A stretch of DNA of 64,000 nucleotides, from contig CAOKAE010000004.1 of NCBI GenBank assembly GCA_948466335.1, forward strand, positions 1,342 to 65,341, written 5' to 3'. Below the pieces are notes generated by a model. The model was not told the origin of the DNA. It did not search any database and worked only from the letters and a program-made list of their open reading frames with translations. The stretch is from an uncultured Coriobacteriia bacterium. Lineage in GTDB: Bacteria > Actinomycetota > Coriobacteriia > Coriobacteriales > QAMH01. Within the stretch, counting starts at the first letter, position 1. Every line of letters begins with the position of its first letter. The translations under genes were made by a program, and so were the position numbers. Shown here piece after piece: positions 1-64,000 of this stretch.

Positions 1-74
1 GCATGGGTAACAACCCCATGGTCGGTGCAACCGTGGCCGTGGCCGTGGCGACTAACGCCGCAATCAACGGCTAG
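1..74 (+). CDS. GGGtGRT family protein, 3' end only (partial)
   Basis: Frame from base 3 reads MGNNPMVGATVAVAVATNAAING*, which matches my recollection of the conserved C-terminus of GGGtGRT proteins; TAG at 72-74. Confidence 0.7.
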   Translation, partial: MGNNPMVGATVAVAVATNAAING

Positions 75-100
75 CACAGGACGCACATATGCACACAAGC

Positions 101-137
101 AAGGAGGCGGGCCCCACGACCCGCCTCCTTCGTTTTT
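101..137 (+). terminator. Intrinsic terminator
   Basis: Stem AAGGAGGCGGG (101-111) / CCCGCCTCCTT (120-130), followed by CGTTTTT, between convergent genes. Confidence 0.8.
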
Positions 138-154
138 GCCTGTACCCACCGATA

Positions 155-187
155 ATGAGACAAACATGTCAGACACATTTGTCTCAT
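155..187. repeat. ATGAGACA palindrome copy R1 (33 bp)
   Basis: ATGAGACAAAC-ATGTCAGACAC-ATTTGTCTCAT. Confidence 0.95.
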
Positions 188-203
188 TTATTAACGGTGC
201 CTG

Positions 204-1229
204 TTAGAGCAGCAGCGCCTCGGCAATCTGGACGGCATTGAGCGCCGCGCCCTTGCGAATCTGATCCATGACAAGCCAGAAGGCAAGGCCGCCCTCGACG
301 GTCGGGTCCTTGCGAATGCGACCGACAAACACGTCATCGGTTCCCTGCAACAAGCCGGGCATGGGATACACGTTGGCACCGGGGTCGTCCATGACCGTGA
401 CGCTCGCAGCCGCCTCGAATGCGGCACGGGCCTCGTCGGGCGTGACCGGCTTGATCAGCTCGACGTTCACGCTCTCGGCATGGCAGCGCAGCACTGGGAT
501 GCGCACGGCGGTCGGCGCGACCTTGATGCCGTCATCGCCGAAGATCTTGGCGGTCTCAACGACCATCTTCCACTCTTCCTTGGTGTAGGCGTCATCCATG
601 AACACATCGATGTGCGGGATGACGTTGAACGCGATCTGGTCGGAGAACGCCTCGACCGTAAGCTCTTCGTCGTTGAGGAACTGACGCGTCTGGTCGTAGA
701 GCTCGTTCATGGCCTTGAGGCCGGCGCCGCTGGCGGCCTGATACGTACTCACAACGACGCGCTTGATGCCACCGGCCAGGTCGTAGAGCGGCTTGAGGGC
801 GACGACCATCTCGATGGTCGAGCAGTTGGGATTGGCGATGACACCCGAATGCCACTCGAGATCACGGGCGTTGACCTCGGGCACCACGAGCGGCACGTCG
901 TCATCGGTGCGAAACGCGCTCGAGTTGTCAATCATGACGCAGCCGGCATCGACCACCGCCTGGCGATATGCCTTGGAAGTGTCGCCGCCGCAGGCGAAGA
1001 GCGCGATGTCGACGCCCTCGAAACTCGTCGGCGTCATCTCCTCGACCACGAGCTCGCCGTCCTTGAAGGGCACCGTGCTACCAGCGGAGCGCGCAGACGC
1101 GAGCGCCTTGACCTTCGCCGCCGGAAAACCGCGCTGCTCGAGCACCTTGAGCATCTCGCGACCGACGACACCCGTGGCACCGGCCACGGCAACGACGGGA
1201 TGTGCGGGCATAACCTTGTTCCAAGCCAT
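204..1229 (-). CDS. asd: Aspartate-semialdehyde dehydrogenase
   Basis: VAVAGATGVVG Rossmann motif, MIDNSSAFR, IANPNCST catalytic Cys, STYQAASGAG, DQIRKGAALNAVQIAE; start moved to MAWNKV. Confidence 0.97.
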   Translation of the reverse strand: MAWNKVMPAHPVVAVAGATGVVGREMLKVLEQRGFPAAKVKALASARSAGSTVPFKDGELVVEEMTPTSFEGVDIALFACGGDTSKAYRQAVVDAGCVMIDNSSAFRTDDDVPLVVPEVNARDLEWHSGVIANPNCSTIEMVVALKPLYDLAGGIKRVVVSTYQAASGAGLKAMNELYDQTRQFLNDEELTVEAFSDQIAFNVIPHIDVFMDDAYTKEEWKMVVETAKIFGDDGIKVAPTAVRIPVLRCHAESVNVELIKPVTPDEARAAFEAAASVTVMDDPGANVYPMPGLLQGTDDVFVGRIRKDPTVEGGLAFWLVMDQIRKGAALNAVQIAEALLL

Positions 1230-1297
1230 GTTCGTTCCTCTCGAGGCTATTTGAGACGTGCGAACAATGATACCGCAAGGCGGCCCCTGACACACCA

Positions 1298-1894
1298 CTA
1301 GAGCGCCATGGCGCGGGCAAGCTTGGAGAGCGGCTGTGCCTCGAGGCCGAAGCGCTCCTGCATCTGCCGCGCAAACGCGTGAAAGGCCTCCTCCGAGCCA
1401 ACCAGATGCTCGAGTTCGACTTCGTGTATGGGAGCCTTGCGCCCGTGATTGCGCATCTCTCCCACGTCAATCGCAAGCGCGGCCGTAAAGTCCGCACAAG
1501 TGAGCGTATGTTCGCGTCGCGTGAAGTCGGTCTCGCAGGTTGGCTGGGGGTCGCCCGCAATCAACATTTCGCAGATGTCCGCCGGCGCGCCGGCCGTGGG
1601 CAGCTGACGCAACCCCTCGATGACGTCATCGGCTCGAACCTCGAACTCCTGGCGCGCCTTGCATGCGCCGTCCGCGCTTGCCGCGAGCTTGAGGCAGCAG
1701 ACGCTCTCGTCGTTCTCCCGACGCACGCGCAGGCCACCTCGCAGCCGGTAGACGTCCTGATTTGCCGTATCGTAGTACGTCGCGCGCATATGAAGCTCAC
1801 GTGGCTCGCCCAACGCCGGCGCAATCACCTCATCATCGAGCAGCGCCCCGAGCGTCCGTTCGTCGGGCATCTCCCATTTGTACTCGATCTCCAT
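1298..1894 (-). CDS. CYTH domain protein (triphosphate tunnel metalloenzyme)
   Basis: N-terminal EIEYK (ExExK), YYDT, LRVR and EVELE motifs; SD GGAGGAGG. Confidence 0.9.
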   Translation of the reverse strand: MEIEYKWEMPDERTLGALLDDEVIAPALGEPRELHMRATYYDTANQDVYRLRGGLRVRRENDESVCCLKLAASADGACKARQEFEVRADDVIEGLRQLPTAGAPADICEMLIAGDPQPTCETDFTRREHTLTCADFTAALAIDVGEMRNHGRKAPIHEVELEHLVGSEEAFHAFARQMQERFGLEAQPLSKLARAMAL

Positions 1895-1909
1895 GACCCC
1901 TCCTCCGAA

Positions 1910-1940
1910 ACGAGACAAATGCTCTGTGCATTTGTCTCAT
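1910..1940. repeat. ATGAGACA palindrome copy R2 (31 bp)
   Basis: ACGAGACAAAT-GCTCTGTGC-ATTTGTCTCAT; contains the TGA stop (1937-1939) of the upstream flavoprotein gene. Confidence 0.9.
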
Positions 1941-3148
1941 GGGCGCTTGGTGGCTGCTGCCGTGCCGGCCGCGATGCCGCTTGCCCACGCCCAGTGCAGG
2001 TTGAAGCCGCCGCAGCGCCCGTCGATGTCAAGCGTCTCGCCCGCGGCGTAGATACCCGGACGCAGCTTCGACTCGAGCGTGAGCGCATCGAACTCCCATG
2101 GGGTGGCCCCGCCGCGCGTCACCTGGGCAAGGTTGGTTTCGGCAAGTCCCGTCACGTCCAGACGGAAGTCCTTGGCCGTCGCGGCGATCTTCGGCAGCGT
2201 CTTTGCCGTCGCCGGCTCGGAGGGCTTGAAGCCCGCAGCCCGTACGACGGCATCATTGATGCGCGTATGAAAACATCCGCACATGAGCTCGGTGAAGTTG
2301 GGCGTGCGCCCGAAAAGCTCGTTGACGCGCGCGGAAAGCGACGCGTACTTCGCCGAGAAGTAGTTGCTGCACTGACTGGGGCTGAGCTGCGGCAGGAAGT
2401 CGAGGCTCAGGACAGCGCCTGCGCCGACCTCGCGCGACATGTCGAAGATGACGATGCCCGACAGGCCGTAATCGCGAAACAGCACCTCCCCGTAGCGCAC
2501 GGCACGGGGATCGGTGGCGTCCTTATCGGCATAGGCGGTCACGCGCACCCGAGCGCGTACGCCCGAAAGGCCCTTGAGCGGCTTGGTGTCGGTCTTGAGG
2601 GGGCAGAGCACGGGCGAGAAGGGCTCGACCGTATGCCCGAAGACGGAGAGCAAGTCCGTGCCACCGCCCGTCGCGATGATGACGTTGTCAGCGTCGAACG
2701 TGCTCTTGTTCGTGCATGTGAGACGATAGCCAGGTTGCGCCGCGTCGATCTGCGCCACCTCCTGGCCGCAACGAACGTCGACGCTGTTCCACTTGCACGC
2801 ATCGCGCAACACGTCGAGCACCGTGTTGGCGGTATTCGAGAACGGGTAGATGCGTCCCTCGTCTTCCTCGGTCACGAGCAAGCCGAGCTCGCCGAAAAAG
2901 CCGAGCACGCGCGATGCGGGGTATTCCTCGAGAAGCGGCATGACGGCGGCGCCGTTATGGTAGTCGGTGAGCTGGATGTTGGCGTTGGTCATGTTGCAGC
3001 GCCCGTTGCCCGTCTTGAGGATCTTCTGGCCCACGCGCTTGCCGGCCTCGACGACCGTCACGGCCGCCCCTGCGCGCGCGGCGGAAATCGCCGCAACCAA
3101 GCCCGCGGCGCCGCCGCCAACCACCACGACCCGTACCTTGCCTGCCAT
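1937..3148 (-). CDS. HI0933/BaiN-like NAD(P)/FAD-dependent flavoprotein
   Basis: VVVGGGAAG, KILKTGNGRCNMTN, AQVTRGG, GETLDIDGRCGGFNLHWAWASG. Confidence 0.95.
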   Translation of the reverse strand: MAGKVRVVVVGGGAAGLVAAISAARAGAAVTVVEAGKRVGQKILKTGNGRCNMTNANIQLTDYHNGAAVMPLLEEYPASRVLGFFGELGLLVTEEDEGRIYPFSNTANTVLDVLRDACKWNSVDVRCGQEVAQIDAAQPGYRLTCTNKSTFDADNVIIATGGGTDLLSVFGHTVEPFSPVLCPLKTDTKPLKGLSGVRARVRVTAYADKDATDPRAVRYGEVLFRDYGLSGIVIFDMSREVGAGAVLSLDFLPQLSPSQCSNYFSAKYASLSARVNELFGRTPNFTELMCGCFHTRINDAVVRAAGFKPSEPATAKTLPKIAATAKDFRLDVTGLAETNLAQVTRGGATPWEFDALTLESKLRPGIYAAGETLDIDGRCGGFNLHWAWASGIAAGTAAATKRP

Positions 3149-3198
3149 CAATCGCCCCTTTCTTGCCTGTTTGCGCCCTAGTGTACCTGACCTGCACA

Positions 3199-3231
3199 AT
3201 GAGACAAATGTGTCAGACAAGTTTGTCTCAT
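3199..3231. repeat. ATGAGACA palindrome copy R3 (33 bp)
   Basis: ATGAGACAAAT-GTGTCAGACAA-GTTTGTCTCAT. Confidence 0.95.
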
Positions 3232-3232
3232 T

Positions 3233-3263
3233 AAAAAGAGACCCCGGAACTTTCCGGGGTCTC
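3233..3263 (-). terminator. Intrinsic terminator of the large surface protein gene
   Basis: GAGACCCCGGAA-CT-TTCCGGGGTCTC stem with AAAAA on its left side (a U-tract on the minus strand). Confidence 0.8.
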
Positions 3264-3288
3264 CTCGGGTGTCTATGCAGCCGGACGA

Positions 3289-6200
3289 CTATGCGCCGTG
3301 ACGGGCACGGGCCAGGGCGAGCTTCCTGTCGTGGCGCTTCAGAATCATGAGCACGATGAGCGCAACGATGGACAGACCCTCGAGGGCGAACAGCACGATG
3401 AAGGTCGTCGTGTTCTCGTCGCCCGTCTGGACGAAGGAGGCCAGCGGCACGCCGTCATCCAGAATCTCCTCGCCCACCGGCGTCATGTTGGTCGGCGTGC
3501 GCGGCAGGTAACTGCCGGGAGTCGTGGGGTTCGACGGCGTCGGGTCGGTGGGAGCCTGCGGCGTCAGCGGCTGGTCCGGGTCACCGGGCGTGCCGGGATC
3601 CTGCGGGTCGCTCGGCGGAGGCGTGGGGCCCGGCTCCTCGGGATCCTCGTCCCTGGGCGGCTGGGGATTCGCGTTGAAGAAGGTCACTGCAGCGTTGCCG
3701 TCGTCAAACTTGAGGAGCGCACCGGCGTTCTTGCCCGTCGTGCCCTTCTGGATCAGGGCGTCGAACTGCTGCTCCTGGGCCGTGGTGGCGGAGTAGATGT
3801 TCGCGTAGGCCACGTGGGCGAGGTAGAACTTCTTGCTCAGCTCCTCGTCCAGGGCAAGCTCGTTGACGACGATGAGCTCGTCGACATCCATCGACGTCGA
3901 TGGGATGCCCGTGAAGGTCATGGTCTCGTCATCCTTGAGCGTGAAGTACACCGCGTGGTCATCGCCCACGATGTACTCGGTCGTGGAGACGACCTTGCCC
4001 TCGTAGGTGGTGACCGTGCCCGTGATGACGGAACCGCTGATCAAATCGCCCTCGACGCCAATGGTCTCGGGCGAGATGATGGCCTCGAAGGGGAAGCGCT
4101 CGCCATTGTACGTGGTGCCCTGCACGAGGCTCTTGGTCACGCTAAAGCTCTTCGTGATGTCCTCGGGCTCGACGGGATACGCGGGCTCCTCGGGAATCCT
4201 GGCGTTCACGAACTTGACGCGCGTGTCACCGTCGGCGGTCAGCTGGCCATAGGTGCCCGCGGGCTTCAACATATCGGCGACCTTGTCCTCGGTGGCATCG
4301 AGACGCGTGTCCTTGGCAAGCTCGACGTACTTGAACTCGTAGCCCTCGACGGGGTTGCCCTTGGCGTCGACCGCCCCGAGCTCGTTGACGATGAACTTGC
4401 CAGACGGCGTGTCGAGGTCAACGTAGGGCAGCTTGGGGAAGCTGATGCTCTCGCCCGCCTTGAGCGAGAACTTGATCGTGTTGTCGGCGACCTTGTAAGT
4501 CGCGGACTGGACGCTACCGTTGGCACCGTAGGTGATGCCCTCGACTTCCGTGCCCTCCTCAAGGGTGTTGGGCGTGCCCTTGAAGGAAGGCGAGCTGATC
4601 AGCTCGAAGTTGAAGATGGTGCCATCCGGCTGGACCGCGCCCTCGAGTGCCTTGGAGACGGTAATCGCGGCATAGTCCACGCCACCGGCAGGCGGCAGCG
4701 GCTCGTCCGGCACGGGATCCTTCTGCTTGTTGTAGACCGTCGCGAGGGTCATGCCCTCGGGGATGGTCTGTCCTGCCGTTCCCTTGCCGACGAGACCCGC
4801 GACAGCCGCGCCATTCCATGCGGCCCCCTCGACAAGGTCGGTCTTCGAGTAGCTGTAGCCATATTCGGTCAGGGCCTCGCCCTCGAGCTCGTTGACGATG
4901 AACTTGCCCGCATCGCCATCGGCACGGGAGAAGGGCATCTTCGGGAACTCGATGCGCTGACCGGCCTTGAGCTTGAAGGTGATCCTCTGGTTCTCCATGG
5001 TGTAGGTGTTAAGAGCCTGCGTGCCATCGGCATCGTAGGTGATGCCATCGACCACCGTATCGGCAACCGCGTACTTCGTGCCAATCTGCTCGGGCGAGAT
5101 GATGAGCTCGAACTCGAAGTCGGTGTTGTCGGCCACGGCGTCATCACCCTCAAGGGCCTTGGCAATGGCCAGCGACTTGAAGGAGGGCGTCATCTTATTG
5201 AGGAAGAGCACCTCGGTGGCACGATACTCGGTGTCCTTATGACGGTATTCGGTCCAATTGGGCGTAATCGCATTGCCGTCTTTATCGAGATAGGACCCGA
5301 CTTGCTGGCACAGTGCGATAAACTTGCCATCTACGACATAGCCACCGCCCCTACTGGTTTCCGGAGAACTATCCGAGCTGACCTTATTGCCTTCTTTGTC
5401 GTAATAGACCCATCTACCATCCTGCCAGATGTTAATGTACCAGCTGGCCGGTGCCGGATCGGGACTGGTGTTGAAATATATCTGGCTGTAGTAGCAATCC
5501 GAAGGCAGCTGGGGATCGGCAACCTCATTGCCGTTTGCATCAAAGTACTTGTACACGTAGCCCCAGTCATCACTCGTGCAATTGGGGTTGGTCACCTCGT
5601 TGCCATCCGCATCGTAATATGCATACAGATAGTGCTCGTATGAATCGTACAGCGCCTTGGCGAGCGTGCCGGTGCTGGTGACGACATCGGTATAGGCCTT
5701 GTCCGTGGTCTCGTACTGCGCACCCTCGGTGACCAGCACCTTGGAGAAGCCGTAGCCAGCCTGCGCGGCAGCGCTATCATCGCCGATGAGCTCGTTGACG
5801 ACGAAGCCGCAGTCCGCATCTTTGTGGGCGAAGGGCATGTTCTCGAACACGATGCGCTGACCAGCCTTGAGCGAGAAGTTGACCTTGTGGTCCTGAATCG
5901 CGACGCTGACCTTGCCGGGAGTGGGAGTGCCGTCCCATTCCGTCGCGGCGGCCATGCCATTGATGAAGTACTTGTCGCCCTCACCCTTCACGGCCTGCAC
6001 GAGCGCGAGAGTCGCCTTGCCGTCCGCGTCATAGGTGACGTCATAGACGGTGCCCGTGACGGAAGTCACCGCGGAGCTGCCCTTGTCGATCTGGTTGTGC
6101 CTGTCGTTGGCGTACTGGGGCGAGACGATGAGCTCGTACTCGAACAGCGTGTCGCCAGAGGGCTCTGTTCCCGGCTCGAGCTGTTTCTCGACGGAAACCG

Positions 6201-6357
6201 GCTTTTGCATGGGGCTGTAGCTACTGTCCTCGTAGCCGTTTGCCACCGTGGCATAGAGCATGACCAGGCCAGCCAATACGGCCATGACCAACACTATGAC
6301 CAGGGGAAGTGCCCGCTTCTTGGTGGGTGCCACTGCACCGCTGCTCGTATTACCCAT
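3289..6357 (-). CDS. Large cell-wall-anchored surface protein with four Ig/pilin-like repeats
   Basis: N-terminal hydrophobic signal; four repeats of the form KxLEG..FxFELIISP..ITYDADG..FxLKAGQxIxF..FIVNEL; Pro/Asp-rich linker; VQTGD followed by a TM helix and a basic tail. Confidence 0.85.
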   Translation of the reverse strand: MGNTSSGAVAPTKKRALPLVIVLVMAVLAGLVMLYATVANGYEDSSYSPMQKPVSVEKQLEPGTEPSGDTLFEYELIVSPQYANDRHNQIDKGSSAVTSVTGTVYDVTYDADGKATLALVQAVKGEGDKYFINGMAAATEWDGTPTPGKVSVAIQDHKVNFSLKAGQRIVFENMPFAHKDADCGFVVNELIGDDSAAAQAGYGFSKVLVTEGAQYETTDKAYTDVVTSTGTLAKALYDSYEHYLYAYYDADGNEVTNPNCTSDDWGYVYKYFDANGNEVADPQLPSDCYYSQIYFNTSPDPAPASWYINIWQDGRWVYYDKEGNKVSSDSSPETSRGGGYVVDGKFIALCQQVGSYLDKDGNAITPNWTEYRHKDTEYRATEVLFLNKMTPSFKSLAIAKALEGDDAVADNTDFEFELIISPEQIGTKYAVADTVVDGITYDADGTQALNTYTMENQRITFKLKAGQRIEFPKMPFSRADGDAGKFIVNELEGEALTEYGYSYSKTDLVEGAAWNGAAVAGLVGKGTAGQTIPEGMTLATVYNKQKDPVPDEPLPPAGGVDYAAITVSKALEGAVQPDGTIFNFELISSPSFKGTPNTLEEGTEVEGITYGANGSVQSATYKVADNTIKFSLKAGESISFPKLPYVDLDTPSGKFIVNELGAVDAKGNPVEGYEFKYVELAKDTRLDATEDKVADMLKPAGTYGQLTADGDTRVKFVNARIPEEPAYPVEPEDITKSFSVTKSLVQGTTYNGERFPFEAIISPETIGVEGDLISGSVITGTVTTYEGKVVSTTEYIVGDDHAVYFTLKDDETMTFTGIPSTSMDVDELIVVNELALDEELSKKFYLAHVAYANIYSATTAQEQQFDALIQKGTTGKNAGALLKFDDGNAAVTFFNANPQPPRDEDPEEPGPTPPPSDPQDPGTPGDPDQPLTPQAPTDPTPSNPTTPGSYLPRTPTNMTPVGEEILDDGVPLASFVQTGDENTTTFIVLFALEGLSIVALIVLMILKRHDRKLALARARHGA

Positions 6358-6497
6358 ACGCCACCACCTTCTCACTTTCCGAAGAAGCGGATGAAGAGTC
6401 GCCCGTTTTGAGCGCCCCCGCCATCCAGGTTCGTTCCAACACCATGCCATTATCCCCGCTCAGGGCAAAGATAACGACAGTAATTCCAAGATAAATA

Positions 6498-7193
6498 TTA
6501 TAAGCGAGAGTTAACCTCGTTGGCAAGTTCGCCGAGCCTACCACTGAGGTACGGACCGGGACAAATCGTCTGGTCGTTGAACATGTTGTGAGTCGTCAAC
6601 GTCCCGTTGTCATCGCCCGTGTAGGTGAACTCCGTGATGCCGTTGCGCTTGCAGATGTCGACGAGGAGCTCGACGAGCCTATCGAAGGCAGCATCGCTCA
6701 CGTGCCAGTCACCGCCCACTTGGTCATTCGCCACCTCGATGGTGACGGCACGCTCGTCGTTGTCGCGGTTGCTCGATGTCCAGGCGCGATTCTTCTCCTC
6801 GACGTAGAGGGCGACGTTGCCCGCGCTGTCGATGGCGTAATGAGAGGACGCTCTCCTGTCACGATTGGCAAACCTGTTTCCAAGCTCCTCGAGCGAAAGG
6901 TCGCCAGCCATATGGTGAACGGTAATCCTGGTGATCGGCTCCTCGCGCGGAAAGTCGGCATTGGGACTGAGGAAGACGTAGTCCGTCAGCAAGCTGTTCT
7001 CGGCGATGACGTCCGCCTGCTCCTCGGCCGTGAGCACACGGCCCACGTTATCGGGCAGCGAGCGGTATTCCACGAGGCACAGCACGCCCACCGCAACCAC
7101 GAGCACGAGAAAGCCCACGAGCAGGATTATGGGGATGGCCCACGATTGCCTCGACTCCTCGCCCATGGCTCCCTCGTTTCCCTCGTTATCCAT
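6498..7193 (-). CDS. Membrane-anchored N-acetylmuramoyl-L-alanine amidase (Amidase_2)
   Basis: N-terminal TM helix; ITVHHMAG, ASSHYAID, AVTIEVAN, TTH..CPG zinc-amidase motifs. Start could instead be 7166. Confidence 0.88.
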   Translation of the reverse strand: MDNEGNEGAMGEESRQSWAIPIILLVGFLVLVVAVGVLCLVEYRSLPDNVGRVLTAEEQADVIAENSLLTDYVFLSPNADFPREEPITRITVHHMAGDLSLEELGNRFANRDRRASSHYAIDSAGNVALYVEEKNRAWTSSNRDNDERAVTIEVANDQVGGDWHVSDAAFDRLVELLVDICKRNGITEFTYTGDDNGTLTTHNMFNDQTICPGPYLSGRLGELANEVNSRL

Positions 7194-7210
7194 GACCTTG
7201 CCCACCTCCC

Positions 7211-8590
7211 CTAGAGTCCCATGGCGATGCATGCCGCGAGTGCCCCGAAGGCAAGCGCGCCCATGACGGCCAGCAGCTTGACCGGTGCGCCGTAGAGCAG
7301 CACGCCCGTCGTGCGCGGAGAACCCGCCGTCACCATCAGAAACGACGCGGTCACCGGGAAGAAGAAGCTCGTGTCAAGCATATTGTGAACGATGAAGGCC
7401 ACGAACGCGCCCCGTTGTGCGGGATCGCGGCGCTTGACGAAGAAGCGCACGACGATGACCAGCAGCATGAGCGCCGCGACGACACCCAGCTCGACGGCGA
7501 CGTGCAGCAGGCTGTTGTGGATGTGCCAGGTGTTGAAGTACAGGTCGCCGTCCATCATGTTCAGAACACGCCACTGGTACGGCCCGACCCCGAAGAGGGG
7601 GTTGAGGCCCAGGTACCCGATGCCGTTGGCGATCATGTCGAGGCGCTCGAGGAAGGTCGCGGGCGCGCTGCCGCGAATGAGCGCGGCTGCGACGGCAACG
7701 AGCGGCCCCAGGATGGCAAGCGGCGCCGTGAGGCGCATGTGCCCGCGCAGGAAGTCCTCCAAGCGGGGCCAGAACGCCACAAGCGCGACCAGGTAGGCGA
7801 GCGTGACGACGTTGAAGGGCGGCAAGTCACCCCAGGAAGGCACCAGGTACAGGCAGATGCCCGTGCCCACGCCGATCACGAGCTTCACGATCGTGACGGC
7901 GGCATCGGCAAGCACCGCGCCCCAGGTCCGGCCACGCTTGGCATAGAGCAGCATGACGACGAGGCCGATGACGAGCGCGCCGAAGCTCCCGAGTGAGAGG
8001 GTGAGCGCAAGCGACACCAGCACGAGGGGCTCGCCGTGACGCAGGATGCGGTCGACCATGCCGTCACCCTTGAGGCCGAGCAGCGCAAACCAACCGATGA
8101 CCATGAAGATGCCAAGGGCGTTGGCGCCGCCCAGCGGCCAACCCAGACGCGAGACCGTCCCGCCGAAGGCAGCGACGACGAAGATGCCGATGCCAATGGT
8201 GGCCGCGAGCACGATCCACGCCACGCTCGCCCGGCGCAAAAAGCGCGCCTCGTCCTCGTCCATGCTGGCAACGGCCAGGTAGACGGCAAGCAGTATCGCC
8301 TGCACGCAGACATAGCCTTCCGTCAGCGTACCGTAGGTGCGAAGGGAGCCGTATCCGCTGAGCACGATGTAGATGAGCAGCGGAACGAAGATCCACAGGT
8401 CGAGCTTCATGCTGCGCCTGGTGAGCAGCGCGACGCAGAGCATGAGCCCCAGAACGCACACCATCTGGGCGTTTCCTACGCCGGTGAACGAAAGCGCGAT
8501 GATGACGAGCAGCGTGCACAGCGCGACGCAGTTGTCGTTCGCGAACTGCACGACATCGAAACGCGGCGTTTTGACAGCGGTGCTCGCCAT
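7211..8590 (-). CDS. O-antigen ligase/polymerase (Wzy_C)-like membrane protein
   Basis: About 12 TM segments; ERLDM..NPLFGVG and HIHNSLLHVAVELG motifs. Confidence 0.8.
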   Translation of the reverse strand: MASTAVKTPRFDVVQFANDNCVALCTLLVIIALSFTGVGNAQMVCVLGLMLCVALLTRRSMKLDLWIFVPLLIYIVLSGYGSLRTYGTLTEGYVCVQAILLAVYLAVASMDEDEARFLRRASVAWIVLAATIGIGIFVVAAFGGTVSRLGWPLGGANALGIFMVIGWFALLGLKGDGMVDRILRHGEPLVLVSLALTLSLGSFGALVIGLVVMLLYAKRGRTWGAVLADAAVTIVKLVIGVGTGICLYLVPSWGDLPPFNVVTLAYLVALVAFWPRLEDFLRGHMRLTAPLAILGPLVAVAAALIRGSAPATFLERLDMIANGIGYLGLNPLFGVGPYQWRVLNMMDGDLYFNTWHIHNSLLHVAVELGVVAALMLLVIVVRFFVKRRDPAQRGAFVAFIVHNMLDTSFFFPVTASFLMVTAGSPRTTGVLLYGAPVKLLAVMGALAFGALAACIAMGL

Positions 8591-8595
8591 GGCGC

Positions 8596-11500
8596 CTAGC
8601 CTTCCGCGGCGTCCTTCTCGACGCGCTCCATCACCTGCGCTGCTTGCTGTTCGGCCTGCTCCTTCTGGTTATTGAAGGCCACGGCGATCATGAGCTTGAT
8701 GCGGTTGAGTTGGTTGACCTCGCTGGCACCGGGATCGTAGTCCACGGCCACGATGTTGCTCTGCGGGTACTGGCGACGCATCTCCTTGATGACGGCCTTG
8801 CCCACGACGTGGTTGGGCAGGCACGCGAAGGGCTGGCAGCACACGATGTTGGGCGTGCCCTCCTTCACGAGCTCGACCATCTCGCCGGTGAGCAGCCATC
8901 CCTCGCCCATGGTGTTGCCGAGGTCGATGATGTCGCTCGCGCCCTGCGCGATGTCCTCGATGTGCATGATGGGCTCGAAGCGCTCGGAGGCGGCCAGCGC
9001 CTTGCGCACCGGGTCGCGCAGCTTCTCGAAGAAGGCGACGACGCCCTTGGCGCCCACGTACTTCTTGAGGTTGGGCGTGAGCTCCTGGTGGCGAAACGCC
9101 GGGTTGAGCATGCCGAAGAGGAAGAAGTCCACAAGGCCGGGGACGTTGGCCTCGCAGCCCTCATCCTCGATGATCTGGACGATCTGGTTGTTGGCCGTGG
9201 GGTGGAACTTCACAAGGATCTCGCCCACGACGCCCACGCGCGGCTTGCTGCCGAAGTTCTCGCAGGGCAGCGTGTCGAAGTCATGGACGATCTGATTGAT
9301 GACGCGCTTGACGTCGCGCCACTTGAACTCGCACACGTGCTCCTTGAGGTAATCCATCCACGTGCGGAACAGCGCATCGGTGCTGCCCGGCTCCTTTTCG
9401 TAGGGGCGCACGCGGTACAGGCACATCATGAGCAGGTCGCCCAGGATGAGCGCGGGCACCGCCGTCTTGAGCATGGTGGGCGTGACCTCGAAGCCGGAGT
9501 TGCGCTCGCCCGTGTCGTTGAACGACAGCGAGATGACCGGCACGTGGTCGAGGCCGGCCTCGTGTAGGCCCTTGCGGATGAGCGAGATGTAGTTGGTCGC
9601 ACGGCAGCCGCCGCCGGTCTGCGTGATGATGAAGGCCGTCTTGTCCATGTCGTACTTGCCGCTGGTGGCCGCCTCCATGATCTGGCCGGTGACGAGGATG
9701 GACGGGTAGCAGATGTCGTTGTTCACGTACTTGAGGCCCGCGTCCACGGCCGACGGGTCGACACTGGGCAGCAGTTCCATGTTGTAGCCGTAGTGATGGA
9801 AGATGGGCACGAGCAGTTCGAAGTGGATGGGCGACATCTGCGGGGCCAGAATGGTGTAGCCCGCGTCCTGCATCTCCTTGGTGTACTCGGCGCGCGGAAA
9901 CTCGGTGGATGCCGCATCGCGATTGGGCGCGAAGTCGAAGTCGATGGCGCACTCGCTCGGCACTTGCGGCTCGACGTCGGCAGAGGTCGCGTCGCCTCGG
10001 TCCGTGCGCAGCGTCTCGACGGAAGCGGACGCGATGTCGACGGCCGCCGAGCTTTTGCCCGGTTGTGTCGGCATCTCGCGCAGTTCCTCCTGCTGGCGCA
10101 GCGCGGCCATGAGCGAGCGGATGCGGATGCGCGCGGCGCCCAGGTTGGACACCTCGTCGATCTTGATGACGGTGTAGACCTTGCCGCTTCCCTCGATGAT
10201 CTCCTGCACCTCGTCGGTGGTGAGCGCGTCCAGACCACAACCGAACGAGTTCATCTGCACGAGGTCGAGGTCGCTTCGCTGCGTGACGACCTTGGCCGCG
10301 TTGTAGAGGCGCGTGTGGTACATCCACTGGTCGTAGACGCGCAGGTTGCGCTGCAGCTCGCCCAGGTGCGCCACCGAATCCTCGGTGAGCACGGCCATGC
10401 CGTAGCCGCAGATGAGCTCGGGCAGCGAGTGGTTGATTTCGGGATCGATGTGATAGGGACGGCCCGCCAGCACGATGCCGTGGCCGTTGTTCTCCTCGAT
10501 CCAGCGCAGCGTCTCCTCGCCCTTGGCGCGCATCGTCGACTTGAAGTCGAGGTCTGCCTGCCAGGCGAGGTCGATGGCATCGGAAATCTCGACACGCGTG
10601 GGCCACTGCATCGCCAGCACGTCGACGCCCTGGGCCTTGAGCTCTTCCTTGCGGTTCTTCACCAGGTGCTCGAAGAGGCGCTTCTTGAGGGCCTTCTTGT
10701 CATCGTAGGGAATGAACGGGTTGAGGAACTGCGTGCGGCTGTCCTCGAGCTCGTCGATGTTGAGCTTGAGCGCCTCGGAATAGCTCATGACGATGGGGCA
10801 GTTGTAGTGGTTGTTCGCGCCCTCGTCCTCCTGACGCTCCCAGCGGATGCAGGGCATCCAGATGAAGTCGACGTCCTTGTCGAGCAGGTCCATGATGTGA
10901 CCGTGGGAGAGCTTGGCCGGGTAGCAGGCGTTTTCCGAAGGCATGGACTCGATGCCGGCCTCGTAGGTCTTCTTCGTGGACGGCTCGGACAGCACGACGC
11001 GGTAGCCCAGGTGCGTGAAGAAGCTGTGCCAGAACGGGTAGTTCTCGTACATGTTGAGCGCGCGCGGGATGCCCACGGTGCCGTACTTGGCGGCTTCCTC
11101 GACGAGCGGTTCGCGGTCGAAGAGCAGCTTGTCCTTGTACGCGAAGAGGTTGGGCACTTCCTTGGCGGGCTTCTTGATGCCGGCGCCGCGCTCGCAACGG
11201 TTGCCCGTGATGAAGCGGCGATGCTTGCCGGTGGCCTCGTCGATGCCGAAGTCGTTGATGGTGAGCAGGCAGTTGTTCTCGCAGCGTCCGCAGCGCACCG
11301 CCGTATGCTTGATCTCAAGCTCGTCGATCTGCTCGGGGCGCAGCAGCGTGGACTTGGCCCCCGTCGCGCGGTCGCGCGCCAGCAACGCGGCACCCCAGGC
11401 GCCCATATTGCCGGCGATGTCGGGACGAATCGCGTCGTGTTCGCTCAGGTTCTCGAAGGCGCGCAACACGGCATCGTTGAGGAAGGTGCCGCCCTGCACG

Positions 11501-13143
11501 ACCGCATGCTCGCCCAGCTCGGACGCATCACGCAGCTTGATGACCTTGAACAGCGCGTTCTTGATGACGGAGTACGACAGGCCCGCCGAGATGTCGGCCG
11601 GCGTCGCGCCCTCCTTTTGCGCCTGCTTGACGCGGGAGTTCATGAACACCGTGCAGCGGCTGCCCAAATCGACGGGCGCCTCGGCCTTGAGCGCTTCGGC
11701 GGCGAACTCCTCGATGGGCATGTCGAGCGAGGTCGCGAAGGCCTCGATGAACGAGCCGCAGCCTGCCGAGCACGCCTCGTTGAGCATGATATGCTCGATG
11801 ACGCCGTCCTTAACGTGCATGCACTTCATGTCCTGGCCGCCGATGTCGAGGATGAAGTCGACGTCCGGGCACAGCTCGCGCGCGCCGCGTAGGTGCGCCA
11901 CGGTCTCGATTTCGCCGGAGTCAGCCTGGATGGCCTCGAGCAACAGCGCCTCGCCGTAGCCCGTCGTGGTGGCGTGGCCAATGGTCACGAGCGAGTTGCC
12001 GTCGTCGTCACGGGGAATCTGGTCGAAGAGGTCGCCGAGCATGGCGCGCGAGGCACCGAGCACGTCGCCCTTGTTGTTGACGTAGTAGCTGTAGAGGATC
12101 TCGCCCTTCTCGCCCACAAGCACCGACTTGAGCGTCGTGGAGCCGGCGTCGATGCCGAGGTAGGCCACACCACGATAATCCGCGAGACTCGCCTTGGGGA
12201 CGGTCGCCTTGGCATGGCGCTTCTTGAAGGCCTCGTAGTCCTTCTCGTTGGCGAACAGCGGCTCGAGGCGCTGGACCTCGCTGCCCTGGATGCTGCCGAG
12301 TTTGCCCATGCGGTCCTTGAGCTCGGCGAGGCTCACGATGTCGTCGTTGGCCTCGGAGGCAAAGGCCGCGCCGCGCGCGACGAAGAGGTGCGATTCCTCG
12401 GGGATAATCGTCGTCTCGTCGGTGAGCTCAAGGGTCTCGATGAAGCGCTGGCGCAGCTGCGGCAGATAGTGCAGCGGGCCGCCCAGGAAGGCGACATTAC
12501 CGCGAATGGGGCGGCCGCAGGCAAGACCGGAGATGGTCTGCATGACGACGGCCTGGAAGATGGACGCGGCGATGTCCTCGCGCTTGGCGCCCTCGTTGAG
12601 CAGGGGCTGCACGTCGGTCTTGGCGAACACGCCGCAACGCGACGCGATGGGATAGATGATGTTGTGATCGGCGGCCATCTCGTCCAGACCGGAGGCGTCC
12701 GTGTTGAGCAGGGCCGCCATCTGGTCGATGAAGGCGCCCGTGCCGCCGGCGCAGGTGCCGTTCATGCGCTGCTCGATGCCGCCATCGAAGTAGATGATCT
12801 TCGCGTCCTCGCCACCGAGCTCGATGGCGACGTCGGTGGCGGGAATGATGCGCTCGATGGCCGTCTTGTTGGCGATGACCTCCTGCACGAAGGGCACGCC
12901 GAGCCAATTGGCGAGCAGCAGGCCGCCCGAGCCGGTGATGGTGATGGTCGCCTGGCCATCGCCCACCGCCGCAAGCGCCTCGTCGACGATCTCGACGATG
13001 GTGGCGCGCACGTCGGAATGGTGGCGCCGGTACACGCTGAAGACGATCTTGCCATCGGGGTCGAGCACGAGCAGCTTGACCGTGGTCGAGCCAACGTCGA
13101 CGCCGATTCGGAGCGTGTCCTGCCTGCTGTCCTGCGTACTCAT
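8596..13143 (-). CDS. 2-hydroxyacyl-CoA dehydratase activase-type fusion (two BadF/BcrAD ASKHA domains, DUF2229 and a dehydratase-like C-terminus)
   Basis: Two GIDxGSTT / DIGGQD ATPase modules, [10 protein letters not shown] and [16 protein letters not shown], and QPFACLPNH at the C-terminus. Confidence 0.9.
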
Positions 13144-13170
13144 GCGTGTCTCCTCTGGACGAGTGAGCGA

Positions 13171-14535
13171 CTAGTTCTTGAGCGAGTTGATGGGAGCGGG
13201 AAAGCGGCCGCCGCGATGGGCGAACACCGTGCCCGCATGGGTGTTGACCGGCATGACCGGAGCATCGCCGAGCAAGCCGCCGAAGTGCAGCATCTCGCCG
13301 GCCTGCTTGCCGATGGCCGGAATCACGCGCACAGCCGTGGTCTTGTTGTTGATGAGGCCGATGGCCGCCTCGTCGGCGATGATGCCGGTGATGGCCTCGA
13401 CCGTCGTGTCGCCGGGAATGGCGATCATATCGAGCCCCACGGAGCACACGCAGGTCATGGCCTCGAGCTTCTCGATGGACAGCGCACCGTCCTCGGCCGC
13501 CTTGATCATGCCCGCATCCTCGCTCACGGGGATGAAGGCGCCGGAGAGGCCACCGACACTCGAGCTTGCCATGACGCCGCCCTTCTTGACGGCATCGTTG
13601 AGCAGGGCGAGCGCGGCCGTCGTGCCGGGACCGCCCACCTGGCCCACGCCGATGGTCTCGAGAATCTGAGCCACCGAATCGCCACGGGCGGGCGTGGGCG
13701 CGAGCGAGAGATCGAGGATGCCCTTCTCGTAACCGAGACGCTTGGCGGCCTCGCGCGCGATGAGCTCGCCGGCACGGGTGATCTTGAAGGTGGTGGCTTT
13801 GATGGCCTCGGCGACCTCCGTCATCGAGGCGTCCTTGGGCAGGTCCTCGAGCACTGCGTTAACGACGCCCGGGCCGCTCACGCCGACGTTGATGACCTCG
13901 CCGGCCTCGCCGCTGCCGTGCACGGCGCCGGCCATGAAGGGATTGTCCTCGACCATGTTGCAGAAGACGACGAGCTTGGCGCAGGCGATGGAATCGCGGT
14001 CGGCCGTGACCTCGGCGCACTCGCGTACGATCTGCGCCATGCGCAGCACCGCATCCATGTTGATGCCCGCACGCGTGGAGCCGATGTTGACGCTCGAGCA
14101 CACGATGTCGGTGGTCGACAGCGCGTGCGGAATGCTGTTGATGAGACGACGGTCACTATCGCTCATGCCCTTTTGCACGAGGGCCGAGAAGCCGCCGATG
14201 AAGTTGACGCCGACTTTCTTGCCGGCGCGGTCGAGGGCCACGGCGATGGGCGTGAGGTCCTCGGCCGCCGTCGCACCGCAGATCTCGGCGATGGGCGTGA
14301 CCGCGATGCGCTTGTTGATGATGGGGATGCCGAACTCGCGTTCGAGCTGCTCGGCGCACGGCACCAGGTCCTTGGCCGCCGTCGTGAGACGATCGTAGAC
14401 GCGCTGCGCCATGACGTCGATATCCTCGTGTACGCACCCGCGCAAGGACAGGCCGAGCGTGATCGTGCGGATGTCCAGGTGCTGCTGCGTGACCATCGAG
14501 AGCGCCTCGACGACCTGCTTCGCTTCTACCGTCAC
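13171..14535 (-). CDS. PFL-like family protein (DUF711/UPF0210)
   Basis: [62 protein letters not shown]; GTG start with SD GAAGGAG. Confidence 0.92.
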
Positions 14536-14595
14536 GGGGGACTCCTTCTTCTCAGATGAAATGCATATCGAAACTATGATTTTAGCCGAACGCGC

Positions 14596-15240
14596 CTATC
14601 TATCCAGAGTCCAGAGCTTGTCAAAACACTCGATGAGCTTATTCGTTGCCTGACCTCGGGTTTCCTCAAGCGGCACGATGCCGAACTCGTCGCTTGCGGC
14701 AAAGACTTCCGTGCCGTCAAGGGGCAACTCGTCCACGACGACCTCGTAACCGAGGGTCGTCGCCAAGTCGCGCACGAGCGTATCGGCGGCATGGCGGGGT
14801 TCCTGCTCGACGAAGAGCTGGCCATCGCGAGCGGCCCACAGTGTGCCCGGCACCTCGCCCGCATCGAGCAGCGCTTGCGTGAGCACGGGCGTAGCTGGCA
14901 GCTCCTCGAGCTGGATGTCGACCAGACCCTCGGGATCGATGGTCAGCACGATGACGCCGTCGGGCAACTCGTAGAGCTTGTTGTCGCGTACCCACTCCAG
15001 GCGCGAGCGCACCCAGGCCTGCACGGCGGGGCCCACGTTGAACGCGGCCAACGAGCGCAAACGACGCTCGTAAAGATGGATGGTCTTGTTGGTGTAGCGC
15101 CAGCGAAACGCGAGCTTGGAGGCGGGTAGGTTTTGCGCGCGCCACTCCTCTTCGCTTAGCCCATCGCTCTCGGCCACATCCGCGACGGTCTCGGGCTTGT
15201 CGCTCCCGACCTTGTTATAGGGAATCGTATCCTCGCTCAT
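14596..15240 (-). CDS. Hypothetical protein with degenerate PLP fold-type IV (aminotransferase class IV-like) similarity
   Basis: IHLYERRLRSL, GTLWAARDGQLF, LVRDLA..GYEV and EVFAASDEFGIVPL echo class IV motifs; no Lys in the expected catalytic segment. Confidence 0.6.
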   Translation of the reverse strand: MSEDTIPYNKVGSDKPETVADVAESDGLSEEEWRAQNLPASKLAFRWRYTNKTIHLYERRLRSLAAFNVGPAVQAWVRSRLEWVRDNKLYELPDGVIVLTIDPEGLVDIQLEELPATPVLTQALLDAGEVPGTLWAARDGQLFVEQEPRHAADTLVRDLATTLGYEVVVDELPLDGTEVFAASDEFGIVPLEETRGQATNKLIECFDKLWTLDR

Positions 15241-15255
15241 GCACGCTCCTCGAAA

Positions 15256-15288
15256 ATGAGACAAATTGGTCAGACACATTTGTCTCAT
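15256..15288. repeat. ATGAGACA palindrome copy R4 (33 bp)
   Basis: ATGAGACAAAT-TGGTCAGACAC-ATTTGTCTCAT. Confidence 0.95.
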
Positions 15289-15376
15289 TAGTATCGTGTA
15301 CCAGTAACAAACGAGAGCCTACTATAACCGAATCCAACAGTCCCGGCGCGGGCCGTCACGCAACGGACAACGAGAA

Positions 15377-15409
15377 GTGGGGCAGATTGGCTAGGCCAAT
15401 CTGCCCCAC
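15377..15409. repeat. Covarying GC-rich variant of the ATGAGACA palindrome (33 bp)
   Basis: GTGGGGCAGATTGG-CTAGG-CCAATCTGCCCCAC; same length and layout as R7. Confidence 0.8.
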
Positions 15410-15411
15410 AA

Positions 15412-15442
15412 ATGAGACAAATACACTGTGTATTTGTCTCAT
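15412..15442. repeat. ATGAGACA palindrome copy R5 (31 bp)
   Basis: ATGAGACAAAT-ACACTGTGT-ATTTGTCTCAT, 3 bp from the purH stop codon. Confidence 0.95.
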
Positions 15443-15445
15443 TTC

Positions 15446-17047
15446 CTAGTGCCTGAAGTGCCTGTGGCCCGTGAACACCATCGGCATGCCGGCTTCGTCG
15501 GCGCACTCGATGGAGAGGTCGTCGCGAATGGAGCCACCCGGCTGGATGAGCGCCGTGACGCCGGCATCGCGCAGGGTCTCGAGCGTGTCGGGGAAGGGCA
15601 GGAACGCGTCGCTCGCGGCAACGGCGCCCTTGGCCTCGTCTCCCGCCTGCTCGACGGCGATGCGCGCGGAGTTCACACGGTTGGGCTGGCCACCGCCAAT
15701 GCCCACGGTGCGCGTGCCCTTGGTGAGGATAACCGCGTTGGACTTCACGCACTTGCAGCAGCGCCAGGCAAACAGCAGCGCCTTCATCTGCTCGTCGGTG
15801 GGAGCCGTCTTGGTGGGAACGGTAAAGGTCTCGGGGTCCTCGGCCACGGTGTCGATGGTCTGCATGACGACGCCGCCCTCGACCGCGCGAATGTCCGGGT
15901 CGCCGCCAGCCGGGTTGATGCCGCCGGTGCGCAGGATGCGCGCGTTCTCCTTCGTCGAGAAGATCTTGAGCGCGCCCTCGTCGTAATCCGGGGCGATGAC
16001 GACCTCGATGAACTGCTTGTTGACCTCGACGATCTCGCGGGCGACGTCCTCGGTCACCGTCTGGTTGAAGGCCATGACGCCACCGAAGGCGCTCACCGTG
16101 TCACACGCCCACGCATCGCGATAGGCCTCGAGCATCATCGCGCCCTCGGCGATGCCGCACGGCGTGAGGTGCTTGATGATGACGCAGGTGGGAATCGCGT
16201 TGTCGAACTCACGTACCGAGCTCCACGCGGCGTCGGTGTCGAGGTAGTTGTTGTAAGAGAGCTCCTTGCCCTGCAGCTGCTCGGCCGCGGCCAGCGTGTG
16301 CTTGTCGGCCTCGGGAGCGGGGCCGGGCACGCCCACATGCTTGCGCTTGTAGAACGCGGCCTGCTGGTGCGGGTTCTCGCCGTAGCGCAGGTCGGCGACC
16401 TTGTCGAGCATGACGCGCTCATCAGCCCAGAAGGGGCCATCGTCGACGAGCTCGTTGTGCAGCCAGGAGTAGATAGCGTTGTCGTAGGCGCTCGTGAGGC
16501 GGAAGACCTCGAGGGCGAGCTTCTTGCGGGTCTCGAGCGTAGTCGCGCCGCCGTTGGCGCGCATCTCGTCGAGAATGGTGCCGTACATGGCCGGGTCGGT
16601 CACGACGGTAACGGAGGCATGGTTCTTGGCCGCGGAGCGCAGCATGGACGGGCCGCCGATGTCGATGTGCTCGACGGCGTCCTGGTAGTCGACGTCGGGC
16701 TTGGCGATGGTCGCCTCGAAGGCATAGAGGTTCACGACCACCAAATCGATCATGCCGATGCCGTTATCCTCGGCGTCCTTCATGTGGCTTGCCAGATCGC
16801 GACGCGCGAGCAGGCCGCCATGCACCTTGGGGTGCAGGGTCTTCACGCGGCCATCCATCATCTCGGGGAAACCCGTGAGCTCGTCGATGGCGACGACGGG
16901 GATACCCACCTGCTCGAGCACCTTGGCGGTGCCGCCCGTGCTCACGATCTCGACGCCGAACTCGTCGACAAGCGTGCGGGCGAAGTCCTCGATGCCCGAC
17001 TTGTCGGTAAGGGAGATGATGGCGCGCTTGATTTTGGGATCTGGCAT
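15446..17047 (-). CDS. purH: Bifunctional AICAR transformylase/IMP cyclohydrolase
   Basis: STGGTA, GRVKTLHP, IDIGGPSMLRSAAKN, LRYGENPHQ, KELSYNN, ASDAFLPF, GHRHFRH. Confidence 0.98.
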   Translation of the reverse strand: MPDPKIKRAIISLTDKSGIEDFARTLVDEFGVEIVSTGGTAKVLEQVGIPVVAIDELTGFPEMMDGRVKTLHPKVHGGLLARRDLASHMKDAEDNGIGMIDLVVVNLYAFEATIAKPDVDYQDAVEHIDIGGPSMLRSAAKNHASVTVVTDPAMYGTILDEMRANGGATTLETRKKLALEVFRLTSAYDNAIYSWLHNELVDDGPFWADERVMLDKVADLRYGENPHQQAAFYKRKHVGVPGPAPEADKHTLAAAEQLQGKELSYNNYLDTDAAWSSVREFDNAIPTCVIIKHLTPCGIAEGAMMLEAYRDAWACDTVSAFGGVMAFNQTVTEDVAREIVEVNKQFIEVVIAPDYDEGALKIFSTKENARILRTGGINPAGGDPDIRAVEGGVVMQTIDTVAEDPETFTVPTKTAPTDEQMKALLFAWRCCKCVKSNAVILTKGTRTVGIGGGQPNRVNSARIAVEQAGDEAKGAVAASDAFLPFPDTLETLRDAGVTALIQPGGSIRDDLSIECADEAGMPMVFTGHRHFRH

Positions 17048-17078
17048 GAAAGCCCCTTTCCGCTCTGGCTTGTATTTA

Positions 17079-20000
17079 CTAGGAATTCTCGATGACCTTG
17101 AGTAGCAGACGGGTCATGTACTCGAGCTTGTCCTCCTCGACGATGTTGGCGGTGTCCTCGACCGTATGCCAGTCGACGGGAGCGACGCCATTGTCGGCAA
17201 AGCCCATAATCGTGAGCGCGCGCATGCCGGCGATCATGGCGGGCGTCGCGTCGGTGTTGCGCCAGTCGAGGCTCTTGGCCTTCATCTCGGTACCCCTGAC
17301 CTCCTTGGAGGCCTTCTTGATGAGGCTCATGAGGCGACGGTCCGCGCGACGGGGCTTGCCCGTTCCCTCGACGTCGACGTAGGAGATGGAACCGGCTCCC
17401 ACGGCCTCGAGGTTGATGATGAGCGAACCGCGCAGCTCGGAGGAATGCAAGTCGAGGAAATTCTTCATGCCCTGCCCGCCGGCACCGGAGGCGCCTAGGG
17501 CGACGAACCAGACTTCCTTGTCGAGCAGGTCGCTTTCGGTCATGGACACGACGGACTCGCGAATCTGGGCGGCGCGCTGGCGCACGGCGTCAAAGGCGCT
17601 CTCGGCCTCCTCCTCGAAGTAGCCGCCGCCCTTCCAGCCGTAATCGTCCTCGTCACTCCAGGCGGCATCGCCACCGGCATCGTAGTCCTCGTTGCCGTTC
17701 TTGCCCTTGCGGCTGAATAGCCCGCCCACCTTGTCGACGGCGTTGCGGAAGCGGGACTCGGGAATGTTGATCTCGGTGGTCTGACCGGCAGCCATGAAGC
17801 TGTCGAGCGCCGTGTCGTCCGCGATGACGCTCGCGGTCGCATCCGAGAAGTCGCCCGCGTCGGCCATGGGCACGGCATCGGAAATCGCGGGGAAGGAACC
17901 GGTGAGGGACGGGAACGAGGAGGTGTTCGCAGCCGACACCATCGTCTCGCTCGTCTGCGTGTAGCCGCTCGTCGCCGAGTACTCGGTGCGCTGGCGCGGC
18001 CTGGGATGCGAGGAGCGCTCGCTGGAACGCAGCTCGTCCTTGGGCGCGAAGGGATCGTCGTAGTTGGGAGTGGCCTGGGGCGTGTCCTCGAAGGTCGAGC
18101 TCACCGGTGCCTCCTGGCGCTTCTCGCCCCAGTTGATGTCATGGCTGCGCGTGGCGCGCGTGGGCGTGAACTGCTGGGTGACGTGACGGGCCGTGGGCTT
18201 CTTGCGCTGGGCCTTGGCCGTGGCGGGAATCACGGGCTCGATCGCCGGGGTGACCTCGACGACTTCCTCAGCGGCCATTTCCTCGACGTCGGATTGCTCC
18301 ACGTCGATGTCGTCGCCGGAATCGACGACGGGAATGCTCTGCAACTCGGGGCGCGAACCGCGGGCGGCATGGCTCTCGTGGGCGGACTTGCGCTCCTCGC
18401 GCTCCTTGTCATCCGAAGAGCCGATGTTGGGAATACGCGAGGTGAGCTGCTGCTTGCGTGGCCCCTCTGCCCTTTCCTCGGTGCTGGTCTCGGTCTGGGC
18501 GCCGACGCGCGTGAACAGACCACTGACGTCCGGGCTGAGCTCGTCGAGCTGGTCATCGGGAATGTCGAGGTTGATCGCGGTCGCGACGGCCTCGACGATC
18601 TCGGCGGCCTGCTCCTCGTGCTGCTCGGCGGCGATCTCCTCGGCCTGGGCCGTCTCGACGACCTCGGCCATAACGGCGTCGACGACGTCCTCGGTCACCG
18701 GCTGACCGGGCTCGAGCACGTCTTGCACCTCGGGCTCCTCCTCCGGCTCGACCTCGGCCTGCTGCACGCGCGCACCGCCCGTGACGGCGGGGGCGTCGGC
18801 AAAGCGGGAGCGGTAGGAGAGGACGGGGGCCTCCTCGTCGGCGGGCTCGACGACGGCCTTCTTCTCGAGGTCCTTGGCGGCCTTCTCCTTGGCCGCGGCA
18901 TACCACGAGGGAACGGGACGGGCGACCTGCGGGTGCTCGTCATGGGAACGCGTCGGCGTCTCGATGGGCACGTAGATGGGGGCGGGCGCCGGGCGCTCCT
19001 CCTCGACCTCGGCCTCCTCCTCGATGACCTCGACGGCCTGCGGCGCCTCCTCGGCCTCGGAATCCTCGTCCGCGGGTTCGACGTCGGCAGCGATCTCGAG
19101 GTCCTCCTCGTCGTGCTGGTCATCGTCGTTGCCCATGTACTCGGCAAAGATCACCGCGTCGTCAAGACGCTCGACCGGCTTCTTGTTCGCCTGGTCGATC
19201 TCCTCGTCGAGGTTGAAGTCGAGATCGGGAACCTGCATGTCCGAAATCGCGCCGGGCTTGGCCGGCACGACCTCGGCGTCCTCCTGCTCGAACTCGACGT
19301 CGTCGAGCGAGAAGGCGTCGGTGGAGACGGTGTCGAGATGCAGCTCCTCGGCGGCCGTGTCAGCCAGGACGTCGAGCTGCTCCTCGGGGGAAAGCGCGGG
19401 GAAGGCGACCGTCGCGTCGTCGCGCACGCCATCGGCGTCGTAGGTGACCTCGACGCCCTCGGGCACGAGACCCTCGGCGTAGGCCTCCTCGGCGCTGTGC
19501 ATGACCACATCATCGCCGCCGGTAGACGGCGCGAAGGAATCGACGGGGCCAATCTCGCCGTCGTCTTCCTCGTCCTCGCCGAGGGAGAACCTGAAGGTAC
19601 GGTCCCTGGTGAAGCGCTCGCGCTCCTCGGGGTTCACCAGAAGGCGCGCGACCGACATGAGCACCGCGATGGAAGAGGCGTTGTCGTTGCCACCCGAGAT
19701 GTAGGGCGTGAAGCGACTTGCAACAATGCAAGCGGCCGCAGCAAGCACGAAAACGCTCGCAATGAGCGAGATGACCCAGAGGACCGTGTCGACGACCTCG
19801 GGCCAGGGAAGCGGAAGCAGCCTGACGAAGAGGACGGCGACCAGGCCGATCATGCAATAGAAGATGATCTTGTGCAGCAGCGGCGCGTGGCCGATGATCT
19901 GCGGGGAGGCCTCGGGCTGGGCGCGGACGGTATCGACATGGGCGCAGATGATGACCTTCTTGCGGCGACGCGAGTCGTGGGCCATGCTCGCCGGGACGTA

Positions 20001-20375
20001 CTTGGCCACGACATTCTGCGAGACGCCGCTTGCGCGCATCTTGGAGAGGATGGGGTTGTTGTTGTGCTCGGTGAAGTAGACGAAGAGACCGCCGGCCACG
20101 AGGATGAGGCCGATGATGAACATGGAAAGCGAGATGCCCGGCACAAAGATACCGATGCCGGAAATGACCGTACCCAGGGCCGACGCCACGTAGGCGAGCA
20201 CGTAGGGCCAACGCACGCCGGACGGCGTGGCGAACTCGTCGACGCTCACGTCCAGGCCGTCATCGGACAGCTCCTGCGCGATGTAGAGCGAGGCCTGATG
20301 CTCCTCCTCCGTGCTGACCGGTCGCGGGCCGATCTGGTCGGCCAGTACGTTCACATATTCCATGAGATCAGCCAT
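17079..20375 (-). CDS. M28 peptidase-like membrane protein split by a ~700-aa acidic low-complexity insertion
   Basis: ICAHVD, GNDNASS, INLEAVG and WHTVEDT motifs; two TM hairpins; the usual EE motif is replaced by GASGAG. Confidence 0.8.
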   Translation of the reverse strand: MADLMEYVNVLADQIGPRPVSTEEEHQASLYIAQELSDDGLDVSVDEFATPSGVRWPYVLAYVASALGTVISGIGIFVPGISLSMFIIGLILVAGGLFVYFTEHNNNPILSKMRASGVSQNVVAKYVPASMAHDSRRRKKVIICAHVDTVRAQPEASPQIIGHAPLLHKIIFYCMIGLVAVLFVRLLPLPWPEVVDTVLWVISLIASVFVLAAAACIVASRFTPYISGGNDNASSIAVLMSVARLLVNPEERERFTRDRTFRFSLGEDEEDDGEIGPVDSFAPSTGGDDVVMHSAEEAYAEGLVPEGVEVTYDADGVRDDATVAFPALSPEEQLDVLADTAAEELHLDTVSTDAFSLDDVEFEQEDAEVVPAKPGAISDMQVPDLDFNLDEEIDQANKKPVERLDDAVIFAEYMGNDDDQHDEEDLEIAADVEPADEDSEAEEAPQAVEVIEEEAEVEEERPAPAPIYVPIETPTRSHDEHPQVARPVPSWYAAAKEKAAKDLEKKAVVEPADEEAPVLSYRSRFADAPAVTGGARVQQAEVEPEEEPEVQDVLEPGQPVTEDVVDAVMAEVVETAQAEEIAAEQHEEQAAEIVEAVATAINLDIPDDQLDELSPDVSGLFTRVGAQTETSTEERAEGPRKQQLTSRIPNIGSSDDKEREERKSAHESHAARGSRPELQSIPVVDSGDDIDVEQSDVEEMAAEEVVEVTPAIEPVIPATAKAQRKKPTARHVTQQFTPTRATRSHDINWGEKRQEAPVSSTFEDTPQATPNYDDPFAPKDELRSSERSSHPRPRQRTEYSATSGYTQTSETMVSAANTSSFPSLTGSFPAISDAVPMADAGDFSDATASVIADDTALDSFMAAGQTTEINIPESRFRNAVDKVGGLFSRKGKNGNEDYDAGGDAAWSDEDDYGWKGGGYFEEEAESAFDAVRQRAAQIRESVVSMTESDLLDKEVWFVALGASGAGGQGMKNFLDLHSSELRGSLIINLEAVGAGSISYVDVEGTGKPRRADRRLMSLIKKASKEVRGTEMKAKSLDWRNTDATPAMIAGMRALTIMGFADNGVAPVDWHTVEDTANIVEEDKLEYMTRLLLKVIENS

Positions 20376-20447
20376 GTGGCTCTCCTCCAGTTACTGCAAC
20401 TACGTTAATTGGTCTATTTTATCGTAACCGCCTATAGCTTCAAAAGA

Positions 20448-21227
20448 CTACTGCAGGTGATAGCGCCCGTCCGTCTCGACGAGCGTGATGGGCACGCCGA
20501 AGAGGTGGCGCAGCTTCTGCGTCGTGAGGACCTCTTCCTTGGGGCCGTCGGCGACGATGTGCGCGTCCTGCAGCATGACCACGCGCTCGAACTCCGGCAT
20601 GATGTCGCTCACGTTGTGGGTGATGACGAGGATCGTGTGGCCCGCCTTGGCCAGTGCCGACAGCGACTGGCGCATGTTCCACGCGCCCTCGGGGTCGAGA
20701 CCAGACGTCGGCTCGTCGAAGATGAGCAGCGCGGGGCCGTTGATGAGCGCGCGGGCGATGAGAGCGCGGCGTGCCTGGCCCGTGGAGAGCGTGAGCATGT
20801 CGCGTTCGGACAGCGACGGGATGCCGATCTCGCGGATGGCCTTGCGGGCCTGCTCGACCTGCTCGTCGGAGGCGCCGATGTGGAAGGGCACGCCGACGCT
20901 GCCGAAGAAGCCGCCGAGCACGATGTCGAACACCGTGCGATGCACCATCATGCGCTCCTGCACGTCCGTGGAGACGAGGCCCACCGTCTCGATGAGCGTC
21001 TCCTCGGACGGATCGGACTGTCCCATGAAGAGCACGGGCGGCGTCTCGCGCCAGACCGGCTCGATCTCCTTGGTGAGCAGCTTGACGAGCGTCGACTTGC
21101 CCGAACCGTTGGGGCCGAGCACGACGATGTGCTCGCCCTGGTTGATGACGAAGTCGTCGACGTCGAGGATTACGCGACCATCCATCTTTACCTTTGCGTC
21201 ATGGAGACGAAGCAGTTCCTGAGTCAT
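20448..21227 (-). CDS. ABC transporter ATP-binding protein (ModF-like), no adjacent permease
   Basis: GPNGSGKS, LSTGQ signature variant, FDEPT, ITH. Confidence 0.9.
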   Translation of the reverse strand: MTQELLRLHDAKVKMDGRVILDVDDFVINQGEHIVVLGPNGSGKSTLVKLLTKEIEPVWRETPPVLFMGQSDPSEETLIETVGLVSTDVQERMMVHRTVFDIVLGGFFGSVGVPFHIGASDEQVEQARKAIREIGIPSLSERDMLTLSTGQARRALIARALINGPALLIFDEPTSGLDPEGAWNMRQSLSALAKAGHTILVITHNVSDIMPEFERVVMLQDAHIVADGPKEEVLTTQKLRHLFGVPITLVETDGRYHLQ

Positions 21228-21240
21228 GGCAGCTCCTTAG

Positions 21241-23064
21241 CTATTTGCCCAGCGCGCGGGCGCGTTCCTTCTTTCGTCCAATCTTATCGAGCGTACGCTT
21301 GCGTAGGCGTATGGACTTGGGGGTTATCTCGACGAGCTCGTCATCGGCGATGTACTCGAGGGCCTCCTCGAGGGTGAACTTGACCGGCGGCGTGAGCATG
21401 ATCGCCTTGTCGGCACTCGACGCACGCTGGTTGCCGAGCTGCTTGGTCTTGGAGACGTTCACGTCCATGTCGCCTTCCTTGGCGTTCTCGCCCACGATCA
21501 TGCCCTCGTAGCACTCGTCACCGGGCTCGACGTAGAGCGTGCCGCGCTGCTGCAGCGTGTCCAGCGCGTAGGCGACGGCCTTGTCGGAGTGCATGGCGAC
21601 CATGGCGCCGTTCTTGCGCATGCCCAGCTCGCCGCGCATGGGGCCGTACTCGGAGAAGCGGTGGCTGAAGATGGCCTCGCCGTGGCTCGCGTTGAGTATC
21701 TTGGTGCGCAGGCCCATGATGCCGCGCGTGGGGATCTTGAAGGAGAGCACCGTCTGGTCCTGGTGCGTGGTCATGTTGGTCATCTCGCCACCGGCCGTGC
21801 CGAAGAGCTCGATGATCTTGCCCGAATACTCCTCGGGCGTCTCGACCGTGGCGTCCTCGATGGGCTCCATCCGCACACCGTCGATGGTCTTGTAGAGCAC
21901 GCGGGGACGGCCGACCTGAAACTCGTAGCCCTCACGACGCATGGTCTCCATGAGCACGGAGAGGTGCAGGATGCCGCGACCGGCCACCTCGATGCCGCTC
22001 TTGTCCTCGAGCTCCTCGATGCGCATGGAGATGTTCGCCTCGCCCTCGCGCATGAGGCGCTCCTTGAGCTGACGGCCGCCCACGATGTCGCCCTCCTTGC
22101 CCACGAGCGGGCTCGAGGACGCCTCGAAGATGACCGAGAGCGTCGGCTCCTCGACCTCTATGGGATCCATCTCGACGGGATTCTCGATGTCGGTCACCAC
22201 GTCGCCCACGTCGGCGTCATCCACGCCGACGATGGCGATGATGTCGCCGGCCTGCGCGCTTTGCGCCTCCTCGCGGCCCAGGGCCTCGAAGGTGTAGAGG
22301 TGCTTGACGGTGGTCTCGTAGCGGTCGTTACCGTTGTTCTTGAGGACGAGCACCTGCTGGCCGGATTCGATGGAACCGGAGAACAGGCGGCCCGTGCCGA
22401 TGCGGCCCACGTACTCGGAGTGGTCGACTGTGCAGATCTGCATGGCGACGGGACCGTCCGGGTCGACGTTGGGCGCCGGGATGTGCTCGAGGATGGCATC
22501 GAGCAGCGGCAGCATGTCCATGTTGCCGTCGTTGGGATCGAGACGCGCGTAGCCGTTCATGGCGCTCGCGTAGACGGTCGTGAAGTCAAGCTGCTCGTCA
22601 CTTGCGCCCAGCTCGAGCATGAGCTCGAAGACCTCGTCGAGCACGTCGTCGGGGCGCGCCCCGGGACGGTCGATCTTGTTGATGACGACGATGGGCACCA
22701 GGTCGAGGTTGAGGGCGTGCTTGAGGACGAAGCGCGTCTGGGGCATGGGGCCCTCGAAGGCATCGACCAGCAGCAGGACGCCGTCGGCCATCTTGAGCAC
22801 GCGTTCGACCTCGCCGCCGAAGTCGGCGTGGCCCGGCGTGTCGATGACGTTGATCTTCACGTCCTTGTAGCGGATGGAGACGTTCTTGGAGAGGATGGTG
22901 ATGCCGCGCTCGCGCTCCTGGTCGTTGGAGTCCAGGACGCGCTCCTCGACCTGCTGGTTCTCGCGAAAGATGCCGGCGGTCTGCAGGAGGCGGTCGACGA
23001 GCGTGGTCTTGCCGTGATCGACGTGGGCGATGATGGCGATATTGCGGATGTGTTCCTGAAGCAT
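21241..23064 (-). CDS. typA: Translational GTPase TypA/BipA
   Basis: [54 protein letters not shown]. Confidence 0.98.
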
Positions 23065-23146
23065 GTGCGTTATCCCGTTGTCAGCTGTATTTCGTACAGC
23101 CTTGCAGGATACCACGGTTGAAAGAAGACACAAAGCTGCTTCTATT

Positions 23147-23208
23147 TGTCATTTCGACCGGAGGCGCGAAGGCCGAGATTTCTCGACTCCGCTTCGCTCG
23201 AAATGACA
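23147..23208. repeat. TGTCATTTCGA-terminated palindromic element, short copy
   Basis: 11-bp terminal inverted repeats TGTCATTTCGA/TCGAAATGACA; first 22 bp identical to the copy at 31455. Confidence 0.8.
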
Positions 23209-23211
23209 ATA

Positions 23212-23244
23212 ATGAGACAGATGTGTCTGACCAAACTGTCTCAT
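23212..23244. repeat. ATGAGACA palindrome copy R6 (33 bp)
   Basis: ATGAGACAGAT-GTGTCTGACCA-AACTGTCTCAT; overlaps the TAA stop at 23244-23246 by one base. Confidence 0.95.
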
Positions 23245-23645
23245 TAGCCGAAGAGGAGTTCTTCCTCGCCGGCGGGCAGCGGATCGCTCACCTCGATGCG
23301 ACCGTCCTCGTCGCGCTGGTAGAGCATGAAGCCGCTCCACGCGCAGTCCATGCCGCGCTCGGCGAACTCGAAAAGCAGGGCGGGCTGTCCGGAATCGGTC
23401 TCGTCAGCCTGCACGAAGCCCTGGGCGAGCAGCGCGTAGCGCGTGCAGTCCTTGCCGTATTCGCGCACCTGCTCGCGCGCGGCGCGGTAACATCCGTCGG
23501 GCGTATCGTCCTCGAAGGTCAAAAGCTCGTCATCGCAGTCCACGGCCAGCATGACCGACACCTCGTCATGGGCATCGAGCATGTCGATCGCCGTCTGGAT
23601 GAGCGCAACCGAGAGCTGGTCAAGCTCGGTCGAGATCTGCGTCAT
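23244..23645 (-). CDS. Acidic hypothetical protein
   Basis: 133-aa ORF with high GC3 and an SD-like AGGAC; overlaps the ecfA2 3' end. Confidence 0.75.
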   Translation of the reverse strand: MTQISTELDQLSVALIQTAIDMLDAHDEVSVMLAVDCDDELLTFEDDTPDGCYRAAREQVREYGKDCTRYALLAQGFVQADETDSGQPALLFEFAERGMDCAWSGFMLYQRDEDGRIEVSDPLPAGEEELLFG

Positions 23646-24492
23646 GTCCTCGTGCCTCCTCGTGTCGTGCCATGAGCGCCTCGACGAGCTGGCGCTCGTC
23701 GAGAATGGGGCCGGGCAGGGCAAGCCCGCGCTGGGCCAATTCTAGGGCAAACTTCGTGGCGCGGGGCACGTCGAGGTTGATGCGGCGAAGTTCGGCGGCG
23801 TTTTCGGACGTGAACAGCTCGGCGGGCGTCCCCTCCATGGACAAGATCCCGTGGTCGAGCACGATGATGCGCGAGCAGAGCTCGGCGACATCGTCCATGG
23901 AATGGGAGACGAGCACGATGGTGAGGCCCTGGTCGTTGAGGTCGCGCAGGTAGGTGCGGATCTCGTCCACCGTCGCCGGGTCCATGCCGGCAGCCGGCTC
24001 GTCGAGCACGAGCACGCTCGGCTCCATCGCGAGTATGCCGGCAAGCGCCACGCGACGCTGCTGGCCACCGGAAAGGTCGAAGGGGCTGCGCTCCATGATG
24101 TCCGCGTCGTCCATGCCCACCCGCTCGAGCGCGGCGCGCACCCGCTGGTCCACCTCGTCGTCCGTCAGCCCCAGGTTGCGCGGGCCGAAGGCAACGTCCT
24201 CGGCCACCGTGTTGGCGAAGAGCTGCGTCTCGGGGTACTGGAAGGCCAGCCCCACCTTCGTGCGTACGGCGCGGCGTAGCTTGCGCTCGCGCGTGTCCAG
24301 GCCATCGACGAGCACGCGACCGGCCGTGGGGACGAGCAGGGCGTTCATGAGCTGGACGAGCGTCGACTTGCCCGAGCCGGTATGCCCGATGATGCCCAGG
24401 AACTCGCCGTCCTCCACGACGAGGCTCACGTCGCTGAGGGCGACGTGCTCGTCATCGTAGGAAAAGCTCACCTGTTCGAAAGCAACTGGCAC
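23620..24492 (-). CDS. ecfA2: ECF transporter ATPase A2
   Basis: GHTGSGKST, QYPETQLF, LSGGQQRRVA, LDEP, SHSMDDV. Confidence 0.92.
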   Translation of the reverse strand: MPVAFEQVSFSYDDEHVALSDVSLVVEDGEFLGIIGHTGSGKSTLVQLMNALLVPTAGRVLVDGLDTRERKLRRAVRTKVGLAFQYPETQLFANTVAEDVAFGPRNLGLTDDEVDQRVRAALERVGMDDADIMERSPFDLSGGQQRRVALAGILAMEPSVLVLDEPAAGMDPATVDEIRTYLRDLNDQGLTIVLVSHSMDDVAELCSRIIVLDHGILSMEGTPAELFTSENAAELRRINLDVPRATKFALELAQRGLALPGPILDERQLVEALMARHEEARGHDADLDRA

Positions 24493-25319
24493 AGCTCCTC
24501 CTCCAGCCTGTCTTCGGAAAGTCCCATCCCCACCTCGAGGCCGCGGGCGCGCAGGTCCTCGGCGAGCTGAATCGAGAAGGGCAGCTCGAGGCGCAGGGCG
24601 CGCAGGGCGCGGGAATCAGTGAAGACCTCCTCGGGCGTGCCTTCGAGCGCGATGCGGCCGCCCTCGAGCACGACGACGCGATCGGCACCGAGCGCGTCTT
24701 CCATGAAATGGGTGATGAGCACGACGGTCATGCCCGCATCGTTGAGCTCGTGGGCCACGCGCGTGATGCCGCGCCTGCCACGGGCGTCGAGCATCGCACC
24801 CGGCTCGTCGAGGATGAGGATGCGCGGGCGCATGGCCAGGACGCCGGCGATGGCAATGCGCTGCTTCTGGCCGCCCGAGAGGCTCTCGACCTCGTCGAGG
24901 GCGCGATCTGACATGGCGACGGTGCTGAGCGCCTCGTCGACCCACGTGCGGATCTCGTCGGGCGCAAGCCCCAGGTTCTCCGGGCCAAAGGCGACATCGT
25001 CGCGCACGACGGAGGCGACCGCCTGGTTATCCGGATTCTGGAACACCATGCCCGCGCCCTCGCGTATGGCGAAGACGCTTGCCTCGTCGCGGGTGTCGAG
25101 CCCGCCCACCGTGACCTGCCCGCTCGTGGGCACGAGCAGGGCGTTGATGTGCTTTGCGAGCGTCGACTTGCCCGAGCCGTTGGCCCCGAGCACGGCAACG
25201 AACTGGCCGGCCTCGATATCCAGGCAGATGTCATCGAGCACGCGAGGTGCATCTGCCTTGTACGTAAACGTCACGTGCGAGAACGAGACGCTGCCCGGAG
25301 TATCGAGACCGTCGTTCAT
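24468..25319 (-). CDS. ecfA1: ECF transporter ATPase A1
   Basis: GANGSGKST, FQNPDNQ, LSGGQKQRIA, ITHFME. Confidence 0.92.
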   Translation of the reverse strand: MNDGLDTPGSVSFSHVTFTYKADAPRVLDDICLDIEAGQFVAVLGANGSGKSTLAKHINALLVPTSGQVTVGGLDTRDEASVFAIREGAGMVFQNPDNQAVASVVRDDVAFGPENLGLAPDEIRTWVDEALSTVAMSDRALDEVESLSGGQKQRIAIAGVLAMRPRILILDEPGAMLDARGRRGITRVAHELNDAGMTVVLITHFMEDALGADRVVVLEGGRIALEGTPEEVFTDSRALRALRLELPFSIQLAEDLRARGLEVGMGLSEDRLEEELCQLLSNR

Positions 25320-25325
25320 CTGCGC

Positions 25326-25907
25326 CTAATCCTTGGCCATGAGGCGCTCGACCGGCTTGTACAGCACGAAGGCGAGCACGTCGTTGATGACGATCTTGAG
25401 CGCGTTGAAGGGCAGCAGGATGGGCAGGATCATGGCAGCGACCGTCGCCACGTCCGTGCCCGTGTAGATGGGCGTGATGAGCAGGTTGCCCACGATGGCG
25501 CCGGCCAGCGAGAGAACGGAGCCCACGATGATGCCGATGAGCAGCGTCGTGCGCGTCTTCTTGGTGCGGTAGATGAGCGCCATGGGCACGATCCAGCACG
25601 CGACGGCGATGATGGTCATGAGCGAACCCCAGGGGTCACCCATGATGAGGCCGTGGATGACGGCCGAGACGATGCCCACGAGCAGGCCCGCGCCCACCCC
25701 GAAGCCGCATGCCGCGAACCCCGCGATGACGGCCGACGGGTCGTACTTCAGAAACGGCGCCGCGGGAAAGATGGGGGCCTCGATGAACGAGAGGATGAGC
25801 GAAAGCGCCGTGAACAGCGCGAGCATGACGAGCTTGCGCGTGCTCCATGCGGCCTTGCCACCTTGTTGCGGGATTGCGCTCCCGCCAGCGTGAGAGATTT
25901 CGGACAT
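25326..25907 (-). CDS. ribU: ECF S component, riboflavin transporter
   Basis: FLKYDPS and PFNALK S-component motifs, about 6 TM segments, directly downstream of an FMN riboswitch. Confidence 0.88.
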   Translation of the reverse strand: MSEISHAGGSAIPQQGGKAAWSTRKLVMLALFTALSLILSFIEAPIFPAAPFLKYDPSAVIAGFAACGFGVGAGLLVGIVSAVIHGLIMGDPWGSLMTIIAVACWIVPMALIYRTKKTRTTLLIGIIVGSVLSLAGAIVGNLLITPIYTGTDVATVAAMILPILLPFNALKIVINDVLAFVLYKPVERLMAKD

Positions 25908-25924
25908 AGGTATCCGCTCCTTTC

Positions 25925-26058
25925 TGCTCTCTCATCCGGACTGTAACCGTCGGCTCCAGACTCTCACTGGATCGGCCCTCCCAAAGGAGAGTTAGCGGGC
26001 TGCGCGGCGACCATGGCCGCTTACCGCCGGTGGGGAATTCCACCCCGCCTTGAACAGA
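25925..26058 (-). promoter_or_regulatory. FMN riboswitch (RFN element)
   Basis: Minus strand reads TTCAAGGCGGGGTGGAATTCCCCACCGGCGGT..AGCCCGC..GATCCAGTGAGAGTCTGGAGCCGACGGTTACAGTCCGGATGAGAGAG, matching the RFN consensus. Confidence 0.95.
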
Positions 26059-26127
26059 TGCAACGAACAGTATAGCCATTGCGTCTATAATGGGCGCGAC
26101 AATTTGGTAACGGCGAAAGAAGCGGAC

Positions 26128-27414
26128 ATGACTGAGTACAAGGACCTGGGCACGGACGAGATGCGCGCGCTTTATGACGCACTCGAGAAGCAGTACGAAC
26201 AGTATTGCGCCTTGGGCCTCGAACTCAACATGGCCCGTGGCAAGCCGAGCCCCGCGCAGCTCGACCTGAGCATGCCGCTGCTCGGCTGCGTGAACTCAAC
26301 GAGCGACTACCACGCCGAGGACGGCACCGACTGCCGCAACTACGGCGTGTTGGCCGGCCTGCCCGAGGCCCGCGCGCTCATCGCCGACATGCTCGACGTG
26401 ACGCCCGAGCAGGTCGTGGTGTGCGGCGCGTCGAGCCTCAACGTCATGTTCGACACCATCGCGCGCGCCTGGATCACCGGACTGGGCGGCCAGACGCCGT
26501 GGAGCCAGCTCGACAGCGTCAAGTTCATCTGCCCCGCCCCCGGCTACGACCGTCACTTCGCCATCTGCGAGCACTTCGGCATCGAGATGATTCCCATCGA
26601 GCTGGGCGAGGACGGCCCCGATGTGGCGCAGGTCGCCGAGCTCGTGGCAGATCCGGCCGTCAAGGGCATCTGGTGCGTGCCACAGTACGCCAACCCCTGC
26701 GGTTACACCTATTCGGACGAGGTCGTGCGCGGTCTTGCGGCGCTCAAGCCCGCGGCCGGCGACTTCAGGCTCTTCTGGGACAACGCCTACGTGGTCCATC
26801 ACCTCTACGACGACCCCGCGCAGCAAGACCACGTCCTCAACGTCATCGATGCCTGCGCCGAGGCGGGCAACCCCGACATGGTCTTCGAGTTCTGCTCGAC
26901 CTCGAAGGTGACGCTTCCCGGCGCGGGCATCTCGGCCTTCGTGTCGAGCGTCGCCAACGCGAACGAGATGCTTGCGGCCATGGGGGCGCAGACCATCGGC
27001 TTCGACAAGCTCAACCAGCTGCGTCACGTGCGCTTCCTGCACGATGCCGACGGCGTCGCCGCGCACATGAGCAAGCATGCCGAGCTGCTACGTCCGCGCT
27101 TCGAGACCGTGCTCGAAATCTTCGAGGAAGACCTGGGCGACACGGGCATCGGCACCTGGACCAAACCGCGTGGCGGCTACTTCATCAGCTTCACCGGCCT
27201 CGACGGTACCGCCAAGGCCACCGTGGCCAAGGCCAAGGAGGCAGGCGTGGCGCTCACGGGCGCCGGCGCGACCTGGCCCTATGGCGACGACCCCCACGAC
27301 TCCAACATCCGCATCGCCCCGAGCTACCCGAGTCTCGACGAGCTCGCGCAGGCCGCGCACATCTTCACCGTCTGCGCGCGCATGGCCGCCCTCGAGAAGC
27401 TGCTGGCGGAATAA
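26128..27414 (+). CDS. PLP-dependent aminotransferase (actinobacterial aspartate aminotransferase family)
   Basis: LNMARGKP, PGYDRHF, STSKVT (catalytic Lys), RGGYFIS, DSNIRIAPSYP. Confidence 0.92.
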   Translation: MTEYKDLGTDEMRALYDALEKQYEQYCALGLELNMARGKPSPAQLDLSMPLLGCVNSTSDYHAEDGTDCRNYGVLAGLPEARALIADMLDVTPEQVVVCGASSLNVMFDTIARAWITGLGGQTPWSQLDSVKFICPAPGYDRHFAICEHFGIEMIPIELGEDGPDVAQVAELVADPAVKGIWCVPQYANPCGYTYSDEVVRGLAALKPAAGDFRLFWDNAYVVHHLYDDPAQQDHVLNVIDACAEAGNPDMVFEFCSTSKVTLPGAGISAFVSSVANANEMLAAMGAQTIGFDKLNQLRHVRFLHDADGVAAHMSKHAELLRPRFETVLEIFEEDLGDTGIGTWTKPRGGYFISFTGLDGTAKATVAKAKEAGVALTGAGATWPYGDDPHDSNIRIAPSYPSLDELAQAAHIFTVCARMAALEKLLAE

Positions 27415-27416
27415 TA

Positions 27417-27504
27417 ATGAGACAGATTGGTCAGACCAATCTGTCTCATTATCTACAGGAACCGATATCAAATGAGACAAATGTGTCAGACACATCTGTC
27501 TCAT
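27417..27504. repeat. ATGAGACA palindrome doublet R7+R8 with 22-bp linker
   Basis: Copies at 27417-27449 and 27472-27504, between convergent genes. Confidence 0.95.
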
Positions 27505-27514
27505 TTTAGGCGGA

Positions 27515-27931
27515 CTAGCGAGCTGATGCGTACTCGATACCGGAGCGCGTCGTTGAACCGGCCGTCTCGAGCTCCCAGATCTTGGCGCCGTGCGCCTCGA
27601 CGCGGGCCTTGGCCTGCGAGTACTCGGACTCCGGGTCGTCGGCGTTGCCAAAGGCGAGCGCCTGGGTCGGGCAATCCATGACGCAGAACTGCGGCTTGTC
27701 CTCCTTCATGCGCTCGGCGCAGAAGGTGCAGCTCGGCAGGTAGATGGGCTGCCACCACATGTGCAGGTCGGGGTAGACGCCCTCGGGACGGTCGATGCCG
27801 GCCCCCGAACCATGGGTCTTCACCTCGACACGGTATTCGTCGTCTTCCAGGTGGTTGCCAACCTTGCAGCCCATCGCGCACGTCCAGCAGCCAATGCAGC
27901 GGTCAACATCGACCAACATCTTGTAAGCCAT
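27515..27931 (-). CDS. 4Fe-4S dicluster small subunit of a molybdoenzyme
   Basis: CIGCWTCAMGC and CTFC..CVMDCP motifs. Confidence 0.9.
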   Translation of the reverse strand: MAYKMLVDVDRCIGCWTCAMGCKVGNHLEDDEYRVEVKTHGSGAGIDRPEGVYPDLHMWWQPIYLPSCTFCAERMKEDKPQFCVMDCPTQALAFGNADDPESEYSQAKARVEAHGAKIWELETAGSTTRSGIEYASAR

Positions 27932-27934
27932 GAC

Positions 27935-30358
27935 CTAAGCCTCCTTCACGATGGTAGTTTGCGGATTGGGAGTTATCTCACCCTCGAACTTGCGAATATC
28001 GCACCACGAATCCCAATAGCAGTCGGTCGAGCCCGTGAGCGAACTCATCGCCTCGACATAGGGATTGGGATGATGCCCCGCGGCGAGCCAATCGGCGAAC
28101 CACTTGTCCTCGAGCGGGCCCTGCGAATCCTTGCCGGCGCACTGGTGCGTGATCTCGGAGTAGGTGCCCTCCTCGAACTGACGGCGGCGCCAGCCAAACC
28201 ACACGTGTACGGTGCCATCGGGCACGCTCTCGTCGAGCACGAGGCGCGTGACGACGTGGCCGCGCTCGTTGAAGACCTCGACCATGTCACCCTCGGCCAG
28301 GCCAAGGCGGTTGGCATGGGCGGGATTGAGCCTGGTGGCGGGCGTCTCGCCCGACAGCTTCACGGTGATGGGGTCATCGGTGAAGCTCGACTGCATGAAG
28401 AAGCGCTGGCGGCCGGTGAAGAGCTGGTACGGATACTCGGTCGACTTGCCGATCTTGTTCGGCTCGAGCACCTTGGTCGTGGCCATGCCGAGGTCGGCAA
28501 GCTTCTCGGAGTAGATGATCTCCATGCGGCCGGTCTCGTTGTCGAGCACTTCCTCGGGATTGAGGTACGGCGTGTACTTGGGTTCGGGCGGAGCGGCGGC
28601 GCGAATCATCTTCTCGGCCTTGAGGCGTTCGTAGGTGACGGGCGGCTGGATGCCGGCGATGAGCGGATACTGCGTCTGCAGGCGAATATCGATGTATTCG
28701 GGGATGCCCATCGTGAAGTAGTCGCCAAGGCCGACACGCTTGGCCAGCTCGCTGAAGACCCAGACGGGCTCGTGGCCGTCGACCTGCGGTTCGATGGCCG
28801 GCTCCTGCAGGATGACGTGGTTGTAGCAGGCGCCCGTGATGAGGTCCTCGCGCTCGAAGGACATGAGGTCGGGCAGCACGTAGTCGGCGATTTCGCCGGT
28901 GTCGGTGAGCCACACGTCGTAATCGACGACAAGCTCCATGCCATCGACGACATCGAGCCAACGCTGGCGGTCGGGCTGTTGGTGCACCGGGTTGCCCGAG
29001 CAGACGAAGAGCGCCTTGTAGGGGCTATCGGGAGCCTCGGCCCGGGCGAACCACTCGGCCATGCGCACCGGTACGGACTTCACACCGGGCACGCCATCGG
29101 GGCAGCTGATGGGGATGTCGTTGAAGACGAGCGGCCAGCTCTGCAGCTGCAGCGCCTCGAACACGCCGCTGCCCGGCTTGCCCAGACGGCCCGTGAGGGC
29201 ACCGAGCAGGAGGAACTGGCGGTAGGTCTCGTTGGAGTTGCGGTAGCGCAGGCCATAGCCGCTCAGGATGAAAGCGTTTTCGGCCTCGACCCAGTCGCGG
29301 GCAAGGCGCTCGGCGTCCTCGGCGCTGATGCCGCACTTCTCGGCAGCCAGCTCGAAGGTGTACTCGGCCGCCGCGTCCTTGAGCTTCTGCAGCGCCGTGG
29401 TATAGCTCTTGCCGTCAATCTCGTAGCTGCCGAAGAGCTGGACGTCGGCGCCCTCGGGATACGCGCCGCGCTTGGGCGCGACGCCAACGGCGGAATTGCT
29501 CGCGGCATCCCAGACGAGGTAGCTTCCATCGTCCGGGTCGCGTGCGAGCTGGCCGGTCTCGTCATCGACGAGGTAGGCGGCGACGGAGCGCGCGAGCAGA
29601 TACTCGCTCGCCTGCAGGTCGTTTTGCAGGATGTAGTTGACCATGGCCATGGCCAGGTAGCCGTCGGAAGCGGGCTTCATCGCGACGAACTCGTCGGCAA
29701 AGCCGGCGGTGCCGTCGAAGATGAGGCCGAGGTCGACGATGCGGGCGCCGGCCTCGCGGGCGCGCACGAGGTTCTGGGCGCAGCGCATCTGGTTCTCGAT
29801 GGGATTGCAGCCCCACACGTAGATGAGGTCGGTACCGACCATGATGCGCGGGTCGATGACCGTACGTGGAAACTCGCTGCCGGCGTTGTAGAACTCGGCG
29901 TAGAACGGACCGTTGTCCAGGCCAATGGAGCCGAGCGGGACGGTGACGCCGAAGGTGTTCGCGAAGCGGAACGGCATCAGGTTCTCGAAACTGTACTGGG
30001 CGGGAACGCCGGCGCCGAGGTTCCAGAGGACGACCTTGTCCGGGCCGTACTCGTCGCGGATCTTGCAGAGCTTCTCGCCGATCTCGTCGAGGGCCTGATC
30101 CCAGCTGATCTCTTCCCACTTGCCCTCGCCTCGCTCGCCGACGCGCTTGAGCGGCTTCTTGAGGCGCTTGGGGTCATAGGGCTGGCGGCCTGCGAGGCAG
30201 CCCTTCTGGCAGATGTGCCCATCGGGCTCTTCCGGGGCCGAGTAGACGATACGCTCCATGCGCTCGATCTTGCCATCCTTCACGATGGTCTTGAGCGCAC
30301 AGTAGTCGTGATCGCCCCAGCCAGGGCAGGCAGTGTAGACGAACGATTCTTCCGACAT
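27935..30358 (-). CDS. bis-MGD (DMSO reductase family) molybdoenzyme catalytic subunit, no Tat signal
   Basis: RLKKPLKRVGERGEGKWEEISWDQALD, WGCNP, GNPVHQQP, DYVLP, RLNPAHA..GLAEGDMVEVFNERG. Confidence 0.92.
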   Translation of the reverse strand: MSEESFVYTACPGWGDHDYCALKTIVKDGKIERMERIVYSAPEEPDGHICQKGCLAGRQPYDPKRLKKPLKRVGERGEGKWEEISWDQALDEIGEKLCKIRDEYGPDKVVLWNLGAGVPAQYSFENLMPFRFANTFGVTVPLGSIGLDNGPFYAEFYNAGSEFPRTVIDPRIMVGTDLIYVWGCNPIENQMRCAQNLVRAREAGARIVDLGLIFDGTAGFADEFVAMKPASDGYLAMAMVNYILQNDLQASEYLLARSVAAYLVDDETGQLARDPDDGSYLVWDAASNSAVGVAPKRGAYPEGADVQLFGSYEIDGKSYTTALQKLKDAAAEYTFELAAEKCGISAEDAERLARDWVEAENAFILSGYGLRYRNSNETYRQFLLLGALTGRLGKPGSGVFEALQLQSWPLVFNDIPISCPDGVPGVKSVPVRMAEWFARAEAPDSPYKALFVCSGNPVHQQPDRQRWLDVVDGMELVVDYDVWLTDTGEIADYVLPDLMSFEREDLITGACYNHVILQEPAIEPQVDGHEPVWVFSELAKRVGLGDYFTMGIPEYIDIRLQTQYPLIAGIQPPVTYERLKAEKMIRAAAPPEPKYTPYLNPEEVLDNETGRMEIIYSEKLADLGMATTKVLEPNKIGKSTEYPYQLFTGRQRFFMQSSFTDDPITVKLSGETPATRLNPAHANRLGLAEGDMVEVFNERGHVVTRLVLDESVPDGTVHVWFGWRRRQFEEGTYSEITHQCAGKDSQGPLEDKWFADWLAAGHHPNPYVEAMSSLTGSTDCYWDSWCDIRKFEGEITPNPQTTIVKEA

Positions 30359-30462
30359 ACCTAACTCCTCTCGCTTGCTCCCGTATGTATCGACACGGTG
30401 GTCATTGGTCAGTTTATATACAAGCGTTCGATGTATCTACTAACTAGATTTGAGGTACCATT

Positions 30463-30480
30463 ACAACTGCAAGTTGTGCA
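30463..30480. promoter_or_regulatory. Candidate LysR binding site
   Basis: ACAACT-GCA-AGTTGT dyad overlapping a T-N11-A box (TGCA-AGTTG-TGCA), in the divergent intergenic region. Confidence 0.5.
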
Positions 30481-30496
30481 TAAGACGAGGCGGCCC

Positions 30497-31441
30497 GTGA
30501 ATATCAAGACCCTGCAATACCTCATCGAACTCGAGCACACCGGCTCGCTCTATGCCGCAGCGCGCCAGGCACGCATCTCGCAACAGGGCATGAGCAAGGC
30601 CATCGCCTCGCTCGAAAACGAGCTGGGTTGTTCGCTCGTCAAGCGCAGCCTCCACGGGACCTCGCTCACCGACGCCGGCAGAACCGTGCTCGAGTCCGCG
30701 CGAAACATCGTGGCCGAGCACAATCGCATGACCGAGCGCCTGCTCGAGCTGGAGAGTCCCGATGACATCTCGCGCTATCGCATCAACGTGTTCGTGAGCC
30801 ATTACGCGGCGCAGATCGCCGCCATCGACCCCCAGTACATACGCCTGCTCTCCATGAACACCTTCTACGTGGAGGAGCCCTTCGGCAAGCTGCTCATGCG
30901 CGCCGAATCGTCCGACGGCACCGACCTCGTCTTCACCGACATATTCGGGCAATCGGTCGGGCAAGTCGCCGATAATCCCAAGGTCAGCTTCGAGCCTATC
31001 ATCCAGACCCGCTACGGGTTCATCTGGAAAGAGGGCGCGCACCTTCATGGCAAGGCGGCCCTGCATCGCGGCGAGGTCTGCGACCTTCCCGTCGCCATCG
31101 ACACGAACCCCGAGGCGGGACGTCTCATCGACTCGCTCTTCTCGAAGCATCCGCTGCGAAACGTGCGCATGGGCACCTCGAGCCAGCGCATGCTCGTCGA
31201 ATACGTGCAGATGGCCGATCCCGACGTGTTGGCCTTCTCGGACTCGTTCAGCTACTACAGCATGAAGAAGAACGGGTTGCCCGAGGTGCAGGACCTGCAC
31301 TTCACGCCGCTCGCCACGCTCAAGGCAGTGGCGCAGGTGGGCTTCATCCTGCCAGCAAAGGTGCCGCTCTCCCCGCAGGCGCTCCATACGATTCGCGTAC
31401 TCCGGCGCTACATCGCCGAGAAATGCCCGGATTACTCGTAG
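30497..31441 (+). CDS. LysR family transcriptional regulator
   Basis: GSLYAAAR..ISQQGMSKAIASLENELG..LTDAG HTH; GTG start. Confidence 0.92.
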   Translation: MNIKTLQYLIELEHTGSLYAAARQARISQQGMSKAIASLENELGCSLVKRSLHGTSLTDAGRTVLESARNIVAEHNRMTERLLELESPDDISRYRINVFVSHYAAQIAAIDPQYIRLLSMNTFYVEEPFGKLLMRAESSDGTDLVFTDIFGQSVGQVADNPKVSFEPIIQTRYGFIWKEGAHLHGKAALHRGEVCDLPVAIDTNPEAGRLIDSLFSKHPLRNVRMGTSSQRMLVEYVQMADPDVLAFSDSFSYYSMKKNGLPEVQDLHFTPLATLKAVAQVGFILPAKVPLSPQALHTIRVLRRYIAEKCPDYS

Positions 31442-31454
31442 AAGCACGCCCCGT

Positions 31455-31542
31455 TGTCATTTCGACCGGAGGCGCGCAGCGTCGAAGTGGAGAAATCTCG
31501 ATCTTCTCCTCTAGCCAAGACCAGGATTTCTCGACTTCGCTC
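31455..31542. repeat. TGTCATTTCGA element, longer copy
   Basis: TGTCATTTCGACCGGAGGCGCG..GGAGAAATCT..GATTTCTCGACTTCGCTC, just after the lysR stop. Confidence 0.75.
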
Positions 31543-31618
31543 ATATCGTTCGTATTCATCTCTGGTGAATATATTGCTAGAATGAGAGTATCCATTCCGA
31601 CAACAACGGGAGGTTGCC

Positions 31619-31969
31619 ATGAACTACGAAATCGTTGACGCGCAATACGTGCTCGATCACCTGGGCAAGATGCCCATCGTGGACGTACGTCCCCGCGACA
31701 TGTACCTGGAAAGCCGCATCCCCGGCGCCGTGTCCGCCTCGCTCATGGAGGCCAAGGACGCCCCGGAGGACACCACCGAGTTCTTCGTGCGCGAGGTGCT
31801 CGACGCGGGCATCGACACAACCAAGCCGTTCATCGTCTATTGCTACGATGGCGGCCTGGCCCGCGAGGCGTGCGACTTGCTCGAAAACGCCGGCAACAGC
31901 TGCCAGAAGTGCTACGAGGGCAGTTGGGTCGACTGGATTTCCGATCCCTCGCGTCCCGTCGAGAAGTAG
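31619..31969 (+). CDS. Single-domain rhodanese-like sulfurtransferase
   Basis: IVDVRP, RIPGA, VYCYDG, YEGSWVDW. Confidence 0.9.
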   Translation: MNYEIVDAQYVLDHLGKMPIVDVRPRDMYLESRIPGAVSASLMEAKDAPEDTTEFFVREVLDAGIDTTKPFIVYCYDGGLAREACDLLENAGNSCQKCYEGSWVDWISDPSRPVEK

Positions 31970-31990
31970 GCCAGCGACATAGGCGCGGCA

Positions 31991-32020
31991 CGGGGGGGCG
32001 TCCTACGGGGCGCCCCCTCG
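31991..32020 (+). terminator. GC-rich hairpin between convergent genes
   Basis: GGGGGCGTCC-TAC-GGGGCGCCCCC followed by TCGTTAAAA. Confidence 0.55.
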
Positions 32021-32025
32021 TTAAA

Positions 32026-32056
32026 ATGAGACAAATACCCTGTGTATTTGTCTCAT
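32026..32056. repeat. ATGAGACA palindrome copy R9 (31 bp)
   Basis: ATGAGACAAAT-ACCCTGTGT-ATTTGTCTCAT. Confidence 0.95.
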
Positions 32057-32059
32057 TTT

Positions 32060-34009
32060 CTATACGTCTAACGCGGCGTGGTAGGCCTCGTAGATCGCGA
32101 GCGTGATGTTGGCGGGCCGCTGGGCATCGCCGACGATGCGCACGAAGGGAGCGCCGTCGCGCAGCTCGTCCACCACCGCACGGCGCGAGCGTTGGCCGAT
32201 GGCCGAGATGGTCGAATCGCAGGGAATGAGCCTCTCCGCGCCATCTGCCATGGTGACGGTCACGCCATCGGCATCGATGCGCTGAGCCGCCGCGCCCGTG
32301 AGCACGTCAATGTCCTCGCCCTCGAGCTCGGCGAGCAGGATGGGACGATGGCGGATGTTGGCGTCGGGGGCAAGCTCGGCGCGCATTTCGACGAGATGCA
32401 CCTTGTGGCCCGTGCGGGCAAGCTGCAGGGCGCATTCGCAGCCGGTCAGGCCACCGCCGATGACGACAACCTCGGGGCCCGGTTCCGCACCGTCCAGATA
32501 GAGCTCGTCAATGGAGAGCACGCGGGCGTTATCTGCCACCGGGAACGGCAGCGGAATGGGCTCGGAGCCCACGGCCACGATGAGCGCATCGGGCTCGAGT
32601 TCCTCGCACAGCCTCGCATCCACGCGCGTGTTGAGCCTAACATCGACGCCGACCTCGCGGCACAGATGCTCGTAGGTGCGCCCGAGCTCGTACATGTCGC
32701 GCTTGAAGGGCAGGGCCTCCTCGGTGTTGAGGATGCCGCCCAGGCGATCGCTCGCCTCGCAGAGGATGACGCCGTGGCCGCGCAGGGCCGCCGTATGGGC
32801 GGCCTTCATGCCAGCAATGCCGCCACCGGCGACGAGCACGTTCTTGAGCCGGGCGGCGCGCGGCACGGTAAGCCCCTCGAACTCGCGCCCGATGAGCGGA
32901 TTCACGGCGCAACGGCGCGTCTGGGTGACGGGGCGCTCGGCCATGCACACGAAGCAGCGCAGGCACTTCACTACCTCGTCGCCGCGGTTGGCCATGACCT
33001 TGTTGGGCAGCTCGGGGTCTGCCAGCAGGGCGCGGGCCATGGCGATGCCATCGGCCTGGCCGCTCGCAATGATCTCCTCCATTTGGGCTGGGTCGGACAG
33101 ACCGCCGATGGCGATGACCGGTACGCTCACATGCTGCTTGATCTGGGCGGCCAGATGCACGTTGCAGCCATGATCGCGGAACATCGACGGATGGGTGATG
33201 GAGAAGCCGAACTGGTAGGAACCGGCCGACACGTGAATGAGGTCGACGAGGTCTTCAAGGCCAGCGGCGATGCGACAGCCCTCCTCGATATCATAGCCGC
33301 CGTCGAAAAGCTCCGAGCCGCTCATGCGCAGCTCGATGGGAAAGCCGGGGCCCGTGGCCTCGCGGATTGCGGTGAGAATGCGACGGGCGAAGCGCATGCG
33401 GTTCTCGAGCGAGCCGCCGTACTCGTCGGTGCGCTTGTTGAAGTAGGGCGAGAGAAACTGGTTGATGAGCCAGCCGTGGCCCGCGTGCACCATGCACATC
33501 TGGAAGCCCGCACGGCGCGCCAGCACGGCCGCGTTGGCATAGGCGGCGACGATGTCATCGATCTGCTCGGCCGAAAGCGCACGCACCTTCATGCCGTCGG
33601 GACGCACACCATCGCTCGGGCCCCACTGGCACAGCTCGCCCTTGGCCTTCTTGTCCACCATGTAGGTGCCCGCGTACTGGCCGGAATGCGAAAGCTCGAT
33701 GGAGGCCACCGCGCCGTGACGCTTGATGGCATCGGCCACGTAGGCGAAGGCGCCGAGCTGGCCGGGCGTGGCAAGAGAGAGGTGCAGCATCTGCGAGCCG
33801 TCTGTATCGGGATGCACGACGAGCTCGCTCACGGTAACGCTCGCCGCGCCGCCTTTCGCGCGCGCCTCGTAGAAACCGAGGGTGCGCAGACCCGGCGTGC
33901 CCTGGGCGTCGATGTCGGTCGCTCCCATGGGGGCCGACGTCATGCGGTTGCGAAACGTCAGGTTGCCGACTTGGAGAGGTTTGCAGAGATGAGGGTAGTC
34001 ACGCTTCAT
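32060..34009 (-). CDS. NADH:flavin oxidoreductase (OYE barrel + 4Fe-4S + FAD domain; FadH/BaiCD-like)
   Basis: HAGHGWLINQFLSP, NKRTDEYGGSLENR, CLRCFVC..CAVNP, GGGIAG. Confidence 0.93.
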   Translation of the reverse strand: MKRDYPHLCKPLQVGNLTFRNRMTSAPMGATDIDAQGTPGLRTLGFYEARAKGGAASVTVSELVVHPDTDGSQMLHLSLATPGQLGAFAYVADAIKRHGAVASIELSHSGQYAGTYMVDKKAKGELCQWGPSDGVRPDGMKVRALSAEQIDDIVAAYANAAVLARRAGFQMCMVHAGHGWLINQFLSPYFNKRTDEYGGSLENRMRFARRILTAIREATGPGFPIELRMSGSELFDGGYDIEEGCRIAAGLEDLVDLIHVSAGSYQFGFSITHPSMFRDHGCNVHLAAQIKQHVSVPVIAIGGLSDPAQMEEIIASGQADGIAMARALLADPELPNKVMANRGDEVVKCLRCFVCMAERPVTQTRRCAVNPLIGREFEGLTVPRAARLKNVLVAGGGIAGMKAAHTAALRGHGVILCEASDRLGGILNTEEALPFKRDMYELGRTYEHLCREVGVDVRLNTRVDARLCEELEPDALIVAVGSEPIPLPFPVADNARVLSIDELYLDGAEPGPEVVVIGGGLTGCECALQLARTGHKVHLVEMRAELAPDANIRHRPILLAELEGEDIDVLTGAAAQRIDADGVTVTMADGAERLIPCDSTISAIGQRSRRAVVDELRDGAPFVRIVGDAQRPANITLAIYEAYHAALDV

Positions 34010-34072
34010 GGCATGTCCCTTCCGAAGCATCGAGATTCAGATAGGGACATTATCCTCCATCTTGGCGACGAA

Positions 34073-34160
34073 ATGAGACAGTTTGGTCAGACACGTTTGT
34101 CTCATTACGAGCGGGTGCCGGTAGATAATGAGACAAACGTGTCTGACCAATTTGTCTCAT
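34073..34160. repeat. ATGAGACA palindrome doublet R10+R11 with 22-bp linker
   Basis: Copies at 34073-34105 and 34128-34160. Confidence 0.95.
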
Positions 34161-34858
34161 TACAATTCGCGGTGCTCGTAGAGGTGGGCGGCGATGAGGG
34201 CGCTCAGCGCGTAGAGCCCGAGCACCACCACGACGATAACGGCAGCCAGGAGAACCATACCCCACATCTCCAGCCCTCCCAGAAACGCCTCGGCATGGAC
34301 GGCAATCGGGGTGTTACTGAGGAGCACCATCCCGCCCGAAATTACGAATATCAGCAGCATGGGTGCAATGCGCGTGGCCTTCGTCATGCCGTAACGCATG
34401 ATGAAAGGCAGTGTCAGCGTGGCGACGAGCAGAATGACTACCTGCGTGAGCAGTGCCGTGCCGACAACCTCCCCAACCCCGATATTCGATAGACGTAGAC
34501 CGTCGGGGACAATGCTCTCGGGCAGCAGCTCGGCCACCAGCCCAATGGCAAGTCCCAATGCCACCGCCAGCACGAGGGAGCAGGCGCAGATTATAAGCAT
34601 GCTGGCGTAGCGCCCGTACACCACCTGGCGGCGGCTGATGGGCAGCGTGAGACGGTAGCGCTCCCATCCGTTCAACTCATCGTAGGCGCAGATGGTAAAC
34701 AGATATATGAACGGAATCATAGCCGCGCACGCACCGATGGCGCCATAGAGCGTGCCCGTGGGTATGGAGATGAAGACGGCAACGAGAGCCGTGATCCCCA
34801 GAAGCGCAAGCGCCGAGCCCTTGGAGGTAATGAGGTCGGAGAAAACCATCGCTTTCAT
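34160..34858 (-). CDS. ABC-2 type transporter permease
   Basis: Six TM segments and YDELNGWERYRLTLPISRRQVVYGRY; directly after the ABC ATPase. Confidence 0.88.
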   Translation of the reverse strand: MKAMVFSDLITSKGSALALLGITALVAVFISIPTGTLYGAIGACAAMIPFIYLFTICAYDELNGWERYRLTLPISRRQVVYGRYASMLIICACSLVLAVALGLAIGLVAELLPESIVPDGLRLSNIGVGEVVGTALLTQVVILLVATLTLPFIMRYGMTKATRIAPMLLIFVISGGMVLLSNTPIAVHAEAFLGGLEMWGMVLLAAVIVVVVLGLYALSALIAAHLYEHREL

Positions 34859-35775
34859 CGTTGATCCTCCTTCAGCATATTTTGCAAGTGTGAGGGCTGA
34901 CCGAGGGATTCGCCTTTGAGCGTGAGGGCCATGTAGTCCTCGATGGATGCCCGGTCGGTGGAAATGCCGGGGTAGCTGCAAGCAAACGCGAAGCGGTCGG
35001 GCACGAGAACATCCGTGCTCATGCCGCGTTGCAACATACGGAGCTCGTTGGCGATGCCGCTTGCAGCCAGTATCTCCACATCGACTGCGCGGCAATGGGC
35101 GATGCCCGCCTCGTCGCAGATGGCGTCCTTCGGCACGTCAAACACGATACGGCCATCATCAATGCAAATCACCTCATCGGCGATCTTCTCGAGGTCGCTC
35201 GTGATGTGGGTGGAGAGCAATATGGCGTGACCCTCGTCTTCCATGAAGCAACGCAGGATGTCGAGCACTTCGTCACGGGCCATGGGATCGAGACCCGCCG
35301 TCGCCTCGTCGAGAATCAGCAGGTCCGGGTTGTGCGAAAGCGCGAATGCGAGGGTGAGCTTCATGCCCATGCCGCGCGAGAGGTCCTTCACGAACTTGCG
35401 CGGCTCCAGGCCGAACTCGTCGCACAGCGCCTTGAAGCGCTTGTCCTCCCAGGCTGCATAGGCGGCGCGACCGAGTATGCCCACATCGGCAACACGGTTC
35501 GCGTCGGGAAAGGCGCAGGTGTCCAGCACGACGCCAACCCGGGCCTTCACCTTGTCGATGTCCTTGGCATTTTCGGGATTGCAGCCAAGCAGCTTGACGG
35601 TTCCGCCATCGGGCCTCACGAGGCCGAGTATGGCCTTCAAGGTCGTGGTCTTTCCGGCTCCGTTGCTGCCGACAAGCCCGACCACGGTCCCCGCGGGAAC
35701 CGAAAACGTTACATCCTCAAGGGCAAAATCGTCGTAGCGCTTGGCGAGCCCTTGGACGCGAATCATGTCTTCCAT
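34855..35775 (-). CDS. ABC transporter ATP-binding protein (YtrB-like)
   Basis: GSNGAGKTT, LSRGMGMK, LDEATAGLDP, STHITSDLE. Confidence 0.93.
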   Translation of the reverse strand: MEDMIRVQGLAKRYDDFALEDVTFSVPAGTVVGLVGSNGAGKTTTLKAILGLVRPDGGTVKLLGCNPENAKDIDKVKARVGVVLDTCAFPDANRVADVGILGRAAYAAWEDKRFKALCDEFGLEPRKFVKDLSRGMGMKLTLAFALSHNPDLLILDEATAGLDPMARDEVLDILRCFMEDEGHAILLSTHITSDLEKIADEVICIDDGRIVFDVPKDAICDEAGIAHCRAVDVEILAASGIANELRMLQRGMSTDVLVPDRFAFACSYPGISTDRASIEDYMALTLKGESLGQPSHLQNMLKEDQR

Positions 35776-35789
35776 GATGCTCCTTATGG

Positions 35790-36167
35790 TTAGCGCTCGT
35801 CTTCCATCACCAGGTCGAGCATTTCGTGCAGCTCCTGCGCGCTCACGCCGCTCGTCTTCGCAAGGTCGGCGGCCTGAGCGAGCAACTTCTCGACGTTCTT
35901 GAGCTGTTCCTCGCGCAAAAGCTCGAGGTTGCCGCCCGTGACGAACGTGCCCTTGCCCTGAACCGTGCTCACGAAGCCGGCGGCTTCCAGCTCGGCGTAG
36001 GCGCGCTTCGTCGTGATGACGCTAATGCGCAGCGTGTTTGCCAGGGCGCGAATGCTCGGGAGCAGTTCGCCCTCGGCAAGCTCGCCCGACAGGATCGCAT
36101 CCTTGATCTGCTGCGCGATCTGCTCGTAGATGGGAGACGCGCTTGAATTCGAAACGATTATTTCCAT
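35790..36167 (-). CDS. GntR family (YtrA subfamily) regulator
   Basis: PIYEQI, LPSIRALA..ISVITTKRAYAELE, GKGTFV. Confidence 0.95.
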   Translation of the reverse strand: MEIIVSNSSASPIYEQIAQQIKDAILSGELAEGELLPSIRALANTLRISVITTKRAYAELEAAGFVSTVQGKGTFVTGGNLELLREEQLKNVEKLLAQAADLAKTSGVSAQELHEMLDLVMEDER

Positions 36168-36236
36168 GTGCCTCTTCTCGCGAGGACGCCGTCACGTCCT
36201 CGCCTCCTGTCGCCACGGGCGTCCCCGCATGCGACA

Positions 36237-36290
36237 ATAGTGTATATACGCTACATATACACTATATACACACCTATACACAGCTGTCAA
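36237..36290 (-). promoter_or_regulatory. Promoter and YtrA-type operator of the GntR-ABC operon
   Basis: Perfect inverted repeat ATAGTGTATAT-N7-ATATACACTAT (36237-36265) overlapping a -10 TATAGT; -35 TTGACA (36285-36290) at 18-bp spacing. Confidence 0.8.
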
Positions 36291-36334
36291 CAGCTTCCGA
36301 GAAAATGCTCCATCGACCCTTGAGGCCCCTCATG

Positions 36335-36360
36335 CAAAGAGAGCCCCCGAGGGGCTCTCT
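36335..36360 (-). terminator. Intrinsic terminator
   Basis: AGAGAGCCCC-CGA-GGGGCTCTCT stem downstream of the surface protein gene. Confidence 0.7.
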
Positions 36361-36403
36361 CCTTCGCGACTATCGTCTGCCTGAAACAGACGGTTCAGCT
36401 TCG

Positions 36404-37777
36404 CTATGCCGCATCTTCCTCGGAAGGACGCTTGCGGTTGCGCCAGGCAATGATGGCGAACACGACAGCCGCCACAAGTGCCACGCCCGCGAGCACGCTC
36501 ACGACGATGAAGGTGGCGTCACCGGTCTTGGCCACGGTCTTGCCGTCCTCAATGCCGGTACGGTAGGCATTGATCGTTGCCTCGGCATCGGCCTTGGGAA
36601 CGGGATTGTCGAGCATCTCGTCGGTAATCTCGACGGTCGTGTCCCCGTCGGCGTTCTCGTCGCCACTGCCGACGAAGTCCTCGACGAGCACATTATCGGG
36701 GAGGTTCGTAATCTGGTCGTCGTAGTTGGTGCCATCGGGCACCTCGACCGCATCGGGCAACGTCGTGACCTGGTCGTCGAAGTTGAAAATGCCGTCCGGA
36801 ATCTCCACCGAATCAGGCAACGTGGCGATGATGTCGTTGTAGTCGAAGATATTGTCCGGAATCTCCACCGAATCGGGCAGCGTCGTGATGAGATCGTCGT
36901 AGTTGAAGATACCGTCAGGTATCTCGAGGTCATCGGGCAACGTGGTGATATCGGGGGTGTACAGCACGTTGATCACGTTGTTGTCCGGATCGGTTCCCAA
37001 CCTGATTTCGGCGGGATACGTGTCGATCACGTACATGTCGTTGAGCTTGTACTCGTAGGCATCGCCCTTGATGAGCTTGTCAAAGCGCTGGTTGGTGAAG
37101 ACCTCCGAACCCATCTTGGTGAAGGTGACGTCGTCGGTCGCAAGCGCATCGGCCCAGGTGCCGGCAGTCAGGTCCGCGCCCGTCATGACATAGTAGTTGA
37201 CGGTGTACTCGGAGTTCCACAGGCGCATGTAGTTGAGTGTGAAGACGTTCTGGCTCGGGTCCTTGGATACGGTCATCTTGTTGGGCCAGCCGTCCCAGAA
37301 GAAGTAGCCGGGAATGTTGACGACGTAATCCCACGCGCTAACGGTCTGGCCCTCGTGAAAGCCCGAGAGCGTGCGCGTGCCCATGAGGCGCGTGCGGTTC
37401 TCGTCGTAGTCTACGTCCGGGTCCTCGTAGTTGACGATCTCGTAGTAGTTGAGCGTGATGGTGCAGTCATCCGCGGGCTCCGTCACCGCCGCGGCGGCCC
37501 CATCGTCTTGGGGCTGCGCGTCCTGGCCCTGCGTCGTGTCCGTGACGGCGGGCTCGGGCACCGGCACGGTGACCTCCTCGCCCTGCGTGGTCACGAAGGT
37601 CTGGGTGGGGCCTTCCGCGAACGCCATGAAGGCCGCGCTCGTGCTCAGGACAAGCGCCGCGCAAAGAAGAATGACCGCCATTATGGCCGAAATCCTGGCG
37701 AGCCGTGGCCTGTCCAAAGGCAACGCAGACACGTTTGGCCGGTTGTGGATTAATGGGGGTTCCTGTACGCGATTCAT
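36404..37777 (-). CDS. Cell-wall-anchored protein with two MucBP-like domains and 20-aa Asp-rich repeats
   Basis: Signal peptide; two (T/Y)xxNYY..MG domains; (DDxITTLPDxVEIPDGIFNY)n; AKTGD followed by a TM helix and RNRKR; SD GGAGG. Confidence 0.85.
   Translation of the reverse strand: MNRVQEPPLIHNRPNVSALPLDRPRLARISAIMAVILLCAALVLSTSAAFMAFAEGPTQTFVTTQGEEVTVPVPEPAVTDTTQGQDAQPQDDGAAAAVTEPADDCTITLNYYEIVNYEDPDVDYDENRTRLMGTRTLSGFHEGQTVSAWDYVVNIPGYFFWDGWPNKMTVSKDPSQNVFTLNYMRLWNSEYTVNYYVMTGADLTAGTWADALATDDVTFTKMGSEVFTNQRFDKLIKGDAYEYKLNDMYVIDTYPAEIRLGTDPDNNVINVLYTPDITTLPDDLEIPDGIFNYDDLITTLPDSVEIPDNIFDYNDIIATLPDSVEIPDGIFNFDDQVTTLPDAVEVPDGTNYDDQITNLPDNVLVEDFVGSGDENADGDTTVEITDEMLDNPVPKADAEATINAYRTGIEDGKTVAKTGDATFIVVSVLAGVALVAAVVFAIIAWRNRKRPSEEDAA
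36695..36955 (-). repeat. Intragenic 60-bp tandem repeat, about 4.5 units
   Basis: The segment CCGGAATCTCCACCGAATC recurs 60 bp apart (near 36797 and 36857). Confidence 0.9.
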
Positions 37778-38005
37778 GGTGACCGCCTCCTTGCAAGTCC
37801 ATGCGGACGTTCAATTCAAGGGCTCTGCGCCACCATCACAAACACCCGGCGGCGCCGGTTTTGCTCTAGGTACCATAGTAGAAGCCTCATTTATGCATGG
37901 CAAGATATAATCTTTGAGATAAAGCGTTTCCACGGAACGAACCACCACGTTCGCGTAACTTGGGTCTGGGAAAAACTCGTGCTTGGCGTATAATTTAAAG
38001 TTAAT

Positions 38006-38080
38006 GCGGGCGTCGCCAAGTGGTAAGGCCCTGGCTTCCCAAGCCAGTATTCGCGGGTTCGAGTCCCGTCGCCCGCTCCA
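38006..38080 (+). tRNA. tRNA-Gly (anticodon CCC)
   Basis: Acceptor stem GCGGGCG/CGCCCGC, anticodon arm CTGGC-TTCCCAA-GCCAG, GGTTCGAGTCCC T arm, encoded CCA; TATAAT upstream. Confidence 0.97.
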
Positions 38081-38089
38081 GAAAAGCAC

Positions 38090-38122
38090 ACGGCCCCACT
38101 CGAATGAGCGGGGCCGTTTTCT
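38090..38122 (+). terminator. tRNA terminator
   Basis: ACGGCCCC..GGGGCCGT stem followed by TTTCT. Confidence 0.7.
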
Positions 38123-38132
38123 ATGCAATCTT

Positions 38133-38307
38133 CTACGCCTCTTCCACCAAAGCATTCTGCGGCTTGCGCCTGAAGGTGACGAACAAGATGCTCAGGCCGA
38201 TGACGAGCGTGAGCACTGGGCCATCCGACCGCGATGAGGTCCTTGAAAAGATGCGCGAGATAGCCGAGAAGGTCCTGTTCAGAGGCCATGTCAAAGAGTT
38301 TTGACAT
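38133..38307 (-). pseudogene. Possible frameshifted membrane-protein remnant
   Basis: MSKLFDMASEQDLLGYLAHLFKDLIAVGW joins PVLTLVIGLSILFVTFRRKPQNALVEEA* if one base is removed at GGG 38218-38220; both halves have high GC3. Confidence 0.4.
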
Positions 38308-38418
38308 GCTTGTTTGTGGCCAAATGGGCTCCCTCCCGCAAACACCGTGCTACGATGGCGCCGCTCCGCCGATATACAGCTTCGTATTCACACGCCAGCT
38401 GGAAGAGAAAGGACCCAC

Positions 38419-38583
38419 ATGCTCTCAATGAACGCCGTCGCCATTCTGATGCTTCTCCTCGCAGTGGCATGCGTCATGCAATGCGCCGCCATCGTGCACA
38501 TCGTCGTCAAGTCCGATCGTCGCTTCAAGGACCTGGAAAGGCGCCTGGCGCAACGGGGCGTCGAGAGTGTGCCCGATCTGTAG
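38419..38583 (+). CDS. Small single-pass membrane protein (54 aa)
   Basis: SD GAAAGGA; hydrophobic stretch of about 25 aa followed by a charged tail. Confidence 0.6.
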   Translation: MLSMNAVAILMLLLAVACVMQCAAIVHIVVKSDRRFKDLERRLAQRGVESVPDL

Positions 38584-38613
38584 GACGTAGCTTTGGATGG
38601 GGCCCGTCTCCGC

Positions 38614-39279
38614 CTACCCCTCTGCCAGCATCACGTTCTGTGACCAGGCGAGCAGCCTTTCCGCAAGCTCACGCGGCTCGAATGCCTGCGGATCGTCGTA
38701 GGCATCGAGGAATACCCACTCGTCTTCGCTCGCAAGCTGCCTCGTGGCAGCGCGGCTCGGCGGATACTCGCCGGTCCGGGCAAAGCGCAGCGCGCGCATG
38801 ACGAAGAAGGCGGATTTCACGCACGCATCCACGATGGCCTGCAGCGAGCTCTCGTTGAAGACGAGCTCGTGACTCACGGCGTGGTATATCTCCGACGCGC
38901 CGACCTTGGCAGATAGCAGCGCATTCTGCGCGGTGAAGCCCGTGTCCATGAAGTCGAAGGCACCGAAGAGGACACGCGTATCCTCCACGAGATTGAAGAT
39001 GTCGTGACGCGGCCACACCGCAAGAAGCTCCGGTGAGCTGATGAACCCGCAGGCAAGATCGCCGTGGGGCATCTTGGCGATGAGCTCGCGGTATGCCGCA
39101 AGGTCGTCGGCGTTCAGGCCCTCCACGATCACGACGGCATCGATGTCGCTTCCCTCACGCGCCTCGCCACGGGCGCGGCTTCCCTGCAGGCCGACGAGCT
39201 TCAGACGCTCGCCAAAGGCGCCCTGTAGCTTGCTGACAAGCTCGCCAACCCAAGCATCGATATTGATTTCCTCTTTCAT
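38614..39279 (-). CDS. Nucleotidyltransferase (Pol beta/MNT fold) domain protein
   Basis: GSRARGEAREGSDID (GS..DxD) plus a helical C-terminal domain. Confidence 0.85.
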   Translation of the reverse strand: MKEEINIDAWVGELVSKLQGAFGERLKLVGLQGSRARGEAREGSDIDAVVIVEGLNADDLAAYRELIAKMPHGDLACGFISSPELLAVWPRHDIFNLVEDTRVLFGAFDFMDTGFTAQNALLSAKVGASEIYHAVSHELVFNESSLQAIVDACVKSAFFVMRALRFARTGEYPPSRAATRQLASEDEWVFLDAYDDPQAFEPRELAERLLAWSQNVMLAEG

Positions 39280-39403
39280 GATTGCTCCTTCAATGGATGG
39301 CCCTGGCTCGTCGGCTGCGTAGGTGGGGTGCTGCATGATAGCACTTGTCGGTTGTTCTCGGGCGTATACTATTCGCAACATACATCTCGAGAAGGGAGTC
39401 GCC

Positions 39404-39814
39404 ATGGCAGCCATGACCCAGGAAGCGCGAGAACTGTTCGAGACCGCCGAGAACATGGTGCTGTGCACCGCGTCGGCTGACGGAGCACCCAACGGCGCCG
39501 CCATCGGCATGAAGACCGTCATAGACGAGGAAACCGTCTACATCTCCGACCAGTTCTTCAGGAAGACGCTCGAGAACCTGAAAGAGAACCAGAAGGTCGC
39601 CGTCGCGTTCTGGACCGGCCACGACGCCTACCAGATTCACGGCACCGCCCGCTACGTGAACGAGGGCGACGAGTTCGCCGCGCAAAAGGAGATGGTGGAT
39701 GCGAAGTTCGCGTCCATGGGCCTGCCCATCAAGGCCAAGGGCGGCTGCTTCATCCACGTCGAGGCGGTCTACCAGATGGCCGCCGGCCCCACCGCCGGAG
39801 AGCAACTGGCGTAA
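39404..39814 (+). CDS. Pyridoxamine 5'-phosphate oxidase-like FMN-binding protein
   Basis: LCTASADGAPN, KTLENLKENQKVAV, YQIHG, PGPTAG-like C-terminus. Confidence 0.88.
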   Translation: MAAMTQEARELFETAENMVLCTASADGAPNGAAIGMKTVIDEETVYISDQFFRKTLENLKENQKVAVAFWTGHDAYQIHGTARYVNEGDEFAAQKEMVDAKFASMGLPIKAKGGCFIHVEAVYQMAAGPTAGEQLA

Positions 39815-39820
39815 GAGCCC

Positions 39821-40372
39821 TTAATCATCCAGCAGCGGGTTGTGCTTCATGCGCAACCCGCGATCAAGCCCGGCAAGGATACCCGCCACGCCGAGGAAAA
39901 CGTCCAGCCATCCAGGAAGGCCGAACGTTGGCACCGACCAGCCTGTCAGGTGACCGATGCCGTTTAGCAGGTTCGGCACCTGCGTCACCAGGGCTATCGC
40001 GAGGACGATCCACGCGGCAGCCGCCAAGAGCGCGCTCGCCACGGGATGCGTCCGCCCAAAAGAGAGCCTGTGATCTTCCGCCGTGCCAGGCAGAGGCACA
40101 AGCGGCTGCGCTTTCTGCCCATGAGGCATGAGCTTCGCGACCTTCATGCCATAGAGAGCCATGGCCGCCTTGATGGTCGCACCTTCGATGTCAAAAGAAG
40201 CCGGGGAGCTCTTTTCCTCTACGAGACACCCATCACGATAGAGGCGCACCTTTTCCCTGATATCGAAGAAGTCGACCTCGATAACGTACCGCGCGTCGTC
40301 GTAATCGATTCCGTACAGTCCTCGCCAGAACATATCGGAAAACCTAAAGGGGCGTAGCATTTCCCGTTTCAT
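39821..40372 (-). CDS. Hypothetical membrane protein
   Basis: 183 aa with two C-terminal TM helices; divergent from a TetR gene. Confidence 0.8.
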   Translation of the reverse strand: MKREMLRPFRFSDMFWRGLYGIDYDDARYVIEVDFFDIREKVRLYRDGCLVEEKSSPASFDIEGATIKAAMALYGMKVAKLMPHGQKAQPLVPLPGTAEDHRLSFGRTHPVASALLAAAAWIVLAIALVTQVPNLLNGIGHLTGWSVPTFGLPGWLDVFLGVAGILAGLDRGLRMKHNPLLDD

Positions 40373-40384
40373 CGTTTTTCCTTT

Positions 40385-40416
40385 TTATTACATTTGTATT
40401 TTATTACATGTGTATT
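40385..40416. promoter_or_regulatory. Tandem candidate TetR operators
   Basis: TTATTACATTTGTATT followed directly by TTATTACATGTGTATT; each contains a TACA-N2-TGTA dyad. Confidence 0.65.
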
Positions 40417-40436
40417 ATAACCAATAGAAGGAGCGA

Positions 40437-41051
40437 ATGGAAATGCCGAAAGTAATTGACGAAGAGAAGCGACGTGAGCGCATCGCGGAGGCGGTGTGGA
40501 ACATTGCCGCCGAACAGGGGCTCGATCACGCCACGATACGCGCAGTCGCTGCCGAGTGCGACCTCTCGGTCGGCTCGATACAGCATTCGTTCCGCACGCA
40601 GGAAGAGCTCAAGTGCTTTGCCATGGAGCTCGTCGTGCAGCGCGTGATTACGCGCCTCAATGCTCCCAGGGAGCTGCCAAATCACGAAAGCGATAAAACA
40701 ATTGCCATTGCAGAGCTCCTGATGGAAACGCTGCCCTTGGACGCCGAGCGCGAAAAGGAAGCACGCATTTGGGCCTCCTTCTCAACGGCTGCGCTCACGG
40801 ACGAAAAGCTCGGCGCTTACAGCCGGCAAATGAACGACGCACTCGAACGGTTCTGCTTGGAATGCATGCGAGAACTGAATGCTCCGAAGGCTTCCGAAGA
40901 AGATTCTGACATTAGACTCGAGGCCACACACCTGCATTGTCTGCTCGACGGACTCACGCTCGCGCTATTGATTGACCCGTCAACAAAACGCCGGCAAGAA
41001 GTCGAACGCATCGTACGCGATTTCATAGAGCAATGTGCCAGAGGAGTCTAA
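40437..41051 (+). CDS. TetR family regulator (BetI-type C-terminus)
   Basis: GLDHATIRAVAAECDLSVGSIQHSF HTH; LHCLLDGL. Confidence 0.92.
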   Translation: MEMPKVIDEEKRRERIAEAVWNIAAEQGLDHATIRAVAAECDLSVGSIQHSFRTQEELKCFAMELVVQRVITRLNAPRELPNHESDKTIAIAELLMETLPLDAEREKEARIWASFSTAALTDEKLGAYSRQMNDALERFCLECMRELNAPKASEEDSDIRLEATHLHCLLDGLTLALLIDPSTKRRQEVERIVRDFIEQCARGV

Positions 41052-41271
41052 CCCTCTAGCAGGCCGCTTCATGGCAGCGCAACACCAGCATGACCTGCAG
41101 GTAGCAATCCATGAGAACGAGCCCTTCATCGTCGGAGGCAGCCTCCGCGGCGTTTTGACAGGATTCGCGCACTTATAATGAGAGAGCTCCGGCCGGCGAC
41201 ATGTTGCACCACATGGTTACGCAGCCTTGTTTCCGGCTTTGTTTTTGCCTCGAGCTTTGAAAGTAGGTTCT

Positions 41272-42324
41272 ATGGCCGCGCGATTCGCAAACGATTCGTC
41301 CACGAGCGCCCGCACGCGGGGCCTTTGCAGCGCCTTGCTCGCACTTGCGCTCATCGCCAGCCTTTACCTCATCGACGTCTTGGTGCTTCAAAACGTCCCC
41401 GAGAACGCCTATGTCTATGCGGCGAACTACGCCCTTCCCTTCGACCTCATGGTGGGCGTGCCGTTAATCGTCTATCTGCTTATCATCAGAAGAAAGAAGC
41501 TCACGCCTTTGCTGGTGCTGCCCATGATGTGGGCAGGCGGCGCAGCTTCTGCCCTCCTTGCCGTCCCCGGCCAGCTCTCCCTGGTTCCCGTGTTTGCGGC
41601 GGGATGCGCGGTGGTGGAAATCACCATCGCGGTGCGCGAAATTCGTCGCATGATTGCCGGCTATCGTGCCGCCCGAGCAGATGGATTGGGAGTGCACGCC
41701 TGCTTCACCGCGGCCTTTTGCGTGCTCATGAAAAACGAATCTGCCGCACGCATTGCCGCGCTCGAGCTCACCATGTGGCGCTACGTTCTGTTTTCCTGGC
41801 GCGACCAGCCCGATGTGCCAGAGGGGTATCAGCCGTTCTCCTACCACCGCAAGAGCAGTTACGCGGCTGTGGTCGGCATGGTGCTTGGTGCGGTAGCGAT
41901 AGAGACGGTGGCGATGCACCTGCTGCTCATGAAGGTTAACCTGCTCCTGGCCTGCGTGTTCACCGTGCTGTCCCTCTACACGGCCGTGTGGATCTTGGGC
42001 GATATGCGCGGCGTGATGCTGAATCCCATTCTGGTGGGCAAGGAGCATTTGGTGGTTCGTTGGGGAATTTTCCGCTCGATCTCCGTCCCGGCTGCGATGG
42101 TGAGCGGCGTGACGCGCAATGAACCCGATGTGCCGAAGAGCCTGAAGCTGAATCTCGGCGTAATGGGAATGCCCTCGTGCTGGGTCGTGCTGGAAGAGCC
42201 GTTGGAAACGACCACCGTGTTCGGACGGCGCCGGCTTTACCAAGCGTTCGGCCTTTCGCCCGATGACGAATCGGGTCTGAGAGCCGCTATTGAGAGCGAA
42301 AAGGACGCTTTGGCGCAGAAGTAG
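41272..42324 (+). CDS. Hypothetical multi-pass membrane protein
   Basis: About 7 TM segments plus a soluble beta-rich C-terminus; 350 aa. Confidence 0.8.
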   Translation: MAARFANDSSTSARTRGLCSALLALALIASLYLIDVLVLQNVPENAYVYAANYALPFDLMVGVPLIVYLLIIRRKKLTPLLVLPMMWAGGAASALLAVPGQLSLVPVFAAGCAVVEITIAVREIRRMIAGYRAARADGLGVHACFTAAFCVLMKNESAARIAALELTMWRYVLFSWRDQPDVPEGYQPFSYHRKSSYAAVVGMVLGAVAIETVAMHLLLMKVNLLLACVFTVLSLYTAVWILGDMRGVMLNPILVGKEHLVVRWGIFRSISVPAAMVSGVTRNEPDVPKSLKLNLGVMGMPSCWVVLEEPLETTTVFGRRRLYQAFGLSPDDESGLRAAIESEKDALAQK

Positions 42325-42449
42325 GACGGGATAGCGGCATATTGGCCGCCGGTCCCACCGCCAGAGAGCAACTGGCGTAGACGCCTCGATATATGCAGAA
42401 GCGTTAATTGGATTCGCCCCACAACGGGGCGCATTGCTGTTTATCGTTT

Positions 42450-42962
42450 CTAGAACCCGCCGCGGATGACGATTTCGTCGAGGCTGTGGCGCCTCTCGTG
42501 CATCGGGCCGGGGACCGCCTCTGCATGCCCGAGCATCAGGAACTGATACGTGACGAGGTTGTCCGGCAGGTTGAACACCTCGCGCGCCACAGCCGGCTGA
42601 TACGCGCCGACGATGCACGAGGCGATGCCGATGCTCTCGGCCTCGAGCGCCATCTGCATGATGGCAAGCCCGCAATCAATCCAGCCGTAGTCGGGTGTGA
42701 CATCCGGATTCTTGGCAGACTCATCCTTGTCGAAGCACACGAGGATTGCCGTTTGCGCACCGTAGCGGCACTTGCTGCACTCATCCACCTTGGCGAGCTC
42801 GTCTACGCTTTGCAACACGATGAAACGCCACGGCTGGTTATTGCATGCCGACGGAGCGATGCGGCCCGCTTCCAGGATGGCATGCAGCTCGTCATCTGTG
42901 AGCTGCTCGTCCGTGAACTTGCGGCACGAGTAGCGATCCTTCATCACCTGCATGATATCCAT
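42450..42962 (-). CDS. Nitroreductase family protein
   Basis: RYSCRKF, APSACNNQPWRF, GIASCIVG. Confidence 0.93.
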   Translation of the reverse strand: MDIMQVMKDRYSCRKFTDEQLTDDELHAILEAGRIAPSACNNQPWRFIVLQSVDELAKVDECSKCRYGAQTAILVCFDKDESAKNPDVTPDYGWIDCGLAIMQMALEAESIGIASCIVGAYQPAVAREVFNLPDNLVTYQFLMLGHAEAVPGPMHERRHSLDEIVIRGGF

Positions 42963-43063
42963 GGCAGCCTCGATTCCATCGATTTATATTCTGCTCCCAG
43001 TATAGACTCTGGAACCGCGATTGCGCGTGGTGGGGGCACATTTACACATGCCCCCACGTGCGC

Positions 43064-43822
43064 CTACGCATGCGCGGCATGCACTGCTTGCACCAGAAGC
43101 TCCGTCGCGCCTTCACCAGCAGCCGAATCGTAGTACTTCACAAAACGCGGGTCTTTCAAGTAGCCATCGACCAAGCCGAGGTATGCCTCGGGCTCATAGC
43201 CCGCACCCCAATGGATACTAATCCAGCGCTCGTGCATGTGGGCGAGCTCACGGGCCTCTTCGCCTTCGGAATTGCCCGTGGCCATGGCGAGGCGCAATTG
43301 CACCTTGATGGCCTCCTCCAGAAGCTCCTTCGCGTCCCATTCGTCCTTGGTGAGATCCATCATGCGCGCATTGGACGCGTCGATGGCATCGTCGCCGTAG
43401 AGTTCGCGCGCCTCGGCACCATAGGTGCTCTCGAAATCGCGCAGTCCCTGTTCCTTCATCATCTCGAAGCTGTCTTTCGTAGACATGTCTTCCATCCTTT
43501 CGATAGTTGCCAGCGCGGCCTTCGTCATGGTGATGGCCGCGCTCAAGGAGTCTCCCCGCTTTTCGAGGGAGTGAAGATGCGCGAGAAGAGCCGTGGCGAG
43601 GTCTGCGTCCGGATCGCAGACGAGCCTACGGATGATGGGAAGCGGCAGATGGCATGCACGCAGCGCCAGAATCTGCGCGAGGCGACGAGCATCAGCTTCG
43701 CCGTAGATGCGATAACCCGCATCGGTACGCTGCGGCGCGAGCAAGCCCTGCTCCTCGTAGTACCGGAGCGTGCGTGGACTCACGCCTGCTTCACGGGCCG
43801 TCTGGCCAATCGTCAGTTGCAT
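43064..43822 (-). CDS. MerR family regulator with TipAS-like effector domain
   Basis: LTIGQTAREAGVSPRTLRYYEEQGLL; C-terminal HERWI..YLKDPRFVKYYD. Confidence 0.92.
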   Translation of the reverse strand: MQLTIGQTAREAGVSPRTLRYYEEQGLLAPQRTDAGYRIYGEADARRLAQILALRACHLPLPIIRRLVCDPDADLATALLAHLHSLEKRGDSLSAAITMTKAALATIERMEDMSTKDSFEMMKEQGLRDFESTYGAEARELYGDDAIDASNARMMDLTKDEWDAKELLEEAIKVQLRLAMATGNSEGEEARELAHMHERWISIHWGAGYEPEAYLGLVDGYLKDPRFVKYYDSAAGEGATELLVQAVHAAHA

Positions 43823-43851
43823 GCCGCCTCCTTCGCGTATCTTCGAGATGC

Positions 43852-43882
43852 ATCGTGCGCCTTGACGCAACGTGAAGGTCAA
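43852..43882 (-). promoter_or_regulatory. MerR-type promoter/operator
   Basis: -35 TTGACC, 19-bp spacer, -10 CACGAT; dyad CTTGAC-N11-GTCAAG spans the spacer. Confidence 0.75.
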
Positions 43883-43978
43883 GGGGTAATTTAGCGCATT
43901 CCTTCGTCATGACGAATCGCTAGAATTGAAGTTGCTCAAGATACGCATCATCCCAAGGCAAGAGGAGCTGGAGCGGTT

Positions 43979-46588
43979 ATGGCCCAGACACAGCATGCAG
44001 GCGAGAATGCCCTGTGCAGCGTCGGCAAGACGATCTTCCACGAGCCCGCCGCCATCGAAGTGCGTGGCGCGCGCGTCCACAACCTGAAGGACATCGACGT
44101 CGACATTCCGTTGCACCAGATGGTCGGCATTGCAGGCGTATCCGGCTCCGGCAAGAGCTCGCTGGCGCTGGGCGTGCTCTATGCCGAGGGAAGCCGGCGC
44201 TACCTGGAAGCGCTCTCGACATACACGAGGCGCCGCATCAGCCAGACGACACGCGCGCAGGTTGACGAGGTGCTGCACGTTCCCGCCGCCATCGCCTTGC
44301 GCCAACGCCCGGCCACGCCCGGCGTGCACTCAACCTTCGGCACCTCCACCGAGCTGCTGAACTACCTGCGGCTCATGTTCTCGCGCCTCGGCAGTCATCA
44401 ATGCCCCAATGGCCATCACGTGCCACCGAGCCTCAACGTCGCGGCGGAAAAGCCGTTGGAATGTCCGGTCTGTCACGAGAAGTTCTACGGCCCCAGTGCC
44501 GAGGACCTTGCCTTCAATAGCGGCGGTGCCTGCCCCACCTGCGGCGGCACAGGCGTCGTGCGCGAAATCGACGAGTCGACGCTCATCTCGGACGATTCGC
44601 TCACGCTCGAGGAGGGAGCGGTCGCGCCCTGGCGCCAGCTCATGTGGTCACTCATGCCGCAGGTCGCAAAGGAGATGGGCGTACGCATCGACGTGCCCTA
44701 TCGCGACCTCACCGAGCACGAGAAGGAAATCGTGCTGCACGGCCCCATGGAAAAGAAACACATCCTCTACGTCCCCAAGAACAAGAGCCATGCCACCGAG
44801 CTCGACTTCACCTTCTACAGCGCCGAGAACACGGTGAAAAACGCGCTTTCCAAGGTAAAGGACGAGAAGGGCCTGGCCCGCGTGGCTCGCTTCCTCAAAC
44901 AAGGCGTCTGCCCAGACTGTCACGGCACGCGCCTGTCCGAAAAGGCGCGCTCAAGCCTGCTGGACGGAAAGAACCTCGCGGATGCCACCGCCCAGACCCT
45001 CGACGAGCTTGCCGCGTGGGTCCCCACGGTGCCGGCCGCGCTGCCAGAGGAGATGCGCCCCATGACCGAGGCGATCACCGCCGAGATGCGCGAGCCGATG
45101 CAGCGCCTGCAGCAGCTTGGCCTTGGCTACCTGAGCCTCGACCGCGCTGGCTCCACGCTCTCCAACGGCGAACTGCAGCGCGTCCAACTCGCACGCGCCG
45201 TGCGCACACGCACGACCGGCGTGCTCTACGTACTCGACGAGCCCTCCATCGGCCTGCATCCCTCCAACGTCGAGGGACTGCTCGGCGTCATCGACGACCT
45301 CATGGACGACGGCAACTCGGTGGTCGTGGTCGACCACGACCTGCGCGTGCTCAGGGCGGCCAGCCACATCGTCGAGATTGGCCCTGGCTCTGGCTCGCAT
45401 GGCGGCCGCGTTATCGCGCAGGGCAGCGTCGAGGAGGTCGAGGACAACCCGGCATCGCGCATCGGCCCCTACCTTTCCGGAGCACGAAGCGTACATGTGC
45501 GCGAACGTGCATACGATGAGGACATGTTCGCCAAGGGTGCCATAGAGCTGGAAACCGGCCCGCTGCATACCGTGAAGTCGCTGAGCGTCAAATTGCCCAT
45601 CGGTCGCATGACTGCCATCACCGGCGTATCGGGGTCAGGCAAGACAACGCTCATCCTCGAGAGCCTCATCCCCGCACTGCAAGCGGTACTCGACGATAGC
45701 AAGCTACCCGCGCACGTGCGCTCAATCGGTGCGGATGGCATCAAGCGCGTGCATCTCATCGACGCGACGCCCATTGGCGCAAACGTTCGCTCGACCGTCG
45801 CCACCTACTCCGGCATCATGGACGACTTGCGCCGCGCCTTCGCCGCATCGCCCGCGGCCAAGGAGCACGGTCTCAAAGCGGGCGACTTCTCATACAACAC
45901 TGGCAAGCTGCGCTGTCCCACCTGCGATGGCACGGGGCAGATATCGCTCGATGTGCAGTTCCTGCCCGACGTCGACATCCCCTGCCCCGATTGCCACGGC
46001 TCGCGCTACGGCGAAGAGGCGTACTCAGTGTGCTTGGCGCTTCGCGACGCAGATGGTTGCCTCAATGGCACACATGAGAGAACGGGTGCAGCAACGGATG
46101 CGACAGACGAGTTCGCCCTTCCCGACATCCTTGCCCTCACCGTTGACGAACTGCTTTGCATGGCGACCGAAGCCGTCAAGAAGGCCAAGACCAAGCTCCA
46201 GACGCTCTCGGATTTGGGCCTCGGGTACCTCACGCTCGGTGAGGCCACGCCCGCGCTATCGGGTGGCGAAGCACAGCGCCTCAAACTTGCCGGCGAGATG
46301 CACAAGAAGCAGGAAGATGCGCTCTTCGTGTTCGACGAGCCCACCATCGGACTACACCCGGCAGATGTCGAGGTGCTTCTTGCCGTCTTGCAGCGGCTCG
46401 TCGACAAGGGCGCGACCGTCGTCGTCATCGAGCACGACCTTGACCTCATCTCGAACTCGGATTACGTGATCGACATGGGCCCGGGCGGAGGCGAGGCTGG
46501 CGGCAAGATCGTGGCTGCCGGTACGCCCGAAGATATCATCGCATGTACGAACAGCGTCACGGGAAAGTATCTGAAGCCGCTGGTCTAG
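43979..46588 (+). CDS. Class II UvrA-like ABC ATPase (DrrC-like)
   Basis: ARVHNLKDIDV, GVSGSGKSSL, LSNGELQRVQL, GGEAQRLKLA and Zn-finger Cys pairs; 869 aa, shorter than canonical UvrA. Confidence 0.9.
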   Translation: MAQTQHAGENALCSVGKTIFHEPAAIEVRGARVHNLKDIDVDIPLHQMVGIAGVSGSGKSSLALGVLYAEGSRRYLEALSTYTRRRISQTTRAQVDEVLHVPAAIALRQRPATPGVHSTFGTSTELLNYLRLMFSRLGSHQCPNGHHVPPSLNVAAEKPLECPVCHEKFYGPSAEDLAFNSGGACPTCGGTGVVREIDESTLISDDSLTLEEGAVAPWRQLMWSLMPQVAKEMGVRIDVPYRDLTEHEKEIVLHGPMEKKHILYVPKNKSHATELDFTFYSAENTVKNALSKVKDEKGLARVARFLKQGVCPDCHGTRLSEKARSSLLDGKNLADATAQTLDELAAWVPTVPAALPEEMRPMTEAITAEMREPMQRLQQLGLGYLSLDRAGSTLSNGELQRVQLARAVRTRTTGVLYVLDEPSIGLHPSNVEGLLGVIDDLMDDGNSVVVVDHDLRVLRAASHIVEIGPGSGSHGGRVIAQGSVEEVEDNPASRIGPYLSGARSVHVRERAYDEDMFAKGAIELETGPLHTVKSLSVKLPIGRMTAITGVSGSGKTTLILESLIPALQAVLDDSKLPAHVRSIGADGIKRVHLIDATPIGANVRSTVATYSGIMDDLRRAFAASPAAKEHGLKAGDFSYNTGKLRCPTCDGTGQISLDVQFLPDVDIPCPDCHGSRYGEEAYSVCLALRDADGCLNGTHERTGAATDATDEFALPDILALTVDELLCMATEAVKKAKTKLQTLSDLGLGYLTLGEATPALSGGEAQRLKLAGEMHKKQEDALFVFDEPTIGLHPADVEVLLAVLQRLVDKGATVVVIEHDLDLISNSDYVIDMGPGGGEAGGKIVAAGTPEDIIACTNSVTGKYLKPLV

Positions 46589-47385
46589 GCGAGCAGTCTC
46601 TCGTACACCTTCTCGTCGCGTTCGCTGAAGACGTTGAAGATGACGCGCTTCACCGGCGTGTCGGGATGGGCATCGAGCCATTCCTCGACCGTGCGCACGG
46701 CGATGGGCGCTGCCTGCTCCTGCGGGAAGCCGAACACGCCCGTGCTTATGCAGCAAAAGGCGATGGACTCGCAGCCAAGCTCGTCGGCGGCATCCAGGCA
46801 TGCGGTGTAGCAATTTGCCAGCAGCGCACGGTCAAGATCACTCGGCGCGCCCTGGGCGATGGGGCCCACCGTGTGGATGATGTAGCGGCTCGGCAGGTTG
46901 AAGGCATCCGTCACCTTCGCCATGCCCGTGGGCTCGGCGTAGCCTTGCTCGTCCATGAGACGCGCACACTCGATGCGCAGCTGCACGCCGGCAAAGGTGT
47001 GGATGGCGTTGTCGATGCAGAAGTGCCCCGGCACGAAGCAGCCGAGCATTTGAGAATTCGCAGCGTTCACGATGGCGTCGACGGCCAGAGTGGTGATGTC
47101 GCCGCGCCACAAGGCGATACGGCTGTCACACGGGCAGGGTTCGATGTCCTCGGGCCTCGTGATGCCCCGATGCGCGATGATGTCGCGTAGGAGCTCGTCT
47201 TGCAGGGCGAGGAATTCGTCGCTTGCAGGCAGCGGTGGCCGCGTGTTCACGAGCGCGCGAAAGACGTCCCACTGGGCCTTGGGGTCGTCCGGTGTCGAAA
47301 CCGCAATGTCCTGCTCCCTGCGCTCGGCGCGAAGCAGCTCCACCAGCTGCGGCAGGCTCGTATGCACGGATGCCGGGATGTTCAT
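46585..47385 (-). CDS. Zn-macrodomain protein-ADP-ribose hydrolase
   Basis: FRALVNTR, WRGDITTLAVDAIVNAANSQMLGCFVPGHFCIDNAIH, FCCISTGVFGFP. Confidence 0.93.
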   Translation of the reverse strand: MNIPASVHTSLPQLVELLRAERREQDIAVSTPDDPKAQWDVFRALVNTRPPLPASDEFLALQDELLRDIIAHRGITRPEDIEPCPCDSRIALWRGDITTLAVDAIVNAANSQMLGCFVPGHFCIDNAIHTFAGVQLRIECARLMDEQGYAEPTGMAKVTDAFNLPSRYIIHTVGPIAQGAPSDLDRALLANCYTACLDAADELGCESIAFCCISTGVFGFPQEQAAPIAVRTVEEWLDAHPDTPVKRVIFNVFSERDEKVYERLLA

Positions 47386-47402
47386 TTCTTACGCCTGTGG
47401 CC

Positions 47403-48383
47403 CTATTGTTCTGCCAGCGCTTCGGCGTTCACGCAGCTCTCGGGCTTCTTGCCAAGCACGACATTGATGGCGTTTTGCGTGCAGCGCTTGCGCAGCTCGA
47501 TGGCCGCTTCTTCGGACCAATAGGCTGCATGGGGCGTAAGTACCGTATGCGGTGCCTTGCAAATGGGCGCATCAAGCGAAACGGGCTCCTCCTCGAACAC
47601 GTCGATACCGGCACCCCAGAGCTTGCCGGCGACAAGCGCATCGGCAAGCGCATCGGTGTCGACCACGGCACCACGCGAGGTGTTGATGACGACGGCGCCC
47701 GGCTTCATCGTCGCGATGCGTTTGGCATCGAGTAGATGGTGCGTCTCGGGCGTGAGCGCCGTGTGGAAGCTCACGACATCGGCCTGCGCCAGCAAGTCCT
47801 TCAGGCTCACGTACGGGAAGTCCTCCGGCGTGAAGCGCCCGGGCACGCCCTTGCGATCCCATACCATGACGTCGAAGCCAAGGCCGCGTGCCTTGCGCGC
47901 CGCAGCGCGCCCGATGTGACCGTAGCCCACAATGCCGAAGCTGCGCCCCCGCGCCTGCCCGAGCGGGCGGCGGCGCTGGAAGTCCCATACGCCAGCACGC
48001 ATGTCGGCATCCATCTCGTTGATGCGGCGCAGCACGGCCATCGCAAGCGCGATGGCATGATCGGAGACGACCTCGGTACCGTAGCCGGGGACGTTGCAAA
48101 CCATCGTGCCATTCTTGGTAGCAGCGGCCACGTCGATGTTGTCGACACCGGTGCCGGTCTTGCTCACCACCTTGAGCTTCGGCAGTGCCTCGAACACATC
48201 CGCTGTATAGCTACCGTACGAGGTGATGGCGCCATCGGCATCTTGCAGGTGCTCGATGAGGCGCTTGGGGGCACGATCTTCCTCGTTACCGAACGCGGCA
48301 AACTCGATGCCAGCAGCCTCGACCATCTGCTTCTCGATTGCGGTATCCCCCAGGTCGGTATCCGACACGACGATCTTTGGCAT
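47403..48383 (-). CDS. D-2-hydroxyacid dehydrogenase (CtBP-like)
   Basis: GTGVDNID, GIVGYGHIG, INTSRGAVVD, TPHAAYWSE. Confidence 0.93.
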   Translation of the reverse strand: MPKIVVSDTDLGDTAIEKQMVEAAGIEFAAFGNEEDRAPKRLIEHLQDADGAITSYGSYTADVFEALPKLKVVSKTGTGVDNIDVAAATKNGTMVCNVPGYGTEVVSDHAIALAMAVLRRINEMDADMRAGVWDFQRRRPLGQARGRSFGIVGYGHIGRAAARKARGLGFDVMVWDRKGVPGRFTPEDFPYVSLKDLLAQADVVSFHTALTPETHHLLDAKRIATMKPGAVVINTSRGAVVDTDALADALVAGKLWGAGIDVFEEEPVSLDAPICKAPHTVLTPHAAYWSEEAAIELRKRCTQNAINVVLGKKPESCVNAEALAEQ

Positions 48384-48486
48384 AAGATTTCCTCCGCGAG
48401 TATTAGGCAGCTTGCACCCTCTCGGGTCGATATTCTACGCTTTTCTCATTCGGCGCTTGCACCGCCAGCATACAACTGACGAGCTC

Positions 48487-49764
48487 TTACGGCGCCAGAC
48501 AAGTGACGGGGAAGACGAAGACACCGTTTTCTGTTCTGTACTTGAAATCAGTCTTTCCGACCAAAACCGCTAGAAAGCTCGGCTCTGGATTGCGCGCTGC
48601 CGGATTTGCAGCGACCTTCTTCACCAAGCGCAAGAGATTAGACTCTGCTTTCTCCACCTTGTTCGCTCCGAGTTTAACTTCAAGTGCGCCCCAACGCCCA
48701 TCATCGAGCTCAATTACGGCATCTACCTCGAGCCCGTCGGAATCACGGTAATAACGCACAGGGTCGCGCCCCGCTTCAGGAATCGACCGTGCGTAAACAT
48801 TCAGATCCCTCATGCAGAGCTCCTCGAAGAGTTGCCCGAATACTTGCAAATTGCCCATGAGGCGCTCGGGGATCATGCCAAGCAATGAGGCGGCAAGGGA
48901 GGAATCTGCGAACAGATACTTGGGCTTGGTTCGCAAGCGACTTGGCGACTTGATTGGCGCATCCCAGCCATTCGTAGGCGAGACGACATAATGGCGCTTC
49001 AGATATTCGATTCCCGAAGTCATGGCATCGAGCTGCCCCTTGCTGGGCTCTTCCGTCTGAAATGTATCCTTTGCGAGCGTTTCTCTAGTCACTGCCGACC
49101 CCACGTTACGGGCAAGCGACCCGAGAAGGGCGCGGAGCTCGGCAGGGGAAACGGGTGCCTTGCCCTCCGATGCTTCGACAAAAGAGTCAATGTAATTGCG
49201 CGCAATGAGCCTTGAAGCGCGTACGTCAGCGTTGTATGCCGCGGGCCAGCCTCCGCGACATATCGTCTCTGCCAAACTCGCAAGGTCAGTTTCGACAGCG
49301 CCGGCATGGAATTGTCCATCGAAGAGTGATTTGAGAGAAACGCTTCCATCAGATACTCCCGTCTCGCACAGAGTCATAGGCCACATGCGCAGGCGCCCTA
49401 TGCGCCCCGCTCCACTATGGCGGGTCTTGTCTCGTGCTGGCGATGAAGAGCCCGTGAGCAGATATTGGCCGCATGCGTTGCCTGAGTTATCCACGCTCTG
49501 GCGCACGACGTCCCATATCTCGGGGACCTCTTGCCACTCATCGATGACGCGAGGTTTGGCACCATCCAATACGGCAGACGGATCAATTTGCGCAAGCTCA
49601 CGCGACTGGCCCTCAACGAAGCTGACCTCACTTGCGGCGTGCTCTTCTGATGTCCATGTCTTTCCCGACCACATTGTTCCTGATACCTCTACAGCACCAA
49701 AGGCTGTCAGATATTCCTCAACTTGCATGTCAACGATGCGTGGAATGTATCCGGGTTTGTGCAT
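48487..49764 (-). CDS. AAA_14-type ATPase with DUF4143 C-terminal nuclease-like domain (paralog 1)
   Basis: GTMWSGKT Walker A, IDEWQ Walker B, LLTGSS, RHSGAGR, RGGWP, FEELC, YYRDSDGLEVD..ALEVK. Confidence 0.9.
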   Translation of the reverse strand: MHKPGYIPRIVDMQVEEYLTAFGAVEVSGTMWSGKTWTSEEHAASEVSFVEGQSRELAQIDPSAVLDGAKPRVIDEWQEVPEIWDVVRQSVDNSGNACGQYLLTGSSSPARDKTRHSGAGRIGRLRMWPMTLCETGVSDGSVSLKSLFDGQFHAGAVETDLASLAETICRGGWPAAYNADVRASRLIARNYIDSFVEASEGKAPVSPAELRALLGSLARNVGSAVTRETLAKDTFQTEEPSKGQLDAMTSGIEYLKRHYVVSPTNGWDAPIKSPSRLRTKPKYLFADSSLAASLLGMIPERLMGNLQVFGQLFEELCMRDLNVYARSIPEAGRDPVRYYRDSDGLEVDAVIELDDGRWGALEVKLGANKVEKAESNLLRLVKKVAANPAARNPEPSFLAVLVGKTDFKYRTENGVFVFPVTCLAP

Positions 49765-49802
49765 AAATCTCCAATGCATAATGGGGCTCTTGCAGGGAAT
49801 TT

Positions 49803-49887
49803 TACAAGATACCGGATTAAAAGAGTACAAAATATTGGATTATATTCGTATAAAATATTGAATCTCTAGCTTACGAAATATTGAATT
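49803..49887 (+). repeat. Four 16-bp direct repeats at 23-bp period
   Basis: TACAAGATACCGGATT (49803), TACAAAATATTGGATT (49826), TATAAAATATTGAATC (49849), TACGAAATATTGAATT (49872). Confidence 0.85.
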
Positions 49888-49943
49888 TTGTGGAACGAAT
49901 CGATTGCCCTCCGAATCGCCCTCATGGACACGTGTTTCCTGCT

Positions 49944-51239
49944 TTAAGCACCCAGGCAATTGATAGGTATGACAAGCACTCCATCATCGCGCTTGTATGC
50001 CAAATCTCCCGCACCGACAATTACGGCTAGAAAAGCTGGGGCTTCATTTTGAGCCGCTGGGTTGGCAAGAATCTTATCTCTTGCTCTCAACAGGTTACGT
50101 GCCGCTTCGTCGACCTTCGTATTACTCAGTTTTATCTCGACTCCGGCCCATGAACCTGCATGCTCGATAACCGCATCCATTTCCAGCCCTTTGTCATCAT
50201 GGTAGTAGTGAATCGCATTGCCAACACCACCAAATGTCGATAGGTAGATTCGCAAATCGCGGATAACAAGATTCTCAAAAAGCACGCCAAGAGTCTGCAT
50301 GTCACGAATGAGCTTACTGGGCGTCGCAGAGAGAAGGGCGGCTGCAAGAGACGGGTCAACAAACATGCGCTTTGGCTTGACGCGCACGCGCGCCTTAGCT
50401 CGCATTGGCGGTTCCCAGCCTGTCAGCTCCTCAATGAGGTACATTCGCTTGAACAAGTCGATGTAGGAAGCGATGGTGTCATCGTCGATGTCTCTTTCAT
50501 CAAAGCCTGCGTCCTTGCGTATTGTCCGATACGTTGCAGCCTGACTTTCGTTGAAAGCCAAAGCTCGCAAAAGAGAAAGGGCGAGCTCAGATGATTTGCC
50601 TTCATCATCGATATTGGTGCGCAACACGGAGTCGACATACGCAGCACTCGTCTCATACGCGATCTCATCTTCGAGGCCTATATTTGCAGGCCAGCCCCCT
50701 CGACAACACCAACGAGCAATATCCTGCACGTCTGATTCATGACGAACGGGCGCGATATCCCCGGTTTCGAACAACTCACGCAAGCTCACGGATGCCGTGG
50801 AATCACCACTTTCGGCAAGGGACATAGGGCGCATGACAAGCCGCGCTATTCGCCCCGTACCCGAATGCCTGATCTTCTCGCGAGCTCTCTTGCTTAAAGC
50901 CGATGAGCCTGTAAGAACAAGAAGTCCCCTCTCGCCGGATGCATCATCGACATGCCTGCGCGCAGCATCCCAGACCTCTGGGACTTCCTGCCATTCGTCT
51001 ACAAGATGAGGTGTCGATCCCACAAGCGCAAGCGATGGCTGCACAAGAGCCGCCTCTCGCTCAGCAGGGAGGTCAAGTTTGGTCACGCTCGTGCAGCGCG
51101 ATAGGCCGGTCCATGTCTTGCCTGACCACTTGGCACCGGCAATTTCAACGCAACCAAAAGCTCGCATAAGAGTATCGAGGCGCCCTTCTATAAGACGCGG
51201 AACGTAGCCCTCTGGGATAAGGGTTGCATCATCGTTCAT
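49944..51239 (-). CDS. AAA_14-type ATPase with DUF4143 C-terminal nuclease-like domain (paralog 2)
   Basis: GAKWSGKT, VDEWQ, LTGSS, RHSGTGR, RGGWP, FENLV, YYHDDKGLEMD..GVEIK. Confidence 0.9.
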   Translation of the reverse strand: MNDDATLIPEGYVPRLIEGRLDTLMRAFGCVEIAGAKWSGKTWTGLSRCTSVTKLDLPAEREAALVQPSLALVGSTPHLVDEWQEVPEVWDAARRHVDDASGERGLLVLTGSSALSKRAREKIRHSGTGRIARLVMRPMSLAESGDSTASVSLRELFETGDIAPVRHESDVQDIARWCCRGGWPANIGLEDEIAYETSAAYVDSVLRTNIDDEGKSSELALSLLRALAFNESQAATYRTIRKDAGFDERDIDDDTIASYIDLFKRMYLIEELTGWEPPMRAKARVRVKPKRMFVDPSLAAALLSATPSKLIRDMQTLGVLFENLVIRDLRIYLSTFGGVGNAIHYYHDDKGLEMDAVIEHAGSWAGVEIKLSNTKVDEAARNLLRARDKILANPAAQNEAPAFLAVIVGAGDLAYKRDDGVLVIPINCLGA

Positions 51240-51269
51240 ATATGCTCCCATCGGCAAGCTTTTTGATGA

Positions 51270-51331
51270 TTCGGTATTTTACACCTTTTGTGTTCGGTAT
51301 TTTACACCATTACCATTCGGTATTTTACACC
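51270..51331 (+). repeat. Three identical 16-bp direct repeats at 23-bp period
   Basis: TTCGGTATTTTACACC at 51270, 51293 and 51316; 7-bp spacers TTTTGTG and ATTACCA. Confidence 0.95.
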
Positions 51332-51410
51332 CTTGTCGCATTCAGGCACGGCCTCAAAATGATGTACGGGAATGTTTGCAGCCTTACCGTGGTGGCGGCC
51401 AACTGCCCCT

Positions 51411-51989
51411 CTACTGAACCTCTGACCACCACGTCACGGGGCTGGGAGGATCCGTGTGCGCCGACAGGATCTTCTCCATCCACACCATGTCGTACCAACG
51501 ATCGAACTTGAAGGCGCACGCGGCAAAGCGGCCTACGCCCGTGAAGCCGCGCTTCCGGTGAAACCGGATACTGGCATCGGTGAGCCTCTCGTCCGCAGGC
51601 TGACAACAGGCAATGCACGCGTAGAGGTTCACGATGCCCATGCGCCGCAACGCGTCCTCCAGGGCATCGTAGAGCAGGGCGCCCGTGCCATGGCCGCGCT
51701 CGTCTTCGGCAAGGTAGATGGAGACCTCTGCCGACCAGTCGTACGCCGCACGCGCCCTGAAAGGTCCCGCATAGGCATAGCCCACGATGGTCCCCGCACG
51801 CCGCGCCACCACGAAGGGGTAGCGCTCCAGCGTCTGCGCAATGCGCTCGCTCATCTGCTCCGGAGACGGCGCGACGGTCTCGAAGGTGACGGCCGTCTTT
51901 TCGACGTAGGGAGCGTATATCTCGCAGAGGCGAGCGCCGTCTTCGGGCGTCGCAGAGGCTATCTCGATGTCGTTCGTGATCTCGCTCAT
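51411..51989 (-). CDS. GNAT N-acetyltransferase (phosphinothricin/methionine sulfoximine acetyltransferase-like)
   Basis: TAVTFE, GYAYAGPFRARAAYDWSAEVSIY, KFDRWYDMVW. Confidence 0.92.
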   Translation of the reverse strand: MSEITNDIEIASATPEDGARLCEIYAPYVEKTAVTFETVAPSPEQMSERIAQTLERYPFVVARRAGTIVGYAYAGPFRARAAYDWSAEVSIYLAEDERGHGTGALLYDALEDALRRMGIVNLYACIACCQPADERLTDASIRFHRKRGFTGVGRFAACAFKFDRWYDMVWMEKILSAHTDPPSPVTWWSEVQ

Positions 51990-52154
51990 CGTTGTTCTCC
52001 TATTTCCAAGAGTGTCACTCAATGCAGCATATTATTCCTTATTAAAAATATACTTTAAAGAGCAAAATAAACGTAATCCGCGTATCGTCAGGTGCTACCA
52101 TGAAAGTTAGCAATAGCAGACGCGTTTCGTGACATTCAAAAGAGGCGATTCACC

Positions 52155-52553
52155 ATGGAAAGCGTATTCGATAGCGATGTGATCATGGAGATAGCGGACG
52201 AGAGCACCTGGGAAGAAAAGGTCGACAACGCGCCTGGTCGCGTCATGGTCGAGTTCTTTGTGACCTGGTGCCCTCACTGCCAGCGCGAGGCCCCGCTGCT
52301 CGACGAGATGGCACCAAAGATCAGGGACCTTGGCGTCGAGGTGTACCACGCCAATGCAGAGGTCATGTGGACCAAGGGCAGCGTCTACGACATCTCCGAG
52401 ACGCCCTCGTTCATCCTCGTGGAAGATGGAGAGCTCATCGCCAAGCACGAGGGTTTTCTCACGAAGGACGAGCTCGTCGCATTTGCGCAGGGCAAGGTCG
52501 ATGACCTCACCCCGAGTTTCGAGCAGTCGTTGAGCAGCGCGCTGCAGCTATAG
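52155..52553 (+). CDS. Thioredoxin family protein
   Basis: WCPHC active site and cis-Pro TPSF loop. Confidence 0.9.
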   Translation: MESVFDSDVIMEIADESTWEEKVDNAPGRVMVEFFVTWCPHCQREAPLLDEMAPKIRDLGVEVYHANAEVMWTKGSVYDISETPSFILVEDGELIAKHEGFLTKDELVAFAQGKVDDLTPSFEQSLSSALQL

Positions 52554-53666
52554 CTACAACCCCAACACCTCTGCCGCACGCTCGAGCTCGGCGACGATGG
52601 GAATCTGCTGAGGACATACCTTCTCGCAAGCGCCACACTGCAGACATTCGCTCGGCTTGCGCCTGTTCTTGCGCTCGCCGCCCACGATCCACTCGTTCTT
52701 GTAGCTGCCGAACATCTTGTACGCGTTGAGCGCGAGCAACGCGCCCGATATGCCGATGTTCGCGGGACACGCCTTTGCGCAATAGTCGCAGCCCGTGCAC
52801 GGGATGAGGTCGAACTTCGCGAACTCGTCCTGTGCGCGGTGTATGACGGCGTATTCGCCAGCGGTCATGGGCTCGAAGCCCCTCATCGTGCGGATGTTGG
52901 CCTCCATCTGCGCAAGGTCGCTCATGCCCGAGAGCACAACGGCCACATCCGGTTGGCTCGCGGCGAAGCGCAGCGCCCATGAAGCGCAGGTGCTATCCGG
53001 GCTCGCCTCTTCGAAGACGCGACGCACCGACTCGGGCGGATTGGCGAGCAAGCCGCCACGCAGCGGCTCCATGACAACGACGGGCTTGCCATGCTTGCGC
53101 GCTACCTCAAGACAGGCATGGCTCTGGTGTACGGGATTATCCCAGTCGAGATAGTTCACCTGGAGCTGCACGAACTCGACTTCCGGATGCTCGCTCAGAA
53201 TCGCATCGAGCGCATCGGCGCTATCGTGGATGGAGAGGCCCAGATGGCGAATGACGCCCTCCTCGAGCTTGCGCTGCACGAAATCCCACATGTCGAAGCG
53301 GTCGAACGCGCCGGTGCGCACGCTTCCCAGGTTATGCATGAGGTAGTAGTCGATATAGCCCGCGCCCGTGCGCTCGAGCGACGTGTCGAGCTGGGCATAC
53401 GCCTCTTCCTTCGTCTCGCACCGTAGCCACGAGGCGGCCTTGGTGGCGAGCAGGAACGCATCGCGCGGGTAGCGCTCGACGAGCGCCTTGCGCGTGGCCT
53501 CCTCGCTTCCCGGATAGGCCCAGGCCGTGTCGAAGTAGTTGAAGCCGGCATCGAGAAAGGCGTCGACCATCTTGCAGAACTGCGGTACGTCAATCTCGCC
53601 GTCGATCTTCGGCAGGCGCATGAGGCCAAAGCCGAGCTTGCCTCGAACATCATCAAAGCAGGTCAT
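52554..53666 (-). CDS. Aldo/keto reductase with C-terminal 4Fe-4S domain
   Basis: LGFGLMRLP, YFDTAWAY, SLERTGAGYIDYYLMH, MEPLRGG, CTGCDYC..CP, CLQCGACEKVCP. Confidence 0.93.
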   Translation of the reverse strand: MTCFDDVRGKLGFGLMRLPKIDGEIDVPQFCKMVDAFLDAGFNYFDTAWAYPGSEEATRKALVERYPRDAFLLATKAASWLRCETKEEAYAQLDTSLERTGAGYIDYYLMHNLGSVRTGAFDRFDMWDFVQRKLEEGVIRHLGLSIHDSADALDAILSEHPEVEFVQLQVNYLDWDNPVHQSHACLEVARKHGKPVVVMEPLRGGLLANPPESVRRVFEEASPDSTCASWALRFAASQPDVAVVLSGMSDLAQMEANIRTMRGFEPMTAGEYAVIHRAQDEFAKFDLIPCTGCDYCAKACPANIGISGALLALNAYKMFGSYKNEWIVGGERKNRRKPSECLQCGACEKVCPQQIPIVAELERAAEVLGL

Positions 53667-54378
53667 CGAAATACCCTTCAATCGGAATGAGCGGGGCGAG
53701 CAGAAGCGTGCCCACATATGGCTGCGCATGCGCCTCAAGCAAGCCGGCCTTCGGCGTAATCATCGTAACGGTCTCATCAGCCACGATGCAATTGTTCGCA
53801 GCGGTGCCGGTCTGGGCATTCAATCCGCTCGGACAGTCGGCTGCGACAACCGGGATGCCACACCCGCTATGCGTTTCATTGACGAGGCGTATCCAGCTCG
53901 CGTAAGGCTCGCGCACCTCGTCATGGGCAAAGCCGGTGCCAAGGATGGCATCGACGATGACGGAGGCGTTTTTAAGCAGCCCGGCGAGCTCGGCTTCCGC
54001 GGGCGCGAGCACGATGTCGAAGCTGTCGGTCGCTATCGCCTCGAGCGCGGCCGTGCGGGCTGGATCGGCTGCAAGCTCTTCGGCTCCCGACTTGGTTACG
54101 AGGGTCACGTTGCGTCCTGCCGCAGCAAGCACGCGCGCCGCCACCCATCCATCGCCACCGTTGTTGCCCGACCCCGCGAGGACGACGATCGGCGCGCCTG
54201 CTGGCGCATGCGCTTCGATAGCGTGAGCGAGCGCCGTGCCCGCACGGGTCATGAGCTCCAAGAGCGAGGTGCCATCATGCGCGATGCGCTGCTCGAGCGC
54301 GACGACCTCGGGCACGTCGAGAAGCGGAGCCTGAGCCGAGCTGCCATCCACGCACTGCATGTTGATGATTCGTGTCAT
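53653..54378 (-). CDS. nnrE: Stand-alone NAD(P)HX epimerase (YjeF N-terminal domain)
   Basis: LMTRAG, GSGNNGGDG, VDAILGTG, DCPSG, ADETVT, KAG. Confidence 0.9.
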   Translation of the reverse strand: MTRIINMQCVDGSSAQAPLLDVPEVVALEQRIAHDGTSLLELMTRAGTALAHAIEAHAPAGAPIVVLAGSGNNGGDGWVAARVLAAAGRNVTLVTKSGAEELAADPARTAALEAIATDSFDIVLAPAEAELAGLLKNASVIVDAILGTGFAHDEVREPYASWIRLVNETHSGCGIPVVAADCPSGLNAQTGTAANNCIVADETVTMITPKAGLLEAHAQPYVGTLLLAPLIPIEGYFDDLL

Positions 54379-54460
54379 GAAAAGCCCTTCGGAGAGCAAT
54401 TGTTGCTTGCAGCGCATTATCTCATGACATGTCTTTACGCAGATGCTGATTGTTATAAGC

Positions 54461-54497
54461 GTTTGCAGATGTTATTATATGTATAACACCTGCAAAC
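54461..54497. promoter_or_regulatory. Operator palindrome upstream of the DinJ-YafQ operon
   Basis: GTTTGCAGATGTTAT-N7-ATAACACCTGCAAAC: 15-bp arms with one mismatch. Confidence 0.75.
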
Positions 54498-54513
54498 GCA
54501 AAGTGAGGGCATT

Positions 54514-54795
54514 ATGAGTACGACATACGCAATACGTGTAGACGAGAACATCAAAAACGAGGCAGCCGAGGTCGCAAAATTCTACGGCCTTGACTTGGCG
54601 AGTATGACGCGGGCACTTTGGGCGCAAATTGCCCGCACCCGCCGTATTCCCCTGGATTTCTGCGAAGAGGAGCCCACCGAGGAGAGTCTTGAGGCCATCC
54701 GCGAGACGCAGGAGATGATCGCAAGCGGCAAGGGCGGTCGCTTCAAGACGGCTCGAGAGCTGCTGGATGCAGCACTGGCGGATACGTCATGTTGA
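54514..54795 (+). CDS. dinJ: RelB/DinJ family antitoxin
   Basis: RHH-type N-terminus (IRVDENIK), RRIPLD, EPTEESLEAI; overlaps the toxin start. Confidence 0.85.
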   Translation: MSTTYAIRVDENIKNEAAEVAKFYGLDLASMTRALWAQIARTRRIPLDFCEEEPTEESLEAIRETQEMIASGKGGRFKTARELLDAALADTSC

Positions 54796-55079
54796 CCGCA
54801 GAGTATAGCCGCGCCTTTTCACGCGACCTCAAGCGCTTGGCAAAGAAGCATATTGACGACGCTCCCCTTGAAGGGGTAATCGCCCTCATTCTCGAAAACA
54901 CGATAGAGTCGCGCGATGAGTTAATTCGTCGCCATGAAATGCACACGCTCAGCGGCGCATGGGATGGCTCCAGCGAATGTCATGTCTGCAACGCTGGCAA
55001 TTGGCTGCTCGTGTGGGCAGTACGCGATGACATTGCGTACTTTCAGCGTACGGGAACCCATGACGAAATCTTCCGCTAG
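54789..55079 (+). CDS. yafQ: YafQ family toxin (ribosome-dependent mRNase)
   Basis: FSRDLKRL, HTLSG, ECHV, WLLVW, RTGTHDEIF. Confidence 0.88.
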   Translation: MLTAEYSRAFSRDLKRLAKKHIDDAPLEGVIALILENTIESRDELIRRHEMHTLSGAWDGSSECHVCNAGNWLLVWAVRDDIAYFQRTGTHDEIFR

Positions 55080-55115
55080 AGTGCGAATCCCCAAGCCATG
55101 AAGGAGGTGAGGCTG

Positions 55116-55367
55116 ATGTCCAAGAAAAAGCGCGCAAAGCGCCATGCTGTTCCAAAATCCGGAGCAGTCTGGCACCAAACGTCCGAGGAAGCGACGCTCG
55201 CGCAGATGCCACGCTATAACGCGTACGCTGGCGGGTACGGTCCGCACGGCAGTGCGAAGTACGACCGCGCCAAAGCCAAGCGTGATTGGCGGCGACAGAT
55301 TGGACAAGAAGGAGCCTCTCGGGGCTCCTTTCCTTTTCTAGAACGCCTCGCCAGAATTATGCGATGA
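55116..55367 (+). CDS. Small basic hypothetical protein; candidate ribosome rescue factor
   Basis: SD AAGGAGGTGA; 83 aa, Lys/Arg-rich; terminator hairpin inside the ORF. Confidence 0.8.
   Translation: MSKKKRAKRHAVPKSGAVWHQTSEEATLAQMPRYNAYAGGYGPHGSAKYDRAKAKRDWRRQIGQEGASRGSFPFLERLARIMR
55309..55339 (+). terminator. Intrinsic terminator inside the 55116 ORF (possibly bidirectional)
   Basis: AAGGAGCC-TCTCG-GGGCTCCTT stem followed by TCCTTTTCT. Confidence 0.75.
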
Positions 55368-55670
55368 AAAACGATCCTGGGGATTGCGGCGCTGATCCTC
55401 GACAGCAAATATCGTTACCGCGCAGGCTTCATCGTCGACACTGTAGTAAATCCCGTAATGCTCGCAAAAGAGCACTCGACACTCAAATGGCGGTCGCATC
55501 GCCTCATAGGCGGGATCATACTCGCGCCCAAGATAAGGCGACTCCTCGAGCAGCTCTATGCACTTTCCCACATGGTCAAATGTCGCATCTGACGGAATCG
55601 CGGCATAGGCATAATAAGCCTCATCGGTAAGGATGACTTCGTAGGGCAAGGAGATATCCCTATCGGGCAT
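55338..55670 (-). CDS. RelE/ParE family toxin
   Basis: YEVILTDEA, LEESPYLG, YGIYYSVD..VTIFAVEDQRR; downstream of and overlapping a Phd antitoxin. Confidence 0.8.
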   Translation of the reverse strand: MPDRDISLPYEVILTDEAYYAYAAIPSDATFDHVGKCIELLEESPYLGREYDPAYEAMRPPFECRVLFCEHYGIYYSVDDEACAVTIFAVEDQRRNPQDRFSSHNSGEAF

Positions 55671-55959
55671 GGCGTGCTTCCCTCGCCGCTGCCGCATCCT
55701 CACGAGCTTGAGCCAGGCTTCGCGTCCGTCCTGCCTGCGCATCGTCATAACCGCGCATGATGGCATTGTAGACGCGAGTTTCCCTGTCAAGAACGGCCTG
55801 GTGAACCGCCATCTCCGAATCGAACGACGCAGCGTCCATTATCACGAGAGCTGCCGTCCCGTTCTTCGTGAGGTAGATGGGCTTACCGCTTTCCTGACAC
55901 TCCCTCGTAATCTCAGCCATATTGCGCTGAAGATCGGATATGGGCATAACTACCGGCAT
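55660..55959 (-). CDS. Phd/YefM family antitoxin
   Basis: PISDLQRN, KPIYLTKNG..LVIMD; SD GGAGG. Confidence 0.88.
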   Translation of the reverse strand: MPVVMPISDLQRNMAEITRECQESGKPIYLTKNGTAALVIMDAASFDSEMAVHQAVLDRETRVYNAIMRGYDDAQAGRTRSLAQAREDAAAAREARHAR

Positions 55960-56082
55960 AAGACACCTCCGCTCTGTCGTCATTGCTATCATACCAAGTA
56001 AGCTAAAGAGAAAGCATAGTTTTCATAATATTTTATGCAAATTTTATAGACAAAGTATCCGCTGCAATCGAGAGGAGGCCTC

Positions 56083-56607
56083 ATGAACGCACGTGAAATT
56101 TATCTCGCTGGTGGGTGCTTCTGGGGCACCGAGGCGTACTTGAAGAAGCTGCCTGGCGTCATAGACACAGAAGTCGGCTACGCGAATGCAAACGTGTGTG
56201 GCCCCTCCTACGAGGACGTATGCACGGGTGCAACAGATGCGGCCGAGGCCGTGAAGGTCACGTACGACGCCGATATCATCTCATTACCTCTGCTCTTGCA
56301 GGCCTATCTACGCACCATCGATCCGTTCTCACTCAACCGCCAGGGCAACGATGTAGGCACGCAGTATCGCACCGGCATCTACTGGGCGGACCCGGATGAT
56401 GAGCGTGCGGTGGAGTCGACGCTTATCGGGATTGCCCGCAGGGCCGGAAAGCAGCCAGCCGTGGAAGCTGCTGCGCTCACGAACTTCTATCCGGCAGAAG
56501 GCTATCACCAGGATTACCTTGGCAAGAACCCCTTTGGATATTGCCATGTGAACCTCGCGGATGCCGATGCGTTCATCGCCGAACATGCGACGGATTTTGG
56601 AGCTTAA
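56083..56607 (+). CDS. msrA: Peptide-methionine (S)-S-oxide reductase
   Basis: LAGGCFWG, GYAN, YEDVC, QYRTGIY, AEGYHQDYL..YCH. Confidence 0.96.
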   Translation: MNAREIYLAGGCFWGTEAYLKKLPGVIDTEVGYANANVCGPSYEDVCTGATDAAEAVKVTYDADIISLPLLLQAYLRTIDPFSLNRQGNDVGTQYRTGIYWADPDDERAVESTLIGIARRAGKQPAVEAAALTNFYPAEGYHQDYLGKNPFGYCHVNLADADAFIAEHATDFGA

Positions 56608-56621
56608 GTTAAGGAGCCATA

Positions 56622-56969
56622 ATGTCATTTGCAGAAGTGTGCATATATCAAGTAAAGCCGCAGAGGGTCGAGGAATTCGAAACACTCATGCAAGAGGCTA
56701 AAGGGCTCCTCGAGCAGCAACCCGGTCTCTTGTCGCTTCGTCTCATCAAGCGCGGATATCGCATCGACATGGAGCAAATTCGCGATGGCCTGCCGCCCAT
56801 CAAACTCACACGCGTCGTGAAGAGCGTGAAGTACGTGCTCGTCTGGGAATTCGATTCGAAGGAAAGCTACGGACTAGCCCAGAAAGCCCTATACGAAAGC
56901 TATTGGAAGCCCATCGAGCGCTGCCTCATAGCGCCCCATGACAAGTATCTCGGCGAAAGCCTGTTTTAG
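56622..56969 (+). CDS. ABM-like dimeric alpha/beta barrel hypothetical protein
   Basis: YQVKP..EEFE, PGLLS, YVLVWEF pattern; located in the msrA operon. Confidence 0.65.
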   Translation: MSFAEVCIYQVKPQRVEEFETLMQEAKGLLEQQPGLLSLRLIKRGYRIDMEQIRDGLPPIKLTRVVKSVKYVLVWEFDSKESYGLAQKALYESYWKPIERCLIAPHDKYLGESLF

Positions 56970-56981
56970 TAAGGAGTCGTT

Positions 56982-57359
56982 ATGTCCAACGAAATCCTGT
57001 TTCTGGAATATCCGAAATGCTCTACCTGCAAGAAGGCCAAGAAGTGGCTCGACGAGCATGACGTGAGTTATACGGCGCGTCACATCGTGGAGGACAATCC
57101 CAACGTCGACGAGCTTCGCGCATGGCACAAGCGCAACGGACTCCCCCTCAAACGCTTCTTCAATACGAGCGGCATGTTGTATCGCGAGATGGAACTGTCG
57201 AAGAAACTGCCGGATATGAGCGAGGATGAACAATATGCCCTGCTCGCCAGCAACGGCATGTTCGTGAAACGCCCGCTGCTGGTGACCGATACGACGGTGA
57301 TTCCCGGCTTCAAAGAAACGACATGGGAGCAGGCGCTAGGGCTTAGCAATAGAAACTGA
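56982..57359 (+). CDS. ArsC/Spx family (YffB/YusI-like) protein
   Basis: CSTCKKAKKWL, FFNTSG, KRPLLV. Confidence 0.92.
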   Translation: MSNEILFLEYPKCSTCKKAKKWLDEHDVSYTARHIVEDNPNVDELRAWHKRNGLPLKRFFNTSGMLYREMELSKKLPDMSEDEQYALLASNGMFVKRPLLVTDTTVIPGFKETTWEQALGLSNRN

Positions 57360-57617
57360 TGTCGCCTTGGAATGTCTCGCGCCATCTTTCACAAATGTAA
57401 TCGTGATTCAAAGAAATCAGCTCGAGCAAATCAGCCAGGTCGTCTTTAGGAATCCTGCTTTTGTTGTGAGCAAGCAGGCAACCCCCGAAGAGGTCAGCCA
57501 AACCTTTGTCGCATTTTCTTCAGGGCGTTTTTTGGAAATGTGGACATGAACCGGTTCGCCATTCTCCCCAACCCAAAAGAAAAGGATATAGGCGCCGAAC
57601 TGGAGTACTTTAGGCAC
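57343..57617 (-). pseudogene. DUF4160 family (HicA-like) gene frameshifted in a G5 tract
   Basis: EPVHVH..ATKVWLTSS continues as GCLLAHNKSRIP..ICERWRETF..FYC* in another frame; one extra G at 57482-57486 restores 91 codons. Confidence 0.75.
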
Positions 57618-57870
57618 AGACTTTGCCCGCCTCCCGCGAGAAGCGGTAAATCAAAGGAGCGTTGTTCTTAATGATAGTCGCAAGGTCATTGAGTTCTGCC
57701 TCCGAGAATCCTTCAGAATCGCTCCATTCGCAAGGTGGCAAATAGCACGTCGCGTAATCGAAGCCACCGTCAATCGGGCGTTCGACAGAGACCTGAATGG
57801 TACTATCTTCCAGAATGTTCGAGCAGGCAATCTGCGTATCATCTGCAAGCTTGAGATAGTTGTACATCAT
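57610..57870 (-). CDS. Hypothetical protein, probable partner/antitoxin of the DUF4160 gene
   Basis: SD AAGGAGG; acidic, 86 aa; overlaps the DUF4160 start by 8 bp. Confidence 0.75.
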   Translation of the reverse strand: MMYNYLKLADDTQIACSNILEDSTIQVSVERPIDGGFDYATCYLPPCEWSDSEGFSEAELNDLATIIKNNAPLIYRFSREAGKVCA

Positions 57871-57972
57871 CGCAAACAACCTCCTTTCAGCTTCAACTTA
57901 CTCATTATAGCTACTTCAAGCACGCAGACTATCGGCAAGAAATATCGAGTGACGTGGGAGCAAGCGCTAAAT

Positions 57973-58524
57973 CTATAGCCCCAACCTTGCGAGCAGCAGC
58001 TTGGCCTGCGTTGCCAGAGCCTCCCGCTCTTCAGAAGCGAGCTCGAGTTCGTCAGTCGTGTAGTCGTGGCGATTGAGCGCCACCTGAACGTGCGTGGTCT
58101 CCACCAAATCCGTCTGGAGAAACGAAAGCGTCTCGGCAAGGTCGGCTGCGCAGAAACGCGCCTTCGCACCGCCACCCGCACAACTGTAGAGCGTTGGCTT
58201 TTCCTGCATGACCGTTTCCTTCGAACCTTGCGCAATCGGACGTGACAGCCAATCGAGGCAATTCTTCAGCACGCCGGGAATGCCGTGGTTGTACTCGGGT
58301 GCGAAGACCCAGATCGCATCAGCTGCGGCAACCGCATCGCGCACGCGCTGCACGGACTCGGGCGTGGGAAACTCCATATCCTGGTTCATGTAGGGCAAGT
58401 CGGCATAGTCAAGCCAGCTGACCTGCACCGATGCGGGCAATAGACCGCGCACGTATTCGCCTACCTGACGATTGAGCGAGCGCTTGCGAAGTGATCCGCA
58501 GATGAACAGCACGTTCTTTTGCAT
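57973..58524 (-). CDS. NADPH-dependent FMN reductase
   Basis: GSLRKRSLN, PEYNHGIPGVLKNCLDWLSR. Confidence 0.93.
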   Translation of the reverse strand: MQKNVLFICGSLRKRSLNRQVGEYVRGLLPASVQVSWLDYADLPYMNQDMEFPTPESVQRVRDAVAAADAIWVFAPEYNHGIPGVLKNCLDWLSRPIAQGSKETVMQEKPTLYSCAGGGAKARFCAADLAETLSFLQTDLVETTHVQVALNRHDYTTDELELASEEREALATQAKLLLARLGL

Positions 58525-58566
58525 GAGACACCTTTCGCCGGATTATCTTCCGACGAATATGATACG

Positions 58567-59028
58567 TCATGCGCGCAGTTGCTTCTCCATGATTTCGTAC
58601 ACGAGCTTCACGTCATTGCCAACATCGAGCACGCCGTGACCCGTTGTCTTGTAGCCCCGATGCTCGTATAGCATCACCGCAGGTAGCGACGCATCCAACA
58701 CGGCGATGTCATGCTCGCGCGCGATGTGCTCCTCCAGACAATCGAGAATATGCGAACCATAGCCGCGCCCCTGGTGCTCGGGAAGCACGTAGACGCTCGT
58801 GATGTGATTGCCATCGGCGCAACCCACGCCAACGACCTTGCCCTCGACCAGCAGCACGCCTCTATTGCCGGATTCGACACCTTCTTGGGTATGCTCGCGA
58901 CCATGGAGCTGCAGGAAGAAATCGACAACTTCGGCCGGATAGTACTTGGGATATACCGTGCTGATCGTCGTCTGCATGACGTGATGAATTGCATCGATAT
59001 GTTCAGAAGTTGCCGGTATGTACTCCAC
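58567..59028 (-). CDS. GNAT N-acetyltransferase
   Basis: YVLPEHQGRGYG, ASLPAVMLYEHRGY; GTG start with SD GGAGG. Confidence 0.88.
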   Translation of the reverse strand: MEYIPATSEHIDAIHHVMQTTISTVYPKYYPAEVVDFFLQLHGREHTQEGVESGNRGVLLVEGKVVGVGCADGNHITSVYVLPEHQGRGYGSHILDCLEEHIAREHDIAVLDASLPAVMLYEHRGYKTTGHGVLDVGNDVKLVYEIMEKQLRA

Positions 59029-59047
59029 AAGGGCCTCCGTACGCTGC

Positions 59048-59581
59048 CTACAACACGTACTCGAACATATCGAGGTCGACCATGCCCAGATCATCGTAGA
59101 AGACCGGATGCGCGCCATGATTGATGAAGCCGAGCTTGTCGTAGAGCCCGTGCGAGCGCACGTTGTCGACGAAGGTGTCGAGCTGCAAAGCGCGCAGGCC
59201 GTCCTCGCGTGCCACGTCGATGGCAAACTCCATGAGCCTCGACGCATAGCCACGTCCGTGATAGGCCGGACGCGTGGCGACCGAATGCACGATGCCCAGC
59301 TCCTCGAGCGGTGCGTCCACCTCCCAGGGAGCCTTCTCGTAGCCAGGGGCCCTGTCGTGGTTGACGACGAGCGCCGTCGCGATGTCGCCATCGCCGGTGA
59401 TGCCGATGAACATCTGGCCATTCTCCACGGACTCGCGCAAATGCGCGTCAGTCGGGTGCTTGTCATGCTGCCAGAGGATGTCGAAGTCCGTCCCCTGCAT
59501 CTCCTCGATCATGTTGTAGTAGAAGTCCATGACGGCATCCTTGTCCGTCAGCGCTGCCCTGCGCGTCAAAAGGAACCCCAT
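59048..59581 (-). CDS. GNAT N-acetyltransferase
   Basis: VATRPAYHGRGYA, NVRSHGLYDKLGF. Start could instead be 59593. Confidence 0.88.
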   Translation of the reverse strand: MGFLLTRRAALTDKDAVMDFYYNMIEEMQGTDFDILWQHDKHPTDAHLRESVENGQMFIGITGDGDIATALVVNHDRAPGYEKAPWEVDAPLEELGIVHSVATRPAYHGRGYASRLMEFAIDVAREDGLRALQLDTFVDNVRSHGLYDKLGFINHGAHPVFYDDLGMVDLDMFEYVL

Positions 59582-59697
59582 CACCACCCCCATCGTTCGT
59601 GGCCTTTGCTACAGAATAGCCGCTTGTGCGGCAATGTAACAGAGGCCGTCCCGTGGGACGGCCTCTGTCGCTAAGAGCTCATGTAAACGGGGGCGCA

Positions 59698-60837
59698 TTA
59701 CTCGCGCTTGATGGTATCGACCTCGACGTCGGTTTCGTTGGCGTCCTTCCTCACGTACACGAAGCCCAGCTCGCCGTCCACGGGCAGCTCGTTGTAAGCG
59801 ACCATCTCGGCAATCTCGGCCGGCGTGGCGCTCTTGGGCTCGGTCTCGAGCAGGTAAGCAACGGGAGCGCGGCGCTCCATGGCCTCACGGTACTCCTTGG
59901 TGCCCACGAAGACCTCATGCTTGTACGGGTTGACGTGCAGCTTCTTGGCACGGTAGATGATGTAGCCGAGTGCCAGGATGTTGGCAATCAAGGCGATGGA
60001 GGCGACCACGGTGTTGACCGCCGGGTCGTTCACCGACTGCACCGCGAAGATGGAGTCGTTGGCGAACATGGGCACCATCTGGCAGAACATGCACCACATC
60101 GAGAGAGTAAACGCACGGTTCTGGATCCAACCGCCCTTGTTCCAGATGAGGCCGGCGATGGTCGGTGCCAAAAGGAGCGCAATGCCACAGTACCAAGAAT
60201 GCGTCGGCAGGCAGTTGTAGGTGTAGCAGAAGTTCCAGAGGTCGTAGGCGATGATGAAGACCCACGTCATGTCGGGCCACAGCATGTCCTGGCGCTTCTT
60301 GGAGATGTAGATGCCGAACCAGCCGGTCATGCACAGGATGTTGAGCAGGCCCGCGCAGCCGTTGAGGACGTTGAAGATGCCGCCGTTGAGCAGCACGCCC
60401 TCGTCGGTGACGAAGCTGGAGTCCCAGGCCACGACGGCGCTCTCGAAGTCGCTCGCGACCGCGATCAGGATGTTGATGGCCACGATCACGAACGGGAACG
60501 CCTTGAACCAGTGGGACCTGCCGACCTTGCCCCAACTGTACTTGAGGGCCATGAAGCCGATGCATCCCGCCGTCGCGGCGTACACCTTGGCGTAGTGGAA
60601 CCAGCCGCCCATGGTCTGGTAGGTGGGGTTGTTGAGCGCCCATTCGGCACCCATGGCGGCGCCCACTTCCACGGCAATGCAGTACACGGTCATGAAGCCG
60701 CACACGCCGATGAACATGAATATGCCGCCTGCCTTCGTGCGTCGGGCAAATTCGTTGAGCAGGATGAGCGCGACGAGCACCATGATGAGGCCCGTCCATT
60801 GGAATGGGGCGTTGGCCCCGTAAACGTCGAATAGCAT
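59698..60837 (-). CDS. DUF5692 family membrane protein
   Basis: WFHYAKVYAATAG, INILIAV, DMLWPDM, YDLWNFCY, WIQNRA; SD AAGGAGG. Confidence 0.85.
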   Translation of the reverse strand: MLFDVYGANAPFQWTGLIMVLVALILLNEFARRTKAGGIFMFIGVCGFMTVYCIAVEVGAAMGAEWALNNPTYQTMGGWFHYAKVYAATAGCIGFMALKYSWGKVGRSHWFKAFPFVIVAINILIAVASDFESAVVAWDSSFVTDEGVLLNGGIFNVLNGCAGLLNILCMTGWFGIYISKKRQDMLWPDMTWVFIIAYDLWNFCYTYNCLPTHSWYCGIALLLAPTIAGLIWNKGGWIQNRAFTLSMWCMFCQMVPMFANDSIFAVQSVNDPAVNTVVASIALIANILALGYIIYRAKKLHVNPYKHEVFVGTKEYREAMERRAPVAYLLETEPKSATPAEIAEMVAYNELPVDGELGFVYVRKDANETDVEVDTIKRE

Positions 60838-60853
60838 TTCAATCCCTCCTTGC

Positions 60854-61450
60854 TTAGGACCTATCGAGATGGAGTGTCTGGGCAATTACGTCGGCGATGA
60901 TGGCGTCGTCGGCATCCGGATGCTTGCGCAGATATCCAATCACACCGAGCACGAGCACGTAGAACGTCTCGTACAGGTGCTGAATCCGTATGTCATGCAG
61001 TTCCGCATAGTCGCGGACGGTGGTGTCGATGATGTAGCGCGTGGTCTCATCTGCCACGCGATTCACGAACTCGAGGTAAAGCGCGGCATTCTCGCGCGAC
61101 GAGAGCGCGACGTGGAAGGCATCGTCTTCGAACAGGCCGATACGCAGAAGCTTGACGATCGTGCGGAGCGCGTGGTCGACGTCGCCTTCGATGCGCCCTT
61201 CATTCCAGAGCTCGAGGGCTTCGATGTAGTCCTGGATATAGTCGTCGAGGACGGCGGAAGTGACGGCATCTTTGTCGGGGAAGTAATGATAGAAGAGCGT
61301 GCGCGTGACTCCGACACGTTCCGTGATGTCCTTCACGGTCGTGCGTGAAAGACCGCGTTCCTCGTAGAGTTCGCGCGCCGCTGCAACGATTTCCAACCGA
61401 CGTGTATCGCTGCGACTTGCCGATATGTCAGCTGTGTTCTCCACGCTCAC
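60854..61450 (-). CDS. TetR family regulator
   Basis: TTVKDITERVGVTRTLFYHYFPDK HTH. Confidence 0.93.
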   Translation of the reverse strand: MSVENTADISASRSDTRRLEIVAAARELYEERGLSRTTVKDITERVGVTRTLFYHYFPDKDAVTSAVLDDYIQDYIEALELWNEGRIEGDVDHALRTIVKLLRIGLFEDDAFHVALSSRENAALYLEFVNRVADETTRYIIDTTVRDYAELHDIRIQHLYETFYVLVLGVIGYLRKHPDADDAIIADVIAQTLHLDRS

Positions 61451-61474
61451 TCCCCGTCCCTCAATCCGCGTATT

Positions 61475-61529
61475 AGGCTATCGCGGCAGTCGACACGGGG
61501 TCAATGAACACAATTGACGAAACGTCAAT
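61475..61529 (-). promoter_or_regulatory. Promoter with two TTGAC-N5-GTCAA type dyads
   Basis: Perfect ATTGACG-AAA-CGTCAAT (61513-61529) and degenerate GTCGAC-N5-GTCAAT (61489-61505), the latter overlapping -35 TTGACC; -10 TAGCCT at 18-bp spacing. Confidence 0.65.
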
Positions 61530-61546
61530 GAGACGCAGGCAGGCAA

Positions 61547-61579
61547 ATGAGACAATTTGGTCAGACACATTTGTCTCAT
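61547..61579. repeat. ATGAGACA palindrome copy R12 (33 bp)
   Basis: ATGAGACAATT-TGGTCAGACAC-ATTTGTCTCAT. Confidence 0.95.
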
Positions 61580-61587
61580 TGCGCAGG

Positions 61588-63087
61588 TCACAGAACGTGT
61601 AGCGAGAATGTGCCCGCATCGTCGTCCTCGCGCTCGAGATGCCAGCGGATGTCCGTCGTTCTCTCGAGCAGGCGCTCGTCGTGACTCACGAGCAGCAAGG
61701 CCCCCGGATAGGCCACGAGCACGCGCTCCAGGGCTTCGATGGAACCAAGGTCCAGGTGATTGGTGGGTTCGTCCATGGCTATGAGCACCGGCCGGTACAA
61801 GATGCCCTGCGCGAGCATGAGCTTGCGCATCTCGCCCGGGCTCAGCTCGTCCCCATCCAGGATACGGTCGGGATCGGAGTTGAGCTGCGCCACGATGGAG
61901 AGTACGCGCCCACGCTCGCTGCGCGACATGTCGCCCAGCGCCTTCATGATGTGGGCAGCCTGTTCGGCCTCGACTTCCTGCGGAATATACAAAACACGCA
62001 GGTCATCTGGCACTGCCATCATAAGGGCAGCGAGCAGCGTCGTCTTGCCGCTGCCGTTGATGCCGGCGATACCGATGTGCTCGGCATTGCCCACCGCAAG
62101 GTCCGGCACATGGAGCCGATGGTCACCGCGCGTCAGGTCGCAAGCCTCCATGCGCACGAGCACCTTGCGCGAGCTTGCCTCGGCGTCCATCCAGATATCG
62201 CCCGCGTACTCCTTGCTCACGCGCGCATCATCGAGCGCTTGTTGCGCTTTTTTGAGACGCGAATCCATGCGCGTGGAAAGCTTGCCGGCAACACCGTCTT
62301 TCCCGGTATACACGGCTAGCTTGATACGCCCCTTGCCATCATGATCCTTCGCATCGAGGTTTCGGGCGCTTCGCTTTGCAGCCGACTTGCTCGCCTCGTT
62401 ACGCCGGCGCGCGGCCTCCGCTTGAAGGCGCGATACCTCGCGCTTGGCATCCTGCCTCTGCCGTTGCGCGCTCGTGGCTTCACGCGCTGCCTGGCTCCTC
62501 ACCTGCGTATAGCTGCCCGGGCGCATGATGACGCCTGAGCCTTCAAAACACAGGCATTGGGTGACGAGCCCATCGATAAGCTCGCGATCGTGGGATATCA
62601 GCAAGCCAACGCTCTGATAGCTCGCAAGCGCCTGGGCGATAGCATGACGCGTGCGTACGTCCACGTGGTTGGTCGGCTCGTCCATGACGAGTAGGTCCGG
62701 CTCTTCCCAGAGCGCGACGGCGACCTGCAAGCGCTTTTGCTGGCCGCTTGAAAGCGTGCCGAAGCGCCAGGGCCAGTCGTCCTCGATACCGAGCGCCGCA
62801 CGCAATCGCACGACATGCTGTTCCCACGAGCATGCGAACTCTTCGAGCCGGGCAGGGGCAATGGCGGCGTCTTGCTCGCAGTACGCGACAACGAGCCCCG
62901 TCGGAGAGACCGCTCCGCTATCAGGTGAAAGCAGGCCAGCCGCGATGCGGGCAAGGGTGCTCTTACCGCAGCCGTTATTGCCGATGATGCCCGTCCAACC
63001 TCGCGGGAAGACGGCGTTTGCATCCGCAAGCACGGTTTGGGTCGAGCCGGGATAGGAATAGGAAACGTGATTCAGGGTTATCTGCAT
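61588..63087 (-). CDS. ABC-F family ATPase (ribosome-associated)
   Basis: Two NBDs (GNNGCGKS/LSSGQ and GINGSGKT/LSPGE), an Arg/Lys-rich inter-domain linker, no TM segments. Confidence 0.92.
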   Translation of the reverse strand: MQITLNHVSYSYPGSTQTVLADANAVFPRGWTGIIGNNGCGKSTLARIAAGLLSPDSGAVSPTGLVVAYCEQDAAIAPARLEEFACSWEQHVVRLRAALGIEDDWPWRFGTLSSGQQKRLQVAVALWEEPDLLVMDEPTNHVDVRTRHAIAQALASYQSVGLLISHDRELIDGLVTQCLCFEGSGVIMRPGSYTQVRSQAAREATSAQRQRQDAKREVSRLQAEAARRRNEASKSAAKRSARNLDAKDHDGKGRIKLAVYTGKDGVAGKLSTRMDSRLKKAQQALDDARVSKEYAGDIWMDAEASSRKVLVRMEACDLTRGDHRLHVPDLAVGNAEHIGIAGINGSGKTTLLAALMMAVPDDLRVLYIPQEVEAEQAAHIMKALGDMSRSERGRVLSIVAQLNSDPDRILDGDELSPGEMRKLMLAQGILYRPVLIAMDEPTNHLDLGSIEALERVLVAYPGALLLVSHDERLLERTTDIRWHLEREDDDAGTFSLHVL

Positions 63088-63358
63088 GAGAACCTCGCAT
63101 GATGACAGCGCAGCGCGTCCGCCATCGAAGGCGGCTTGCCGCGAAACGGAATGAGTCATCAACTAGAGGCGCAAGATAGGATCCCCTTCGGCAGAGCTCG
63201 GCATCTTGGCGCGCCACCGCCACCGAGCCAGACAGCGGCCCCATGATAGCACAGGGGGCGCGCTGGCGAGCGCCCGCAGGAGATGGGTCAAATGGTCAAC
63301 TTTCCACTATATGATATAATCCTATTATTATCATTAGTCTAATAGATGGAGATATCCT

Positions 63359-64000
63359 ATGAATAAACCCGATTCCGCCGTGCTCGACATCATCAATCGT
63401 GCCTGGGAAGGCATGGCTCCCACGCAGGAAGAGCAGGCCAAGCTCCTCGCTCTGCCGCCCTTTTCCGCCGAAGCGTGCGCCGTGCGAGGGGCTGCCGATG
63501 GCATCATGCGCCAACGCACGAACAATGCCGCCGTGCTCTTTGCCCAGATTGGCTATTCCTGCCATCCGTGTCCTGCCAATTGCAGCTTCTGCTCGTTCGC
63601 AGAGGACTATACGCAGATACAGGCTTTTACGATGAGCGATGAGGAAATCGTCGCCGCCACGAAGAGCTTTACCCAGGACGGCGACCTCTATGGCTTGTGG
63701 ATCATGGCGATGGCCGATTATGATATCGAGGATTACCTACGTGTCATCAGGCTCGTGCGCGAAACCGCACCGGCCTGCACCAACATTTACAGCAACGTGG
63801 GCGATACCTCACGCGAGGACTTCGAGCGCATGAAGGAAGCGGGCATCTCCGGCGTCTACCACATCAGTCGTCTTGGCGAGGGCGAAGTCACCAAGCTCAG
63901 CCCCGAGGCGCGCATGGCAACTATTCAAAATGCCATCGATGCGGGACTTGAGGTTCTTAACGCCGTCGAGCCCATTGGTCCTGAGCACACGCCCGAGGTG
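63359..64000 (+). CDS. Radical SAM protein (BioB/HydE/PylB-like), truncated by the window edge
   Basis: MNKPDSAV.. open to 64000; CPANCSFC (CxxxCxxC) motif; SD GGAGA. Confidence 0.88.
   Translation, partial: MNKPDSAVLDIINRAWEGMAPTQEEQAKLLALPPFSAEACAVRGAADGIMRQRTNNAAVLFAQIGYSCHPCPANCSFCSFAEDYTQIQAFTMSDEEIVAATKSFTQDGDLYGLWIMAMADYDIEDYLRVIRLVRETAPACTNIYSNVGDTSREDFERMKEAGISGVYHISRLGEGEVTKLSPEARMATIQNAIDAGLEVLNAVEPIGPEHTPEV

Follow-up and report, generated by a model that had tools for sequence, protein, structure and literature searches.

Short inverted repeats recur along the window (the whole 64,000-nucleotide stretch of Coriobacteriia DNA analysed here), most of them next to a stop codon, which raises the question of what these repeats are and how they came to lie at gene ends. 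An earlier note had described them as a lineage-specific, REP-like family of palindromes, acting on mRNA 3' ends or mobilised in trans. Our analysis leads us to regard the 12 elements as probably, if by no means certainly, a REP/REPIN-type family of hairpin repeats, copied in trans by a Y1 transposase of the RAYT/TIRYT type and kept at gene ends.

Exact matches to the pattern ATGAGACA-N15/17-TGTCTCAT start at 11 positions of the window (155, 3199, 15256, 15412, 23212, 27417, 27472, 32026, 34073, 34128 and 61547). A twelfth copy, at 1910, carries a single mismatch, one of its ends reading ACGAGACA; the expectation from dinucleotide shuffling is 0.01. The number and lengths of copies given in the earlier note were thus recovered, nine being of 33 bp with a GTCWGAC centre and three of 31 bp with an NCTGT centre, and a looser scan of the window revealed no degenerate additional copy. 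The bare 8-mer occurs 24 times in the window against 1.6 expected, always within an element except at 58523, and the window contains neither solo ends nor a full-length parent element. The first 38 kb hold 11 copies, a density of about one per 3.5 kb of core genome, and the lower-GC accessory region (38-61 kb) holds none. Further copies and doublets of the same species are present in other metagenome contigs. The elements of the window are listed below, all without assigned strand; gene calls were borrowed from identical metagenome contigs.

155..187: R1, 33-bp copy in a convergent spacer, 16 nt past the asd stop (204) and 80 nt past the stop of a GGGtGRT-family gene (74).
1910..1940: R2, 31-bp copy with one end mutated, occupying the 42-bp spacer between a FAD_binding_2 gene and a CYTH gene; the FAD gene ends on its TGA (A-TGA-GACA), and 3 nt beyond the element comes the ribosome-binding site of the CYTH gene.
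3199..3231: R3, 33-bp asymmetric copy adjoining the end of the canonical intrinsic terminator of a DUF7601 gene (hairpin 3238-3263 plus T-run), with the FAD_binding_2 start about 50 nt downstream; it borders a 5.3-kb segment (three genes) missing from relatives.
15256..15288: R4, 33-bp asymmetric copy abutting the ribosome-binding site of a 214-aa gene, 15 nt upstream of its start codon.
15412..15442: R5, 31-bp near-perfect palindrome, 3 nt past the purH stop, then a GC-rich terminator-like hairpin (15377-15409).
23212..23244: R6, 33-bp asymmetric copy; the TAA stop of a 133-aa gene in the operon for an ECF riboflavin transporter is completed by the last base of this copy.
27417..27504: R7, a 22-nt spacer and R8, doublet in the convergent spacer between an aspartate aminotransferase gene (stop 27414) and a 138-aa gene (stop 27515).
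32026..32056: R9, 31-bp copy in a convergent spacer, 3 nt past the stop of an Oxidored_FMN gene and beside a GC-rich hairpin downstream of a rhodanese gene.
34073..34160: R10, a 22-nt spacer and R11, inverted doublet; an ABC2 membrane gene has a TAA stop completed by the last base of R11.
61547..61579: R12, 33-bp asymmetric copy, 8 nt past the stop of a minus-strand gene (61588-63162) for an ABC-F type ATPase.

The units share one order: an A followed by ATGAGACA, an inner arm of 6-7 nt, a centre of 1-5 nt, a second inner arm, and TGTCTCAT followed by a T. The 8-nt ends, found on both sides, form the conserved tag, the inner arms are species-specific, and the tetranucleotides GTAG and CGTC are absent; within the 33-bp form, GACA...TGTC makes four repeats. 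The earlier note had described the flanks as often TA, but TA stands on both sides of only three copies and on at least one side of seven. What is constant is an A at -1 (12/12 copies) and a T at +1 (11/12), so that the true palindrome length is 33-35 bp. The elements are not strict but imperfect palindromes, whose inner arms are frequently non-complementary, which gives the element an orientation. Symmetric units have complementary inner arms; in asymmetric units these do not match, and a long REPIN-like hairpin arises by pairing with an inverted second unit 9-24 nt off. R10 and R11 are reverse complements of each other except for 2 nt and fold together as a single long hairpin of -61 kcal/mol, the REPIN-like architecture, while the R7/R8 doublet folds as two separate hairpins. 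Inverted doublets were also found in many other genomes, among them at the loci L023, L042, L087, L107, L138, L094, L111, L030 and L033. Double changes were observed at 6/6 variable stem positions, with stem pairing in 82% of cells versus 31-52% when the partner column was slid, and the ends themselves show compensatory variants (ACGAGACA/TGTCTCGT and ATGATACG/CGTATCAT).

All 12 copies lie in intergenic spacers, in agreement with their description as intergenic or stop-overlapping. The proximity to stops had also been seen correctly, although nine copies and not eight (R1, R2, R5, R6, R7, R8, R9, R11 and R12) lie within 16 nt of one, against 4.2 expected from uniform placement within the same spacers (P=0.002). 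R2, R6 and R11 do overlap the stop as had been claimed, the first containing the TGA and the other two sharing one base with TAA; R3, R4 and R10 lie away from stops, R10 being the inner half of a doublet. When reading frames open 30 nt upstream of an element were followed, 18 of 53 stopped at the element's TGA and 3 more at a TAA using its first A, and at most 7 read through. The exclusive tie to mRNA 3' ends proposed in the earlier note did not hold: across genomes, many copies abut the ribosome-binding site of the next gene, some lie in divergent spacers, and orientation relative to the upstream gene and to transcription is random. The genes neighbouring the window copies are functionally unrelated. 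The 5' arm of the elements is A-rich and the 3' arm U-rich.

Such a placement could also be explained if the elements were host-selected RNA hairpins, serving as bidirectional terminators, as barriers to 3'/5' exonucleases or as brakes at stops and ribosome-binding sites, and if their likeness were due to selection and gene conversion instead of transposition. We consider this unlikely. Single units do fold stably as RNA (-10 to -24 kcal/mol, z-scores -3 to -9), and the placement at gene ends and in convergent spacers, together with the base composition of the arms, speaks for an RNA role. So does the ribosome stalling at stop-proximal E. coli REPs reported in work cited by PMC12306157. Five Atopobiaceae genomes of different genera, with diverged flanks, moreover keep one copy with an identical stem at an orthologous position upstream of a ribosome-binding site, which points to selection or conversion and not to recent movement. 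However, asymmetric single units fold poorly (-10 to -15 kcal/mol), and no copy fits the terminator pattern of a GC-rich stem and U-tract; the terminator scan reported none of the elements, only the neighbouring hairpin at 15377-15409. Three copies stand beside canonical terminator hairpins, one of them beyond the T-run. The copies in divergent spacers and the random orientation also argue against this explanation. The same 8-nt ends recur at hundreds of unrelated sites and the interior is replaced species-wide, which calls for a copying process. No element matched Rfam at the gathering score, which only an FMN riboswitch and a tRNA passed, and a permissive threshold gave nothing beyond generic hairpin (miRNA) noise; like the earlier note, we recognised no named family, either in Rfam or in the literature searched.

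Looking for the motif in related Coriobacteriia, we found its ends widespread and its interiors different from species to species. The term lineage-specific used in the earlier note therefore applies to the interior only: the ends ATGAGACA/TGTCTCAT recur in many gut Coriobacteriia of several families (Olsenella, Collinsella and relatives of the window's mouse-gut species) and in some Clostridia, and the interior co-varies so that the hairpin is preserved. Even relatives at 96% and 91% PurH identity share the ends and have quite different interiors. Copies can also be absent from orthologous sites in close relatives, as the copies at 1910 and 23212 are: R2 is missing in the 96%-PurH relative (L138), and R6 in three relatives with the same encoded C-terminus. 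At the R4 site, L138 has a copy with a different interior. Elsewhere, a 48-bp filled/empty polymorphism was found between flanks that are 99% identical, and orthologous sites differ by a 24-bp nested extra copy or by an inverted interior. Since both indels are bounded by short direct repeats, they may be slippage deletions instead of insertions. A comparison of strains of the window species showed no empty-site joints; strain differences in R7/R8 consist of a centre-base flip and a 2-nt patch in an inner arm.

A minimal MITE of a TA-duplicating DDE transposon (IS630/mariner type), made of two terminal inverted repeats back to back and moved by a transposase that binds double-stranded ends, is a very improbable explanation of the elements. 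It would account for the TA found on both sides of three window copies and on at least one side of seven, and for the position of R6, exactly on the TA of a stop codon conserved in relatives. But TA is its own complement, and the flanks in other lineages (GA/TC, AA/TT or CA/TG) extend the palindrome and form no direct repeat. Solo ends, a full-length parent element and a transposase gene are all missing from the window, the linked gene, where one was found, encodes a Y1 enzyme, and 31-33 bp is far below known MITE sizes. Slighter still is the chance of an operator for a dimeric DNA-binding protein (a regulon, nucleoid or recombinase site, with GACA/TGTC tetrads as half-sites), to which the invariant outer 8-mers, the two-fold symmetry, the four GACA...TGTC repeats of the 33-bp form and the several copies just upstream of genes would suit, but against which stand the density of the copies (about one per 3.5 kb in the core genome), the unrelated functions of the neighbouring genes, the copies in promoterless convergent spacers, the species-specific and co-varying interiors, the presence or absence of sites between close relatives, and the finding that no copy is overlapped by a promoter-like match.

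A candidate for the copying enzyme was found in Clostridia. In five loci from four lineages (L117, L261, L262, L282 and L284), a single-copy gene with a Y1 (HUH) domain and an HTH lies between recD2 and comFC, with an inverted pair of the elements on its two sides, as in a REPtron or TIRtron. Dispersed copies are also present in one of these genomes. In a fifth, more distant relative (L263, 46% identity), the hairpin in this place is a different one. The proteins, of about 250 aa, match PF01797 over residues 11-122, and HTH families are among the precomputed Pfam hits of some homologues. Their best NCBIfam model is the REP-associated tyrosine transposase NF047646, at 64-74 bits compared with 19-24 bits for IS200 and with a curated RayT cut-off of 80 bits. 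The RAYT-type link that the earlier note had suspected is thus found in Clostridia but not in Coriobacteriia. Our searches agreed with its statement that no RAYT gene is visible in the 64-kb window, detecting no Y1/HUH/RAYT gene there, and about 2.0 Mb of Coriobacteriia loci, selected for containing some 270 copies, likewise yielded no Y1/HUH gene. The best 150 cluster representatives for the Clostridial enzyme (E<=4.5e-30) include none with an amino-acid composition typical of a high-G+C organism. Together, these two results indicate that Coriobacteriia probably lack a close homologue. For the Actinobacteridae, which are the other high-G+C Actinobacteria, a published survey lists only IS200-type Y1 genes; Coriobacteriia are not mentioned by it (PMC6006769). 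Because no Y1 gene was detected in either the window or the 2 Mb of loci, mobilisation in trans is, for the window organism, something that we infer.

According to the preferred reading of a REP/REPIN-type family, the elements would spread through the genome in the form of single-stranded DNA hairpins, copied by a trans-acting Y1 (HUH) tyrosine transposase of the RAYT/TIRYT type, and a related enzyme would presumably move the Coriobacteriia copies. These would persist only where they are harmless, in the short spacers at gene ends. In one frame the element end reads TAA-TGA, so that an insertion on or in the last codons would still terminate the gene. A preference for A/T-rich sites is likely in this 63% G+C genome, and together with the stop-supplying end it would account for the close association of the copies with stop codons, ribosome-binding sites and the T-runs of terminators. 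After insertion, hairpin-driven processes may homogenise and reshuffle the copies; the changes observed are flips of the centre, inverted interiors, short patches of conversion, and deletions whose borders are short direct repeats. Once transcribed, the hairpins could plausibly hinder RNA decay or slow translation at the stop codon, by analogy with E. coli REPs, and such an RNA-level effect would be secondary and co-opted.

A wider reading is possible, although we hold it as a whole to be doubtful. The family might form a third 'tagged' REP-type superfamily, with the bilateral tag ATGAGACA/TGTCTCAT, in two phyla of gut anaerobes. In this joint proposal a domesticated Y1+HTH enzyme would read the tag, the family would have grown to hundreds of copies in Coriobacteriia, with a partner enzyme that is very divergent or unrecognised or with none resident, and insertion would occur preferentially at the exact coding boundary, a stop codon or ribosome-binding site. 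If all this were true, the elements would constitute a built-in system for punctuating operons.

Compared with known systems, the extragenic palindromes are REP-like as the earlier note had proposed. As with the REPs and REPINs of Proteobacteria, they are imperfect palindromes of 20-40 bp, dispersed in many extragenic copies and species-specific in sequence. They share with REPINs the inverted doublets forming one long hairpin, and with REPs the ends that give neighbouring genes their stop codons, a behaviour described for GTAG REPs (PMC3733652). The Clostridial single-copy Y1 gene, at a fixed chromosomal site with inverted copies on its flanks, also recalls REP/RAYT systems. Unlike REPs, they carry an 8-nt tag at both ends and no GTAG/CGTC tag, and their hosts are Gram-positive anaerobes instead of Proteobacteria. 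The Clostridial enzyme differs from RAYTs by its C-terminal HTH and a score slightly below the curated RayT cut-off (74 vs 80 bits), and an enzyme accompanies the Clostridial copies but none was found in the approximately 2 Mb of Coriobacteriia loci searched. In this last respect the Coriobacteriia copies resemble CGTC-tagged REPs and Rickettsia palindromic elements, abundant short palindromes whose dedicated transposase has not been found, but tag and hosts are different, and the Rickettsia elements insert in frame inside genes whereas those of Coriobacteriia are extragenic or gene-ending. Correia elements and other bacterial MITEs likewise have inverted ends, some TA flanks, intergenic positions and transcript hairpins; however, MITEs are DDE-derived, 70-300 bp long and endowed with distinct terminal repeats and a true target duplication, none of which was seen here. 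A hairpin between A-rich and U-rich arms in convergent spacers is reminiscent of bidirectional intrinsic terminators, but a standard scan showed no GC-rich stem with U-tract, and canonical terminators adjoin several copies.

The nearest described class is that of TIR repeats and TIRtrons, a relative of REP/RAYT (PMC3733652, PMC6006769). The TIRtron and its TIRYT enzyme were described by Di Nocera 2013, and the equivalent subclass 2.1 of TnpA_REP, with a C-terminal HTH, by Quentin 2018 (PMC3733652, PMC6006769). The cases described are mostly from Proteobacteria and Acidobacteria (PMC3733652, PMC6006769), and the 2018 survey did not find REP-like sequences next to subclass 2.1 genes (PMC6006769). 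Some TIR repeats, too, are self-complementary, are found as dimers and belong to moderately abundant families. The short full palindromes tagged ATGAGACA, very dense in Coriobacteriia, set the present family apart from TIR repeats, as does the loss of the strict core motif in the window variants: GGTCAGAC and ACACTGTG match at best 6 of the 8 positions of GGGGWSAS, whereas the Clostridial flanks and the variants of Olsenella, with GGGACAG or GGGGACAG, match 7-8. The Y1+HTH gene of Clostridia, flanked by inverted repeats with a GGGGWSAS-like core, is itself arranged as in TIRtrons. Because its Clostridial copies flank a gene for a REP-type tyrosine transposase, the family represents a new branch within a kind of element already known, and not a new kind.

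The pattern ATGAGACA-N15/17-TGTCTCAT matched the window 11 times, against 0.01 matches expected from dinucleotide shuffles, and a search with mismatches allowed added a twelfth copy at 1910, one end of which reads ACGAGACA. A looser scan for AGACA-N11-25-TGTCT returned the same 12 copies and no extras, and 23 of the 24 occurrences of the 8-mer in the window fell within elements. These scans confirmed the number of copies first reported, nine of 33 bp (ATGAGACA-N6-TCWGA-N6-TGTCTCAT) and three of 31 bp; they are called R1 to R12 in order of position. An A precedes the element in 12/12 copies and a T follows it in 11/12, but the TA flanks described as frequent stand on both sides in three copies only. 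The elements are not strictly palindromic. Their inner arms take a few forms (TTGG/CCAA, TGTG/CACA, CGTG/CACG), whose combinations are complementary (symmetric units) or non-complementary (asymmetric units), and the centre base, A or T, follows orientation. Single symmetric units are predicted to fold with -18 to -24 kcal/mol and asymmetric ones with -10 to -15 kcal/mol. R10 and R11 are reverse complements of each other except for 2 nt, and with their 22-nt spacer they form a single long hairpin (-61 kcal/mol). Orientation within the window is 10 to 2, too few copies to judge strand bias.

On the gene map of the window (calls and Pfam labels from identical contigs, plus our own scans), all 12 copies were intergenic, as claimed. 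Four of them (R1, R7, R8 and R9) occupy three convergent spacers and the remaining eight lie between same-strand gene pairs; the two divergent spacers of the first 38 kb hold none. The proximity to stop codons put forward in the earlier note stands, with a corrected count: nine copies, not eight, have a stop no more than 16 nt away, where random placement within the same spacers predicts 4.2 (P = 0.002). The three overlaps with stops were likewise found, R2 giving a FAD_binding_2 gene its TGA and R6 and R11 each completing a TAA. R4 lies 15 nt upstream of a start codon, and R3 just past a canonical terminator and its T-run. Canonical GC-rich terminator-like hairpins adjoin three copies:

3238-3263, hairpin adjoining R3
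15377-15409, hairpin adjoining R5
31990-32017, hairpin adjoining R9

At these places the repeats therefore supplement ordinary terminators and are not substitutes for them. Consensus scans of the window put neither a promoter nor a terminator on any element, and both identities were rejected. In RNA-like runs the locus was present at depth 0-2, as assembled contigs. As for the organism, 99% of the window's words are present in mouse-gut and rat-gut metagenomes, and the MAG 'uncultured Coriobacteriia bacterium MGG04558' has identical repeat variants (loci L046, L064, L102). No copy lies between 35 and 61 kb. Three other segments of the window are described here for their gene content:

3289-8590, genes for a DUF7601 surface-type protein, Amidase_2 and Wzy_C between BcrAD/DUF2229 and FAD_binding_2 genes, with R3 and the canonical terminator at one edge; the trio is missing at that place in relatives with 96% (L138) and 84% (L136) PurH identity
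25920-26061, minus strand, FMN riboswitch (100.8 bits) preceding the operon of an ECF riboflavin transporter (RibU, two EcfA and a 133-aa protein), whose final stop is completed by R6
38006-61500, about 23 kb following tRNA-Gly(CCC), repeat-free, G+C 0.55-0.60 against 0.63-0.66, with genes of accessory functions (nucleotidyltransferase, TetR regulators, nitroreductase, UvrA-like ABC protein, macro-domain protein, two AAA_14/DUF4143 ATPases, GNAT acetyltransferases, MsrA, DUF5692)

No integrase was seen in the last segment, which is probably acquired or variable DNA.

Placement was analyzed on 89 copies in Coriobacteriia loci. Among ORFs with a coding-like codon bias, 53 remained open at 30 nt from the oncoming element; 18 stop at the element's TGA, three stop at a TAA to which the element contributes its first A, and at most 7 of the 53 read through, several of these being antisense shadows. 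Insertion blind to frame would give about two read-throughs per in-frame stop. In 18 of 34 cases a start codon lay 13-22 nt past the element, which there abuts the ribosome-binding site. Relative to the upstream gene, orientation split 17 to 16, with no bias relative to transcription. Tandem, convergent and divergent copies numbered 36, 15 and 11, nearly in proportion to spacer-length shares of 57, 18 and 25% (n = 62, crude gene calls). Because this divergent depletion (11/62 copies against 25% of length, on the same crude calls) is weak and real divergent cases exist, specificity for 3' ends was dropped. The tie to mRNA 3' ends proposed in the earlier note is thus not supported as an exclusive one, as copies also adjoin ribosome-binding sites and some lie in divergent spacers: the elements hug both kinds of gene boundary, not only 3' ends. 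The ends of GTAG REPs often give the neighbouring gene its stop codon (PMC3733652).

Scanning a single genome for each species (596 Gb, about 400 chance matches expected) yielded at least 117 loci; hits of the chance type came from unrelated phyla and had non-palindromic interiors. Most of the matches listed were from Coriobacteriia, and several Clostridia and other Bacillota also have the family, as single units and tight inverted doublets. The family is consequently not lineage-specific, as had been supposed: its ends are identical across Coriobacteriia and recur in the Bacillota, and it is the interiors that are typical of each lineage.

Olsenella, Tractidigestivibacter and Atopobiaceae: AAAGGGA-NNN-TCCCTTT
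Collinsella-like: GTTGCTC-N-GAGCAAC, and asymmetric GTTGCTC-A-GGGACGT
Relative with 96% PurH identity: GCGTCTCAGAGACGC and GCGAGACTGAGCGTT
Relative with 91% PurH identity: GCGTGCCTGGCACGC and an N19 form

Further interiors beyond the Olsenella-type and Collinsella-like forms are also present, and a relative with 84% PurH identity had no copy in 18 kb. Every one of the six variable stem positions had changed on both sides among 36 distinct 31-mers, and 82% of cells paired, against 31-52% with the partner column slid. Asymmetric sequences make up about half of the distinct ones and are those seen as inverted doublets. End variants are compensatory as well (ACGAGACA/TGTCTCGT and ATGATACG/CGTATCAT). 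In Candidatus Olsenella pullistercoris, doublets (L029:1464-1543; L049:4659-4738 and 7011-7082) join a normal unit to a ATGATACG/CGTATCAT-ended unit; the two units share their interior and have opposite loops, so the tag change there is compensatory. Close relatives of the window species have another type of hairpin, (C)CAGACA-N19-TGTCTG(G) or ATGAGACA-N19-TGTCTCAT with a GCCCCGG centre, just past stop codons (L138:3780-3820 and 20430-20475; L135:3251-3285), which may represent a longer-interior sister sub-family. On Atopobiaceae metagenome contigs, a Fic-domain gene and a gene for a 718-aa protein with a GIY-YIG-like N-terminus and an ATPase each lie between two copies (L151:1216-2531; L182:1006-3143); here the repeats appear to frame genes of accessory or defence type.

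Presence or absence at orthologous sites did vary: R2 and R6 are missing in close relatives with the same protein C-terminus. At a site just upstream of a 214-aa gene, two species have copies that differ in their interiors. In a pair of Collinsella genomes with 99% identical flanks, a 48-bp difference holds the element and has a TGCGA direct repeat at its bounds; in an Atopobiaceae pair a 24-bp segment adds a copy within an older one; in a Collinsella-like pair the interior is inverted at the same site; and in five Atopobiaceae genomes the copy by the same ribosome-binding site has an identical stem and differing loops. These changes show turnover, but each indel may have arisen by insertion or by slippage deletion. 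Among strains, no contig from eight metagenome runs skipped an element precisely, and apparent joints were other copies elsewhere in the genome; L130 and L133 gave contig-end artefacts, which were excluded. Within the window species (strains L118-L127, 27417-27504), the spacers match at 100% except that the centre base of R7 is flipped (T/A) in one strain and that, in another, an R8 inner arm reads CCAA in place of CACA, a 2-nt patch copying the neighbouring element. These two changes suggest hairpin-driven inversion and short-patch conversion.

The window encodes no transposase of any class on the gene map or in our own scans, in agreement with the reported absence of a RAYT gene. With E. coli RayT as the query, tblastn had its sole hit in L117, a locus of a Clostridial MAG that also holds dispersed copies. 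The 253-aa ORF matches Y1_Tnp; of the NCBIfam models it scores highest with 'REP-associated tyrosine transposase' (74 bits, where the cut-off is 80), IS200 reaching 24 bits. An inverted pair flanks it:

L117:4290-4322, left element, ATGAGACAGTTGGGACAGTCCTAATTTGTCTCAC
L117:5241-5273, right element, GTGAGACAAATTAGAACTGTCCCTATTGTCTCAT

The protein has 505 homologues. In three more Clostridial genomes (51-58% identity) the gene lies between recD2 and comFC with the same flanking pair, and a relative at 46% identity has a different hairpin at the flanking position. The Clostridial genomes, with about 25% G+C, have this Y1_Tnp+HTH gene in single copy; of its two flanking elements, the upstream one overlaps the recD2 end and the downstream one lies within the annotated comFC start (...RQIRTVPIVS...). 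The loci bracketed by an inverted ATGAGACA-type pair are:

L117:4290-5273
L261:2865-3853
L282:9840-10885
L284:9875-10887

The Clostridial flanked gene is a REPtron/TIRtron arrangement. A Y1 gene flanked by these repeats, which the earlier note proposed to look for, thus exists in Clostridia but was not found in the Coriobacteriia loci. About 2.0 Mb of the latter, holding about 270 copies and including an Olsenella-variant metagenome scan (120 loci, 170 copies), contained no Y1/HUH ORF by tblastn with E. coli RayT and the Clostridial protein or by a six-frame HUH...Y..NP motif scan. The 150 best cluster representatives of the Clostridial enzyme (E<=4.5e-30) all lacked a high-G+C amino-acid make-up, the viral contigs scanned gave no Y1 link, and no recD2/comFC neighbourhood lay among the Coriobacteriia loci sampled. 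A transposase bracketed by two copies was also discarded, the bracketed genes being ordinary or accessory (TrmB-like, SDR, Fic, GIY-YIG-like/ATPase protein). In the Actinobacteridae, other high-G+C Actinobacteria, only IS200-type Y1 genes are described, Coriobacteriia being unnamed there (PMC6006769).

We regard as fairly probable that the elements form a REP/REPIN-type (TIR-repeat) family. A Y1 enzyme acting in trans would copy them in the form of single-strand hairpins; the copies would be retained at gene boundaries and reshaped by hairpin-driven events, and may have been co-opted as RNA hairpins. That they are RNA hairpins only seems unlikely: copies lie past terminators, asymmetric single units fold poorly, and the interior is replaced species-wide. 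A TA-duplicating MITE is highly improbable, having neither a parent element nor true duplications other than TA. Least probable is an operator or recombinase site, which fits neither the density nor the convergent spacers nor the covariation.

REP-type repeats and domesticated transposases have, to our knowledge, been studied almost only in Proteobacteria. Reading the elements as a REP/REPIN-type family, its density in Coriobacteriia, a class that includes the drug-metabolising Eggerthellaceae, would extend the REP phenomenon to Gram-positive gut anaerobes. The repeats account for assembly breaks at gene ends in Coriobacteriia genomes with the family and tell native from acquired DNA; they are ready strain or species markers, since even species with 96% PurH identity have different interiors. 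Any influence on mRNA ends, or on translation at stops and ribosome-binding sites, would make them relevant to engineering these poorly tractable bacteria.

Compared with known repeats, Rfam scans of the window at gathering and permissive thresholds gave nothing relevant, and a known RNA family was set aside; literature searches by sequence string and by topic retrieved no description of the repeat, in keeping with the view that it belongs to no named family. The family ties short palindromic repeats to Y1+HTH (subclass 2.1/TIRYT) genes and would supply a concrete repeat partner for this class, beside which a 2018 survey found no REP-like sequences (PMC6006769). The Clostridial gene arrangement, Y1 with a C-terminal HTH, fits the published TIRYT/subclass 2.1. 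Repeats flanking that class share GGGGWSAS (PMC3733652; PMC6006769); GGGACAG or GGGGACAG is present in the Clostridial and Olsenella variants, whereas GGGGWSAS is not strictly present in those of the window. From the GTAG and CGTC superfamilies, the window family differs by its bilateral 8-nt tag and by its hosts.

Follow-up and report, generated by a model that had tools for sequence, protein, structure and literature searches.

Within the window, the whole 64,000-nucleotide stretch of DNA analysed here, an open reading frame (ORF) on the plus strand at 55116-55367 runs for 83 codons from an ATG at 55116 to a TGA at 55365-55367 and translates as MSKKKRAKRH...RDWRRQIGQEGASRGSFPFLERLARIMR. This small gene lies between two sets of toxin–antitoxin genes (Table 1). 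Its ATG stands 36 nt past the yafQ stop codon (55077-55079), and the stop codon of the convergent parE gene (55338-55340) falls within a T-tract of the small gene, whose tail overlaps the parE 3′ end. The initial annotation of the locus had described a strong Shine–Dalgarno sequence, an 83-residue basic ORF with a hairpin and T-tract about nine codons before the TGA, a yafQ gene 36 bp upstream and a convergent RelE/ParE-type toxin gene. All of these descriptions hold, and the two toxin assignments were confirmed by Pfam (YafQ_toxin and ParE_toxin).

Table 1 Features of the small-gene locus (window coordinates)
Feature	Position	Strand	Basis
Promoter-like site 5′ of the dinJ/relB-yafQ operon	54450-54478	+ (operon)	Promoter scan
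RelB/DinJ gene	54514-54795	+	Pfam RelB, E 2e-11
YafQ-family toxin gene	54789-55079	+	Pfam YafQ_toxin, E 2.5e-19
Extended Shine–Dalgarno sequence GAAGGAGGTGAGG	55100-55112	+	3 nt 5′ of ATG, direct reading
Conserved coding part, codons 1-64	55116-55307	+	Homologue alignment
Terminator stem-loop, 10-bp stem, codons 65-72 (EGASRGSF)	55308-55331	+	Terminator scan and comparison
T-rich tract TTTCCTTTTCT, expected transcript 3′ end	55329-55339	+	F-[PL]-F encoded in homologues
Read-through tail, unconserved, to TGA	55340-55367	+	Homologue tails unrelated
ParE-like gene, convergent	55338-55673	-	Pfam ParE_toxin, E 8.8e-7
Phd antitoxin gene	55660-55959	-	Pfam PhdYeFM, E 2.3e-8

The stem inside the ORF consists of a 5′ arm (GAAGGAGCCT, 55308-55317) and a 3′ arm (GGGCTCCTTT, 55322-55331) joined by a CTCG loop (55318-55321), and CCTTTTCT follows directly, up to 55339. 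Hairpin and T-tract together span codons 65-75, and the TGA lies 9 codons beyond. A GC-rich stem-loop with a T-tract directly after it on the transcribed strand is the form of an intrinsic terminator, and the terminator scan called this hairpin as the sole plus-strand terminator-like site nearby. The scan as a whole returned no excess of sites (3 in 3.5 kb, against 3.2 expected from shuffled sequence), and the plus-strand fold z-score of -1.2 is not significant. Because such single-sequence statistics do not establish the hairpin, we relied on comparative data. If transcripts end at the T-tract, the product of the small gene would be expected to end near residue 73-74 (...GSFPF), and the read-through tail at 55340-55367 is probably not translated from the main transcript.

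The predicted 74-residue product has a pI of 10.6, contains 16 lysine and arginine residues, carries a basic segment at residues 48-60 and lacks a GGQ motif. AlphaFold2, run with the family alignment, gave a low-confidence model (pLDDT 63, pTM 0.28) in which most of the protein is disordered and residues 47-67 form a single basic helix. Relatives were found by a word-indexed search (61) and by a profile search that covered 1.84 billion representative proteins (263); the family set that we collected comprised 205 members, namely those 61 and 144 further homologues. Neither the window protein nor the distant members scanned had a Pfam, NCBIfam or PHROG match, a Pfam scan of all 62 aligned members revealed no recurrent family, and the few relatives named at source are 'hypothetical proteins'. 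Members share a basic N terminus followed by VW-x-QT-x-EEATLA-x2-PRYN-x-[FY]A-x-G-x-G-x-HG-x2-KY-x-R-x-K-x-KR-x-W. Conservation in the alignment extends to ...QEGASRGSF[PL]F, the peptide that hairpin and T-tract spell out when translated; past it the homologue tails are unrelated, and the aligned proteins are 74-146 residues long.

Scanning a single genome for each species yielded 98 matches, of which 80 loci were kept (81 with the window). Nearly all are labelled Coriobacteriia, including Adlercreutzia, Slackia, Eggerthella, Parvibacter, Enterorhabdus, Ellagibacter and Cryptobacterium, and a few are labelled Coriobacteriaceae or Atopobiaceae. Cultured carriers include Adlercreutzia equolifaciens, Slackia piriformis and Parvibacter caecicola. 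Some genomes hold two copies or decayed remnants of the small gene. Searches of phage and plasmid collections returned nothing, and literature searches returned no earlier description of a non-stop gene or an alternative rescue factor in Coriobacteriia. Protein identity across the 80 loci is 51-95%. Throughout codons 18-61, third positions vary (entropy of 1-1.9 bits) and first and second positions are nearly fixed, a pattern indicating that this part of the gene evolves as protein.

The hairpin follows a different rule. An in-frame, GC-rich hairpin with a T-rich run occupies the same codon position in about 78 of the 80 loci, the exceptions being a second, decaying copy (L011) and a locus at a contig end (L055). 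In 70 of the 80 loci, five or more of the 9 nt that follow the core stem are T; the T-tract is weak in the other 10. A stop codon precedes the hairpin in none of the 80; in-frame stops instead lie 13-1146 nt 3′ of it, giving ORF lengths of 74-451 codons with a median of 93. A check proposed with the initial annotation thus gave a positive result: homologues from many unrelated gene contexts keep the in-ORF terminator at the same position. Single mutations in codons 60-65 (CGA, CAG, CAA and GAA) could give a stop, and no locus among the 80 has one.

Pairing within the stem is kept in 98.3% of alignment cells, and compensatory changes occur at 7 of the 9 pairs. Both partners have changed in 34 cells, whereas shuffles gave 3.3 and none of 500 reached as high a value, and the covariation signal collapses when the pairing partners are slid. 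Third codon positions are constrained within the hairpin codons only. Several lineages carry variant stems (GGGACCCCGCGGGGTCCC, GCGCCCGCAACCGCGGGCGC and GGCCCCGCGAACCGCGGGGCC) that alter the encoded peptide, from EGASRGSF to EGTPRGPF, GARNRGR and others, and that leave pairing, frame and T-tract intact. These patterns indicate that the hairpin is selected as nucleic acid (RNA or DNA), and the selected element has, as far as its sequence can tell, the form of an intrinsic terminator. The coding signature upstream and the covariation of the stem together suggest that the small gene is a coding part joined without a stop codon to a nucleic-acid element. A non-stop architecture, in which a conserved protein gene continues, uninterrupted by a stop, into a conserved terminator of its own, is thus very probable on comparative grounds.

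The exact hairpin sequence occurs once in the window, and among 596 Gb of genomes its 23-mer turned up only 43 times: 31 times at the 3′ end of complete gene copies, 3 times beside C-terminal gene remnants, 7 times as a stand-alone copy in Eggerthellaceae and twice in Pseudomonas. One stand-alone copy (L071) lies 45 nt past the stop codon of an unrelated flavodoxin-like gene, a terminator-type position. We considered whether the hairpin is a dispersed repeat and rejected this, given its uniqueness in the window and a distribution of 43 sites in 596 Gb that lie mostly at the small gene.

Upstream signals are shared as well. Nearly all of the 34 loci with a placeable start carry a Shine–Dalgarno block, GAAGGAGGTGA(G), within about 7 nt 5′ of the start codon. 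At one locus there is merely AAAGGAGGTG, directly abutting the ATG. Most loci have a -10 element resembling TGnTAnnAT 35-45 nt 5′ of the Shine–Dalgarno block, which suggests that a promoter of its own usually drives the small gene. In the window and its 95%-identical relative L001 this element is missing, its position being taken by the end of yafQ, and in the window genome transcription of the small gene may therefore be shared with dinJ-yafQ.

Expression without a stop codon is not a property of every relative. About 14 of the 205 family members, from contexts of lower GC and in part phage-like, are short (56-71 residues) and end 8-16 residues past the KY-x-R motif. In the seven whose DNA we read, the ORF ends at an ordinary stop and contains no hairpin; in one of these a distinct terminator-like hairpin and T-run lie 3′ of the stop. 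Another is part of a phage-like run of small genes that includes a Lar-type restriction-alleviation gene, and others belong to operons; the contigs span 34-65% GC, and a cluster look-up returned no names or taxonomy for the short relatives. The non-stop design hence appears from these sequences to mark the Coriobacteriia branch, the great majority of the set, and not the whole family. As about 14 of 205 relatives stop normally, the basic function of the protein does not need non-stop expression. The division between the non-stop branch and its normal-stop relatives parallels that between ArfA and BrfA (non-stop) and ArfT (normal stop).

The closest precedent in design is BrfA (YqkK) of Bacillus subtilis, a 71-codon, RF2-dependent rescue factor. 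The BrfA paper demonstrated experimentally a rho-independent terminator within the brfA ORF and tmRNA-dependent repression, reported that the basic C-terminal part of the protein occupies the mRNA channel, and held that further unidentified systems are likely in many bacteria. Compatibility of BrfA across species was low. Like BrfA, the small gene encodes a small protein with a basic C-terminal part and no GGQ, has an in-ORF terminator and belongs to one bacterial lineage. Unlike BrfA, that lineage is Coriobacteriia rather than Bacillaceae, and the conserved Lys-His motif of BrfA is missing from the small protein. A profile search of PDB chains returned no rescue factor at E <= 10, in a collection expected to include the cryo-EM chain of the BrfA paper, although its presence in the copy searched is unconfirmed; the only hits were two pyruvate dehydrogenase E2 chains at E = 2, which are chance matches.

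ArfA (YhdL, PF03889), an RF2-dependent factor of beta- and gamma-proteobacteria, shares with the small gene an in-ORF hairpin and a small, disordered product; according to the ArfT paper, a hairpin, an RNase III site and a terminator lie 5′ of its stop codon. ArfA has a non-stop mRNA and a tmRNA-controlled abundance, and by analogy both would be expected for the small gene. The layouts of the two proteins are alike in having a hydrophobic segment, an invariant proline and aromatic residue and a glycine-containing basic C terminus with G-x3-Y-x-R-[KA]-x-K: EALL-x2-P-x-F...G-x-G-x-Y-x-RK-x-K in ArfA resembles EATLA-x2-P-x-Y...G-x-HG-x2-KY-x-R-x-K in the family, a resemblance that we treat as a lead only. 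At the level of motifs the G-x3-Y-x-R spacing is all that they have in common, the Lys-His motif of ArfA and the KGKGS(Y)xRK motif of its mRNA-channel tail being missing from the small protein. The initial annotation had heard an echo of ArfA in that spacing; three tests of kinship between the two were each negative. PF03889 had no match to the window protein or the 62 members even at E <= 5; hhalign of the family against ArfA gave a probability of 0.1%, with power limited by an ArfA set of low diversity (80-100% identity); and an ArfA HMM scored the family no better than shuffled sequences (median of -0.75 bits, versus 0.2 for shuffles).

ArfT of Francisella tularensis, which works with RF1 or RF2, is likewise a small basic rescue factor, unrelated in sequence to ArfA, and shows that release-factor-dependent rescue arose repeatedly. 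The initial annotation erred in crediting arfT with an internal terminator: the ArfT paper reports neither a terminator nor an RNase III site 5′ of the arfT stop codon, and an mRNA level independent of ssrA. ArfT is therefore a parallel to the normal-stop relatives and not to the window gene. Leader-peptide attenuators also resemble the small gene, in that a short ORF is translated across or near a terminator hairpin and translation and termination can interact. The operon downstream of an attenuator is conserved and under its control, and the leader peptide shows no protein-level conservation, whereas the small protein is under protein-level selection and the genes 3′ of it are unrelated or convergent; on these downstream genes the attenuator reading was rejected.

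E. coli has both ArfA and ArfB, and the Eggerthellaceae genomes that we looked up show no clean complementary distribution of the small gene and arfB. In a published survey, smpB and ssrA are recorded for each of these genomes, carriers of the small gene included; our own search found no tmRNA gene within the window. In the same survey arfB is missing from Cryptobacterium curtum and from the carrier Adlercreutzia mucosicola DSM 19490 (L030), and is recorded in the carriers A. caecimuris and A. equolifaciens.

These observations suggest a regulatory chain. Most transcripts of the small gene would end in the T-tract, at about 55335-55339, and would hence contain no stop codon; ribosomes would run to the 3′ end of this non-stop mRNA and stall, and the product of about 74 residues would be tagged by tmRNA-SmpB and degraded. 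A trailing ribosome close behind could suppress formation of the hairpin. When trans-translation is saturated or lost, untagged small protein would build up, and its level would report a shortage of trans-translation because tagging otherwise removes it. The protein itself would act as a backup for the rescue of non-stop ribosomes, its basic C-terminal segment (KY-x-R-x-K-x-KR-x-W-RKQ) lying in the empty mRNA channel and a release factor being recruited as by ArfA and BrfA. Lacking GGQ, the protein would itself be unable to hydrolyse peptidyl-tRNA. We infer termination at the T-tract, tagging of the product and rescue activity by analogy, and release-factor-dependent rescue is the most likely function because the sole known precedents are rescue factors and the protein has a matching form. 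The whole chain, from non-stop mRNA through trans-translation control to release-factor-dependent rescue, has in our judgement slightly less than an even chance of being right.

Two explanations would tie the hairpin or the gene to its toxin–antitoxin neighbours. The initial annotation itself cautioned that the hairpin might be no more than the terminator of the convergent toxin gene, and the region could alternatively be a conserved non-coding RNA; the parE stop codon within the T-tract and a minus-strand fold z-score of -2.4 speak for readings of this kind. Yet the hairpin is conserved across 79 loci without ParE and is kept where no convergent gene is present. On the minus strand it is followed by TTCTTGTCC, which is no proper T-tract, and the scan called no terminator there; the region has no Rfam match, and the codon-position pattern upstream reflects selection on protein. 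We regard this pair of readings as refuted, and the hairpin may end the parE transcript as well. The initial annotation had also suggested that the small protein may buffer neighbouring mRNases; in this reading it would be a third component of the adjacent modules and relieve stalling by YafQ or the ParE/RelE-like toxin. The small gene does follow yafQ at 36-39 nt in the window and in L001, without a -10-like element in either. A tblastn search with the four toxin–antitoxin proteins, however, found homologues near the small gene in L001 alone among the 80 loci, so that adjacency holds in only 2 of 81 loci (the window and L001), and L001, where the hairpin is intact, carries the ParE/Phd pair upstream of the small gene and not in convergent orientation. 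No neighbouring gene recurred at more than 9 of the 80 loci. Where neighbours are annotated they are unrelated housekeeping genes: the small gene lies between a UvrA-like gene and a MerR regulator, 3′ of a type III pantothenate kinase gene (CoaX) and convergent with VanZ, or 3′ of HydF. From the arrangement in L001 and the other loci without toxin–antitoxin genes, we conclude that the hairpin belongs to the small gene and that the adjacency is incidental. As a general role, buffering of neighbouring toxins is largely refuted and very improbable.

The remaining explanations concern what the overlap of ORF and terminator means. It might be a chance overlap at the end of an ordinary small-protein gene, with functional protein arising from read-through or untagged release and the missing stop carrying no regulatory meaning. 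The hairpin alone is statistically ordinary in the window, its frame might be free of stops simply through sequence conservation, it also occurs as a stand-alone terminator past the unrelated gene in L071, and the distant relatives function with a normal stop. Against this, codons 60-65 include several that lie one mutation from a stop, yet none of the 80 loci has acquired one at 51-95% protein identity, and lineages with entirely different stems are equally free of stops. Randomly placed stops as far as 1146 nt downstream would moreover give read-through products long junk tails, and the tail in the window runs into the convergent parE gene. Chance overlap is accordingly improbable. The same non-stop architecture could also serve another effector: a stress effector that binds ribosomes or RNA, a regulatory protein, or a peptide that arrests growth and is silenced by tmRNA tagging. 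To this the architectural evidence applies equally; no homology to known rescue factors was found, normal-stop relatives occur in a phage-like string and in operons, some genomes hold extra copies and remnants, and in some the small gene stands alongside ArfB. Against it, arfA and brfA, the sole known genes of such a design, encode rescue factors, the small size, disorder, basic C-terminal segment and absence of GGQ suit the rescue class, and neither neighbours nor domains suggest any other function. An effector of another kind is, on this balance, less likely than a rescue factor, but with chance overlap it is one of the main rivals.

The most far-reaching reading, somewhat less likely than not, is that the small gene represents a third, independently evolved family of trans-translation-controlled, release-factor-dependent rescue factors, with an obligatorily non-stop mRNA, the first in Actinomycetota and native to gut Coriobacteriia (Eggerthellaceae and relatives). 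With the same reserve, we suggest that its normal-stop relatives are expressed constitutively in other bacteria and in phage-like elements. To our knowledge, the arfA and brfA families are the only ones with a built-in stop-less mRNA, whose protein appears only when trans-translation fails. The small-gene family displays the same design, with covariation, across a class of gut Actinomycetota, and has no annotation in the libraries searched. For the Coriobacteriia genomes that we looked up, tmRNA, in some cases together with ArfB, is all that published tables list. If its function is confirmed, the family would represent a third independent origin of this stop-less regulatory logic and would fill that gap for Coriobacteriia. 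It would also bear on trans-translation inhibitors as antibiotics and supply a rule for genomic searches: a conserved ORF running into a conserved terminator. Should the function prove to be a different one, the small gene would still encode a new protein whose level is expected to be set by the trans-translation capacity of the cell.

The SD block of the small gene, GAAGGAGGTGA(G), is nearly invariant in the upstream regions of the 80 related loci (L001–L080) and has GAAGGAG in common with the 5′ arm of the hairpin terminator inside the ORF. The 3′ arm of the hairpin (CTCCTTY) could thus pair with the SD block too, a complementarity that could in principle provide a 5′–3′ interaction or switch. 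The resemblance between the SD block and the 5′ arm is gone in lineages with different stem sequences.

The same hairpin sequence occurs away from the gene. In Adlercreutzia equolifaciens (L071), a lone copy with its T-tract lies 45 nt past the stop codon of a flavodoxin-like gene; it resembles an ordinary terminator, or alternatively may be the final trace of a lost gene copy. The exact 23-base hairpin is also present in two Pseudomonas genomes, and no homologue of the small gene was found near it in either.

A second copy of the small gene, or remnants of it, can be found in some genomes. One member of a pair on a single contig (L011) retains a full ORF with a degenerate hairpin, and one MAG contains two full copies on separate contigs (L108 and L110). 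At four remnant sites, only the last ~20–25 codons persist, with the hairpin intact.

Features in the window and at related loci
Feature	Location	Strand	Remark
SD block	window 55100-55112
Terminator hairpin	window 55308-55331
Two small overlapping ORFs	window 57417-57879	-
msrA	window 56083-56607		adjoins ORF pair region
ArsC/Spx-family gene	window 56982-57359		adjoins ORF pair region
FMN reductase gene	window 57973-58524		adjoins ORF pair region
FMN riboswitch	window 25920-26061	-	100.8 bits
tRNA-Gly(CCC)	window 38006-38080	+
Lone hairpin, A. equolifaciens	L071 6256-6280
Exact hairpin, Pseudomonas	L115 5042-5064; L122 2378-2400
Two gene copies	L008/L011		one contig, ~7 kb apart
C-terminal remnants	L051 5107-5172; L109, L111, L136		second site in L109, L111, L136
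Normal-stop relative P0192	L095 734-931; L096 523-720
Normal-stop relative P0189	L093/L094 4001-4216		46% GC contig

Among the distant relatives with an ordinary stop codon, P0192 is encoded within a run of small same-strand genes of unassigned function, together with a Lar-type restriction-alleviation gene. These surroundings look like a prophage or phage fragment; a search of a phage genome collection returned no match. About 2 kb separates the P0189 gene from one for a ribosome hibernation factor (Ribosomal_S30AE), a proximity that may be coincidental.

Eight loci (L013, L024, L027, L042, L055, L067, L068 and L074) place the small gene, in its Coriobacteriia-type form, on contigs binned as Prevotella, Ruthenibacterium, Bacteroidaceae, Melainabacteria, Eubacterium, Succinivibrio, Oribacterium and Alloprevotella. 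Because all eight bins belong to one 'cleanbin' series, these contigs are likely to be mis-binned.

Within the 64-kb window, no tmRNA gene was found. The two overlapping ORFs, of which the downstream one encodes a DUF4160 domain and the other has no family match, look like a third toxin–antitoxin-like pair within 3.5 kb of the small gene.

In most loci, a TGnTAnnAT-like −10 element lies 35–45 nt 5′ of the SD. This element is absent upstream of the gene in the window (54450-55116) and in its closest relative L001 (3399-4001), since the end of yafQ fills that space. In these two loci, the small gene may share a transcript with the dinJ–yafQ toxin–antitoxin operon. Its codons 2–5 (TCC AAG AAA AAG) contain an in-frame AAA followed by A, the kind of site cut by YafQ.
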